NCBI RefSeq assembly: GCF_000143415.4
Contig: NW_003314323.1
Span: forward strand, 252,499-316,498
Source of the DNA: Selaginella moellendorffii
Taxonomy: Eukaryota > Plantae > Lycopodiophyta
Length of the DNA stretch: 64,000 nt
Reading direction: 5' to 3'
Shown: one piece after another, positions 1 to 64,000 of the stretch
Position numbering within the stretch: position 1 is the first letter of the stretch
Layout of the letters: every line of letters begins with the position of its first letter
Made by a program: the position numbers and the translations under genes
The notes under the pieces: model-generated
The model's database searches: none
What the model saw: the letters and a program-made list of their open reading frames with translations, nothing else
Told to the model about the DNA's origin: nothing

Positions 1-540
1 AATCCGAAGTCGGGTCCGAGATCGAGTCCGAGATCGAGCCTGAGACCGAGTCTGAGTACTAATACGGGTCAAAGCATGCGTCTCCCGGGGGGGGGGGGGG
101 GGGGGGCCCCTTCCAAGGGTTTCCAAAATTTAATAAGGGAATTGGGCCCCCCGAAACCATTTCAAAAAAAATTTTTTTGGGGGGTTTCCAAAAGAATTTA
201 GGTTTAAAATTGGGCCAAAAGGCCTTTGGGGGGAAAAAAAAAGGAACCCGGTCCTGCCCGAAGGGGTACCCCAAGAAATGGTCCAAAAAAACTCCCCCTT
301 TCCAAAAGGAAAATTAATAAAATACTTCCCGCCCAATGTGGAGTGGTGCCCCACTTGAGTACCTTACGGCTCATTGGTCCTCGCCCTTCCTAGGGGCTTG
401 GGCCTTCCCTTTGGGATGGAAGTGGGGGGGTAGAAGTACCTATATCGGGCTGTTAGGCCACAGTGTTTCGCCCCAGCGTCCCGAAGCATGTGTTGCACCC
501 AAGACTTGGGATTTAGAGGGTTCCATGATCAAGTCTTGTG
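1..540 (+). mobile_element. LTR fragment of the same family as 34052-35760 (minisatellite end, poly-G, downstream LTR body)
   Basis: Starts with GAGTCC/GAGATC-type units, then poly-G. 338-400 (GTGGAGTGGTGCCCCACTTGAGTACCTTACGGCTCA) aligns to about 35184-35240. 87-340 is homopolymer-rich and looks like low-quality sequence. Confidence 0.55.
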
Positions 541-2504
541 GTACCAAGGGATGTTAGGAACCTGGAGGCTTGGTGTGCTTGGCTGCTTGTGCTTGCGGGG
601 AATGTAGCTGAACTTTAAGTCCAATTTAACCCAAGGAGGGGGATTGGGAGAAATTTGGGAATCTGTGGATGGAGGGCTAATGCTCCGTTGCTCGTGCAGT
701 GAGTAGTTGAAACCAAATAGGACCAAGTAGGAGTTGGTACCATAGGCGGGAACCTTGACGAGGGAACTTAGCAAAAGCCAAGGCAGTGTTGGACGGATAG
801 ATGAGGTAAGTTGGCAAATTGGAAAGAAAAAATTTGTGGCTTACAGATATGCCAAAACTGAAGGAGTCGTCAATAGCTCTTTGAGATCAACGAACGCCCG
901 CTCACAATCCGGAGACCAAATGAAAGATGACATTGATGACTTCAGCAATACTCACAACGGTGTAATGCGATAAGAAAGATGATCCACAAAACAACCGCGA
1001 TACTGCACCTTGCTAAAGAAGTGTTGCACATCATTCACACATTTTGGAGTAGGGAACTTTAGAATAGCCACAAGTTTGTCAGGATCAACGAGAAATATGG
1101 TACCCAAGATAAATTGTGTCCTTGGACCCAAATACGCACTTCGACCATTTCAGCTTTAAACCAACATCTCGTAGCCAATCCAACACTTTACAAACATCAC
1201 AAATGTGCTCCTCCCACATCCCCTCTGAGTGGATCAAAACATCATTAATGAAGTCAGTAGTCACCTTCGGCATATCACAAAAAACCTCGTCCATCATCCG
1301 CTGGAAAGTTTCTGGAGCATTATTCAAACCAAAGGGTATCACCAAAAACTCGTACAAACCAAATGGTGTACGAAAAGTAGTCTTAGGAATATCTTCTTCG
1401 ACCATCAGTACTTGTCAGTACCCAAAAGCAAAATCTAACTTGGTGAACCAACAACTTCACCCCAGACGATCCAAGAAATCAGCAATGTGAGGAAGAGGGT
1501 ACATATTTGAGATTGTCACTTTCTTTAACAGACAATAGTTGATGCAGAAACGAGGCTTTGTCACAAGATGAGGTTCACATGCCCAAGGACTTCGTGACTT
1601 CTGAATAACACCCTTCTCCAACATTTCCTTGACGTTTGCACGTAAAATCTTAATCTCTTTAGGTGACTGACGACGAACAGGAACTTGGATTGGACGAGCA
1701 TCCCCGGTTGGAATCGGATGATGTATGGCAATCTTGGCCCCAGACAATAGGTCAAATTTAAAGAGATCAAAATACTCCTTCATGAGTTGGTCAACCGCTG
1801 CAACACAAAGATCGTCGGAGGGATCGAAAAAGGGAAGAGCAGAACAAGACGAAAACATAGAAGGAGATAGTGGGGGGACAAAAGTAAGGGAAGCAGAGGT
1901 AAAAGTAGAGGGACGAAGAGGTACAGAAGTGAGAGGAATGGATGAAACATAAGGAAGTATGAGACAAAGGGGAGAAACTTCAAAGTTATACTTGGCATGA
2001 TTGTGCTACAACCAATTCATACCAAGAATGAAGTCAAAAACTTGACTCGGCACCACCTGCAATGACTGCAACTCAAGCTCGAGATTGCCCACACGCATAA
2101 CCAGGTCTGCCTCATCCTATGCAAATACATGTATACACCCATTGCCATAAAGAATGAAAACTGGTTCTGCTGCACGACACAAGTGTAGACGGCAACGTTG
2201 GGAACAAGTCAAGCAATAGAAGATAAACTTCAACCTATATCAACCAACACGGAGAAAATAATAGGAGGCATGTTATCATAAAAACGAGCTCGGAAAGTAA
2301 ACACTAGATGAACCGATGCCGAGTGAACCCCTTGATGATACTCCTGAAAGAAAAATGGAGGGGTCACTGGCTTATTTGCACAAGGTACCTCCATTACTCG
2401 TGTGACACCTCATTTCTTGGATGCATCTCGGTGTCTAGATCTTCTATTGCAACAGCACCAACGGGATGTTGCTGATGCCAAGGTCTCCACCCAGGAAATG
2501 GAGG

Positions 2505-3251
2505 TCACCAATCCGGAAAACGCCAACAACGCCAATAAGTATGACCAACTACATCACACGCCCAACAACGAACATCATGGCCAGGACCATGTCCTTGCCC
2601 TTGTCCTTGGACGCAAGCACTAACAGCATCAACCTCCATTGGAACAGGACCATCACTCATAAGAAGTGGAGCTGAAGGACGTGCAGCGAGAAGTGGAAGA
2701 GGCAACGTCTCATAACGTTGTGCCAAACGAAGAGTATCATCAAGGGTGGCGGGAGCAAGTGCATGTACAAATCCGACAAGATTTTGATGAAGTGCTAGCC
2801 ACAACATTCCTAGCTTGATCCGCTCCGACATATTTGGCTCTGCACAAAGCAAAAGACTTCGAAAACGAACACCAGATTGCATCACCAACTTAGATGGCCT
2901 TTGGCGAATACGATGCGATTGTTGGAAGGCATCATCACAATCGTTGGCATGTCTAAATGTGCATTTGAAGATGTCCAGGAGAACACTCCAATCCCCACAA
3001 GTGGCTGCGCTCAAACTATTGTACCATTGCAACGCCATCCCTTGGAGACATATGGGAAACTCATACAAACGTTGAGCATCATCCCAAGAATGATATGTGG
3101 TAATCACCGTGAAGTGATTGAACCAATAATACACATCATCCCTAGGATTCCTGCAAAAGAACTCTAGCCAAACGCGACCATTGGCACCAAGAGTAGGAAG
3201 AGTTATACCACGTGCCATGAACACTACTATCAAGTGAGTTTGGTTGTTCAA
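2505..3251 (-). pseudogene. gag: Retrotransposon Gag with CCHC zinc knuckle
   Basis: LQGMALQWYNSL retrotrans_gag-like motif, DGPVPMEVDAV, CxxCxxxxHxxxxC. Confidence 0.85.
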
Positions 3252-3552
3252 TTACAAGTGTATAGCATGAAGCAATTGTACTAACTGCTACTCCAGAGTC
3301 AAAGGAGGAGATTGCTAATCTGCCATGAAGATGAACGAAAAAGAAAGAGCAAAAGAAGAGAAATGACAAAAAGTTAGAAGGAAATGGTAGATCTAGACAA
3401 TGCCAAAAACTAGATCTAAACCAAAATCCTGAAAGAAAAGAACAAAAGAAAGAAAATGGAAAAAGCTAAATCTAGATGATATAAAGGTTGGATCTAAACC
3501 AAAATCCCAAATCTAAACACTCCTTAGAGACAATCAAAGATGCCCCTCACCA

Positions 3553-3716
3553 TGTGACTATTTAGAATATGAAAAGGGAATATAGAAAATGTGTATATCA
3601 ATTAGCCTAACAAACCCTAGTTTATATACAGGAGCGAATAGTCCGAATTGAAACCAATTTGACAGCTACCAAAATCCCACTATACTAATATTAGTATATG
3701 GCATTGTAGCCATACA
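3553..3716 (-). repeat. Putative short 5' LTR (about 164 bp)
   Basis: TG...CA termini, abutting a TGG-initiated PBS-like sequence on the minus strand. No partner LTR in the window. Confidence 0.55.
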
Positions 3717-3727
3717 CTTGGCTCACA

Positions 3728-3862
3728 GTATATATATATACAGCAGAAGTGGGCTGTATATGTATATACATATATATATATACATATACATATATATACA
3801 TATACATATACATATATATATATATACATATACATACATATATACATATGTATATATGTATA
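3728..3862. repeat. (TA)n/(TACA)n microsatellite
   Basis: Direct inspection. Confidence 0.95.
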
Positions 3863-4345
3863 TTATAGATCCATTGAATACATTAATTTTTAAAGTAACT
3901 GATTTAAATATTTACTATTATCAAATTCAGTTTAAGTGAAGGTACAGAAATAGTTAATAAGACCCATCTTTTATTGCTTTATGTTTACTTTTAAATCTGA
4001 TCTCTAATGCGAAGAAAAAAAACTGGTAATTGAAATTTAAAGGCAATAAAAATGAGAAATTTATATTGCTGCATCAATGTTTTGCAATTTAAAAAAAGCA
4101 ATATTCTTAATTAAAAGTAATTATATTAATGTGGGGGATGCAAAGAAATGAAAGAATTTCATAGTGTATCAAAATCCTGTAAACCAAAGTTAGTCCATAT
4201 CTAATAGAATTGTCACCACCTCTATGAGAAAGCATGGACACATTAGTGGGGAATGAATCTCAATCTTTAGAACTCTCTCTTTTAGTCTTTGACCATTTAT
4301 CACTTCTAGTTTTGGAAAATGATTGGAGAGAGGAAATTCTATCAC
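3863..4345. repeat. AT-rich segment, inverted copy of about 23840-24316
   Basis: TAGATCCATTGAATACATTAATTTT...GATTGGAGAG matches the reverse complement of 23840-24316. Confidence 0.9.
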
Positions 4346-5153
4346 TTTGTCAACTTCTGGCTCGTGCTGGGTGTGTAATTAGTTGGAGCACATTATTTAT
4401 ATGCACGTAGATCGAGAAGCTGTCTTCTCGCCGAGCACTTCTTCGTACGTCAGTTTGCCTCAAGATCAACCTTAAGCGATCAATCGATTGCAGGTTCCAT
4501 CCATCCCCAGGACACACGGATTAAAGCACGAGTCTCTCTCAAAGCAAACCTCGACACCTGGCACCAGTTGATTCAATGCCAAGCTCTGTCTTGGCATTGC
4601 ATGCCAGCAGCTTTCCCTGGAAAACAGTTGGATAGGACAATCTTTGTTCAGAGGCTCAAGCATTTAGCTGCTTGTCAATCACTTTAATTTACATCGATCT
4701 CTTTCGTTTGTGTACACTTGATCAGCGTCGATTGTGCAAACACTTCAAAATTTTGGCAGCCAGCTTCTTGTTTCGAAGACCGAGCTACAAAACTTTGAAA
4801 AGTATTAATACTCAGTAATTTATTTGAAATTCTCCTTTCTAGAAGGAGAGTTTTATGCGTTCAAGCTGTTTTTCTTTTTTTGACACCAAGCTCTTTTTCT
4901 TTTTCTTCTATAAGTTCATCGCTGGAAGTTTGTGATTTCTGCAAGTATCTCTTGATTCCAAAAAGAAAACCAACCGCAATACAAATTCAAAGAACTTGCT
5001 TGCCCCAGAAATACAAACACAGATATTTCAAACTGATAACTGCAAACTCGGAGGAGTTGGGAACACTCTCGCGGACTACAACATCCAAAATGAGTTTATG
5101 CTCCATCTGGTTCTGCGTCTCGCATGCAAATCATCGTCTCATGTTTTGGATAT

Positions 5154-5971
5154 TTAAAACTTGTTCATAAAACTTTTTAGCGATAACTCCAAAGACTCCT
5201 TGGCGAAGTGATCGATGTCCAAGGCCTGCAAACCCACTTAAAAATCCGAATGTACGATCATCAATGGAGAGAAGGACAAACCTTGGCACGGATGCAGATG
5301 CATACAACGCGCGAAGCATCATCGACCGAGACGGACGCGTCCTGAACAATCAGCTGGTGTTGGCGCAGAATCCACAGCACACTCAGCAAGAGCCTGGCCT
5401 GCATCCTGCAGCTCATGTTGACGAACACATCCGACTTGCATATGTGCAGCCCCAAGCTAGCACTCGATCCCGCTGCTGCCGCCATCCCCATCGCATTCCA
5501 CTTGGGCTTGGAAGGATCCATGGCCGCGCTCTTGCGGTGCTCGAGCAGCATGGATCTCGTCGCCGACAGCTGCTGGACTTGATTCTTGAGCGATTGGATG
5601 AGCTCCATCGTCCCCTGAACCACTCCGCATCGATCCATCTTTCCCGTGCAGCGCAAACAATCATTGATGCGAGAGTGATCAAGAAAAGCACAAGTATGGA
5701 TTGATCAGGATACCTTTGAGGCCTCCGTTGTTGGTAGCAGCGACCTCAGCCGATCATACAGCCCTTGCAGCTCTTTCCTTCGCTCCCTCTCCGACCATAT
5801 GTGATTGATCCGCTGCGCGTACGTCCGGGTCTTTCCCTGCGGAAGCGTCGCCGGGCCCAACCCAATGCGCGGATTAATGCTAGTAGCATTCAAGGGGCAA
5901 ACTCCATGACCCAGAAACACGGGAAGAAACTGATTCAAGCTTGAGCCCTCGCGCCTGACAGGCTTCACCAT
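5154..5971 (-). CDS. bHLH transcription factor A1 (ZHOUPI/subfamily Ib-like) with C-terminal ACT-like domain; exons 5971-5714, 5638-5282, 5225-5154 (228 aa)
   Basis: QRINHIWSERERRKELQGLYDRLRSLLP..K|MDRCGVVQGTMELIQSLKNQVQQL, then GLHICKSDVFVNMSC..LLLSVLWILRQHQLIVQDASVS. In-frame GT-AG junctions shared with the two paralogues. Confidence 0.9.
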
Positions 5972-6275
5972 GGATCGTAAACTTACACTCGAATGTGGTC
6001 GTCTAGACGAGAAACTCTCGCCCTCAAGAACTTACACTGGCTATTGCAATCAAGAAGGGCTTTCTCTCCTCATCTTCTCGAGCCACCTTTCGTTGGTGTA
6101 GTTCTGAAACGATCGGCGTGGATGTTGGATACTACGCAACATCTATGCCGAGCATACATTTGCTTTTGCCAGCCAGCACAAGACACGGTTATGATTGATA
6201 ATCTCTTTAATGCCAAACAATAATCGAACCACTTTATTTTGATGAAATAGATTGGCAGAAAGAGATGCTCTTTAA

Positions 6276-6277
<2 letters not shown>

Positions 6278-6338
<61 letters not shown>
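6278..6338. repeat. (CT)n(CA)n compound microsatellite at the 3' end of MYB-A1
   Basis: Direct inspection. Confidence 0.95.
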
Positions 6339-6735
6339 GATGGTACTGCTGCTACCCCTGACACTGTGGTAGAAGCTCAACTCTAGGCACTCGTCTTGCA
6401 TCTGGAGCTCAACCAGCATGTGCAGAGGACATGCCTTGCCGCACACCAAGCAGTCGCCACTAGAAGTGGTGCTTGCCACCGCCAAGTGATGATGATCCAA
6501 AAGCTGGACACCAGTGTTGCTGATGCTGCTACTGCTGCTGCTGCTTTCGTATGCCATGCTGCTGCTGCTTTCGTATGCCATGCTGCTGCAGGAGCTTTTC
6601 CAGACAATGCAATCCAGATTGCCATCCATCATCAATCGCTGTGCTTCCTCAACTCCCTCTAAACTCTTCTCACTGTCTTGGTGAGGGAGTGTCACTTGTG
6701 ATTGAAGAACTTCTTCCATAGCTGCTAGGGCTCCT
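6318..6735 (-). pseudogene. R2R3-MYB A1, C-terminal part (split by the TE block, frameshifted)
   Basis: Aligns to 26450-26848 (DSEKSLEG..MMDGNLDCIVWK..CLVCGKACPL). About 5-nt deletion near 6690 relative to copy 2. Confidence 0.9.
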
Positions 6736-7009
6736 TGTTAGGCACATAGTCAAAAGGAGGCTTAAGCATGTTAGGGTAAGGGACTTAACCTACTCTAAGG
6801 CTTATAGTGGAATGGCAGCATAGTGGAGCTTTTGAGGCAACTCAGGGGTGGTTGGGTGGTGAGGAACTTCAAGAGGATGTATCATTTGGAGCCATTCTCA
6901 TCTGCGCTATGGTTTGTTTGGAACTGCACCAACCTTCTCTTGCAGCTAGAGGCGGTTATGGTTGGCATTGTGGATTCAGTTCAAATATTAAACTTGAACA
7001 TAGCAATCA

Positions 7010-8524
7010 CGCAGTTCTACGACGCCGCAAACATAAGAAGTCGGTTAGGTTCTCTCGGACCTCCTGTGCATCCTCCGGCCCACGCAAGTCTTCCTATGAT
7101 TCTCCCTCAGCCACAATAAGATCCCCGTAATCTTCGAAAATCTCTACTTCCTTCAAGGCTTGAATGTGTTTCTCCCATGCTTTGATCTCGGCATTGATGT
7201 TTGTCTCACCAACATCAATCAAGAAGTTGTGCAAGATGCAACAACTTTTGATGATGTTCGGCAGGTACTTCGACTTGATCCTTTGTTTTTGATCCAAGCA
7301 TTTGAATTTCATTTTCAGGAGTCCAAATGCTTGTTCAATAACAATCCGGGCCAAATGGTGTTGCTGGTTGTACTCTGCCTCAGTCACCGTCAACTGGGAA
7401 CTTGTTTCAAATGAATAATTGAAAAAAAAAAAAAACAATCAATTTACCCAAGTGAGGAATCATCAAGTGCTGCTGCAGCTGGTAGCCTTTGTCTCCCACC
7501 AGGTATGGCTCAATCCACTCGTCAAAAGCAAACTCCCGAGGAACTGTGAGTAATTCCTTCGCTTGGATCTTGTGGCATAGCCTGGAGTTCCGAAAAACCC
7601 TCATGTCATGAACACTCCCTGGAAAAAAGAAAAAAAACCAATTAGATGTATAGAAGAAAAAAAGTAAAAGTAATTACCTGGCCAGCCTGCATAGATACTC
7701 AAGAACCTTTTCTGAGCGTCACAAACCCTCTGCAAGATCACCGAGTACCGTTTCTTTCGATCAAAGTAGCCCTCACCATCCGGGCCAACTGGTCGAATAA
7801 TCTCAAAATGTGTACAGTCGATCGTCCCAGCCACATTAGGGAGACAAGTCTTGGTGATTTGCTGAAAATCTGCCGCCACAGCTCTAACCTCCGCTGCTGT
7901 CTCTAGGAATCGAATCTTGTACCTGAGGCACTTAACGATTGCAATAGTTGTCTACACCACAATGTCATGTGCAGTGGCTTCCCCGATCCCAAACTTGTCA
8001 GACAGGTCGGAGTAGTCGGTGTTCTTGAACAACTTGTACAAGGTGACCCCCAAACGAACATCCACTGGCACTGCTCTCCTAAACTTTGTATCCTGCTTGC
8101 AAATTTCAGTCTCCAGAATGCCACAAAGCCCGAAGAATGTCTTCTTCTCCATCCTTAGCTTCCGCTTCCATCGACCAGGGTCATACAACTCCATGAAGAA
8201 CTTGCTCCATGTTGTCATACACCGCGGCTTCACCCACCAGAGACCGGCGTCAAGTTGCTTGGACAAGATTGCTCGACAAAGCTTGTCTTCGTCCTCCTCC
8301 TCATCCGGAAGAGTTTGTGCCACCGGGGTCTTGTCATCGATAATGGATTGAAAAGCCTCCACAGCGAGAAACAAAACTTGCAAAATAAGCAAGATTACCT
8401 TGTTCCTCAATAAGGCATTGATGACTGCTGCTTGATTGTTGAAAGAACCACGTTCCTCCTGAGCATCTCTTTGGTTTTCCCCGGAACCATCTTCTGTTTC
8501 CTCGGGTTGAACTGTTGCAAGATC
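7010..8524 (-). pseudogene. Harbinger DDE transposase (HARBI1-like), with introns and premature stops
   Basis: LRMEKKTFFGLC; GTIDCTH; YAGWPG..HDMRVF; YLVGDKGY; IEQAFGLLKMKF; CCILHNF. Stops at 7952 and 7094. Confidence 0.9.
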
Positions 8525-8628
8525 CTGAAAAAAAAAAAGGTTAGAAAAATCTAAAATATCATAGCCTAAACATAGTTTAGTTTAATATTAATAATTAACG
8601 TCCCCCTAAAATCCCGAAAACAAGACGG

Positions 8629-9917
8629 CTAACTCCTGGATGCAACCCCGTTCAAGAAGTTGGAGATGGAGCTTGCAAGGTTGGAGATGGCTCCAACTAA
8701 AACTGTTGCCTTTTCCTTCTCAGCTAGGCTATTCTCCTTCATGCAAACAATGCTCTCCTTTTGCCACGCTAGATTCTACTCATTTCGAGCAGCAATGAGA
8801 GCATTCCCCTCAGCAAGCAAAGTTGTCATGCTTTTCTCGGCCTTCTTCGGGTTCTTCTGCTTCCCTGAACTCCCTGGCACCTGTGTAGCATCTCCAAGAG
8901 GATCAACACCATCCGCGGGATCCTCCTCGTAAGCTTCCTCTTCCGGAGCATCTGAATCAGCAAGAAATGTTGGAGATGTCAATGCCTGCTTCGCTAGGAA
9001 TTCATCCATGATGTTGAAGTACTCGACTGGGAACACCTTCAAGTTCAGCTTCACCGGCATAAGTCACTTCACATCCTTGTGGCTCAAGCTAAAGTAGTTG
9101 GGGTTTCCAGTTTTCCTCTGGAAATCGCAAACACACTTGTAGTCGTTGCAAAGGTTGTTCCAGCGAGTCCGTCAAGCCTTCCAGTCCCGCTGCATGCCAA
9201 CAACCTGCATCTTCTTCGCAATCCTCTTCCAACGATTGGTTGCTGTCAACGTCATCTCCTCGCTGCCCCGCATTCCCCCGATCTTTCCAAGGTGATCTTC
9301 CCGTTTGAAATCAATGAGGGAAGCCGTCTCATCATCTCCCCAATTTTTCCCACGTTTCTTCCTCATTTTCTTCGCGACATGAACACCTACCTCCCCTTCC
9401 TCATTGTCATCGCCCTCCTCTTCATCACCCTGATCATCTTCTTCCTTGTTCAACAGCAACGTCGTCCTGCTCCTCCAAGTTATGAAACCAGAACTGCATG
9501 TACTGCTGTCCTGGTGACTGCTCCTGCTCCAGGTCACCTACTTTGCCACCCTAAACCCAAAACCACTCTCCTAGAATCTGAGCTAAACTCAGTTTGAAGC
9601 TTACCTCGTTAGTTGTCGTAGAAGAAAATTCAGAGAACAATCGAGTTCTAGAAGCCGTTGGGGGAGGCTACAGCTCCCCATGCTCCAGCTCCCCGTGCTA
9701 CAGCTCCCCGTGCTCTAGCTCCAAGTCCGCCCTGATTGAGGCCAAGATTCGAGAGATCGGCATCTCCACGGCCTCGGCCTCGAGGCAGCCTGCCTCCTCG
9801 AGCAACAGCTGGGCCTGGTGCTCGTCCTCCAGGCCCGGATGCTCCTCCACCACGGTTGCTCCTCACTCCACGAGCAGCACCTCCTCGCTGGATGCCACTG
9901 CCCCAAACCCGCACCAT
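8629..9917 (-). pseudogene. Harbinger Myb/SANT-like (trihelix-type) DNA-binding protein with stops
   Basis: RGKNWGDDETASLI...RWKRIAKKMQVVGMQRDWKA*RTRWNNL. Acidic N-terminus, coiled-coil-like C-terminus. The 5' boundary is uncertain. Confidence 0.8.
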
Positions 9918-10679
9918 CTCCTCGTCAAACCCTACAGCTCCTCCTTCGACTGCTCCTCCTTCCCCAAAATCAGCTGCTCCTCCTTAATCCACCAAATCCC
10001 CAACAGGATCTAACCCTAGGGCGATGACTACTGTCGGCTCCCCTGCCATAAAATGCCTGAGCTCACGGCAACTCGCAGCAAAAAACTGAAGCGCCCTAAT
10101 TAGGGCGCTGAAATCTTTGGGGAATCTCGGAGATTCCTTTTAAAAATATTTTAAGTTTAAAAGAACACCCCCCCCCCCCCCCCCCATCTTTTAAAATCGG
10201 TCTGGATGTTTTAAAAAGTGAAAACATTGTGTTAAAGTTAGCACTATGTGCGAATCAAAATGTTTTTAAAAAATATCCTAAATTTTAATGTAAAGTAATT
10301 TACTTTATTTTAAAACATAGTGCAAATGTATTCATCATTTAAATTTAACACATTTCAAGAATAAAGAGCAAGTGCAAATGGCTCCAATATAATTTAGAAA
10401 GATTAATTCTTCGTTTTTTTATGGCAGATCTTAACATTGATATTAGAAGCATACATCTTTGAAGTAGGCTTGTCATAATGGAAAAACACTTTCAAGTTAC
10501 TTGTTGTTTGTTCGTGACTTGGGGGACTAAGGCACGTGTGGCAGAGAAGCAGCAATACAAGATGTACTCGATGAGTTTTCTGATGTTTTTCCATCTAAAC
10601 TTCCTCATGGGTTGCCTCCATTACGAGGTGTGGAGCATAGAGCTAGGAATGTGGCTAATTTACTAATGTCCATTTCGGT

Positions 10680-12777
10680 TAAGTTATGTGGAGGAGTAAG
10701 AAGTTCAATAATAAGTCAAGGAGTTACTTGAGTTTGGATTTATTCATCCAAATAAGTCTTTGTTTGGTGCTCCGGTCTTGCTTGTGAAAAAGAAGAACAG
10801 TTCAATGCAAATATGTATTGACTACCGTGCCTTGAACAAAAAAAATAGTGAAGGATAAAATGCCAATGCCACATATAGATGATATCTTAGACAAACTTGG
10901 TGAAGTATGAGTGTTTACCAAGATTGATTTGAGAAGCAGATATCATCAAATTGCAATAGATGAAGCATTTATCTCTAAGATGGCATTTAACATAAGTTTC
11001 AAACATTTTGAGTTTATAGTTATGCCATTTAGTTTGACGAATGCTCCAAACACATTTACTCAGTTGATGACGAATGTATTTGGGCATTATCTTTATGAGT
11101 TTGTGGAGATTTTCTTGGACAATATTCTTGTTTTCAACAAAAATATGGAGGATCATAAGGTGCATTTGCGCAAGGTTTTTTTGTTACTTTGTGATAACAA
11201 ACTTTATGCGAAGAAGAACAAATATGAGTTTGCAAAGTTAGAGGTGGAATACCTAATCCATATTGTAATATTTAAGGGTGTCAAGACAGATCTAAGGAAT
11301 GTGGCTGCAATGGAGAATTGGCCTACACCAACTTCAGTGGCCGAATTATACAGCTTTCTTGGTATGGCTAGTGATTACTGACGTTTCCAGCATAAGTTTG
11401 TGGAGGTGGCTATTCCTTTGATACAGTTGTTATGCAAGAGTGTGCTATTCGAGTGGAAAAAGCCACAAGAGGAGATTTTTGTGGCACTGAAATGGTTGTT
11501 GAGCGAGGCTCTGGTGCTTTGCATTATTAATCCATCAAAACATTATAAGATGACATGCAATGCGAGTGGTTATGCACTATAAAAAGTTCTTATATAAGAG
11601 AGATAGCCTATTGCATATGAAAGTTAAACTTTGAATCCCATAAAATAACGTTATTTCCCATATGAACAAGAGTTACTCTCTATTGTTCATGCTTTGCGGA
11701 CATAGCAACACTATCTTTATAATGCAGTGTTCGTAGTGTTGATGGATCATAAACCACTTATGTACCTTTTTGAACAAAAGGAATTGAACATTAAACAAGC
11801 TTGTTGGATAGTCAAACTCATGGAGTTTGGGGAATTTCCCATTGAGCATTGCCCAAGAAAATCAAATATGGTGGCAAATGTTTTATCTCGTGTTTGTCAT
11901 GTGATAACATTACAAACATGGTTTTGTCATCATTTAAGTAAAGTGGTTAGTGAGTTTGGACAGTTAGTTGAGGTGCTTAGGCATAGGATGTTGAGGTGGC
12001 CTCTTTGCGCAACTAAATGGAAGATCATCTTTCTGATCGCACTACACTATTGCAAATGTTACTGAAGTCATCAACATCATATTTCATATGGTCTTCGGAT
12101 TGTGAGCAGATGTTTGAGGATCTCAAAGAGCTGTTGACGACTCCTCCACCCCTTTCTCATAAGTAGGATTCTCTATTACAATAGCCGTGTATATTTACTA
12201 TGAGTGGATGTGTTAATTACTCAAGTTTTATTCCACTATCATAATCATCCAAAAGCCGATCATTTTGGGGGGAAGAAGACATATAAGTTGATTAAGTGAA
12301 ATTTTTATTGGAGGAATATAAAGGCTCATATCCTCGAGTATTGTAAATCATGTAAGCTTTGTTAGCGAGTAAAGGTCCCAAGGGAAAAGCCAGAGAGACT
12401 TTTGCAACCTTTACCTATTCCTCAGAGCCATTAGTATAGTATCTCTATGGACTTCATTATTTGTTTGCCATGAACACAGAGGCAAAAGAAGCAAATATGG
12501 GTCATAGTGGATCAGTTGATAAAGTATGTGCAGTTGTTGGTTTTTTGGAAAACTATTACTACCTCAGACTTGGTTGCAATCTACTTGGAGAAGGTTTTTC
12601 CTGATTTTAGTTTGCTAGAGGACATCATTAGTGATCGAAATTCAAATTTCACAAGTGGATTTTGGAAGAGCTTTGCGAAGGCTATACAAAGGACTTTGAA
12701 ACTCTCAAGTGGAAATCATCCTCAGATGGATGGGCAAACTAAACATGTGAATCAGGTGGTATAGAATATGCTATATT
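10680..12777 (+). pseudogene. pol: Gypsy pol (RT-RNaseH-integrase), degenerate
   Basis: FTKIDLRSRYHQI; FEFIVMPFSLTNAPNTF; FLDNILVF; MDHKPL; IISDRNSNFTSGFW; HPQMDGQT. Confidence 0.92.
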
Positions 12778-12782
12778 GTAGC

Positions 12783-13930
12783 TGTCGCGCATGTGACTTT
12801 GGGTATCGAAAATTACCTGTCGACCAGTCCTTACGGACACTCTTACCTTACTGCCACGATGGCAGGAGGTCGGTATTGCTGGACCCTTTATCAGTCCCTC
12901 TTGTTCAAGTGTTAGTAAACTGGGCTTAGCATCTGTACTTGGCCAGATGAGCATAAGGAAGGAATTCTTAAGTGTCTATTTAGCTGAGCATACTCGGCCC
13001 GGCTTGTTAGTTCTCTTTTGCTCTGTCTTGCACTGGCTTGACAAAAACCCTCGCGTATTGAGATTGGTCCCTCAATATCGCTGGATGATAGCTTACTGTG
13101 TCTGCCAAACACCCTCGCTATCATGCCCTTTGTGTTAGTCTCATTTCGGTCCCAAATGCTATTTATGGAAAGTGTCCAGATTTGCTCATTTGGCATATCT
13201 ACGGAATGTAGAGTTCGGCCTGAACACAATAGTGTTCGTCCCATGTCCAAATTCACAATCTAGGGACATTCCATATTTAGTAAGTTTCGAGCTTGTCCCA
13301 GAGACTAACTCCTAGTACTAAGGGAGGCTTGGGGTGAAAGCCCAAAGCGTGTGTTCCTCAAGGGGGGGGGGGCTGTGGGGGGTTCCAAATGTATAGTAGG
13401 GATAATGGGTAGATTGGGCATGGCCAACCAACCTGAGGCATAGTCTAGCTCCCGCTTGCGTGCCTGTCCTTGTTCTGCGTCCGGCTTGGGTCTAAGCCCA
13501 AGTTCCATTCCATGCTAGTTGGTGGAGTACCCATATCCTCGTGTTAGGCCACCGGTATGCCGAAATAGCGCCAGACTCCGTTTGGCTCCGTTTTGCGTGC
13601 TAGTCCTGGCATTAGGATGCTGGTTACTCTAGGACTGTTCCAAGTCGCTCCGGGCCCCTGTTCCTTCGCTCCTTGGGCTTTATGCTCGGGAGTTACTCCG
13701 TGGTTCGGTTCCGTCACTCCTTGGCTCCATGCTTGGGGGTTTTGGCACCGTTCCTTCGTTCAGTGGTCCAAGGCCCTGAACCTTGGGTTCCTATGGACAC
13801 GTGGCATGGACACGTGACATGTGACACGTGGCATCTGTCACGTGGCACAAAGAGGGTTTAGGTTCCGCTTCATGGTGTTATCCTATGGTAAATCACCATA
13901 GGATAAAGGGTCAAAACCACGTGCGCTACA
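12783..13930 (+). repeat. 5' LTR of the LARD-like element
   Basis: TGTCGCGC...GCGCTACA; direct repeat of 18909-20056. Confidence 0.97.
13798..13846 (+). promoter_or_regulatory. Four tandem G-box/ABRE motifs (CACGTG) in the LTR; also at about 19924-19972
   Basis: CACGTG at 13798, 13811, 13825 and 13839, mostly as CACGTGGC. Function not shown. Confidence 0.55.
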
Positions 13931-16900
13931 TTTGGTATCAGAGGATGAGTCTCAGCGAGTACTATTCAATGAGATTGGGCAACTAGTCTCATTGCATACG
14001 CAGAGATGAAAACGATGGTCCGAGTGGGTACACGTTTGGTGCAAAGGGTTCACATTCGTTCCTTGGGTATGGTTTTGGTTACCTTTTGTACCTAATAATG
14101 TGAGCTTGCTCTTGGGCTCATAAGAGGGATTAAGTTGTTCCAATTTGCACGAGTTTGCGCTTGGGCTCGTGTGTAAGGCACATTAGCAACTCAAGGTTAC
14201 ACTTTGAGTTGGCAGGATTAATGTTAGCCTATCAGTGGTTCCATGAGTTGTTCCATATACCATGGGTAAAAGAAAACCTTCCCTGAGTTTGCTATGAGTG
14301 GCAAATAGGCTGGTCCGTAGTTGTTTAGCACGGCACTAGTGGATCCTTCCTAGGCATGATTACAAGTGAATCAACCAAGACTGTAGGGATTAGTCTATTG
14401 GTTCAAGTAGTCATTGTCGTGCTCTCTTATAAACTTTTCTTGGATTGGACTGAAGGCAGTGCGAATGCAAGCTTGAGGTGTAAGTCAAAGATGAGACCGA
14501 AAAGAGAGTCATCAGGGACGAAGGATCAAATACGTAAATCATTTTCTCTTCTTGGAGAGATGATTTGCAACGAGGTGTTGACTCATTGCTCATGTTCACA
14601 TTATGCAATCAAGAGTCCCTACCTTGATGCATCTTGGAGATGATGGTCTTACAAATGGTGAGTTGTGGGATGGATAGCGGTGAAGCGCTAAACCATTTTG
14701 TCTAAACTTGCTATTGAAGACTTGGGTTGCAATGCTCAATTCTTTTCCGGGGAACTTTGCTGTTGCTCCTTGAGTAGCTTGGTGTTGGATTAGTTTTGAG
14801 TTTGGTCAGATAGAGAGTGGCATGAGCTTGTCTGTGTTGTGAACAAAAGTTGGTGGTATTTGGTGTTATAAATCTCTATCAGTGGAGTGTGGCATTTATG
14901 TTGCATTTTATTGAATTGAGTTGACACTTGATACTTACGTAAACCTTTGTAGTAGTGACATGGGTGATATTTGTAGTGTTGCTCGATTGATAATCAAGTC
15001 ATTGTGATTTCTATATCATATCCATGTGATAATGAGCAATGTGTTTACGAAGTTGCTTGGTTAAATGATGATCAACCCCAAAGTGGTTGATGGTGAAGCT
15101 AGTCTACTTGCAAGTAGTAGCATTGTAGTAGCTTTGACGGGATTCTCGATAATGGTCCATTATACTAAGCTTAAGTTGGTTCCTTGTTTCCTTGAGTTTG
15201 CCCATAAGGTGTTGGAAAAGGGTTGTAGCATTCATTTGCTATAACTCATCGGTTGATCCGTTAGCACTTGGAGTAGATTATTGGATGGAGAAGGTGTGAG
15301 GTTGATGCATTGATATCGCAAGCACTTGTGTTAGTGGAAGTGGCATCGTTATTTCAAGTGATAAGGAATTTTCCTTGGACCTTGATTTTCCATATCATTT
15401 TTCTTGTTAGTGTTTTGGCTTCACATTGAATCTTGAAAGTGGTTGAAGAAGAGTGTTAGTGCAATGTAGATATCCAAAGATGTGGTCTTCGTGATCAAGC
15501 CTTGGATGTTCACTTTGCATTTTATGCGGTGTTGGATATCGGAAGTATGGGCAAAAAGATGTTCGAGGCTTAAGCATACTATGGGTCATGAGAATTGGTG
15601 TCAAGGTGAACCTATGTGAAGTTGTTGGTAGGAGGAAGTTGGTTGAGTCTTGAGAGTTTGCATTCCTGGACTGAGAGTCATTCTTTCTCTGGGATGGAAA
15701 ATTTCCACAAATTTTCTTAGACTTCTCCAATGGCTGATCTGTTGATCACTTTGCCGAAAACCATTCCGTTTTCATAAGCCAGTACAAATTAGTGAAGGGG
15801 TTGGAGTTAACTTCAGTTGGCTTAGACCTTAGTAAGTAGTTTGTATGATGCGGCCCGAAAGGGATACTGACTTTTAGGGCTAAGGCAATTGAGTTGGATA
15901 GAGTCTGGAGTTGGTGTAGAAAAGTGGCCTTTACACTTTTCTAGAAAGGTGACCCTTGTGCCTTTCTTTTGTAGCGTTATGCTTGGTGGTAGGTTGCACT
16001 TTGCATTTCGTTCGACTCTATAAGAGTAATGAGCTCTCACTGATCTTGACTTGGTCTTGGTGGCCTTACGCCTTGGCTGAGGATGGTGATGTTCAACTTA
16101 GTTGTTTGAGTTTGAGATGTTGGTACCTGTATTGTAGCTTTGTCTATGAGGAGATTGTGTACCGATATGAGTCCATTTCATGGTCTTCACTTTAGTTTCG
16201 ACTAAGTGTTGGTCATGTATAGCTAGCCTCTTCAAGGCATGCTCAGAGCTAGTGGCTAAATGCATTGGTGAGCTTATCGCGGTTGAGTTGGATTTGAGTG
16301 GTCATTTAGTTCGTGCTTGTCCATAAACCTTTATCTCATACCTAGGGTATCAGGTTCATGTTGGACAAGTATATGACTTGATGGCATGAGTTTAGTGTTT
16401 GGGTCTTGTGGAGACAAGTTGAAGAGTGGTTGTTAGTTGCTTTGCGACTAGTGATTGCTTGTAGACTTCGTCGAGGACTGTTGACACTTGCTTCGCTCGA
16501 TGATATTTTAGCAGTGATGGGTTTGCTTTACCGGATGGGGTTGCGGAGGATCATGTCGTTAGACTTACATGGGTTTTCCATGTTGGTATGTCGACTTTAC
16601 CTCTGCTGATATCATTTGGTTGCATTTAGTTCATAGTGTTGCATTTCATTGAGTCTTGGACGTGATGAATCACTCCTTGATGAAGTGTTATCTGTAACTG
16701 AGTTTTGTTAAAGGATTGGTCTTGGATACTGAGTAAAGTATCTCCGACTTTGGTTAGCTTGGTTGCAAGAGAGTTTTGAGTGGTGATTCACTCTTGCTTT
16801 CTTTTAGCTTTGTTATGGTGTTGATGGCATTGAAGTGATGCCTTGTCGTTGATATTATTGATGTTGAGATTCAAGTGAGATGAGATGTTTATCCTTAGGA

Positions 16901-18908
16901 TTGACATTGAGTTTCATTAGTCTTGATGAAGATATTGTTGATGATTTGGCTATAGCTTTGTGTTATTAGCATTCGTGCATTTGCTAGTTAGCAACTGTGT
17001 TGACGTTCAAATGAACTGAGTGGCAAGTTTGAGTTAGTTGTGTTCTAGACCAAGTTGTTTAGTAGAGGTTGAGCTTTGAGCTTTTCTTTGAAAAGTGATT
17101 TAGTCATGGACTATGCTAACTCTACAAGTGGGAGAGTTAGTGATCGATATTGGAAAGTTTGAATCCTTATTGGATTTGAGTTGGAATATATCGATCATTG
17201 ATGGTTCTTCTTGTGCTTGTTATGAAGTGAGTTACGTCTTGCTATAAATGGATTCATGGAGGATCGTTTGGTGATCACTTGTCAAGCATAGATTCATTAT
17301 GCTTAGCTTTTGGATTGATGCAGACATGCTCTTCATTAGCTTTGGCATTATGGAGTTTAGCTTATGGATGTGTTGAGGAATATATTGTGGGTTACGCCAT
17401 GATTTCTTCTTTAGCATTGAAGTTAGTTCATGCAAGACTTGTGATCATTGTTAGGCAAGACTTAGCTATAGACTTCTTCGAACTTTTGGTTCTTTGAGTT
17501 TTATGCTCATTGTTCCATTTGTTAGGAGTTGTTGGGGGAAGCATTTTGGCTCATTAGCTTCGATGTTGACGTTAGTCTTTGCATCTAACAATCATTGGTG
17601 GTGATTGACTATCATCTAAGATAGTTGATTATCCTTGTCAAGGGTTTTGCTTGATTATTGTTGGTATAGAATGATTTTCTGTTCTTCGGGATAGTAGATT
17701 CTTTCTTCAATGATGATTATGCATTTCTCTATTGATAGGATGATTAATGATCTTTTATGGTGGTTAGTTGTTTTCTTTGATGGCTTGTGGCTTTTTGCAA
17801 TATCACATGTTCTTTGTGATTTGCTCTGGATTGGTCTCTTGGGTTTGAGACATCAATAGGATGTTGCTAACACTTGCTTAGGCAACTTAAGTTCCTTGGT
17901 ATTGTTGGCTGAGATCTATTCAGATTAGCTAATGTGATAGTTGACATGAATGAGTGTTTGTTGGTCTTACCACATTCATTCTGTTCTGTTGATTATTGCT
18001 CGAGTTAGTTCTGATAGGTTGGGATGTTATTTCCTTCGGGTGATACATTCGCGAGCATTGTGCTTGTTAATCAATGATACTTTGTGTTCTTTAAGTTATT
18101 TCTAGTAAGTTGTTGGCTTACTGTCTGCTATCTTCGGTAGTTAAGTTTCATTATTGAGTTTACTTGATGATATACTTGCTATTGAATTTCGTTGAATGGT
18201 GATCCTATGTTTCCAAAAATGATGATCTTGGTGATTCCTCTCTACTATAATACTGGTTTATCGGATGATAACTTGCTTAGAATACTTTTGTGTTCTACTT
18301 TAAGATATAGTCACTGATAATTAAGACTCTAAGATATCATTGTCTCTGACTTTGATATTGTCCATCTATTGATCTTTGCGTTTGGGCCAGTAATAGGCAG
18401 ACTGGCTTCGGCACTTCGTGTGCATGTTGAAATCTCTAGTCATGGGGTAGCTACTGTCGACTGGTCACATAACCCGCCTCTCTGTCGATGTTCCTTATTC
18501 CGTTTGAAAGGGCGTGACCGTGTAAACAACTCTAACTGCCTGTTTACAGTAGTCTATCTAAACCTTACCGACGGGTTTGGTTTCTTTGCTCAGGAGGGTT
18601 GGGGCCTCTGGCTTCTCTCTCTAGGTCTCTGCGGGCAGGGGCATATCACACTTTTGTAGCCGGGTAACACCCAGAGCAGCAAGGGTGGCTGACTCCGTTG
18701 GTCATTTCCTTGTCGGCGACGGCCAGAAGGTGTCTGAGCTGGTAGCACATCCGTGTTAGACAAAGAGGTTGCCTCCTAACTCATTTAAGTTGGTGCATTT
18801 CTCACATAGTGTGAGTACTGTGAACTTTTTCTGGAGTTGTTTCCTTGGCGGTATTCTAGACTCGAGTATGCATCGACGAGGACGTCGATCTTCTCTAGGG
18901 GGGGAGAG

Positions 18909-20056
18909 TGTCGCGCATGTGACTTCGGGTATCGAAAGTTACCTGTCGACCAGTCCTTACGGACACTCTTACCTTACTGCCACAATGGCAGGAGGTCGGT
19001 ATTGCTGGACCCTTTATCAGTCCCTCTTGTTCAAGTGTTAGTAAACTGGGCTTAGCATCTGTACTTGGCCGGATGAGCATAAGGAAGGAATTCCTAAGTG
19101 TCTATTTAGCTGAGCATACTCGGCCCGGCTTGTTAGTTCTCTTTTGCTCTGTCTTGCACTGGCTTGACAAAAACCCTCGCGTATTGAGATTGGTCCCTCA
19201 ATATCGCTGGATGATAGCTTACTGTGTCTGCCAAACACCCTCGCTATCATGCCTTTTGTGTTAGTCTCATTTCGGTCCCAAATGCTATTTATGGAAAGTG
19301 TCCAGATTTGCTCATTTGGCATATCTACGGAATGTAGAGTTCGGCCTGAACACAATAGTGTTCGTCCCATGTCCAAATTCACAATCTAGGGACATTCCAT
19401 ATTTAGTAAGTTTCGAGCTTGTCCCAGAGACTAACTCCTAGTACTAAGGGAGGCTTGGGGTGAAAGCCCAAAGCGTGTGTTCCTCAAGGGGGGGGGGGCT
19501 GTGGGGGGTTCCAAATGTATAGTAGGGATAATGGGTAGATTGGGCATGGCCAACCAACCTGAGGCATAGTCTAGCTCCCGCTTGCGTGCCTGTCCTTGTT
19601 CTGCGTCCGGCTTGGGTCTAAGCCCAAGTTCCATTCCATGCTAGTTGGTGGAGTACCCATATCCTCGTGTTAGGCCACCGGTATGCCGAAATAGCGCCAG
19701 ACTCCGTTTGGCTCCGTTTTGCGTGCTAGTCCTGGCATTAGGATGCTGGTTACTCTAGGACTGTTCCAAGTCGCTCCGGGCCCCTGTTCCTTCGCTCCTT
19801 GGGCTTTATGCTCGGGAGTTACTCCGTGGTTCGGTTCCGTCACTCCTTGGCTCCATGCTTGGGGGTTTTGGCACCGTTCCTTCGTTCAGTGGTCCAAGGC
19901 CCTGAACCTTGGGTTCCTATGGACACGTGGCATGGACACGTGGCATGTGACACGTGGCATCTGTCACGTGGCACAAAGAGGGTTTAGGTTCCGCTTCATG
20001 GTGTTATCCTATGGTAAATCACCATAGGATAAAGGGTCAAAACCACGTGCGCTACA
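18909..20056 (+). repeat. 3' LTR of the LARD-like element
   Basis: Preceded by a polypurine tract and followed by TSD GTAGC. Confidence 0.97.
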
Positions 20057-20926
20057 GTAGCATTGATTAAAGGCAAGGACAATGAGATTTATATCTTCCA
20101 TTGGTGCAATTTGATTACAATAATAGCCAACACAATGGAACCAAGCTAAGTCCTTACTTTGCCATGTTTGGAAGGTATTCCTGAACAACAATGGAGTTGG
20201 GATTGCATTTAAGTAAGAACATTCAAGATAAGCTTGATTCTGAGGTGATTAATCTGGCCACAGTACTTGATGAGATTCTGATGGTATACAAATGGGATTT
20301 ATAGGTAGCTCAAGATAGAGTAAAGAAGTTTGCTAATGAGCATTACCAATTCCGGGAATATAAAGTGGGTGATCTCATCTTCATGTGAGTGATCTTTCCA
20401 TTAAGTGAACAGTGGAACACTTTGGTGCCTTTACGAACAAGGAAGAGTGACAAACTTTCTTATTAATATACTCGTCCATATGAAGTGTTGGAGTGTATTG
20501 GTAAAACGGTTTATTAGGTGCGGTTGCCAACTAAGGTGAAAATTCATCTGGTATTTTATGTCAACCAATTGAAAAATATACTATCTTGGAGTGACAAGCT
20601 CAATGCCTCCTTAATATATATAGCTATGGAAGATGGACCAAGAGCTTGAGCAAGGTTTCCCAAAAAGAGTGATCACAAGTATAACTCATCCTTGGGACAA
20701 AGATTTTGTTAGGGGGGAAGAATTGTTAAACACTAACTTTGACCATGTGGTTAACATTGGTCAAAAGGAAGCTCAAAGGTATATTAAAGCATGTTAAGGT
20801 AAGAGACTTAACTTAAATGGTGGCATAATGAAACTTTTTAAATAGTTCAAGGGTAGTTGGGTGATGAAGAATCTCAAGTTGAGGCATAGCATAGTTTAAG
20901 AAGGCTAAATTGTGCCAGATCATAAC

Positions 20927-21205
20927 CTCCTCTCTTTGGCCTTGAATCTGACGTGGGAGTTCCAATAGTTCTTGACATTGTTGTCCATTCTCCCAGGAAG
21001 TTGAGTAGCAAAGTAAGCCCACCTACACAGCAAAGGGAGAGATGTCGATCTGAAGCCAAACGCTCGAGCAAAAGTAAAGTACCTGTTTCCAACCAATTCA
21101 TGCAGTTGACAGAGAGTTTCCTCCTCCTGCTCGCTGAATTTTCCGTGCCTCAACTCTGGTCTCATCCATCTCAGCCTGCAACTCTTGCCAGTTCTCTGTT
21201 CTAAG
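20927..21205 (-). pseudogene. R2R3-MYB A1, R2/R3 part (exon 1 missing, 9-bp deletion)
   Basis: [38 protein letters not shown]|WAYFATQLPGRMDNNVKNYWNSH. Lacks NYL compared with A2. Confidence 0.9.
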
Positions 21206-21296
21206 CTCTCGAAAATAAAAGACAAAACAGCAATCCCAATCTCCTGTGACAGTGGAATTAATAAAAACTTGGGCATGCTCATGGTCGGTTGATAGA

Positions 21297-22080
21297 TCAG
21301 CCAGTGATGAGAGCGTAAAGTGACAATTCCAAAGATTCCCTGGCCAAGTGCCTGATGTCCAGTGCCTGGATAGAGAAAATGAAGAGAAGAAGAACCAAAA
21401 AGGAAACTCCAGATAATAGAAGAAAGATCTAGATTTCTTATACCTTGCTGCGAATGCAAAGGCTAGCCATGGCTGGACGGTTCTTGGATCCCGGTCCTGG
21501 CACCGATAATTCTCCCCGATCGATCGAGATTGTCGCGTCCTGGACGAGCAGCTGGTGCTGCCGCAAGATCCACAGCACGCTCAGCAGCAATCCCTCGCGC
21601 ATACTGCAGCTCATGCTCAAGAACTTGGATTCACAGATGTGGAGCCCCACGGGGCCGCCACCACGATCCATCACCGGCAGCGAGGAGCTTGCGATCATCA
21701 AATTCCTTGATTTACAGCGGCGTCGATCCTCGAGCACGGATTTCCTGAGCGCCAGCTCCTGGATTTGGCGCTGCAGTGACTGGATCAGCGCCATTGCCTC
21801 GGCGATGACCTCGCATCGATCCATCTGTACAGCAAAGAAGCAAGCAAAGCATTTAGCCCTTTGTTTGTTCTTGGCTGAGAATCCTAGCGATCGATCGAAT
21901 GTGATGGATGGAGCGAGAGATTACTACCTTCCAGGATTGCGATTGGAGCGGTAGCAGCACGCGCAGTCGATCATACAGCTCCTGGACCTCCTTCCGCCAC
22001 TCGCGCTCCGACCAGATGTGATTGATCCGCTGCATGTAACTCCGGCTCCGCCCTCCCTGCGCCGGAATTAGATGATCCAT
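21297..22080 (-). CDS. bHLH transcription factor B; exons 22080-21928, 21824-21444, 21365-21297 (200 aa)
   Basis: QRINHIWSEREWRKEVQELYDRLRVLLP|MDRCEVIAEAMALIQSLQRQIQEL. Same ACT-like tail and last exon (ALDIRHLARESLELSL) as A1 and A2. Confidence 0.88.
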
Positions 22081-22272
22081 GGTCGCGATCCTCCTCCTCT
22101 CGCGCGAAATCTTCGAAATCTTTTGGAATAGTCAGATCCAAAGGAATTATAAATATTCCGAACTTTCTTTCCAGGGAATCACACCGTACGCACGGTGTTG
22201 AAGCCCAGACTTGTGGTACGATGCTTGCAATGCCCGTGATCTGGGCGAAGTCCGTGGATCATGCCTTGGCTT

Positions 22273-23033
22273 CTACCTCATGAAGAACTGCCAGACGACG
22301 CAGCCAAGATCGCCATCCATCATAGGGCTTTGACCGTCTGATTGTAGCGATGCTGATGATCCAGCACTAAACTTCGCCGCTGGAGACGAGGCTGGTTCTT
22401 CTGCTGGATCGCTTTGGAGGAGGTGAGTATCGCGAAACTCTTCTCCTGCGGGGTCTGGAATCTCCGGCGTGGGAGGAGATGGAGGTGGGTCGCTTCTTTC
22501 ATGATCTTGAGAAACGGATGAGTGGGCTACAAGTGCCTTGTTCCTGATGCGCGAGTTCCACTGGTTCTTCACATCGTTGTCTGTTCGTCCGGGAAGCTGG
22601 GAAGCAATGTAAGCCCACCTGTGATTGATATCAGTGATGAGGATAAAAAAGTGATGGTGCCGGATCAAACACCTGTTTCCAACAAGCCCATGGAGCTCGA
22701 TGAGCTTTTGATTCTCCTCGTCGCTGAATTTCCCACGTTTAAGGTCCGGCCTCAAGTAGTTCATCCACCTTAGTCTACAGCTCTTCCCACTTCTTTGGAG
22801 CCCTGCAAGAAAGCAGCGAAATCAGTCCTATAGAAAACTGAGTGAGTGAGATCGTCAATCAAACCCGCAAGCTTGGGAACAGTGGTCCATACGTTTCCAC
22901 ACCCGTGCTGCAGTATGAAATTCAGCAATAGCTCGTCCTCTTTGGGTGACCACAGTCCCTTCCTCACGATCGAGCTCGAGCTCGTCGCGCCTCCCAATTC
23001 ATGATCGTCGGGTTGTTCCCTTCTCGAGACCAT
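22273..23033 (-). CDS. R2R3-MYB transcription factor B; exons 23033-22865, 22802-22673, 22618-22273
   Basis: [23 protein letters not shown]|[29 protein letters not shown]|[21 protein letters not shown]. Canonical R2R3 intron positions. Confidence 0.93.
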
Positions 23034-24315
23034 GGATCGGTGAAGAACTTTGTGACAAGGATTTCAAAGAAGATGAATTCATTTCAAGCTTGCTCTTTTG
23101 GTCATGGATCAAACTCATGGAAGGACAATATCAGTTGACACACATTTCTCACATTCCAACCACCATACACAAAAACACGGTAATGTTTTCATTTTTTTTC
23201 TTCTTTCTTCTTCTTTTTGTCCCAGCTTCATATTAAGAATCTGACAATAACTTTATTTTCTACTGTCCCAAGGTACAAAGCTTGAAAGTCCTTTCCGCAA
23301 GCTGGCCCTTTGACAGAGATTGCAAGATTGAGGCCAATGTTTTAGATCTATAGTTCTGAGTACAGTGTTTCACCTTTTTTGAGTCGTAATACCTTAAGAT
23401 GAAATTACTATATAAAAATAAATTCTACAAATCCAGTTTCTAAAATCTTTTTTGTGACAGAGAAATGATTAAAGAAATGCATTATGTCAAGTAACACATA
23501 TTGGATTATAACTCATGCTTGAAAATTTCATTTCAAAATATATACCATCTTAGCAGTATATGTCAAAACAATTAATATGCATCACAGAATGTTTTTCTTA
23601 GAAGAAAATCACTCAGCTTGAAATAATTTTAGTATTTTCTTTTTAACAAAGAATAGCATCATTTCAGAAACGTTTAGGTTCAGGTTTAGTAATGGGGATT
23701 AGTATAAGTATATTCTAGGCATAAAAAATCACCATTTTTTTTATAAAAGGGAGAAGATGTGGAAGTGGTGGTCATAGCAGCAAAGTATGGATATAGTTTC
23801 CTCCAATTTTCATGCTTGAACTTCACACCCAACACCTGATAAGGTGATAGAATTTCCACTCTCCAATCATTTTCCAAAACTAGAAGTGATAAATGGTCAA
23901 AGACTAAAAGAGAGAGTCCTAAAGAATGAGATTCATTCCCCACTAATGTGTCCATGCTTTCTCATAGAGGTGGTGACAATCCTATTAGATATGGACTAAC
24001 TTTGGTTTACAGGATTTTGATACACTATGAAATTCTTTCATTTCTTTGCATCCCCCACATTAATATAACTACTTTTAATTAAGAAATTTTTTTAATTGCA
24101 AACATGCTGTGCAGCAATATAATTTCTCATTTTTATTGCCTTTAAATTTCAATTACCAGTTTTTTTTTCTTCGCATTAGAGATTAGCTTTAAAAGTAAAA
24201 ATAAAGCAATAAAAGATGGGTCTTATTAACTATTTCTGTACCTTCACTTTAAATGAACTTGATAATAGTATATATTTAATTCAGTTAATTTAAAAATTAA
24301 TGTATTCAATGGATC

Positions 24316-24335
24316 TATATACATATATACATGTG

Positions 24336-24388
<53 letters not shown>

Positions 24389-24402
24389 ATATATATATAT
24401 AT
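24316..24402. repeat. (TA)n(TG)n microsatellite
   Basis: Direct inspection. Confidence 0.95.
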
Positions 24403-25198
24403 GATTGGAGCACATTATTTATATGCACATAGATCGAGAAGCTGTTTTCTCGCCGAGCATTTCTTCGTACGTCAGTTTGCCTCAAGATCAATCTTAAGGG
24501 ACCAATCGATTGCAGGTTCCATCCACCATCCATGCTGCTCCCAGGACACCGTGCGATTTAACGATTCTGCTCAACGACACCTGGCACGAGTTGATTCAAT
24601 GCCCAGCTCTGTCTTCCAAGCTGGCTGGCATTGCATGCCAGCAGCTTTCCCGGAAAACAGTTTGATGGGGCAATCTTTTTTCACAGGATCAAGCATTTAG
24701 CTGCTTGTCAATCACTTTAATTTACATCGATCTCTTTCGATTGTGTACACTTGATCAGCGTCGATTGTGCAAACACTTCAACATTTTGGCAGCCAGCTTC
24801 TTGTTTCGAAGACCGAGCTACAAAACTTTGAAAAGTATCAACACTCAAAGCAATTTATTTGAAATTCTCCTTTCTGGAAGGAGAGTTTTATGCGTTCAAG
24901 CTGTTTTTCCTCTTTTGACACTAAGCTCTTTTTCTTTTTTCTATGAGTTCATCTCTGGAACTTTGTGATTTCTGCAAGTATCTCTCGATTCCAAAAAGAA
25001 AACCAACCGCAATACAAATTCAAAGAACTTGCTTGCCCCAGAAATACAAACACAGATATTTCAAACTGATAACTGCAAACTTGGAGGAGTTGAGAACACT
25101 CTCGCGGACTACAACATCCAAAAGAAAAGGAGTTTATGCTCCAGCTGGTTCTGCGTCTCCATGGTGGCATGCAAATCATCGTCTCATGTTTTGGATAT

Positions 25199-26005
25199 TT
25201 AAAACTTGTTCACAAAACTTTTTAGCGATGACTCCAAAGACTCCTTGGCGAAGTGATCGATGTCCAAGGCCTGCAAATCCACAGACAAAATCCTAAGAAA
25301 ATCAATGGAGAGATGGAGAAACCTTGGCACGGATGCAGATGCATGCGACGCGCGAAGCATCATCGACCGAGACGGACGCGTCCTGAACAATCAGCTGGTG
25401 CTGGCGCAGAATCCACAGCACACTCAACAAGAGCCTGGCCTGCATCCTGCAGCTCATGTTGACGAACACATCCGACTTGCATATGTGCAGCCCCACGCTA
25501 GCACTCGATCTCGCTGCTGCCGCCATCGTCATCGCATTCCACTTGGGCTTGGAAGGATCCATGGCGGCGCTCTTGCGGTGCTCGAGCAGCATGGATCTCG
25601 TCGCCGACAGCTCCTGGACTTGATTCTTGAGCGATTGGATGAGCTCCATCGTCTCCTGCACCACTCCGCATCGATCCATCTTTCCCGTGCAGCGCAAACA
25701 ATCATTGAGTGATCAAGCAAAGCACAAGTGTGGATTGATCAGGATACCTTTGAGGCTTCCGTTGTTGGTAGCAGCGACCTCAGCCGATCATACAGCCCTT
25801 GCAGCTCTTTCCTTCGCTCCCTCTCCGACCATATGTGATTGATCCGCTGCGCGTACGTCCGGGTCTTTCCCTGCGCAAGCATCGCCGGGCCCAACCCAAT
25901 GCGCGGATTGATGCTAGCAGCATTCAAGGGGCAAACTCCATGATCCAGAAACACGGGAAGAAACTGACTCAAGCTTGAGCCCTCGCGCTTGACAGGCTTC
26001 ACCAT
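25199..26005 (-). CDS. bHLH transcription factor A2; exons 26005-25748, 25679-25323, 25270-25199 (228 aa)
   Basis: Near-identical paralogue of A1 with an intact frame and splice sites. Confidence 0.9.
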
Positions 26006-26328
26006 TGATCGTAAACTTACACTCGAATGTGGTCGTCTAGAAGAGAAACTCTCGCCCTCGAGAACTTACACTTGCTCTTACAATCAAAAAGGACTTTCTC
26101 CCCTCCACCAATCTTCTCGACCGCTCCCCCACCACCTTTCGGTGGTGTAGTTATGAAACGATCGGCGTGGATGTTGGATACTACGCAACATCTACGCCGA
26201 GCATATATTTGCTTTTGCCAGCCAGCACAAGACACGGTTATCATTTTAACGACAGATAATCTCTTTAATGCCAAACAAACCACTTTATTTTGATGAAATA
26301 GATTGGCAAGAAAGAGATGCTCTTTAAT

Positions 26329-26409
26329 ATCTCCTCTCCTCTCTGTCTCTCTCTCTCTCGTATAGATGCTACTCTCTCTCTCTCCTCTCTCTCTCTCGTA
26401 TAGATGCTA

Positions 26410-26450
<41 letters not shown>
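26329..26450. repeat. (CT)n tract with duplicated TAGATGCTAC units
   Basis: Direct inspection. The MYB stop-codon context is repeated three times. Confidence 0.85.
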
Positions 26451-27367
26451 TAGATGCTACTGCTGCTACCGCTGACACTGTGGCAGAAGCTCAAATCCAG
26501 GCACTCGTCTTGCAGCTGGAGCTCAACCAGCGCTCGCAGAGGACATGCCTCGCCGCACAGCAAGCAGTCGCCGCTAGAAGTGGTGCTGGCCACCGCCAGG
26601 TGATGATGATCCAAAAGGTGGACACCAGTGCTGCTGATGCTGCTGCCATTGCTGCTGATGCTGCTGCTGCTGCTCTCGTATGCCATACCGCTGCAGGAGC
26701 TTTGCCAGACAATGCAACCCAGATCGCCATCCATCATCAATCGCTGTGCTTCCTCAGCTCCCTCTAAGCTCTTCTCACTGTCTTGGCGAGGGAGTGCTGT
26801 TTCACTTGTGATCGAAGAAGAACTTCTTCCAGAGCTGCTAGAACTCCTCCCCTTGGCCTTGAATCTGACGCGGGAGTTCCAATGGTTCTTGACATCGTTG
26901 TCCGTTCTCCCAGGAAGTTGAGTAGCAATGTAAGCCCATCTACACAACGAAGGGAGAGATGTCGATCCGAAGCCAAACACTCGAGCAAAAGTAAAGTACC
27001 TGTTTCCAACCAATTCATGCAGTCGACAGAGAGTTTCCTCCTCCTGCTCGCTGAATTTTCCGTGCTTCAACTCCGGTCTCAAGTAGTTCATCCATCTCAG
27101 CCTGCAACTCTTGCCAGTTCTTCGCAGGCCTGGAACTCGAAAAGCCACACAACAACAATCGGTCATCAGAAACTTGCAAATTCCAACTCTGGAAAGCTTA
27201 CCTGCAAGCTTGGGCACGGAGCTCCAGACTTGATATCCATACTGCAGGATGTGCTTCCTTAGAAGCTCGTCCTCTTCAGGAGACCAGAGTCCCCGCCGCA
27301 GTTTGCTGGACACTGCAGCATCGTCTCCCTCGTACTCTTGTTTCGAGGCTGTCTCAACTGAACTCAT
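26450..27367 (-). CDS. R2R3-MYB transcription factor A2; exons 27367-27202, 27129-27000, 26939-26450
   Basis: LRRGLWSPEEDELL..WSSVPKLAG|[26 protein letters not shown]|[21 protein letters not shown]. The 72- and 60-nt introns are in frame, which explains the continuous 320-aa ORF call. Confidence 0.93.
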
Positions 27368-27708
27368 CCTCCCAACTTCCAGGAAATCGGAAGCAAACAC
27401 CCCGACTTCCAATCCAAGCTCTCTACGAAGGAATTGTTCCCCCTTCTGCTGTTTCTTTGTCCTTTTCCAACTTGAAAACGATCCAAGTCATGACAAGGGA
27501 TCGGGTGACACACATTTCTCAGGAATTTAGTAACACGCTTCATGCAAGGCATCTTTCTCTGTGCCCCACACGGTGCCTTTTCTCTTAGCTTGTGTCTGGA
27601 TGAGGCTCTGCAAAGCTGGAAAGTTCTCACCAGAAAAAAGAGTGAGAGATCAGAAATGCGCGAGAACAACAGAACAACTTACACTTGCGATGATTCCTGC
27701 GTCGGCAG

Positions 27709-28867
27709 TCAGGAGCCGGACAGCTTGGAGCAGTGGCGGTCGTTTCCCAGCTTCCTGCAGTTGAAGTAACCACACCGGTTGAGCAGCTCCAAGGTTTGGC
27801 TGCTGCTAGAATTGCTCGCAGCCAGCAACGTATCGTCTTCCTCGTAGACAACGTAGGGAGCTTGCTCATTCGGCCTGGAAAGCAACCGCTCCGCTCCTTT
27901 CAGCACATGATACTCCCAGCCCTGGACGTCGACTTTCAGCAGCGAGACACGCATTTCGTCTGGGATCACGGAGTCCAGGGTCAGTGTTGCGACCGTAAAC
28001 GGAACCACGCGATTGCTTTTGAAAGCAAGCTTTGCTCCTGATAGCGAAACGGCGGAGTTGTCAAGCCTCCCAATCACCTATGAGAACAACAAGGTATGTA
28101 AAGAGCTAAAAACAAAGAGTACTATGTAGACAAAGCAGCCGAAATAAGTTTAGCAATGCAGGAAGAGGAGGTGTTCTTCTCATCTAGAACTACCATTATC
28201 ACGCAATGCAGTAGTTTAGTAGTATGTTCTATCATGCAAGACAACGCTAAGAGATCGTGATCTAAGACAGTAGCACGCACTGCAAGAGCTTTGCCAAGAG
28301 AACAATCTTTCCAAGTACCTTGTGGAGCGTAATGCTTCCCGGAGTATCAGACACGGCCGCGTGAAAGAGCTTGACGACGCTTCCAGCTCTGTTCAAGTAG
28401 ACACCATCGCAGAGCTTGTTTAAGTTGTCCACCACTGGCTCAAACGCAAGAACCCTAAACCCCATCGCCGCGGCAGCGAATGCAGCCATTCCAACGTTCG
28501 CTCCCACATCCACCACGACTCCCTCGCCCGGATTCCTGCCCTCCAGAATTTTCTGCACCGTCTCGGAGATCTCCGGCTTCTGGAACAGCTTCCCCTTGAT
28601 CACGCGAAGGAAATTGCGATTCGGCCTCTCCGCGCTGCCTAAATCCGCGATCGAGATGAAGAAGGGATACCTCACGCCTTCGATCTTGTTCGCGAACACC
28701 GGCCATCCCTGCTCCGATCTCTCGCACGAGTACTCCGGGAATGCGCCGCCGATCCTAGGCGCCGATCGCTCCCTACCGCCCTCTAGAACCCTAAAGAAGA
28801 GATAGATCAATGCAGCGCAGGCGGCACACCAGAACACCAGAGCCTTGTGTTCTCGCCGGGCTCGCAT
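27709..28867 (-). CDS. FkbM-family SAM-dependent methyltransferase with N-terminal TM; exons 28867-28319, 28077-27709
   Basis: VVVDVGANVG; VLAFEP; LLKVDVQGWEYHVLKGA. Confidence 0.92.
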
Positions 28868-29018
28868 GGTATACTCTGCAAATTTAGGGCCTGTCCGGAG
28901 GATCGAACCCTCAACTAACACGATCCAACGGCTGGTAGTTAAAAGCCGTGGGATTGACATAAGCCCTTAAAGCCCTGCGCGAGAGATCGTAGAGTCGAGA
29001 GAGGAGAGGATTGACGCA

Positions 29019-31024
29019 ATGCCGCCGGGTAGCGATCGCAGCGATCGGAGTCGCGCAGCGGATGAAGCAGTGGGAGAACAGAATTCCAATCCCTGGGGAG
29101 CGCTTGTGGCAGTGTCGGAGAGCGCCAAGCAGCGCGATCGGGTAAGATTTCTCTCGCTCTCTCGAAATATTTCGCTCGGCGCTCACGCGCTTTCCAGGTG
29201 GATATGATGCTATGGCGCCCGGAGCATATGCTGGGACGCACTGTCCGCGAGAAAGAGTTCCTCTTCTCCGAGCCAGGGATCAGCGGTCTACATTGCACGA
29301 TTTCCAGGAGGAAAGCCGATGGCGAGGAAGGGTTTGTGACCTACATCAAAGATTCGAGGTAAATAGAGCGCTCTTGAGCATCGCTTGATATGGAGTGTGT
29401 GATTTCCAGCTTGAATGGGACCAATGTCAATGGCCGGAAGCTCACGAAGAACGTGGAAGCAGTGCTCAAAGACGGGGACTTGGTGTCTCTGTTGTACGTG
29501 TCCAACCTTTACTCGTATCTCTATCGGGATCTCGCCTCGGCAAAGCGAAAGGCCGTTTCTGGGGAGAATGACGAGAACAAAAGGCCAAAGAAGGACAAAG
29601 GCATACAAATCTGTGAACCTTTGGCGGCGCATGGTGGCACTCAGGTTGGTTGGCGATGTTTTGCTGCTTGCTGAAGTAGCGACTTTCTCAGGATGCGGGA
29701 CTAGAGCTACGAACAGCGGAAGAGTACAAGATGAAGCTGGAAGAAGCCTTGCGAGAGTAAGACGAAATGCAAAAGTGTCGAGCTCCATCTGAGCGCTTAA
29801 CTTTTTTTGCTCTGCAGAAATGCGGCGCTAACAGAAACGCTGGAGAAGAAACTCCAAGAGGAAAAAGAGAAATGGGAAGATGAGAAGCGCAGAGAGGCGG
29901 AGGCTCTGGAACAAAAAACTGCAGATCTTACGAAGGCAATTAACAAGGAAAAAGGCCTTTCCGATTACCTCAAAGAGGTCTGCAGGAACGATCCAAAAAG
30001 TTTTTTAACTTTGCAAATTCTTACAGGAGCTGAGAAAGATTCGTCAGCGCATCGACGAGATCCTGGAATACGCTGTAAACTATTTCTCAAGGCTCTTGTG
30101 CTTCTAACTTTACAATGGTGTTTCGTTAGAGGAAGACGAACAATTCAAGCAATGGCGCTGAAAATGCTGCATCTGTTGAGGGCCAGCTGAACGAACGCGG
30201 CGCTTTAAGGTTCGATTGCTTCTTTTCTTCCATACTGTTTTCTAATCTACACCGTCACCGTCACGACCAGGGAAATTGGAGTGAACGCGCGAGGATTGGA
30301 TCCCGGGATGATGGAGGCCGTCGCAGGGCCCAGCAGATACAGGGGAGAAGATTCTTCTGGTCTACCGGGAGCAGGGGGTGATGCTGCTTTGGACGTGCGT
30401 TACAAAGAATTCAAGCTCACGACGAGCGAGAGCATGCCGTACGTGCCTGAGGACTCGGACGAGGTGAGAAACAGGCTCCGGCGCGCCGCAGCACCACTCA
30501 CGTCGGCCGACCTCCGAGCTAACGAGAGCTTGCCGAAGACGTCCAACGATGAAGAAGCGAATGTAGGAGGCCGGGGTGGTGAAAAACTGGCTTCAGTGGC
30601 TCCAGCGGCGGCACAGGCTACGAGAAGAGGTCGCCGTCACTCGTCCGACGTGAGATCCGACGCGAGATCACCGGTGCCGGGCGACGAGGTAGTTGGCCCG
30701 ATGCCAGCCGAACAGGGACAGGGAGAAGATGTCGCTCTGGTGGAAGGCCCTCGTGTTCTCCAGGCAGGAGCTGGAGTTTTGGCGGCGGCGGCAGCACAGG
30801 CCGGGCACGGTGGCAGCCAAGTCGGGAACTCGGACACACAGCCAGGGGGTGCGCATCCCGTGGAAGAGCTGCTTGGATACAGCCAGACGCAGCAGCTCGA
30901 GGAATTCACGCAGTTTGGCCCAGCTCTCCCACAGCGTCCTCCTCGTCCACGCATGATTCAGGTACTCACGGAGGAAGCGCGAACTCTGCACAGGATCATC
31001 TTCAATGGACAAGAGATGCTGTAA
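29019..31024 (+). CDS. FHA-domain protein with coiled-coil and low-complexity C-terminus (multi-exon; internal exons approximate)
   Basis: PWGALV..HMLGR..ISGLHCTI..IKDS|SLNGTNVNGRKL..LKDGDLVSL FHA signature across GT-AG introns. Confidence 0.8.
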
Positions 31025-32504
31025 GTACGATGCTCTAGGCGGCGGGATTTTGATCTGGTACCTCGTTTTGCTTTCGGTTGTTTCTTCCCCTTCTTTTAGC
31101 AGACTGATCGGTGTGGTACATACTTCTTTATAACTTCTTTCAGCGAGATCGAAGAACGAACTTTACACAGCGGGATAGGACTGACGGGCTAAATGCCTTG
31201 ATTATGAAAACGGTTTTGTAACTAATTAGTATACGGTTTTCCGATTCATGGATATAGTTTTATTCGTAAATCTCGACGTAGTGCATTCGGTTATACTTTG
31301 TGCTCAAAACCATATTGTGGTGAGATTGGTATCCAGACCGTAATCAACCTGGGGTTGCTCAGCCACAGCATCCTTGATCACTTGGCTTGGTATTCAGATT
31401 GATAATAGGAATTTATTAATATTTATAAATATTAGTTACTATTTGGTCTGCAATATAATGATAATGACGTAACAATTATGGTTTAAAAATCTTAATCACC
31501 ATACATTACCGGTGATTTCATGCGACTAACGGTTGCCGGCTTTACAAGTACGAGTCTGCCCCACCAGTTTACAAATATTCTTGCAAATCCGACCGCAAAG
31601 AAGTTGATATTCAAGGGTCATGTATCCAACTGCATCATCAGCCCCTCTTTCTTGGACATTTCCGAGTGAGAAAGATTCAATTCTTCTTCTCCAGTCCGAG
31701 ATAGATAGATCAAAGATGATCGCCTCCTCTGTGGGACCTCCGTGAGCATGCTATGATGCACAAAGGCTCGTTTTTTGGGTCTCATCAGGATAGCGCCATT
31801 GTGCCCAGTCGTGCTACGAATGCCCTAGAAACATTGGTGGCATTAGACTAGGAATGTCTGATTCTTTTGCTTCGATCAAGATCTTTAGTCCTTTTAATAA
31901 GCTTGGCTGGTAGTTATAATTTGGCTTTTTTGTATTCGCATAGGATTTTAAGATTGAAAGGATTTCTCAAACTTCCCATTCTGAATTGCCTACTATTATT
32001 CACAACTGTTTTTATTCTTTTGCTGCCTTGGTTTTGAGGGTGATAAATTAGCTTTTGTTCTGGCAAACTACAAGTTTTCAGCATTTGCTTTTAAAAATTC
32101 TTTCTTATTGAGCTATTTTAATTATTGAGATTTTAAAGGTAGATTAAACACAAAAAGTATTAAATAAAAACCACAATAATCAAGCTATGCTAAATGCAAA
32201 GCTCAATAATTTGATATTATATGAATTCAAGTGGAGAGTCATGCCCTCTCGATATGCTACTCCTCAAGAAAAGACCCACTCTTAGGACTTTTTGATGTTG
32301 ATATCAAGTGGTAATAAACTTAACCATCAATAAGAGTCGGACTAAGAAATAGCTCTAATATTAAGTTATAAGTGAATAAATTTTCCATTTTACTTTAGTC
32401 ACTTAACTATACTTTTGACCACTTTGAAAAGTCCCACTCACAACTTCCATAAGTTGTATTCTCGACTTGAGGACATACTAACCCCATGAATGGTATTTAT
32501 GCCA

Positions 32505-33900
32505 CTTAGCCTTTGCACATGCTCCATATATTCAATATCATAATAAACACACAAAAGTACCATTAACATATCAGCCCATTATATTAAAGTTATATCCATT
32601 CACCTTTGTTTCATGTGTAGTCCAAAACCACTTATACCATAGTTTTATCTCCCAAAGACTAAGTTATCTGTGCATGAGTGGTCATCCCAAGACCATATTA
32701 TAGTATCTTTATAATGTCTGAAAACGTAAGAAATACCCTTCTCTAATATCCCTTTTTCAATCCCTACTAAATCTCTATTTATCCACAACCATACTTGCCA
32801 ACACAGCCATTGGGTCAAGGCTTGAAGGCTTGACCACTAAGTTCTATTGACTTTTAGGACTTCCTTATTACGTGATTATGCCTTTAGTCACTGCACAAAA
32901 GGATTGCTCCTTTTCCTTTCCATAGTCCAAGACTTTGGGATGAAATTTCAAAACACTGTTGTAATGTATGTGATCATGGGATAAAATTTAAATATACTAT
33001 CACTGTGGATCCTTGAAACTTTAGGGGATAAATGGGGATAAAATAATCACCAAAGGTTTTTTTATCAAGCAATTGCCTCTTTTTCAATTAGCTTAAGGGG
33101 AGAAAGATAAGATGTGGCTTTACGTGAGCCTAGCCATATGGCTAAAGCGAAGTTCTGATAAGCCACACTAGGTATTTAAGTAGGTAGTGCCACCCACACT
33201 TAAATTAAGATCATCGATCATTCAATCTCCTAGGAAAGTTAAAGTTGACTCTTGAACACTTCACCAAATTACCTAACTTGTCCATACATGTTCATTTTAA
33301 CCTCAAACTCCTCAATGGTTATATCATCGCCCACTATATAGGTATAACCTTCCTTAATCACACTAATGTTTTCTGACCAAACTAGATTTATTGGAGTCCT
33401 CCCTTTACTATCATTTTGAAGCTCACCAAACCCCCAAGGGTCTAGGAGATGATCACTTTGGGCTTTCACCTTCGGACTTGAACTCGGATTCAGATTCAGA
33501 CTCAGATTTAGATTTAGATTTAGACTCAAATTCAGATTCAAATTCAGACTTGAACTGAGTTCCCACCCTAGTTTTGATCTCAGTCTCAATCTTGGTCTCG
33601 GTCTTGGTCCCGGTCTTGTTCCCTATCTTGGACAAACTCCTTGAACTCCATTTTGGATTTGGTCCCAACACTTATATGTGTTACAACACTTGTCATGTGT
33701 TAGTCTTTCTTGTGTCTCTTTTTAGATACTCATTCATTGATTGCTTCGTGTTCATTCTTTGAACACTTTGTTCAGAGCTCCACTCTTACTCTTGACTTTT
33801 CGAGTCTTGGTCTAAACATATTATACTTGTTGGACTTCCACTTTGACCACTGCCATATGGCATATTTTCAGCTTCTCTTTTGGCCTTAGAGTGATTCACA
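32505..33900 (-). mobile_element. Diverged solo-LTR-like element
   Basis: Begins TGTGA on the minus strand. Colinear inverted homology with 34052-35760, including the GGTGAAAGCCCAAAG motif and a 6-bp repeat tract. Confidence 0.7.
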
Positions 33901-34051
33901 TACCCCAAGATTTTCAAACTTTTGGGTAACACCCTTCTTTAATATTTCTTTAATATTTGTATATGATATCTTGATTTACTTAGGTGACTGATTCAAAAAA
34001 AAAACCTTGATTAAATAAGCATCCCTAATTGCATTAGGATGATGTGTTGCA

Positions 34052-35760
34052 TGTGAGAAACAAAATCCCTAGGCCCCAAAGGGGAGTCAAAAAGGTGCCA
34101 TGTGGTAGTGGTGGAGGCAAAAGCCAAATGAGTGTAACACATTTGAACTAAAAGCTCCGACTCAAAAAGTCAAGAGCAGGAGTGGAACTCCCAATGAAGG
34201 GCTCGAAGAACGAGCACGAAGTGAGCAATAAGTGAGTCTCTAGGAAAGGGATACAAGAGGACCAACACATAACACATGGAAGAATCTGAGATGGACCCGA
34301 GATGGACCTGAGATGGAGTCCGAGATGGGCCCAAGATGGAGTCTGAGATGGACCTAAGATGGAGTCCGAGGTAGACCTAAGATGGAGTCCGAGGTAGACC
34401 CGAGATGGAGTCTGAGATGGAGTCCGAGATGGACCTGAGGTGGAGTCTGAGATGGAGTCCGAGATGGACCCGAGATAGAGTTCGAGATGGACTTGAGATG
34501 GAGTCCAAGATGGAGTTCAAGATAGACCCAAGATGGAGTCCGAGATGGACCTAAGATGGAGTCCGAGGTGGACCCGAGATGGAGTCCAAAGTGGACCCAA
34601 GATGAAGTCCGAGATGGACCCGAGATGGACCCGAGATGGAGTCTGAGATAGACCTGAGATGGAGTCCGAGATGGACTCGAGATGGACCCGAGATGGAGTT
34701 TGAGATGAACTCGAGATGAGTTCCGAGATGGACCCAAGATGGAGTTCAAGATGGACCCGAGATGGAGGCCAAGATGGAACCGAGACCGAGACCGAAACCA
34801 AGACTGAGACCAAGTCCAAGTTCGAGTCCAAGACTGAGACCGAGTTTGAGTCCAAGTCTGAGTGCAAATACTAATATAGGTTGTTGGGTGAAAGCCCAAA
34901 GCGATCGTCCCCCAGGGGAGGGGGGGGGTTGGGGGGGGGGCTACAGGGAGTTCCAAAAGTATAGTAGGGAGAGTGTGGGGGTTGGACCCCAATGGAGCTA
35001 ATTTGGCCAAGAAAGGTCAGTTTGGCCCAGGAAGGCTATACCCAACTGCTGGGAGATGGGATGACTACTAGAAAGTCCAAGGCTAGAGTGAATATAGATT
35101 GACAAGTGGGGTAAATTGGTGAAGTGTTCAAAAGCTGATTCTAGTTCCCTCGGGAGATTGAATGGTCGATACTCCTAGTCCAAGTGTGGGTGGCACTATC
35201 TACTTGGATACCTGGTATGGCTCAACAGAACCTCGCTCTAAGCCCATGGCTAAAGCACCCAAAGGCGGAAAGCGGGGAGAGTACCCATAAGGCTCATGTA
35301 GGGCTATGGTGTTTTGAAATGTCTTCCCAAAGTCCCAAATGATGGAAAGGAAGAGGAATAATCCTCTAGTGTAATGACCAAGGATGCAGTCACATGACAA
35401 AGAAGGAAGTCCTAGAGAATGAGAGGACTTAGTGGTCGGGTCTGTGGGCCTTGATCCAGTGGCAGTATTGGTGAACATAGCCGTGGATAGAAAGGGATTT
35501 GGTGGGGATTGGAAAAGAGATATTGAGAAAGGCTATTCCCCATGTCTGTGGGCATCTTAAGGATGCTAAAGAGTGGATCTAAGATGATCACTCATGGATG
35601 TAGTCTTTGAGAGACAGAATTATAATGTAAGTGGTGTTGGACCACCAATGTGACCAAGGTGAATGGGCATGGCTTTAGTGTAACAAGCTAATATGTCAGT
35701 GGTACCTTGGGGTGTCGATCATGAGATCAGACATGTGGAGTACTTGGACCAAGTGCAAAG
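34052..35760 (+). mobile_element. Solo-LTR-like element with internal minisatellite
   Basis: Begins TGTGA. Shares GGTGAAAGCCCAAAGCG-polyG-GTTCCAAA.GTATAGTAGGGA with the LARD LTR (13332-13402). The 3' boundary is approximate. Confidence 0.7.
34285..34862. repeat. 11-12 bp minisatellite (GAGATGGACCC/GAGATGGAGTCC) grading into 6-bp GAGACC/GAGTCC units
   Basis: Direct inspection. Confidence 0.95.
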
Positions 35761-36429
35761 GTTGAGGAGGTTGTGATTAAGATTCCTCCAAGTGGTTGGA
35801 GGTGTGGTTAAATGATTAAAATAGAATGGAAAAATTAGTCACTTACATTGCAATCTTAAACCTAGACTACAAATCAAAGTTAAAAATATCAGCATACTCA
35901 TTTTTTAGCTAGTCAACTATCACAACATAAAGACTATATGAGGGATTTAAAGAGGTAATAAAAAACCAAGAAGGAAACATAGTTAAAAGTAATGAAGAGA
36001 TAAAAGTGAATAGAAGGATGAAGTGAAATAAAAATAAAATGAATGAAAAAGAAAAATGAGAATATAAGATAAGGGGGAGAAATCTTAAAATTATACTTGA
36101 CATAATTGCATTGCAATTAATTTATACTAAGGATGAGGTTAAAAACATGACTTAGCACCACTTATAATGATTAAAGTTTAAACTTAAAATCATCCATACA
36201 TACAATTAGGTCTACCTTAATCCATGCATATGTATGTATATAGTTATTGCCATAGTGAATGAAAACTAACTCTACCATATAATAACCAATATAGAGAAAA
36301 TACAAAAAAATTGTTGTTATAAAAATAAATTTAGAACTTAAAATATAACCCATTACAATCTTTTTAAATTTATATCCTAAAGTAACATTGCTCTTTTGAA
36401 TATTGTATTCTAGATCATGATCTCTACCA

Positions 36430-37400
36430 TCCCCTCATCCAAAAACTTGTCACCACTAATTATCATCATGTTGTGCATAATAGCACAAATTGTGATGCAA
36501 TTGGATTGTGTGTAAAGATCTCATTGATAAAGCCTCTTATTTAAATATCACCATTGCATTTTTAGTTAACCAAACGCCCACTGAACTACAATTTTAGTAG
36601 AGAAGTGCATAAAGTTGTAATTGAAATAGTCCTCTCTAACAAACTTTGCTGGAAATGGAATAAACATCCCATAGCAACATCATATCCATCATTTGCTATC
36701 AAGTACTCGGGGATGTCCCCAAAACTAGTATGGTAAATGAAACCATTTAACCTTTCACTACAAACCATATATACTTGTGGACCAAACCCTAGGATCATTC
36801 ATATATCTAGGATATCTGGCTTTTAAGTCTAAAAAGCAAGTTTGACTATAATTGCCTACACTTGAATTGCTGTTTATAATTAATCCACTCTTGTCTATCA
36901 AAACCAATTGAAACATTAATCTAGATGTGTGTGCAATCAATAGTTCCAACACAATTTGGAAAACTTATAACTTCTGGAAACCATCCTTCACTACTTGAAG
37001 TTCATCCCCTTCTAGCCACTTAATATATATGTTCCCATGCTTCTCTACAAGAAACTTCTTCAAAATCTTGATGCAAGTCAAGTGATAGCATTTAAATTTC
37101 TAGTCCATGTATCCCTTGTAGCTAACTGCTGCAAAAAAATAGTTATTTGTTTTGCTATAAAGTTTTTCCTTCATGAAATGTTATGAAGGATTCATACTGA
37201 AATCATCTTCTAGCAAATCACAAGTGAAACTCAAAAATAGTTTTTCTAATTTAAAAACCTTCATGGTGAGTGTAAAACAAATGCCACAAATGTAAACTCC
37301 TTTCTTTGGTAGACATCTATCTAATGAATCTGTCCCTTATGATCTTAAATGGAATTTTCCCAACTAAAAATCCACCAAAAACTTCATTGAATTGCCATAT
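36430..37400 (-). pseudogene. Highly decayed PIF/Harbinger transposase
   Basis: VGTIDCTHI (about 36925-36950); FLDLKARYPRYMNDPRV; YLIANDGY; ICAIMHNM. These occur in the canonical order. Confidence 0.7.
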
Positions 37401-37735
37401 TTGTGGTTGATGAAAGTAGTAACAACATCAAAGCTATTCAAAGGCATAGAAGAGTGGAGCTTTTCTTGTTCTAAAAAATTCACATACCTCCATGAAACTC
37501 TTTTTCCTCACTATCAATGTCATTGTCCTCTCGGTCACGCAATGCTCCATTAATGGGAAAGAAGAATTTCGACTTAGGGCATTAGGGGTAATTTAGGATG
37601 CTGGCCGGAATCTAATCAAGATCCCGGGATCTTTGTAACATCACTCTTACATTCTAGTAGAGAATATTCTTGAAATTAAATATCTACACATGAATAGAGA
37701 ATGCAAACTATTAGGGTTTTTGCTAATAGAGGGGA

Positions 37736-38435
37736 ATGGCGCTGGCTGGGGCTGCAGCGATGGCGCTCGCACCTCGAATGCGGCCAGGGAGTCTTGGATT
37801 TTCGCGCAGCTGGGGCGTCCAGCGGCTGAGAGCAATGTGCTCGATGGAGCGCGTGAACAAGACGGAAGAGGAATGGAGAGCCGTGCTGAATAGCGAGCAA
37901 TTCCGGATATTGCGAATGAAAGGAACCGAGTAAGGTGTTTTTGGATAGATTTTTTGCTGTGCTATTGCATATTTCCCATAGGCGATGCTGCATTTTTCTT
38001 GCATGATTCTACTTGCTGTGTTCTTGGCGGGACGACAAATTATGATAGTCTTTGTCTGTGACCGTGCAGGATGCCAGGGAGTGGCGAGTACAACAAGTTC
38101 TACGAGGACGGAGTGTACAACTGCGGGGGCTGCGGAACACCGCTCTACAAATCGACAGCAAAGTTTGATTCCGGATGTGGATGGCCAGCGTTTTTCGAGG
38201 GTCTTCCCGGAGCAATCAACAGAACAGTGAGCACTTTAGCTGTAGGCATCACCGAGAAATGTGTTTTCCAATGCAGGTAGACGCTGATGGCTATCGCACT
38301 GAGATTACGTGTGCTGCTTGTGGAGGACACCTCGGTCACGTCTTCAAAGGCGAGGGGTTTCCAACTCCGACGAACGAGCGCCACTGCGTGAATAGCATAT
38401 CGCTCAAATTCGCTCCGGGTGACCAGGACAAGTGA
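37736..38435 (+). CDS. MSRB: Peptide methionine sulfoxide reductase B with putative transit peptide; exons 37736-37929, 38070-38226, 38277-38435
   Basis: [20 protein letters not shown]; [11 protein letters not shown]; [10 protein letters not shown]; [12 protein letters not shown]; RHCVNS. Confidence 0.96.
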
Positions 38436-40267
38436 GCTGTGTGGATGGCCTCTGCCAGGTACGTTCTCGAGCTCTGTTTTGTTAAGAAAAAACCAATTTT
38501 TGTTGGTACTTCTGCAGGTGACGGAAGTGGATTGTATTTGTCTGGAAAAATAAAAATCCCTCGTTTGTGGAAACGTTGTGTTCGCTATTCACTGCAAGTT
38601 GCATAGATTTTTTGTCGTCGTTTATCCGAGGACGAGGCAAGGTCTTTGCGGTGGACAGATGCCGACAAAATGCATTTCCAGTAAGAAATTCTCGCTGCTT
38701 TTGCAGTTTGATACCGCACTGAGATCATGCGTGGAGGAGGACAAAGTGGAAACGCTTTCTTCTAACATTTTGAAGGCTGTAGAATAAAAACAGGTAATCT
38801 AGAATGGGACCCTCTATATTCCTCTCTACCGAGCTCCTGTGAATATTTTCCTGGTTGTTTTCTAACAGCGAATGAACACGTGCGCGATTTGGAGATAGCG
38901 AAATCTCTCCTCGGGTGAAGTCGGGCTATCCTTACGCAGTGTTCGTGTTACCACCTTTTGGAAACTCAGAGATCATGCTGGTTTTGTGCAGGTTTGACGA
39001 GGCAGTGGCGCAAAAGAAATCGACTGTGGCTCCGTAATTGCATATTCAGGTTCGGTACTTGGATCCGCCTTTTGCTGCTTGTCTAAGATAACTCGGCGTT
39101 TTTCTCAGATTGGCGAAGAAAAGCAATGACGGGTCACATCTCAGCTCTCCTGTTACAATAAAGAAGAACACACGAGAATGTAACTGGAAAGCGATTGGGT
39201 ACGAAAGCGTAGGCCACGCGAACGAACTTCCAACAGCGTTTCTCGGAATGTCAACGGAAGAGCCATGATAAACAGAGCCTCTACAGGTAAGATCCTTTCA
39301 TGGCGTGGGATTTTGCTTGACTAAGTATATAGCCAGTGCGTGAGGCTACCTCCTTTCTTTCTAGACTCTTGTGATATGACTTGGTTGTCTTCCTACCAAC
39401 AGGTAACAACATCAGGTCTCGCACAAGAAACAAAAGCAAAGGCGTGATGCAACAGCAACAGGTGCAATCTCTCACTTTGATTTAGTTTTTCTAACGTCTT
39501 GAGCTTGTGGTCTTCTTTCCAGACGCGGACGGGTATCTCGCAGCATGAAATCCAATTTGGAAAAATCTAGTTTCGCTAAGCAAAGGATCTGCGTAATCTT
39601 TGGCACCCCAAACAAGGAAAGGTTCGTGTTTGCAGATCGTATCGTATTTGGATGAACAGGGATAACATGAGGTTTGCAGCATTGATCAGCCGATGACATA
39701 ATCTCGCAACATCGAGGCCAAGAACCACAGTGGAAACAAAAAAAATCTCTCGGGCGAGAGAAGAGATACCTATGGCTGCGCATAGGTGAACGCTCAATAG
39801 CATGCTGATGCAATCTACAGGTCTATAAGCGCAAAAAAAAAAAAAAAAAAGAAGAGGAAAACCACGCACTCAGTGCCGTGCTTTTCAACATAAATACTCT
39901 CCCAGTGCCTCCGCTGTATCACCAAAACGACCACCTTTGGCGCTTCGAGAGAGGTGAATTGAGCTGCATTGCACTCTCACATCTTCTAAAAATCTCTCTT
40001 TTCTTGTTGCAAGATTGCCACAGCGCTCGCATCTCTCCTGTGTCAAAGCTGAAAGAAGAATCTTTGTGCGGCGAGAAGAAGTGGCCAAGGTTTTTTAGCG
40101 TGTGTACGTAGAGCTTGATTTCCTGGTTTCGTGCGTAAGATGGCGCCGTGAAGCTCTCTCTTCTCTTCGCTGGATTGATCGATCAAATTCTCAGTGATCT
40201 TTCTTTCTCTCATTCTCTCTCGAGAGGAGACGATCGTCCAAGAGAAAGGAGGAGAAGATCGAAGATC

Positions 40268-42757
40268 ATGGCATGGGCAGCACCTTACAAGGTGGTGCTT
40301 GGGAGCTTCGCGTTCCTCATCTTTTGGACGCTGGCCACCTTCCCGGCGGTCCGATGCCTCCCCGTCGGACGGACCGCAGGAGCTCTCCTGGGAGGAACGC
40401 TCATGGTCGTCTTCCAGGTCCTCTCTCCAAACCAGGCCTTCGCGGCGGTGGATCTTCCCATCCTCGGCCTCCTCTTTGGCACCATGGTCATCAGCGTCTA
40501 CCTCGAGCGCGCCGATCTCTTCAAGTACCTCAAAATGGTGCTCTCATGGCGCTGCCGCGGCGCCAAGGACCTGCTCGTCCGCGTGAGCGTCTTCTCGGCG
40601 CTGGCCAGCGCGCTCTTCACGAATGATACCATCTGCGTGATCTTCACCGAGTTCGTGCTCAATCTGTGCAAGCAGCACAATCTCCCACCGGAGCCATTCC
40701 TCCTGGCGCTCGCCTCCAGCGCCAACATTGGCTCCGCCACCACGCCCATCGGCAACCCCCAGAACCTCGTCATCGCGATCGAGAGCAAGATCCAGTTCGG
40801 CAAGTTCCTCATCGGCGTCCTCCCCGCCATGATCGCCGGGATCGTCTTCAACATCCTCTTCCTCCTCGCCATGTACTGGCGGCAGCTCTCGCAAGGCCTG
40901 GCCGCCGCCGATGCTCCGCCACCCCTCCCCGCCCCCGCCGATGCCACCAGCGATCCATCCTCCGCCATGGAGCTGGGCGCGATCAAATCCATCCAAGTCA
41001 TCTCCCCACACAATCACCACAGCCCGCGACGGTCGCCGCTCTCCTACGAGCGCCTCCACAGCGGGCCACTGAGCGCCGCCGCCGTGGGGGAATATCCCAC
41101 CGCCGCCGCGGCGCCGCCATCGCCCATCGCGGAGGAGGACGACAAGCCCACGCCGCTCTACTCCTCCCGCGTCTACTCGCCCGTACACCCCATCGCCGAG
41201 AAGCAGCACCAGCTCTACTCTCCGCGGGTCCACTCCCCCGGGATGTCGCCCGCGGGGATGTATTCCCCCGCGTCGGGATATTCTCCCGCGCAGGCCACAG
41301 CGGCGAGGTTCTACTCCGGGCGGGACGGCCAAGCCCACCACGCCCACCACCACGCTGCGGCGCCGCACAGGGAGATAAACGAGCAGCACCACCACAGGGC
41401 GCAGCTGCGGGAGCACCTCACCACGCCCAAGGGCGGTAAAGATGTCACCGCGGACTACCCCGAGAAGCTGCAAGAGGCTACCGGGAAGGAGGAATATGCG
41501 CCGTGGTACCGGTGGGGTCCCAAGCTCCGGCGCAAGGCCTGGATGGCCGCGGTGTACGGCGTCACCGCAGGGTTCCTGGCGGCGCTCCTCTCGGGGCTCA
41601 ATCTCACATGGAGCGCGCTCACCGCCGCCGTGGCGCTCATGGTGCTGGATTTCTCCGACGCTGGCCCCAGCTTGGACAGGGTAAGTGCCACCCTCGATCA
41701 ATCATTCCCCCCTCCTCTTTTCGTTCGATCGATCCGATCGATTCTAGGGTACCATCATCTATGCCCTTTTTCCTCGATTCGATTGCTTCTTTTTCCCTTT
41801 TTCTTTGTGCTTCTCTGACCCGCAAATCTGATCGGGCATCCGGAATTCCAATTCCTCTAGAGCGGCCTCACGCTCTTTACGGTTCTCTCGGTTCATAGGC
41901 AGGCTTTTGCGCCGAGCATACTTTCGGTGTGTGTTGCCTACCAACATGGCGACATGGATGGATCTCTCATCTTTTTCTCTTCCTTTTTTCTCGCGTTCGC
42001 GGTACTATGGAGACTGTGGAGACTAAAGCCTTGATCTCGTCCTGTGCTCTTTCTTTGTTCCAGGTCTCTTATTCGCTGCTCGTCTTCTTTTCCGGGATGT
42101 TCATCACCGTGGATGGATTTAACAGCACTGGCGCTCCAGGCCAGTTCTGGAACGCTGTTGAGCCCCACACTCGAATCGATTCTGCAAAGGGGGTGGCCAT
42201 CTTATCCCTCGTGATTCTCATTCTCTCCAACGTCGCATCCAACGTTCCAACTGGTGAGTCATTGATCCTTGTTCCCACTTTTTGGAGCTCTCTCCTTTCA
42301 CTCACACTCGTGCTTACTCGTACTCTTTTTGAGAGATCCTTGTTTCCTCCTTTTTGAGCTCTTTCCTTTCAGTCACACCAGTGCGTACTCTTACTCTTTG
42401 TTGTTCCTCACAACTTTTTGCCTTTACTCCCACTCACATCCATCGTTTCTGCTCGGTGTTTCTCACATCCTTTTCTTTCTTTTCTCTGCAGTGCTGCTTT
42501 TGGGAACACGGGTGGCGGCATCGGCCGCGGCGATTCACGGGGCCAGCGTTACAAGATCGTGGCTTTACCTGGCATGGGTGAGCACAGTCGCTGGCAACTT
42601 CACTCTCATCGGCTCCGCTGCGAATCTCATCGTCTGCGAGCAAGCCCGGCAAGCAAAGCCCAACAGCTACAACCTCACCTTCTGGGCTCATCTCAAGTTC
42701 GGGATTCCTTCGACGTTGATCGTGACGGCTCTCGGGCTTCCGCTCATTCAAGGCTGA
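40268..42757 (+). CDS. LSI2: Lsi2-like silicon efflux transporter (ArsB/NhaD/CitMHS family); exons 40268-41680, 42064-42253, 42492-42757
   Basis: [11 protein letters not shown]; SALFTNDT; [15 protein letters not shown]; SNVASNVPT; [18 protein letters not shown]. Confidence 0.92.
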
Positions 42758-43579
42758 AACTTTGCGGGCTGGTCACTTTCGTTGATCCCTTCGCTGGAAG
42801 CTTTCGGGTGTATAGTATGACGCATATGGATGGATACGTAGCAAGCAGCAGACAGCGCCAAGCAAGGAACGCAAGAAAAAAAAGAAAGAAAAAAATGGAA
42901 GTTTTTCAGTCCCTTGCTTTTTAAGTAGCTCCTCTCGAGGCCTCTGAAGTGCAGGCTTTCGTTGGGCTTTTTCTGTACAATAAAAAGATTTCTAAGTTGT
43001 GAACAAAGATTTCTTCTGTGAAAACAAAAAATCGTTTTCTTTACCTGGCCAAAGTCGTGATATTTCGGCCGAGAAAATCTGACAGAAGAAATACTTTGTG
43101 GAATTTGGAGCAAAGTTGGAAACGTTTCTGGTCAACTAGTCAACCATCAAAGTCAAAACCTCGAGGTCTGATCGGACGGCCAAGGGAGAAAATTTCAACG
43201 ACTACGACGTGTCCAAGTGGCATCTCAAGCCGCCAACCACGTGTCTATATATATACATTGACTTGCAGACACGTGGCAAAATATCAAACCCGCCATCTGA
43301 AAGCTCAAACGTCAAGCCGCAAAGCCTCTCTTCCAGGTTGGTGAGATATTCAGACATTTTTCTTCATTCTTTTTGTTCTTACTGGATCGCTCCCGCAGTT
43401 TGGAGAGACTTATCTATCAATCATAGACTAAAAGAGTTTTTTTTCTTGTGGACTTGGTTGATTTCTTGGTCCATCTCCATCAATCGATCAAACCAAGACT
43501 TCCCCGCGATTCCTTTTCCACGGAGTAGTGATCGATCGATCAACCGATATCCGATGATATGACCACTGACACCATCTCG

Positions 43580-45307
43580 TCAGCCTTGGATCAAAGGGAG
43601 CCCGACCGCGATGACGATGAATGTGGATGGCACTCCAAACGCCAAGTGCTTCCAGAAGGAGAGATTGAACTTATCGCTCTCCGCCCGGCGCGCTTGCTCG
43701 CTCACGATCAAGTTGGCGGCGGAGCCGACGAGCGTGAGATTCCCCGCCACGGTGCTGACCCAGGCCAGGACCAGCCATGCCCGCGTCACGCTCGCGCCGC
43801 TCGTCGCCGCCGCGGACGCCGCCACCCTCGACCCCAGCAGCAGCACCGTCGGGACGTTGGACGCGACGTTGGAGAGGAGCACGACGACGAGCGAGAGGAG
43901 CGCGATCCCGGACACGCTGTCGATCCGCGCGTGGGGTTCCACGGCCTTCCAGAGCTGGCCGGGCGCTCCGGTGCGATTGAAGCCGTCCACCGTGACGAAC
44001 ATCCCCGAGAAGAAGACGAGGAGCGAGTACGAGACTTGATCCAGGCACGGCCCCGCGTCGGAGAAGTCGAGCACGATGAGCACCACCGCCGCCGTGAGCG
44101 CCGTCCACGAGAGGTTGAGGCCGTAGAGCAGCGCCGCCAGCATCGCCAGGGTGACGAGGTAGACGCAAACCTTCCACACTTTCCTCCGGAGCCTGGATGC
44201 GCGTGTTGTCTTTAGCGGCGGCGATGATGGTGGTGGTGGTAGCGCTCCCGCCTCCTCATCGAATTCTTCCGGGACGTGGCTCCGCGTGGATCGTGAGCGG
44301 CGGAAGGAGCTCGAGCTTCTCGAGCTTCTCCGCGATTCCAGGCGGAGGAGATCGTCGATCACTGCCGGGGAGTGGAGCCAGTTTGGCGGATCGTGCTCTG
44401 TTTCCTCTGTTTGCTCCGCGTCCGCGGCGGCGATGGTCTTGCCGGATTCCTGGTAGCTCGAGGGGCTGGCGGCGAGGGGCTGGACGCGGACGAGGCTGAC
44501 GTGGTCGTGCTCGCGGTCGTGATCGTCTTCCGGGAGCTCGGCCACCTTTGGAGCAGCGCCGCCAACTTCTGGCATTTGAATCATCGCCGCTGGCTTGTCA
44601 AGTTGTCCGCCACCACCGCCACCACCACCACTCTCCACGTCTCCAGCGGCGATGGCGTGGCGATCATCGATCTTGGGCAGCGGCTTGAGGCTCTTCCAGT
44701 AGAAGAGCAGCAGGAGCACGGTGTTGACGAAGATCCCCAGTGCCATTGCCGGAAGAACACCCACGAGGAACTTGAAGAAGGAGATCTTGCTCTCCACCGC
44801 GATGACCAGGTTCTGCGGATTGCCAATGGCGGTGGCGGCGGAGCCAATGTTGGAGCTGGTGGCGAGCGCCATGAGGTACGGCAGCACTGGCACGCGGTGC
44901 TGCTTGCAAAGCCTGAGCACGAACTCGGTGAAGATCACGCAAGTGGTGTCGTTCGTGAAGAGCGCGCTGCTCAGCGCCGAGAGGACGCAAATCCGGCACA
45001 GCAGATCCTTCGGGCCGCGGCTCCGCCACGAGAGCCCCGAGCCCAGATACTTGAAGAGATCGGCGCGCTCGAGGTAGACGCTCACGACCATGGTGCCGAA
45101 GAGGAGGCCCAGGATGGGGAGATCGATGGCGTCGAAGGCCTGGTTGGGAGAGATCACTTGGAAGACGACCATGAGCGAGGCGCCGAGCAAGGATCCCGCG
45201 GTTCTGCCAATTGGGAGGAATGGCACTGCTGGGAAGACTGCCAGGATCCAGAACACCGCGAATGCGATGCTCCCCAGCGCGACCTTGTGCGTCGCTGCCC
45301 ATGCCAT
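43580..45307 (-). CDS. LSI2: Second Lsi2-like silicon efflux transporter, intronless (575 aa)
   Basis: Same motifs in one uninterrupted ORF. Confidence 0.94.
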
Positions 45308-45882
45308 GATCGCGGAGGGGGAGCTCTTGTTCTATGTGTTCGTGGGATCGTTCGTCTTGCTGGATTGGTGATTGATCGCGGACTTATAGCATGTGGAGGA
45401 GATTTGCTGCTAATGGTGCCAAGGAGAGGCGATGGATTTGTCCGCTTCCAACCTTACAAGTGTTCTTGCGAGGTGGCCGAGATCCAGACCTGCCGAAATT
45501 CGCGTGTCAGTTCGGGTTGGGAGAGGTGATCCTGCGAAAGAGAATCGGGGCAACCGCTAGCATTCAATGCCCGAATCAATCCATTCGCAAACCAAGCGGA
45601 GCTCTCGATCGAGCTCCCACAATCAATCAGCACACGAAAAGAAAGGAATTAAAATGCGCATGCCAAAAGGAAATGCCAGCGAACTCGCGGAGGATCCACG
45701 ATCGGTTTCACGAGCGCCAAGATCTCACGAGATCAAAGCAAAGCAAAAAGCAAGTAGAGATGGATGGATGGATGGAAAGAGAGGGCATACCAATTGGAAA
45801 AGCTTCCAATCCTCCTTAGAAGCCCGTCGTCGTCGTCGTCGTCTCGGTCGTAGTTGAGCACTCACGAGCTCCCCATCGCCGC

Positions 45883-45995
45883 ATTTATAGGAAGACTCCA
45901 TCCCTTCCGCCCCGCAAAACAAATCCTCATTTTAGTCCAGGGCTCCATGGATTAGGGTTTAAGCCCGCCACGTGGCACAGTCTCTGACACGTGTC
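45883..45995 (-). promoter_or_regulatory. Putative promoter of the minus-strand Lsi2: TATA box, telo-box and two palindromic ABRE/G-boxes
   Basis: CTATAAAT on the minus strand at about 45883-45890, AAACCCTAA 45952-45960, GCCACGTGGC 45967-45976, GACACGTGTC 45986-45995. Confidence 0.55.
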
Positions 45996-47004
45996 CAATG
46001 CGTACGGAGCCGCCCGCCGGACGTACGCATGGCTGAGATCAGGCACATCTAGCGGTTGTGGCGACCGCGACCGTCGGATCCCGGGGGGTTCGCTAGATGA
46101 TTCGCGCACAGTGACCCCGCGGCTAGAAAATTTTGGAGGTTGGCTTTGACAGTGGTTTCTCTTCTTCTTCTTCTTCTTCGCTCGTTCGCTCGCTCGCTAT
46201 GCTGCTCTGGGAGAAGAAGTATCCATCGATGGGAAACCAATTGCCGCTTTCATCACCGGTCGGATCATAAACGTATGATCCTTTTCACGCGTTTGGAGAC
46301 AATGTTGCCATCGAGCATTTTAAGCCGGGAAAGCTCAAGGGCCACAAGCAGACAGCTGCAATTTGGGCGATGTCGAGATGAGTGTTACAGTGACGTTTGA
46401 ACTTAAAAGAGCATTGTACCTCTCTTGATCGAATTCCTCCGTTAAGTCACGGTAAAACTGTACCTGTCCTGGGCCGGCGAAAGAGAACAACATAGGAAAC
46501 ATTAGAAAACTTGCAAGAAAGGAGAAGTACCTCGTCCATGTCAGTGTTAAAAAAACTTTTTCCTTTTCTTGCTTTCTCTCTTCTCTTTGCTCGAGTGGTT
46601 CACGCTTCCTGTGTCCCGGAAGAGGAGGAGACACTGCTTGACAGCCCCGCGGCATCCACAGCGAATGTCGCAAGTTCATCGAAGCTTGCTCACATTCTCT
46701 CACATTCTCATGTTGGTGAATGATAGCGCCGCTGCGCTACAAGCCAAGACCGTCCAGCCGTCCGGAAGAGACTTTCCCTCCGGCTGATGATAAGAAAGAA
46801 GTTGACACCCAGAGCCGTGATCCCGAGGACATCTGTACAAAACAGGCACACGCGCAGCCTTAGACCGGAAATTTTTAGCCGAAGAAAAACAAGCATAAAA
46901 GGAAAAACAAGTTGCACGAAAAGAAAATCGTGTACCGCCAGTGAGGAAAAAACATACCCCCCGGTGCGTGCGAGATCCGGGGCTGGATTTCGCTTGGCTT
47001 GACC

Positions 47005-48068
47005 TCAGTGTTGCGACCTTCCCAAGAATCTGAGAAAGCTCCACATGAATGTAGAAGCTGCGAATAGTGCTGCACCGACCAGCAATGCGGTGTTGAAACC
47101 CACGCTCACCAGCAGGTTGACTAGAATGCCAGCGATGGCGACACCGAAGAAGTTTGCCCAGAAGGAACTCCAGAATGGCATTCCCAGAACCACAGAAGCC
47201 ATGGCACCTGTCCAAGCTCCAGTCCCCGGGAACGGGACTGCCACAAAAAGCATTAGTCCCAGCCACTTAAATTCCTGGATAGGCCCGGCCTTGCGTCTCG
47301 TGTGTTTGTAAATCGAATCCAAAACTTTCCTGGCACTGGAGCTCCTCGCTGTGAGAAACGTAGTTAACTGTTCCATGTAGAGCAGCACCAATGGCACAGG
47401 GATCATATTCCTGCCAAATAGAAAACGCATGTCAAAGCTTGAGACGTGACATGCTTGAATGCTTAGCTATGCATACTAGAAGTTAGAACAAAACAAAACA
47501 AGATCAAGGAAACTATACGTGTGACTTACCCGGCCACCGAGAGACAGTAGACTAGAAGAGGATTCAGCCGCATCCAATACCCGACTGGAATCGCCCCGCG
47601 AAGCTCCAGCACTGGAAGCGTCGCGAGCGCAAAGACGATTGCCTCGTCTGGCCACCGCGAGCTGCGAAGATAATCTGCTATGCGGAGTCCCAGGGCGGAT
47701 GCTCCGATGGAAGAAGACTCGGCGGCTCCTCCAGCCGCGGCATAGGCGAGAAGGTTGCTTGAGAGGATCCACGCAAGGAGCGAAGCAGCGGTCCCTTTGG
47801 CAATGGCAGCGAGAATTTTCTTGCCGCTACCGCTGATTCTGGAGTCCGATGGCCATGAATCGGCGTTTTTTGATGCCGCGCATCGCAGTCGAGGTTGGAT
47901 CTGGATGCCTTGTCTCGAGATCGAGAGATGACTTACTTGAAGAGAAGATTTCGTGATCGGGATGCGCGGCAGCGATGCTAGAGCCTCTGCATTGCACGGC
48001 TGCGACCTCCGCAACTCCGATCCGGCAGCAGCCAAGCTCCAGCGCCCTGCGCTCACGGCAGAGATCAT
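47005..48068 (-). CDS. Putative small multi-drug export (COG2426-like) membrane protein with plastid-type transit peptide; exons 48068-47530, 47410-47005
   Basis: LATLPVLELRGAIPVG; GNMIPVP; FVAVPFPGTGAWTG. Confidence 0.9.
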
Positions 48069-48134
48069 CCTGGCACAATAAACCCTAGGACGCCATAGCC
48101 GGGAAGAATATCCAAGAGGGAATAATCTTCTCGT

Positions 48135-49832
48135 TTAAATCCGCCCCAAGAACATGTTTGACAGTAGGACAAAGGTCGCTGGCACGGAGCTCTGGATCGC
48201 TTGATTGCAGCGGAGAAGATCGCTGTGGATGTTGCAGCAGCCGAGAATCGTGTTCCAGGCGATCGACGTGGGCTCGAATGGCATGCTTTCGAAGAGATCT
48301 CGCGCATCGCCCATCTCCCCCACGCGTCCGAATACCCCGATCATACAGCAGTAGTGCTCCAGGATTGGAGCGATCGCGAAATCGGTGCTCATCGACCGGA
48401 AGCACTGGCGCGCGAGATCCATCTGCCCGACGTGGTTGAATCCAGAGAAGATCCCCACGAATGTGAGATTGTCTGGCATCAAACCCTCGAGGAGCATGCG
48501 ATCGAGCAGCTCCAGCGCCTGGATCGTGTGCCCGGCCTGGGAGTGCGCCAGAATCAGGTAATTCCAGGGCCCCCAGCGCGGCTCCGGCATCCGGGAGAAC
48601 ATCTCCCTCGCGCGATCGAGGAGCCCATCTCTGGCATAGGCAGTGATCACCGCGTTCCAGGTCACGGCATTCCACTGCGGCATGAGATCAAACAGCCGCT
48701 GCGCTCCTGCGATGTTTTTGCAATCCGAGTGCCCTGCCACGATCGCGGTCCACGAAACCACGTCGCGAATTGGGGCTCCGTGGAAGAATGCGAGTGATCG
48801 ATCGATCCTGGCGTGCTGGGATGCCGCCGCTGCGATCATCACGTTCCATGCAGTGATCTGGCGATCGGGGAAGGAATCAAACACAGATTCGAGCTCGTCG
48901 AGAGGCGAGCAGCGACGCGCGTGGGCGTGGAGGAGCGCCGAGAAGGTCACGGAAGAGTGTAACGGCATCTTGTCATAAAAGAGTTTAGAAGATTCTAGAT
49001 CCCCAGCTTGGGCATATGCTGCGAGCATGGTAGTCCATGAAACCACGTCGCATATTCTCATAGAAAGAAAGAGACTTCTTGCTTGAGAGACTTTGTAGTA
49101 GAGAATGTATGCCTGTAGCATGGCATTAGACATTGGTAAGCTGGGATCAAGAATGGAGTTAAAGATAGATTCCGCATCTTCCAGATGCCCGTTCTCGGCA
49201 TATGCCATTAGCATCGCTGAAGAAGATACCATGCTAGAGCAGGGCATCTTCGCAAAGAACCTCGCGGCTCCATCTAAATCGCCGCTTTGCGAGCAGCAGG
49301 TGATCATGGTCGTCCATGAGATCACGTCTCTCTCAGCCATCCGATGAAAGATCTTTGTTCCATTGGTCACATCCCCAGCTTGGGCATATGCCAGGAGCAA
49401 AGAGTTCCAAGACACAAGATTGGTCTCTTCCATGGAATCAAAGAATGTCTTCGATTCGCGAAGATGCCCGGCCTGGGCAAGCGCCGCCAGCACCGCGCTC
49501 GCGGATACCACATTGTGCTGCGGCATTCGATCGAACCCCCACTTTGCCCTCTCCACGGCGCCATTTTGGGCATAGGCCGCGAGAAGGATGCTCCACGAGT
49601 AGAGGTTAGGGTTCCTGAGGCCGTGGAAGACGAGCTGGGCTTGATCCAAGCTCCCGCATTTGCCATACATGTCGATGAGGCGATTCGCAAGGTATCGGTC
49701 GCGCGAGAGCCCAGATCGCACGATCTGGCCGTGGATTTCACTGCCCAGGAAGAGATCGCGAGCGATCCCGCAGGATTGGAGGCGTTGAGCGTAGACATTG
49801 ATGGCTTGATGCTCGGTGAGGAAGAATCTCAT
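48135..49832 (-). CDS. PLS-class pentatricopeptide repeat protein, intronless, with E-like C-terminus and no DYW
   Basis: LIDMYGKCGSLDQA; repeated VVSWT/N..AYAQ.G; HYCCMIGVFGRVG..MPFEP..WNTILGCCNIH..FVLLSN. Confidence 0.92.
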   Translation of the reverse strand: MRFFLTEHQAINVYAQRLQSCGIARDLFLGSEIHGQIVRSGLSRDRYLANRLIDMYGKCGSLDQAQLVFHGLRNPNLYSWSILLAAYAQNGAVERAKWGFDRMPQHNVVSASAVLAALAQAGHLRESKTFFDSMEETNLVSWNSLLLAYAQAGDVTNGTKIFHRMAERDVISWTTMITCCSQSGDLDGAARFFAKMPCSSMVSSSAMLMAYAENGHLEDAESIFNSILDPSLPMSNAMLQAYILYYKVSQARSLFLSMRICDVVSWTTMLAAYAQAGDLESSKLFYDKMPLHSSVTFSALLHAHARRCSPLDELESVFDSFPDRQITAWNVMIAAAASQHARIDRSLAFFHGAPIRDVVSWTAIVAGHSDCKNIAGAQRLFDLMPQWNAVTWNAVITAYARDGLLDRAREMFSRMPEPRWGPWNYLILAHSQAGHTIQALELLDRMLLEGLMPDNLTFVGIFSGFNHVGQMDLARQCFRSMSTDFAIAPILEHYCCMIGVFGRVGEMGDARDLFESMPFEPTSIAWNTILGCCNIHSDLLRCNQAIQSSVPATFVLLSNMFLGRI

Positions 49833-49986
49833 TCATTTAGGGCTTACAGCATGCCAAGTCAGCAAAAACGAAGAGCGAATATTCTGTGAATGGATGGATA
49901 TTCTGGGATTCTTTCTCTTGGGACCTAACCCTAAGGGATAGATCCGGCGTGGATTGCCGGGGAGCAACGCAAGTCGGGGGAGATTC

Positions 49987-50633
49987 ATGGCTTCCACCGA
50001 CGCATTCAGTGGCGATGAGACGGCGCCCTTCTTCGGATTCATTGGCGCCGCGGCAGCTCTGGTCTTCTCGTGTAAGTTCTTGCCTCTCACCGCCATGGCT
50101 GGACTGGATCTAGGGTTGTGGTGCGTGTCTCGGCTGCGCGGCATTGCAATGCCTGAGCTTGGGCCATGGATTCGCCTTCCTGCGCGATTTCCTTGCCACA
50201 ATCCCGAGATTTCGATCCCAAAATTCCCCATTTTCTTATGGAATTTTCTTTGCAGGCATGGGAGCTGCCTATGGAACCGCAAAGAGTGGTGTTGGAGTGG
50301 CATCCATGGGCGTGATGCGGCCGGAGCTCGTGATGAAATCGATCGTGCCAGTGGTCATGGCTGGAGTGCTGGGAATCTACGGCCTCATCATCGCTGTGAT
50401 TATCAGCACGGGCATCAACCCAAAGGCAAAGTCCTACTACTTGTTCGATGGCTACGCTCATCTATCGTCCGGGCTGGCTTGCGGCCTCGCGGGTCTCTCG
50501 GCTGGAATGGCAATCGGGATTGTCGGTGACGCTGGAGTCCGGTAAGTTCGATCGATCAAAAGCCATCTTTTTCTTCGATATCTCCATTGATTGGTTTGTT
50601 TTTCTTTGCAGGGCGAATGCGCAGCAACCCAAG

Positions 50634-50671
<38 letters not shown>

Positions 50672-50741
50672 GGCTTTGGCTCTATACGGTCTCATTGTGG
50701 GAATCATCCTGTCGTCCCGAGCTGGCCAGTCGAGAGGGTAA
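49987..50741 (+). CDS. VHA-c: V-type H+-ATPase 16 kDa proteolipid subunit c; exons 49987-50071, 50256-50541, 50612-50741
   Basis: [22 protein letters not shown]|[59 protein letters not shown]. Confidence 0.98.
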
Positions 50742-50890
50742 GCACAGCAGCAGCAAGATTAAGGTGGTGCATAAGCCAGCATTTTAGCGCTTTTTTTTTT
50801 CTTCTTACTACCTGTATTATTACTATTCCTTCCAATAATCCTCGCTTTTCTCGTATGTTTTGAGCTGTCTCTCTCTCTTTTACGCTATGA

Positions 50891-52489
50891 ATGTCCAGGA
50901 GATCTAGCGGCTTCTTCGATGGCTTAATTCCATTCTATGTGAAGAAGATCCGGGCTTGTTCCAGCTCCAGAGATCTTTCGAGCTGCCAGGAACTCCACCG
51001 CGAGATTGTCAATCAGGGGCTCGGGAAGAACAGGCTGATCGCGAATCTCCTCGTGGGTTTGTATGGGAAGTGTGGCAGCGTCGAGGCAGCGGGGTGTGTC
51101 TTTCGAGAGATCGCGAATCCAAACGTTTTCTCCTGGAACATCTTGGCTGGAGCGTATGCCCAGAATGGGCATAGCGAGAAAGCGAAGGAGGTTTTTGACG
51201 AGATGCCGAGCAGGGATAGAGTGTCATGGGCGACGATCTTGACGGGTTATAGCGGCCATGGTCGGGAAGCAATGGAGATCTTCCAAGCAATGCCTCAGTG
51301 GGATATGGTTTCGAGCAATATCATTCTCACGACAGCTTCGCAAGGGCTGGATCTGGAGGAACTGAGAGCGCTGTTCCAGGCGATGCATCAAAGAGATGAG
51401 ATCTCCTGGACGGGAATCTTGAAACTTTATTCCGTGAATGATCGTTTCGAGGAAGCCAAGCTGGTGTTCTACCGGATGCCACAGCGAGATCTTGTGTGTT
51501 GGACTGTGATGATCTGCGGATATGCCCAGCGTGGGCATATGAATCTAGCTCGGGCAATGTTTCGAGCTATGCCGGAACAGGACGAAGTATCGTGGACTGC
51601 GATGATCCAGGCGTGTGTAAGTCGAGATTTGTTTGACGAAGCGAGGGAGATGTTCATGAGCATGCCCAGGCGAGGGATCGTTCACTGGAACGCGATGATC
51701 CAAGCCCATGTCGAGCGATTCAGAGTGGACGAGGCCGAGCGAATGCTCCACAAGATGGCACAGTGGGATGCTTTTTCGGGGACGATCATGGTGGCGGGGT
51801 TTGCCCAAGCTGGTCGACTCGATCGATCCATGGAAACGTTCCGAGCGATGCGTCGCAGGGTCTCTGTGACTTGGAACGCGATGGTTCACGGCTACGCACA
51901 GAACGGCGAGCTGGATCAGGCCCTGGAGACGCTGGAAAGGATGCCGCGGCACGATCTGGCGTCCTCGACTGGGCTCCTCACCTGGCTGGGGCGGCGCAAC
52001 ATGGCGGAGAAGGCCAGAGATCTCTTCGCCAGGATGCTCGTCCGGGATGATATCGCGTGGAACGCGATGCTCGAGGCGCTGGTGGCGAGTGGAAACATCG
52101 CCGAGGCGTGGGAGTTCTTTGTGGGGGCAATGCCGAGGGACCAAGTCTCGTGGAGCACAATGGTGGCGGGGTTTGCTCAGTGCGGGGAGTGGAGGCGATC
52201 GATCGAGCTGTTTGGAGAGATGCTCCAGAATGGTTTCCATGCCGATGGGATCGGCTTCGTGGGCGTGCTCACCGCGTGTAGCCATGCAGGGCTGGTCTCT
52301 TGTGCGTGCCAGTTCCTAGCTTCCATGCGCGTGGATCATGGAATCTCTCCAGAGCTGGATCACTACGGTTGCATTGCCGATGCGTTTGGACGAGCTGGGA
52401 ACGTGAAAGATGGGCTCGATCTCTTTGCCAACATGCCTGTTCATCCGGACGAGGTGGTGATCAAGTCATTGCTGGGACTATTGGATTGA
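50891..52489 (+). CDS. PLS-class PPR protein, intronless, ending within the E region
   Basis: LVGLYGKCGSVEAA; repeated D.VSW..M; VLTACSHAG; HYGCIADAFGRAG. Confidence 0.92.
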   Translation: MSRRSSGFFDGLIPFYVKKIRACSSSRDLSSCQELHREIVNQGLGKNRLIANLLVGLYGKCGSVEAAGCVFREIANPNVFSWNILAGAYAQNGHSEKAKEVFDEMPSRDRVSWATILTGYSGHGREAMEIFQAMPQWDMVSSNIILTTASQGLDLEELRALFQAMHQRDEISWTGILKLYSVNDRFEEAKLVFYRMPQRDLVCWTVMICGYAQRGHMNLARAMFRAMPEQDEVSWTAMIQACVSRDLFDEAREMFMSMPRRGIVHWNAMIQAHVERFRVDEAERMLHKMAQWDAFSGTIMVAGFAQAGRLDRSMETFRAMRRRVSVTWNAMVHGYAQNGELDQALETLERMPRHDLASSTGLLTWLGRRNMAEKARDLFARMLVRDDIAWNAMLEALVASGNIAEAWEFFVGAMPRDQVSWSTMVAGFAQCGEWRRSIELFGEMLQNGFHADGIGFVGVLTACSHAGLVSCACQFLASMRVDHGISPELDHYGCIADAFGRAGNVKDGLDLFANMPVHPDEVVIKSLLGLLD

Positions 52490-52519
52490 AAGAACAAAGA
52501 TGTATGGAAACGATAGAAA

Positions 52520-54058
52520 CTATAAGACCTTTAACCTTTGCAAGATCTTCGATGCCATCTTTAGCCCGATCCTGCGATGCGCTTCCAAAGAGATTTTCGT
52601 GGTGGACTTCTCAAGCTTGTCCAAAGACTTGAGACCTTGGATCTTGCACAATGCCTCACTGGACTCGCATAGAAGCCTCTTGAGGATCTCGCCTGTCAAG
52701 CCGTGGTTGACATCCATCCTTTCCTTTGCAACATCCATACTTTGCTTTGCAAGATTGAACTGTCGTTCCACTCTCCCTTGTTCCTCCTTTTGTAGCTTTT
52801 CTAGCTTGCGCAGTTCCACTTCCAAGACTAACCCATCCTTCTGGAGCCTGCCCTGCTTGAATTTGAGCTGCTCCAGTGCCGCTTCCTGGGTCTTGCAAAT
52901 GCTGAGGAGCTCCTCTCGCTGCTTATCCAATTTTTCCATTAGAAGATTGTTGAAGCGCGTTTGTTCGTCCAGCTCGTGCAGTCCCGCTTTCAGGACTATC
53001 ACATCCTCTTCGAGCCTGCATTGCAACGCCGCTTGCCTCTTGCACAAGCTGAGGAGCTCCTCTTGCTGCTTATCCATCTTTTCCATTACAAGACTGTTGA
53101 AGCTGGTCTGTTCCATCTTGTGCTGCTTGTGTTCCGCTTCCAGGACTATCACATCCTCTTCGAGCCTGCGTTGCAACGCCACTTGCCTCTTGCAAACGTT
53201 GAGGAGCTTCTTATCCATCTTTTCCATTACAAGACGGTTGAAGCTAGTCTGTTCCGTCTTGTGCTGCTTGTGTTCCGCTTCCAGGACTATCACATCTTCT
53301 TCAAGCCTGTCTTGCAGCGCGGCTTGCCTCTTGCAAATGTTGAGGAGCTCCTCTCGCTGCTTATCCATCTTTTCCATTACAAGACTGGTCTGTTCCATCT
53401 TCTGCTGCTTGTGTTCTGCTTCCAGGACTATCACATCCTCTTCGAGCCTGCCTTGCAACGCCGCTTGCCTCTTGCAAACGTTGAGGAGCTCCTCTCGCTG
53501 CTGATCCAACTTTCCCATTACAAGATTGTTGAAGCGCATATGTTCTATCTTGTGCTGCTCTTCCAGCTCGCGCAGTTCCGCTTCCAGGACTATCACATCC
53601 TCTTCGAACCTGCCTTGTCGCACCGTTTGCCTGAGGAACTCCTCTCGCTGCTTATCCATCTTTTCCACTACAAGACTGTTGAAGCTGGTCTGTTCCATCT
53701 TGTGTTGCTTGTGCTCCGCTTCCAGTACTATCACATCCTCTTCGAACCTGCCTTGCTCGATCTTCTGCTGCCACAGCGCCGCTTCCTGCCTCTTGCAAAC
53801 GCTGAGGAGCTCCTCCTGCTGTCTGTAGAAACTCCTCTGGCCCTCGTGCACGCGCTGCAGTTGCGTCTTGTGCAGCTCTTCCAGCTTGCGCAAGGCTGCT
53901 TGAACCTGCGCTGTGACATCCGCTCGGTGCTTCCCTTGCTCGATCTTGTGCTCCTCTTGAACCTTTTGCAGTGCCGCTTTCACGTCCGCATTCAAGGGAG
54001 GTGCTTTGCTCCTCCGGATCGCATCCGCCTCCAGCACCTGTTTGCACTGCTGCACCAT
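52520..54058 (-). CDS. Unknown coiled-coil protein with 6-7 tandem units of about 46-56 aa
   Basis: Open frame of more than 500 codons, E/K/Q/L-rich. Unit RLEEDVIVLEAEHKQHKMEQTSFNSLVMEKMDKQREELLNVCKRQAALQ. First ATG at 54058. Confidence 0.7.
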   Translation of the reverse strand: MVQQCKQVLEADAIRRSKAPPLNADVKAALQKVQEEHKIEQGKHRADVTAQVQAALRKLEELHKTQLQRVHEGQRSFYRQQEELLSVCKRQEAALWQQKIEQGRFEEDVIVLEAEHKQHKMEQTSFNSLVVEKMDKQREEFLRQTVRQGRFEEDVIVLEAELRELEEQHKIEHMRFNNLVMGKLDQQREELLNVCKRQAALQGRLEEDVIVLEAEHKQQKMEQTSLVMEKMDKQREELLNICKRQAALQDRLEEDVIVLEAEHKQHKTEQTSFNRLVMEKMDKKLLNVCKRQVALQRRLEEDVIVLEAEHKQHKMEQTSFNSLVMEKMDKQQEELLSLCKRQAALQCRLEEDVIVLKAGLHELDEQTRFNNLLMEKLDKQREELLSICKTQEAALEQLKFKQGRLQKDGLVLEVELRKLEKLQKEEQGRVERQFNLAKQSMDVAKERMDVNHGLTGEILKRLLCESSEALCKIQGLKSLDKLEKSTTKISLEAHRRIGLKMASKILQRLKVL

Positions 54059-55049
54059 CGCTCCGGAGTACCGACTACTTTTCCGGCTACACCCCAAATA
54101 TGGCTTTTCCGATTTAAAGGCGGGAGTTTTTGGCTCGACAAAGCTAAGTTAAATAAAATTAAGAAAACTTTATAAATTCTCATCCCAAAGAGGCAAATGT
54201 CCATCACGCTCGAGGAGCTCAGTGGACGAGTTCTATACGTCCCTGGCGGTAGCCAGCAGCTCCGTTATCTTCTACGCGCACAACTGCTCAGTGCCTGGCG
54301 AGGAAGTATGGAGCGGCAAGAGGGCGCATTCCATATTTTTCAGGGTGGACGGCCACGGATGCGCGCTGTTTGTGAGGTATTGCTGGCGGGAAACATAGTG
54401 TTCCAAAAGGAAAGAAAGAGAGATCTTCAAGCTCTAAAGGAAGTGGAGTGTAGAACTCTCCTCTCATATGAAGCACAGAAACACAAAATCAGGCACTTTC
54501 TGTAGGATAGGTACAGAGTTTTAAGGTATCCTTGGTAGCGTGACAAGGCTCGATGCTTCTCCTATGGAGGCGAGCAGAGTTTTAAGGTAACCTTGGAAGT
54601 GTTTCGAAATGACAGCTTGCTAACGACCTCTTGTACCTGCACTAGATTGGAGCTTCTCGAGTCTTGGTTTCTCTGAGGTTCACACTCATCAGCAATGCAG
54701 ATATTACCGCCCCAAAACACACACCTGAAATGTCGATTGTATTGCACACATCCAGTTATAATACGTATTTCTAGATGAAAGATAAACTTGCAATTGCTTT
54801 ATCCTCCAGTGTCGTGTCCTTTAAAAACTAAGCGACAGCCTCAAGAGCATACACAAGCCATTCCTGTTCAAGGATGGGTGTAAATACCATACTAGCAGCC
54901 AATATATGACTCCACAGTCAGCAACTCACTATGGAAGGAAACTATAGTTGGACAAAGCTCAGTGCTATAAAAATTTGCTCTAGTAAATTTTTTTTCCAGG
55001 CCACCTCATGTCTATAAAAGTTTTTCCCCCGCCACCTGCATGAAGCTGG

Positions 55050-55052
<3 letters not shown>

Positions 55053-55087
<35 letters not shown>
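55053..55087. repeat. (GA)n microsatellite
   Basis: Direct inspection. Confidence 0.95.
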
Positions 55088-55088
<1 letters not shown>

Positions 55089-55369
55089 ATGTGGAAGCCT
55101 CTCGACCACCTCCTAACTCTACATGGGAGAAAGAGCAAGTGCAAGCCTACATGGAAACTCTCCTGGAGGAGCAAAATTAACCCCTCAAAGGAACTGGAGG
55201 AGAGAAAGAGCAAGTGGAGGCCTACATGAAAACTCTCCTGGAGGAGCAAAATCAGCCACATGAAGGCCTAGGCCTTTAAAAAGTTTGAAGGACATGAAAG
55301 CTCAAAAGAAAAAAGTTAATTTAGTGTTATAAAAGTTTGCTCTACAAATTTATTTCCTTGTGTTCAATA

Positions 55370-55432
55370 AATTTATTTTCTTGATCATGTTCAATCTTAT
55401 CATAAGATTGAACATGATCAAGAAAATAAATT
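55370..55432. repeat. Perfect palindrome with 31-bp arms and a 1-nt spacer
   Basis: AATTTATTTTCTTGATCATGTTCAATCTTAT-C-ATAAGATTGAACATGATCAAGAAAATAAATT. Confidence 0.95.
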
Positions 55433-56659
55433 CTAGAAGCAAACTTCAACAGTAAACCATTTTACTCTTTTAAAAAAACAAAAGAGACACCATATATTAG
55501 ATTTAGCAATCCAAAGTTCACTAACAAAAGCTGAGAAAAAACTTGAAATCATTTTTTTGGTGAACAGTGAGTATGTCAAAGAAAATTTGGCAGGGAGTAA
55601 TATAGTTACTGTTCTATCTAAGAGTTGTAACTCAAATAGTAATGATACTATTCCCTGCCAATTTTTTATTTCATTTTCTCAAGAGAAAGAAAAATGAAAT
55701 AAAAAATTGCAAGAAAAAAGGCTCAACTAGTAACATGAGCAAAAACAGGAGCAACAACCAATTTGACTGTACAACCCCATTACCCCATCAATAATGTGGT
55801 GAGTTACTTCTACTTTAGCACATGTTCCTAAGTGCAGTGAGTTATTTCAACACTGTTCCTAGGGTTATTTTTGAAAACCCTCCAATACAATCATTGACCA
55901 GTTTTTTAATTAGTTTGAGTGGAGATTAATAGAGGATTTAGCAACACTAACCTCTTGCTGTTGTGGCAATAAAGAAAAAGAATATTCAAAAGGACTAACA
56001 AATATATAACTTTCAATACCAAGATCAACATCTTTGTTAAAGTATATTTTAGTCTAGAACACTGCTAAGGAAATAACTTTAAAAAAAGTTCACAATATTT
56101 ACATTTTGTGAAAAATGCACTAGCTTAAATGAGTTAGGAGGTAACTTCTTTCTCTGTGTTACTAATTTAGACACATTCTAACAATTGTTGACAAGGAAAT
56201 AACTAACAGAATTAGCCACTCTTGTTACTTTGGATGTCACTTAGCTTACAAAAATGTAATACACCCTTACTTGCAAAAATATAAATAGAGAAGTTAGAAG
56301 CCTCAACCATCTTGAGCAAAGAAATCAAACCCATCAGTAAAGTTTAGATAAATTACTATAAATAACCAGTTAAAGTTGTTTAAACTGTTTTTTAACGAAA
56401 TAAAGAGCATCCAGAGAGAGGCAAGTGATGTAACCATTTAACAATAGCTACTCTATAACTAAAGATTTTACCATGCACATGAAGTGCTAAATCCAATTTG
56501 CCTATACTGGCCCAAATTCAAATTCAAATATCAATAAACAGAAAATATCAAAGTCAAAAACAATAATATCTTAGAAACTTATTTATCAGTGAACAAATTT
56601 TAGATTAGAACATAAAAGTATTCCAACCATTTGAAAGATGGAATGCTTTGATCGATCAC

Positions 56660-57200
56660 AGGGTTAGCTTTTCTGATTATAGATTTAAAGCAACATCTTA
56701 AAATGTCTCACTCAATGTTATATAAGGGGGTCTTCATTGCTAGAGATACTCAAGTTCAATCTATTCCCAAGTTTTTAAAAGCTGTCAAAGGCAGTGTTGA
56801 TGTCAATTGTCAGAGCACCTGTTCCTGAAGGTTAGATTCGACATGCATGCACTATTGAAACCCTTCCCTGCATTGCAAAGAAGCTGTCTCAAGCCAAAGA
56901 AGCCGCTCTAAATTCATTTGTTTTTAATTATTCAAGCAGGTAAACTTGCGATTATATCTACCAAAGTTATCAACATTCGTCTTCTCCCAGCTAGCACGTG
57001 TCCTCGTATACGATCTATTTGGAATCGATCAAAACCTTCCTCTCACTTACAAAAACAAGGTTGAAGAAGTAATGAGCAATGACATCTTGGAAGCAGCAAG
57101 AAAACATCTTCATCCTGACTTAGAGCCAATTGTCATTGTTACTGATGCGAAGGTACTTGGGACTCAAATGCCACCTTTTGTGCAACTGCAAGGACGATAA
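56660..57200 (+). pseudogene. C-terminal fragment of an M16 (insulinase-like) peptidase
   Basis: LSQAKEAALNSFVFNY..LARVLVYDLFG..YKNKVEEVMSNDILEAARKHLHPD..IVIV resembles M16 C-termini (recalled similarity, no search run). Confidence 0.55.
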
Positions 57201-57619
57201 AGCTATGCGCAGGCAAGTATTATTTCTGCTTTGCCATCAGAGAGTGGCACAATGGAGGACTTGGATTCCTACTCACAGTCTTTGTAGACAGGTACTTGAA
57301 GAGTCTGGAGTATCCAGTGGCATGGGAGTATTGCAGCAGATGAAAGCTCGATCAAAGAGTAAAATTTCTTCTTGTGTTATGTTATCCTATGCCACTTATT
57401 CTCTAAACAGGTGCTTTCGCCAGGTCGTCGACGAGATGATGGAACGAAGCGTACTTCCGTGGCCGTCGTGTACCCGCAGGCCATGGGAGCAGCGAGGAGA
57501 TTTCTGTTTCAAAGCTTACCGGGTTCCTTTTGACACTCTATCTCCCGTCTCCTTCGGGTCGTAGTAAATCCTACTGAATTTTTTATACGATTCCTGTTGT
57601 CGGCTGGATCAAGAAGATC

Positions 57620-57890
57620 ATGAGCAGTCTCTCCTGAGCGGAAAATCTGGCTGGTGGATCGTCTCCTCGTTTTCACGCTCGGCCTCCTCGCTACGCCAGC
57701 TTATGACCAGGTTAGTAGCATCTCATCAATTACGTCTAGATCGAAGATAAAATAAGCTCTCATCTCAACTCGACAGGGTTCTTGAGCCTCGACTTACCCG
57801 ACGACACCCTTGAAGCTACAAACGATCTCGAATTGTTTCGGATTCCAGCGAGGCTCAACCTCGGAGTAGTTTCGGATTCAGATATCAGGT
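57620..57890 (+). pseudogene. Internally deleted remnant of a malectin-like LRR-RLK (signal exon and pieces of exon 2)
   Basis: CGTCTCCTCGTTTTCACGCTCGGCCTC, GGGTTCTTGAGCCTCGACT and AACCTCGGAGTAGTTTCGGATTCAGATATCAG match 62035-62720. Confidence 0.75.
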
Positions 57891-58238
57891 GTTTCTCAGA
57901 ATATTTGTGTTTCCTTTTCTCGAAAACGTTAGACTGAAAACCTGTTTTTTCTTTTCTTTTCTTTTTTGGTTTTTTGAACTGCACACAAGCTGTCTCAGTC
58001 GCAGCACATCCTTACGATATAATAAAGTTGCTCTTTTGATCAGAATTTTTCCCTCCTTATACATACTTAGACGTACTTGATGCTGGACGGAGTCTTGTGA
58101 GGCTCGTTTCAAAAGGTCTATTTTAATGCAAATGGACTTTCAGGAACATTTCAAAGCCTAGTCTCCTTGTAGTTAATTTTGCTATTAGCACAGGTCTCTC
58201 GAGAAGCAGGCTTGACCTAGGCTATCCCAAAAGAAAAA

Positions 58239-61200
58239 TGAATCGTCTCCTCCTCGTTTTGACGCTCGGTATCCTGGCCACACTGGACATCGTTCCAGCT
58301 CAACCGGGTTAGTCTCTCTCATGCATCACACAAAACGAGATCGTTTGAAGTAATCTCGTTTGATCTCAGGTTTCTTGAGCCTCGACTGTGGAGCTTTAGA
58401 CAGCCACACTGATGACAAGGGCATCAAATGGACACCCGACGACAAGTTCATCACCACCGGAGTTGCAGCCTCCGTTTCACGCTTGCTGAAAGCGAGCAGG
58501 AATGTCATCCTGCACCGCCTACGATATTTCCCAGACACCTCCCGGAAGCACTTGTATGCACTTCCGGTCTTGGTGGAAGAGAGCTACATAGTGAGCCCGA
58601 GGTTCTACTATGGAAACTACGACGGCCTGGAATCAAGTCTGGCGGAGTTTGACATCATGATCGGTGCGGCTGTTGTAAGTCACACCGTCGAGTTTGCGGC
58701 TTTCATCACGAACTCATAGTACCACGAAGACTGGCTTCCAAGGCTGCTGGATCTGTGCCTCGGAACCCGCTCCGCGTCACCGGCAAACATCCCATTCATC
58801 TCCGCGATCGGGCTCAGGAGGCTCCCTTCTGGAATGCGAGCAAGTGTTTAACCTCGGAGGGGGAGGAAGAAGCAAACCTGACCGCTCGCCTTTCCGTGGA
58901 CACAGAGAAGCCAGCTCCCCGGTTGGGCGTCGCGCCGTGCCTGTAGTCTCGGATTCAGATATCAACTCTTAAAACCTGTGGTTTGATCTCTCGAGCTCTT
59001 GACTACGATGGATATGGGAAGCTGATAGTTCTTACAAGGACATGAGAAACTATGAGCGGGTCAGCACCAACGCGACATTAACTGTAGGGATCTTCCCAAC
59101 AAGCCTGCCTTAGCAGTGATGCAGATCCAAATCCGTGATGATTTTCGAGTTTTCAGAAAAGCTCAAGGCGACAAAGTACTTATTTTGCAGCAGAGTGTTC
59201 GAGATCCAATTCAACACCAGCTCGCACTGGTTAAGACCACGGTCAACCTTAGGCCTAAGTGTTTTTTACACGTCCTTTGGATCTCGTCGCCACGCCAAAC
59301 TCCACCCTCGGTCCGATTCTTAATGCGGCTGATCTTTTCGAGTACAAAGGAAATCTTCTTCCAGGAACAGAACTCGACGATGGTGAGTCTAGATAGGAAC
59401 TTTTGTTGTTCGTGGAATATCCTGTTCTTTGCAGTGATAGCTACACGCGAAGTGATGAAGGATTTTAATCTGACTCTATGGTCTGGAGATCCATGCATGC
59501 CTGCTGCTTACACTTGGGCCTGGATCACTTGTGCCACAGGCATAATCCCGGCAAGGATCACTGAACTGTAAGATGTTTCTAACACATTGCTCAAATATCT
59601 ATGAGTTGCAGGAACCTGTCCAACCGTGGTCTCAAAAGCAACATATCCGGATCCATCAAAAAAGCTAGCACATCTAACAAAATTGTAATTTCCTGATTGA
59701 CACAGCTTTACCTTCTAGACCTCAATTGTGGTTCTTTCATCACTTTCATCAGATATCTGGATAACAATGCATTAACAGGCCCAGTTCCAAGTTTTAGCTC
59801 CTTAAAAAACCTCACGGTCCTGTGAGTTACTCTCTGCATTACTAGAAAAACTTCTAGAGCTTTTCATTTTTCAGGTTTAGAAACAACAGTTTGGATTGCA
59901 TACCACAGGAACGACAGTCTTCCTACAAGTCAGAATCCTTGTACCTTTTCGTACTCCTTTGATTTATCTTTTTTTTTTCCAGCGGTTCCAAGGTCGAAGC
60001 ATGCAAGATGCCCTAGAAAATCATCGGCAAGAAGAAAAGTAAAACGAAAATCATAATTGAAATAGCAGTACCATCTGTAGCGCTTCTGTTACTTTGAGCT
60101 GCAATCGCAGTATGATTGATCTCTCGAAGAACAATCAATAGACCAACAAGGCCAACAGAACAACAAGGTCAAGTCAAGTCAACGGAAGTCCAAGGCTTAC
60201 TCTAATTCTTATGGTTTCCAGCTCCACAGTCGCCAAACTCAAGCATTAGAAAGTTCACTTCCAGAGAAGTGATCAACACAACAAACAACTTCCAAAAGGT
60301 TGTGGGAGGAAGCTTTATTCTCTCAGTTGTGCACCACAGGAACCTGGTATCCTTCATTGGCTGGTCTAAACTTATCCTGGTCCATGAGTTTTTGTCACAT
60401 GGAACTTTAAGAGAGCATTTGTATGGTGAGTGAGCTTAATTCTATTTATCGTTCTGATAGATATTCCTCTTACAGTTACAAGTCGCCCAACATTGAGCTG
60501 GAAAACCAGGCTTCGAATCCCCTTAGATGCTGCTCAAGGTATATGAAGTTTTGAGTTGGCAAATTTGATAAGAAATGCTCTGTGAATCAGGATTGGACTA
60601 TTTGCATAACTCATGCAATCAACACATCATTCATCGAGATGTAAAGACAATCAACATACTTTGGAGCTTGCCAAGGTCAGCGACTTCGGCTTGTCCAAAT
60701 TTTATGATAGGAATTATGCCTCGCATGTTTCACTGATGTCAAAGGAACTCCGGGATATCTCGATCCAGAGTGAGTGAGCCCAGGAGATATAATTTTTTTT
60801 CCAACCATCATATAATATTCTGGTTTTGCTGCAGGTACCATTCCTACATCAGGCTAACAGAGAAATCAGACGTATACAGCTTTGGAATAGTACTGTTCGA
60901 GATTGTTTGCGCCCATGAGCCGGTCAGGTTATCGCTTCCAGAGGACCAGGTCGTGCTCTCGAAATGGGTAAGAACCTTGAGCGCCATTCAGATCTTTCGC
61001 TCTTCACTGCAAAGCTTTTTTTCTTCCTCCAGGCATGCAGAAAGCTCGAAAGAGGCAACCTGCAAAGTGTGGCAGACCCCAAGCTCTTAGGCTACAAGGA
61101 GCAAGCAGCATGGAGCTTGCAATGAAGTGCGTGGAGCGTTCTTCCGACAGGAGGCCCAACATGAGCATGGTCGTGGCCGGGCTGAGGGAGGCCATTCAGC

Positions 61201-61262
61201 TTGATGAGGAGGATGGAAGCTCTCTTGCACACTCTATGGTAGCTTTTAACAGCGGAAGATAA
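58239..61262 (+). pseudogene. Malectin-like LRR receptor kinase (LRR-I type) pseudogene
   Basis: GFLSLDCG; LRYFP; WSGDPC; LRR exons; kinase HRDVK, SDFGLSK, GTPGYLDPE, LTEKSDVYSFG, RRPNM. Many frameshifts, stops and deletions. Confidence 0.88.
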
Positions 61263-62034
61263 ATGCTAAATGCTGTTTGAATATTGATCCCAAGCATCTG
61301 CACGATGAATCAGCCAGCTTGACGGGCTGAGTGATCTGGTTTTCGCTATAGAAAACACAGGGTTTTGGCCAGTGGAAAAACGTGGAGATTACTAGGTTTC
61401 GTCATGATGATCATAGTGACAACGAGCATGGAGCAGGAAATGCTACCCATTCCAGAGGAAATTTTCCCCGTCGCCCGATTTTTCTTCAACCTGATTGTAA
61501 AAGGCAGAACCGGAAAAGTGATTGCCCTGTTTCTTATAATGTCGCGATGGTTCCGATATAAAACCAAAATAGTTCTCGCGGAAAATCTGGCTGGCTGACC
61601 ATCTCCTTCTCGTACACCCTCAGCCTCGGCTCCTCGCTATATGTTTCAGCCTAGCCAGGTTTGTCATCACTTGAAATATGTTGATTTTCGAAAGATACTT
61701 CCTCAACATGCCCTGTGCGGCTTTAATCGAACTTCTTGAAAAGCCGCGGTTGACGTTTTCCTGATGGATAGATTCGTCATGCACTAGTTTGAAGCCGAAG
61801 AAGCCGGTTAGAATTCTCTTGTTTTTACTAATCAATCATATTCTTCTCTGTATTAACCACAGTTTGAAAGAACTGGTCTCAACATTGACACTTCAAAGTC
61901 CACTCTTTCTCCTGTCCAGTACGTCGTGAAAATTCCCACTTGAATTTTTATATTATTTTCCTGTTGCGGTTGGCTAAGACCATGAGCATAGGGCTCCCGC
62001 TAGTAGTAGAGTCTCATCTCTTTCGAAAAGAGAA

Positions 62035-64000
62035 ATGGCCTATCGCCGTCTCCTCCTTATTCTCACGCTCGGCCTCTTCGCAGCACCGGCTCAAGTTTCA
62101 GGCCAACCGGGTCAGTAGCATCTCTCTCTCATCAGAAAACATCAAACGAAGAAGAACAAGCTCTCATCTCATATTTTGACAGGTTTCTTGAGCCTGGACT
62201 GCGGAGCTTTTGACAGCCACACTGATGACAATGGCATCAATTGGACACCCGATGACAGCTTTATCACCACTGGAGTCCCAGCCTCCATTTCAAGCTCCTT
62301 GAAAGCGGGCACGGCCATCCTGCAGCGGCTTCGATACTTTCCAGACACCTCCCGGAAGCACTGCTATGCACTTCCGGTTTTGGTGGGAGAGAACTACATC
62401 TTGAGGCCGTGGTTCTACTATGACCGCCTGGAATCAACTTTGGCGGAATTTGAGATTATGATTAGTGCAAACACAGTGGTTAACTTGAGGATTAAAGGGC
62501 AGTCGACATCGTATTATGAGTTTGTGGTGAAAGCCACGAACTCGACGCTGGATCTGTGCCTCGGAACCCGCTCCGCCTCACCGGCAAACATCCCATTCAT
62601 CTCCGCGATCGAGCTCAGAAGGCTCCCTCCTGGAATGCGAGCAAATGCTTCGGATTCCAGTGAGGTTTTGGTCATGTCGAGAAGGATCAACCTTGGAGCA
62701 GCTTCGGATTCAGACATCAGGTGACAAACTCCCTCAGATATTTGTATCCTATCTTCTTTTCATCTTAATTCTGCCAGGTATCCTGATGATCCCTACGATC
62801 GGATATGGAGAGCTGATAATGGTTTCAGCAACATAAGGAGCTATCCGCGGATTAGCACCAACGCAACGGGTTTTACGGACAAAACTTACAACAAGCCTCC
62901 TCCTGCGGTGATGAGAACCGCCATCACCTCCACGTCCGTCATGGTTTTCGAGTTTCCAGCAAACCTCGATGCAACAAAGTACTATGTAAACTTTTACTTT
63001 GCCGAGTTTGGAAACAGCACGAGGGATTTCGTGGTTCAATTCAACAGAAGCTCGTTTCCCACCACACTGACTACGACTAATGTTAGCCTCCAGCCTCAGA
63101 CTTTTGTGCAAATGTACTTTCCAGTTCTTCTGGAGCTCTCCAATCCAACACCCTTCTCCTTCGTCCCAGCGCCGAACGGCTCAATCCTGAATGCGGCCGA
63201 GCTTTTCAAGTACATGGGAGATCTTCTTCCAGGAACAGAACCCGACGATGGTCCGCCCGATTGCCTTTTGTTCCTGAAACACCTTCTGTTTGATTTGCTT
63301 TTTCTTTGCTGCAACAGTGATAGCGATACGGGAAGTGATGAACGATTTTAATCTGTCTGGATGGTCCGGAGATCCATGCCGGCCTGTCTCTTACACTTGG
63401 AGATGGATCACTTGTGCCACAGGCATAATCCCGGCAAGGATCACCGAGCTGTGAGTGAGATTAGGAGGAGTTCCCTCGAGAAAGAACTTATATATATGTG
63501 AATCTACAGGAACTTATCCAACCGTGGTCTCAAAGGCAACATATCCGGATCCATCGCAAAGCTAGCACATCTGACAAAAATGTAAAACTGATGAACATTC
63601 TTAATTTCTCTAAATTTTCATGTGGTTTTATTATCAGATATCTGGATAACAACGCATTGACAGGGCCAGTTCCAAGTTTTAGCTCCTTGAAGAACCTCAC
63701 GGTCCTGTGAGTATGTTGTATTGTTCTAAGAAAAAAACGTAACAGCCTTTCTCTGTGTTCATATCTTACAGGTCCCTAAACAACAACAGTTTCGATTGCA
63801 TACCACCGGAACGACAATCCTCTTTCAAGTCAGAATTTACGTTGTTTCTCTAGTCTGATGCATAATTATATCTTTTTTCCAGCGGTTCAAATGTCCCATT
63901 ATGCGCAAAGGTGCCCGAGAAAATCTTCGCCAAGAAGAAAAGCAACACAAAAATCATAGTTGAAATAGCAGTACCATGTGTAGCGCTACTGTTAGTTGGA
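62035..64000 (+). CDS. Malectin-like LRR receptor kinase, runs off the window end
   Basis: Signal peptide exon 62035-62110; GFLSLDCG..LRYFP..PFISAIELR; YPDDPYDRIW; YFAEF; WSGDPC; NLSNRGLKG; YLDNNALTGPVP; start of the TM segment. Confidence 0.9.

Follow-up and report, generated by a model that had tools for sequence, protein, structure and literature searches.

MBW systems join an R2R3-MYB with a bHLH of subfamily IIIf, such as GL3, TT8 or maize R, and to our knowledge the genes of the two partners are not neighbours. The known proteins of subfamily Ib, to which ORG2 and ORG3 (bHLH38 and bHLH39) belong, pair with other bHLHs (FIT, ICE1), and we know of none whose partner is a MYB from the adjacent gene. 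Tandem transcription-factor arrays built from one family are common. An example of a tandem transcription-factor gene cluster is the BIS1/2/3 bHLH cluster of Catharanthus (PMC7833464), and within subfamily Ib, group Ib(1) includes ZHOUPI/bHLH95, whereas the IRO2 group belongs to Ib(2) (PMC2839125). Our search of the literature found no report of a linked MYB-bHLH pair or of a MYB plus bHLH unit.

Here we analyzed a window of 64,000 nt from Selaginella moellendorffii (the whole stretch of DNA under study) that contains three such pairs. The locus resembles BIS1/2/3-type clusters in that tandem duplication has produced arrays of paralogues, some of which are decaying, but it differs from them in that two families rather than one are repeated, in a fixed order and at two time depths. 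A fixed MYB-then-bHLH repeat unit that has been kept through both ancient and recent duplication is unusual. The locus is probably a lineage-specific tandem array in which a single ancestral pair of neighbors underwent segmental duplication twice, each gene being its own transcription unit.

On the minus strand of scaffold GL377627.1 the window carries MYB-A2 and bHLH-A2, MYB-B and bHLH-B, and a truncated, transposon-split MYB-A1 with bHLH-A1. MYB-A2 (27367-26450; exons 27367-27202, 27129-27000 and 26939-26450) is annotated and encodes an intact R2R3-MYB of 261 residues, with RNA joints at 27130-27201 and 26940-26999. It is followed by a 444-nt spacer with (GA)n repeats (26006-26449), which must contain the 3' end of MYB-A2 together with the 5'UTR and promoter of bHLH-A2, a promoter placement that we infer. 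The intact bHLH-A2 (P0121; 26005-25199; exons 26005-25748, 25679-25323 and 25270-25199, with RNA joints) encodes 228 residues, with the bHLH domain preceding an ACT-like domain. MYB-B (23033-22273; exons 23033-22865, 22802-22673 and 22618-22273) has an intact reading frame of 214 codons and is separated by 192 nt from bHLH-B (22080-21297), an open frame of 200 codons that is unannotated on this haplotype. The latter has lost one codon and carries Trp in place of Arg in its basic region (codon 21999-21997), and no RNA specific to this copy was seen in the runs on 21400-27399.

At 21193-21195 the 3' flank of the B pair meets MYB-A sequence that starts 8 nt inside exon 2. The 5' remnant of MYB-A1 (21195-20927, minus strand) lacks exon 1, has a 9-nt deletion in exon 2 and is cut in exon 3 by a 14.2-kb transposon block (6736-20926) with the target-site duplication CTCCT. 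The block consists of Harbinger and gypsy fragments, with a young LTR retrotransposon nested at 12783-20056. Sequence comparison placed the 3' remnant of MYB-A1, its C-terminal region, at 6735-6318 on the same strand. The last gene, the predicted bHLH-A1 (5971-5154, minus strand), has an intact reading frame of 228 codons and intact splice sites, and its product is 94% identical to bHLH-A2.

All seven introns within 21400-27399 are backed by RNA joints. Pairs A and B agree in intron position and phase, the MYB genes having phases 1 and 2 and the bHLH genes 0 and 0. Pfam Myb_DNA-binding was matched in all three MYBs (8.8e-27 for MYB-A2, two matches in MYB-B). Each of the three bHLHs matched HLH; the match was clear for A1 and A2 (26.8 bits), and that of the bHLH-B exon-1 piece (19.9 bits) fell slightly short of the 20.7-bit cut-off. 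Each bHLH also has a sub-threshold ACT-like match of 19-22 bits. The gene order, strand, coordinates and spacing proposed in the first-pass annotation, as well as its claim that pair B keeps the intron positions of pair A, are thus borne out by the CDS positions, Pfam domains and RNA joints.

The window covers only half of the array, which continues beyond its left edge; additional pairs lie there and on the other haplotype. The repeat unit of ~5.9 kb comprises one A pair and one B pair, and is present three times on GL377627.1 (six pairs) and twice on GL377585.1 (four pairs). Every unit has the same junction from the B flank to MYB-A exon 2 (in the window and at L015 and L013). The MYB+bHLH block was indeed duplicated as a unit, as had been proposed. 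With a common junction and a unit number that depends on the haplotype, the locus is a tandem segmental-duplication array with copy-number variation. Since the assembly (GCA_000143415.2) is a 2010-era draft that carries both haplotypes, its copy numbers could be distorted, and the disagreement between the scaffolds, three units versus two, might reflect two haplotypes stitched in tandem at a locus that really holds one A and one B pair. We consider such an artefact very unlikely. The units are 4-10% apart in nucleotide sequence, whereas the allelic A2 regions are ~3% apart, and each unit has private features, such as different disabling mutations. In addition, the truncated MYB-A copies share a transposon insertion in which the nested LTR element occurs in one copy only, and RNA letters diagnostic of distinct copies were recovered.

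Both gene trees place the A and B copies in a clade of their own, with SH-aLRT support of 99 for MYB (against 118 other matches) and 100 for bHLH (against 66 other matches). The trees are congruent, with A split from B in each. The A/B split has a dS of 1.2-1.8 over both genes (1.26 for bHLH, 1.8 for MYB), whereas dS between bHLH-A1 and bHLH-A2 is 0.046. Therefore, the suggestion that the linkage predates the recent duplication stands, and the comparison of the two phylogenies that had been called for gave concordant A/B splits. Omega is 0.11-0.31 across the four genes (0.30 for bHLH A versus B, 0.11 for the MYB R2R3 region); both MYB and bHLH are under purifying selection.

The ancestor of the array would have consisted of a divergent R2R3-MYB gene, interrupted by the two canonical introns, and a small bHLH gene with an ACT-like domain placed head-to-tail behind it. 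A first, ancient round of duplication would have produced the A and B pairs. In a second, recent round a segment of ~5.9 kb, with one end in MYB-A exon 2 and the other slightly beyond bHLH-B (27121-21194 in the window), would have been copied; because that segment starts within exon 2, the MYB of every later A copy would have been without exon 1 from the outset. The three units of this haplotype and the two of the other would then have resulted from unequal crossing-over. Members of the young copies decay independently: the A1 copies have lost their MYB, whereas in the B copies it is the bHLH that is damaged. Only the outermost pairs, A2 and B', are intact on both haplotypes and have both members represented in RNA.

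The first-pass annotation had also described the locus as operon-like and possibly co-transcribed. Like the genes of operons and polycistronic mRNAs, those of the array are co-oriented and a few hundred bases apart, with spacers of only 192-445 nt, as might be expected of a single transcription unit that yields a dicistronic mRNA or a spliced MYB-bHLH fusion protein. Unlike operons, the array has no detected shared transcript and its expression is uncoupled. RNA on 21400-27399 came from two raw stranded runs and two contig runs; the raw depth was thin (21-36 reads per run, the remainder being assembler contigs) and the A2 spacer was partly repeat-masked. Among the contig pieces listed and the reads of these four runs, at low coverage, none joined a MYB to a bHLH, and co-transcription or fusion was rejected on this ground, although such coverage leaves room for rare read-through across the 192-nt B spacer. 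Where the A2 spacer was unmasked (26200-26399), depth was zero, and bHLH contigs begin 14-57 nt upstream of the ATG (at 26062 for bHLH-A2). Run X1 had a depth of ~77 over MYB-A2 versus ~3 over bHLH-A2, and both raw runs read MYB-A2 at 2-5x while bHLH-A2 had no reads. By word shares, study P1 accounted for nearly all of MYB-A2 and only 16-20% of bHLH-A2, with the opposite pattern in studies P2 and P3; the levels of the two genes are therefore uncoupled between studies.

The MYB reading frames close with stop codons, the NCBI annotation lists separate proteins, and no Myb domain was found in the best ten bHLH relatives scanned. With no linking joint, an empty spacer and discordant expression, the operon-like reading fails; the search for co-expression or dicistronic transcripts returned separate transcripts with uncoupled levels, and a single transcription unit is extremely improbable. 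The array is not an operon. Nor is its spacing a sign of coupling, as 17 unrelated CDS-to-CDS gaps in the neighbourhoods examined in this genome have a median of 342 bp; unrelated neighbors being equally close, spacers of this size are ordinary. Each bHLH promoter would lie within the spacer plus the 3' end of the neighboring MYB gene. RNA from the B pair was not taken as expression of the window's copy because 26 of its 28 diagnostic letters agree with those of the other haplotype's terminal B' pair, indicating that it came from sister copies.

The MYB proteins have two adjacent Myb repeats by Pfam, as R2R3-MYBs do. MYB-A2 and MYB-B also have introns in phases 1 and 2, supported by RNA joints, a criterion for subgroup III of the land-plant R2R3-MYBs (PMC7785938). 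The array shares with MBW systems the same two classes of transcription factor, but its MYB R3 repeat lacks the motif [DE]Lx2[RK]x3Lx6Lx3R: a pattern search of P0001 and P0004 gave no match, and on visual comparison MYB-A2 departs from it at three of the six fixed positions and MYB-B at five. Within otherwise unrelated tails, both proteins carry the C-terminal motif MMDGDLGC[IV]VWQ, which was absent elsewhere among the 289 proteins compared. The MYB would be expected to bind DNA via R2R3, and its acidic-hydrophobic C-terminal motif probably activates.

The bHLH proteins likewise depart from subfamily IIIf, being only 200-228 residues long, with the bHLH domain starting at residue 50 or earlier; Pfam matched only HLH and ACT-like domains, and no bHLH-MYC_N or N-terminal MYB-interacting region was found. 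What they share with GL3 and maize R is a C-terminal ACT-like domain, for which the AlphaFold model of bHLH-A2 has pLDDT >90. The modeled beta-beta-alpha-beta-beta-alpha fold is like the ACT-like crystal structures of those proteins, superposing on 9c7n and 9c7o in Foldseek with E 4e-6, TM 0.84-0.87 and rmsd 1.4-2.0 Å. Subfamily Ib proteins, too, are short, with the bHLH close to the N-terminus and an ACT-like tail at the C-terminus; however, in an exhaustive representative search the array's bHLHs were at most 38% identical to any non-Selaginella protein. Their nearest relative is an S. moellendorffii ORG3-like protein, and the best matches are named ORG3-like, bHLH36-like, bHLH95-like and bHLH126, as well as bHLH94 and bHLH99. 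The tree contained no Arabidopsis reference sequences, and since matches named bHLH94 and bHLH99 score as well, a place in Ib within subfamily I is no more than possible. The view that this is not a classic MBW pair is upheld by the lack of the R3 motif and of an N-terminal MYC-type region, and by a short bHLH like those of subfamily I. The basic region has the His-Glu-Arg typical of G-box binders, suggesting that the protein binds DNA. It would dimerize through its HLH and ACT-like domain; as in subfamily Ib, the partner would most likely be another bHLH.

A partnership of the MYB and bHLH proteins is plausible. In its fuller form, each adjacent MYB and bHLH, with its own mRNA, would work together, whether by forming a complex or by regulating shared targets, A with A and B with B, and linkage would keep co-adapted alleles together. 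The congruent gene trees, the MYB tail motif conserved where all else has diverged, and the persistence of the A2 and B' pairs all agree with this. In addition, the retention of both genes in both ancient copies, still under purifying selection, runs against a history of plain tandem duplication, since joint retention of partners that interact accounts for it better than separate retention of each gene. Against it, the MYB lacks the known bHLH-binding motif and the bHLH the region that would receive a MYB, the levels of MYB-A2 and bHLH-A2 vary oppositely between studies, and members of young copies are lost separately. Furthermore, a breakpoint could hardly fall within spacers as short as 192-445 nt, so lasting adjacency needs no selection.

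The synteny check did not favor a partnership either. The four nearest bHLH relatives occupy five loci (the S. moellendorffii ORG3-like and bHLH99 genes, Riccia and two Physcomitrium genes), and none has a MYB neighbor in the 10 kb to its left or right; tblastn at four of these loci, all but that of bHLH99, revealed no unannotated MYB. Deep conservation of the adjacency was rejected on these results, although the uncertain orthology of the bryophyte genes makes them weak negative evidence. In a word-indexed search of 5.8 billion proteins, the matches that came next after the S. moellendorffii copies were already generic R2R3-MYBs or, for the bHLH, bHLHs at 28-41% identity. On balance, co-adapted partners kept together by linkage are possible but doubtful, and it is unlikely that the proteins associate without the MBW interface, for example by docking of MMDGDLGC[IV]VWQ on the bHLH ACT-like domain, with A and B as co-evolved cognate pairs held by tight linkage. 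The array is nevertheless a natural test of whether the physical linkage of two regulators reflects partnership, as one genome offers cognate and non-cognate A/B combinations as well as copies minus one member.

The difference between three and two units matters when MYB or bHLH genes are counted in this reference assembly with its two haplotypes, and half of the window's copies are decaying. An inverted copy of 23837-24402 lies at 3778-4352; it is part of the duplicated spacer that separates the A pair from the B pair.

The locus is best interpreted as a tandem array, variable in copy number, of a two-gene block whose genes are transcribed separately. The anatomy of its minus-strand MYB + bHLH pairs is real and richer than the first-pass annotation had described. 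MYB-A2 (exons 27367-27202, 27129-27000 and 26939-26450; 261 aa) is separated by 444 nt, from MYB stop to bHLH ATG, from bHLH-A2 (26005-25748, 25679-25323 and 25270-25199; 228 aa), and MYB-B (23033-22865, 22802-22673 and 22618-22273; 214 aa) by 192 nt from bHLH-B (22080-21928, 21824-21444 and 21365-21297; 200 aa). The third pair retains bHLH-A1 (5971-5714, 5638-5282 and 5225-5154; 228 aa), with an open frame and GT..AG introns. Intron phases are identical between A and B (1 and 2 in MYB, 0 and 0 in bHLH), and all seven introns within 21400-27399 are backed by RNA joints. Pfam searches matched Myb_DNA-binding in every MYB piece and HLH in bHLH-A1 and bHLH-A2 (26.8 bits), the exon-1 piece of bHLH-B scoring 19.9 bits for HLH, slightly below the 20.7-bit cut-off; a sub-threshold ACT-like match was found in each of the three bHLHs. 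At the protein level, bHLH-A2 shows 100% identity to database protein P0121 (XP_024545238.1 of Selaginella moellendorffii), on scaffold GL377627.1 (GCA_000143415.2), to whose record a window position x converts as 252498+x. GL377585.1 is the other haplotype, with 96.8% identity across the A2 region.

MYB-A1, which had been called a pseudogene, is indeed one: exon 1 is missing, homology to A2 begins at 21195, 8 nt into exon 2, a further 9 nt are deleted from that exon, and a 14.2-kb transposon block with target-site duplication CTCCT (6736-20926) interrupts exon 3. Within this block are PIF/Harbinger remnants (7094-9537), comprising two DDE_Tnp_4 reading frames (7094-7438 and 7601-7879) together with a Myb/SANT-like partner frame (9172-9537), and a gypsy-type RT/RNase H fragment (10911-12065). 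Nested in the older block is an intact-looking LTR retrotransposon (12783-20056) with 1148-bp LTRs that are 99.4% identical, TG..CA ends and target-site duplication GTAGC; since it is missing from the sister unit in L015, the fetched locus left of the window, and from the other haplotype, its insertion is very recent.

The earlier proposal that the MYB-bHLH linkage is older than the recent duplication is supported by the divergence of the copies. Between A and B, dS is 1.26 for bHLH (omega 0.30) and 1.8 for MYB (R2R3 alone, dS 1.48, omega 0.11), pointing to an old A/B split, and the bHLH A1/A2 dS of 0.046 points to a young later round. MYB-A and MYB-B formed a clade in an R2R3-domain tree with 118 best database hits (SH-aLRT 99), as did bHLH-A and bHLH-B in a tree of 70 bHLHs (SH-aLRT 100), where their closest relative was an unlinked S. 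moellendorffii ORG3-like gene; for each gene, a tree of all copies gave the A/B split 100/100 support.

Left of the window the array continues with an additional B-type pair (L015 10001-11744), a second MYB-A that is truncated and split by a transposon, accompanied by an open bHLH-A frame (L015 12298-17498), and, about 25 kb beyond that copy, a last B-type pair (database proteins P0291 and P0294), after which comes a 3-beta-HSD/epimerase gene; protein cluster members include three distinct 214-aa MYB-B proteins on GL377627.1. The order is A2 - B - dA1 - B'' - dA1'' - B' on GL377627.1 (six pairs; d, truncated MYB-A; B', terminal pair) and A2 - B - dA1 - B' on GL377585.1 (four pairs). Because the same junction, from B-pair 3' flank to MYB-A exon 2 (window 21193/21195), is common to every unit, the repeat unit is the ~5.9-kb segment 27121-21194, containing truncated MYB-A, bHLH-A, MYB-B and bHLH-B. 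Nucleotide divergence is 4-10% between units and roughly 3% between alleles, and units carry private insertions and mutations; therefore, we interpret them as genuine paralogues that vary in copy number rather than as haplotypes joined in assembly. A 570-bp segment adjoining a (CA/TA)n microsatellite is inverted between the two A-B spacers (3778-4352 and 23837-24402), and the equivalent region of GL377585.1 contains a larger palindrome (15001-20385 of its fetched locus, L013). That haplotype also has a 4.6-kb insertion (L013 772-5356) between bHLH-B and the MYB-A1 remnant, at the exact equivalent of window 21284/21285.

The A2 and terminal B' pairs are intact on both haplotypes. Inner copies are decaying, the MYB and bHLH of one pair separately, and a complete MYB is absent from all later A copies. 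The bHLH-A1 frame is open in both copies of GL377627.1 and frameshifted on GL377585.1, which accounts for an odd gene model at NCBI (P0123). The window's bHLH-B, which lacks NCBI annotation, has a one-codon deletion and an Arg->Trp change in the DNA-contacting basic region (codon 21997-21999), a position occupied by Arg in every sister copy and in all RNA. In bHLH-B'' the stop codon is gone and several radical substitutions are present, and the GL377585.1 bHLH-B has a premature stop.

An operon-like, possibly co-transcribed cassette, as initially suggested, is not supported by the RNA data. No read, joint or contig linked a MYB to its bHLH in the low-coverage RNA runs over 21400-27399, and bHLH contigs start 14-57 nt 5' of the ATG. 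RNA depth was 0 across 26200-26399 in the A2 spacer, only the lower part of which is informative because 26330-26480 is repeat-masked. Levels of the two A2 genes were discordant: contig depth in run X1 was 77 for MYB-A2 and about 3 for bHLH-A2, two raw stranded runs each gave 2-5x for MYB-A2 and none for bHLH-A2, and word shares were nearly complete for MYB-A2 and just 16-20% for bHLH-A2 in study P1, versus about one third and 35-58%, respectively, in studies P2 and P3. An obligate shared transcript can be excluded; rare read-through may have been missed at such coverage, and the operon-like reading is highly improbable. A 2005-nt X1 contig (depth 77) joins MYB-A2 to >1.1 kb upstream (27399-28570), toward an unrelated Methyltransf_21 (FkbM-type) gene 342 bp away, and suggests overlapping or read-through transcription of these neighbours; merging of neighbour contigs therefore occurs here, though not between MYB and bHLH. 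RNA aligned to the B pair carries sister-copy letters, matching the B' pair of GL377585.1 at 26 of 28 diagnostic sites, so no RNA specific to the window's own B pair was found. Runs X10 and X18, labelled with two other organism codes, contained 21-65% of the A2 pair's exact 31-letter words and could be from close relatives or mislabelled samples.

Nor is the spacing of the pairs special, as CDS-to-CDS gaps between unrelated neighbours at the S. moellendorffii loci fetched were 41 to 3246 bp (median 342 bp, n = 17). The S. moellendorffii genome holds about 22,000 genes. R2R3-MYB genes number about 16 (PMC7785938) and bHLH genes about 100 (PMC2839125). From these totals, the probability of one MYB-bHLH adjacency arising by chance genome-wide is of the order of 0.1, and one ancestral adjacency is not remarkable. 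No MYB was annotated within 10 kb of the closest bHLH relatives (S. moellendorffii ORG3-like and bHLH99, one Riccia and two Physcomitrium genes), and tblastn found no unannotated MYB at the ORG3-like, Riccia and two Physcomitrium loci. Searches of protein collections yielded no orthologue of the MYB or the bHLH beyond S. moellendorffii, and therefore the pair looks lineage-specific or fast-evolving. A single observation hints at functional coupling, namely that all four genes (MYB and bHLH, A and B) have been kept since the ancient duplication. Pattern search found no R3 bHLH-interaction signature in the MYB, and the bHLH has no MYC_N or MYB-interacting region; we consider a genuine partnership rather unlikely, and one via a new interface more doubtful still.

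In the MYB, the R2R3 repeats are canonical and both introns conserved in land-plant subgroup III are present; non-Selaginella matches (MYB61-, Hv33- and MYB86-named proteins) reached no more than 69% identity to its R2R3 domain. The sole tail motif common to MYB-A and MYB-B, MMDGDLGC[IV]VWQ, occurred in none of the 287 other proteins compared. Best-match names of the bHLH (ORG3-like, bHLH36-like, bHLH95-like and bHLH126) suggest a member of subfamily I, probably of Ib, in line with the first-pass annotation's ZHOUPI/Ib likeness, but bHLH94 and bHLH99 were also among the matches. Its basic region has the His-Glu-Arg residues of G-box binders, and a structure model has a long second helix followed by a beta-beta-alpha-beta-beta-alpha domain (pLDDT >90 over the domain). 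This predicted C-terminal domain resembles the crystal structures of the ACT-like domains of GL3 and maize R (TM 0.84-0.87, rmsd 1.4-2.0 A).
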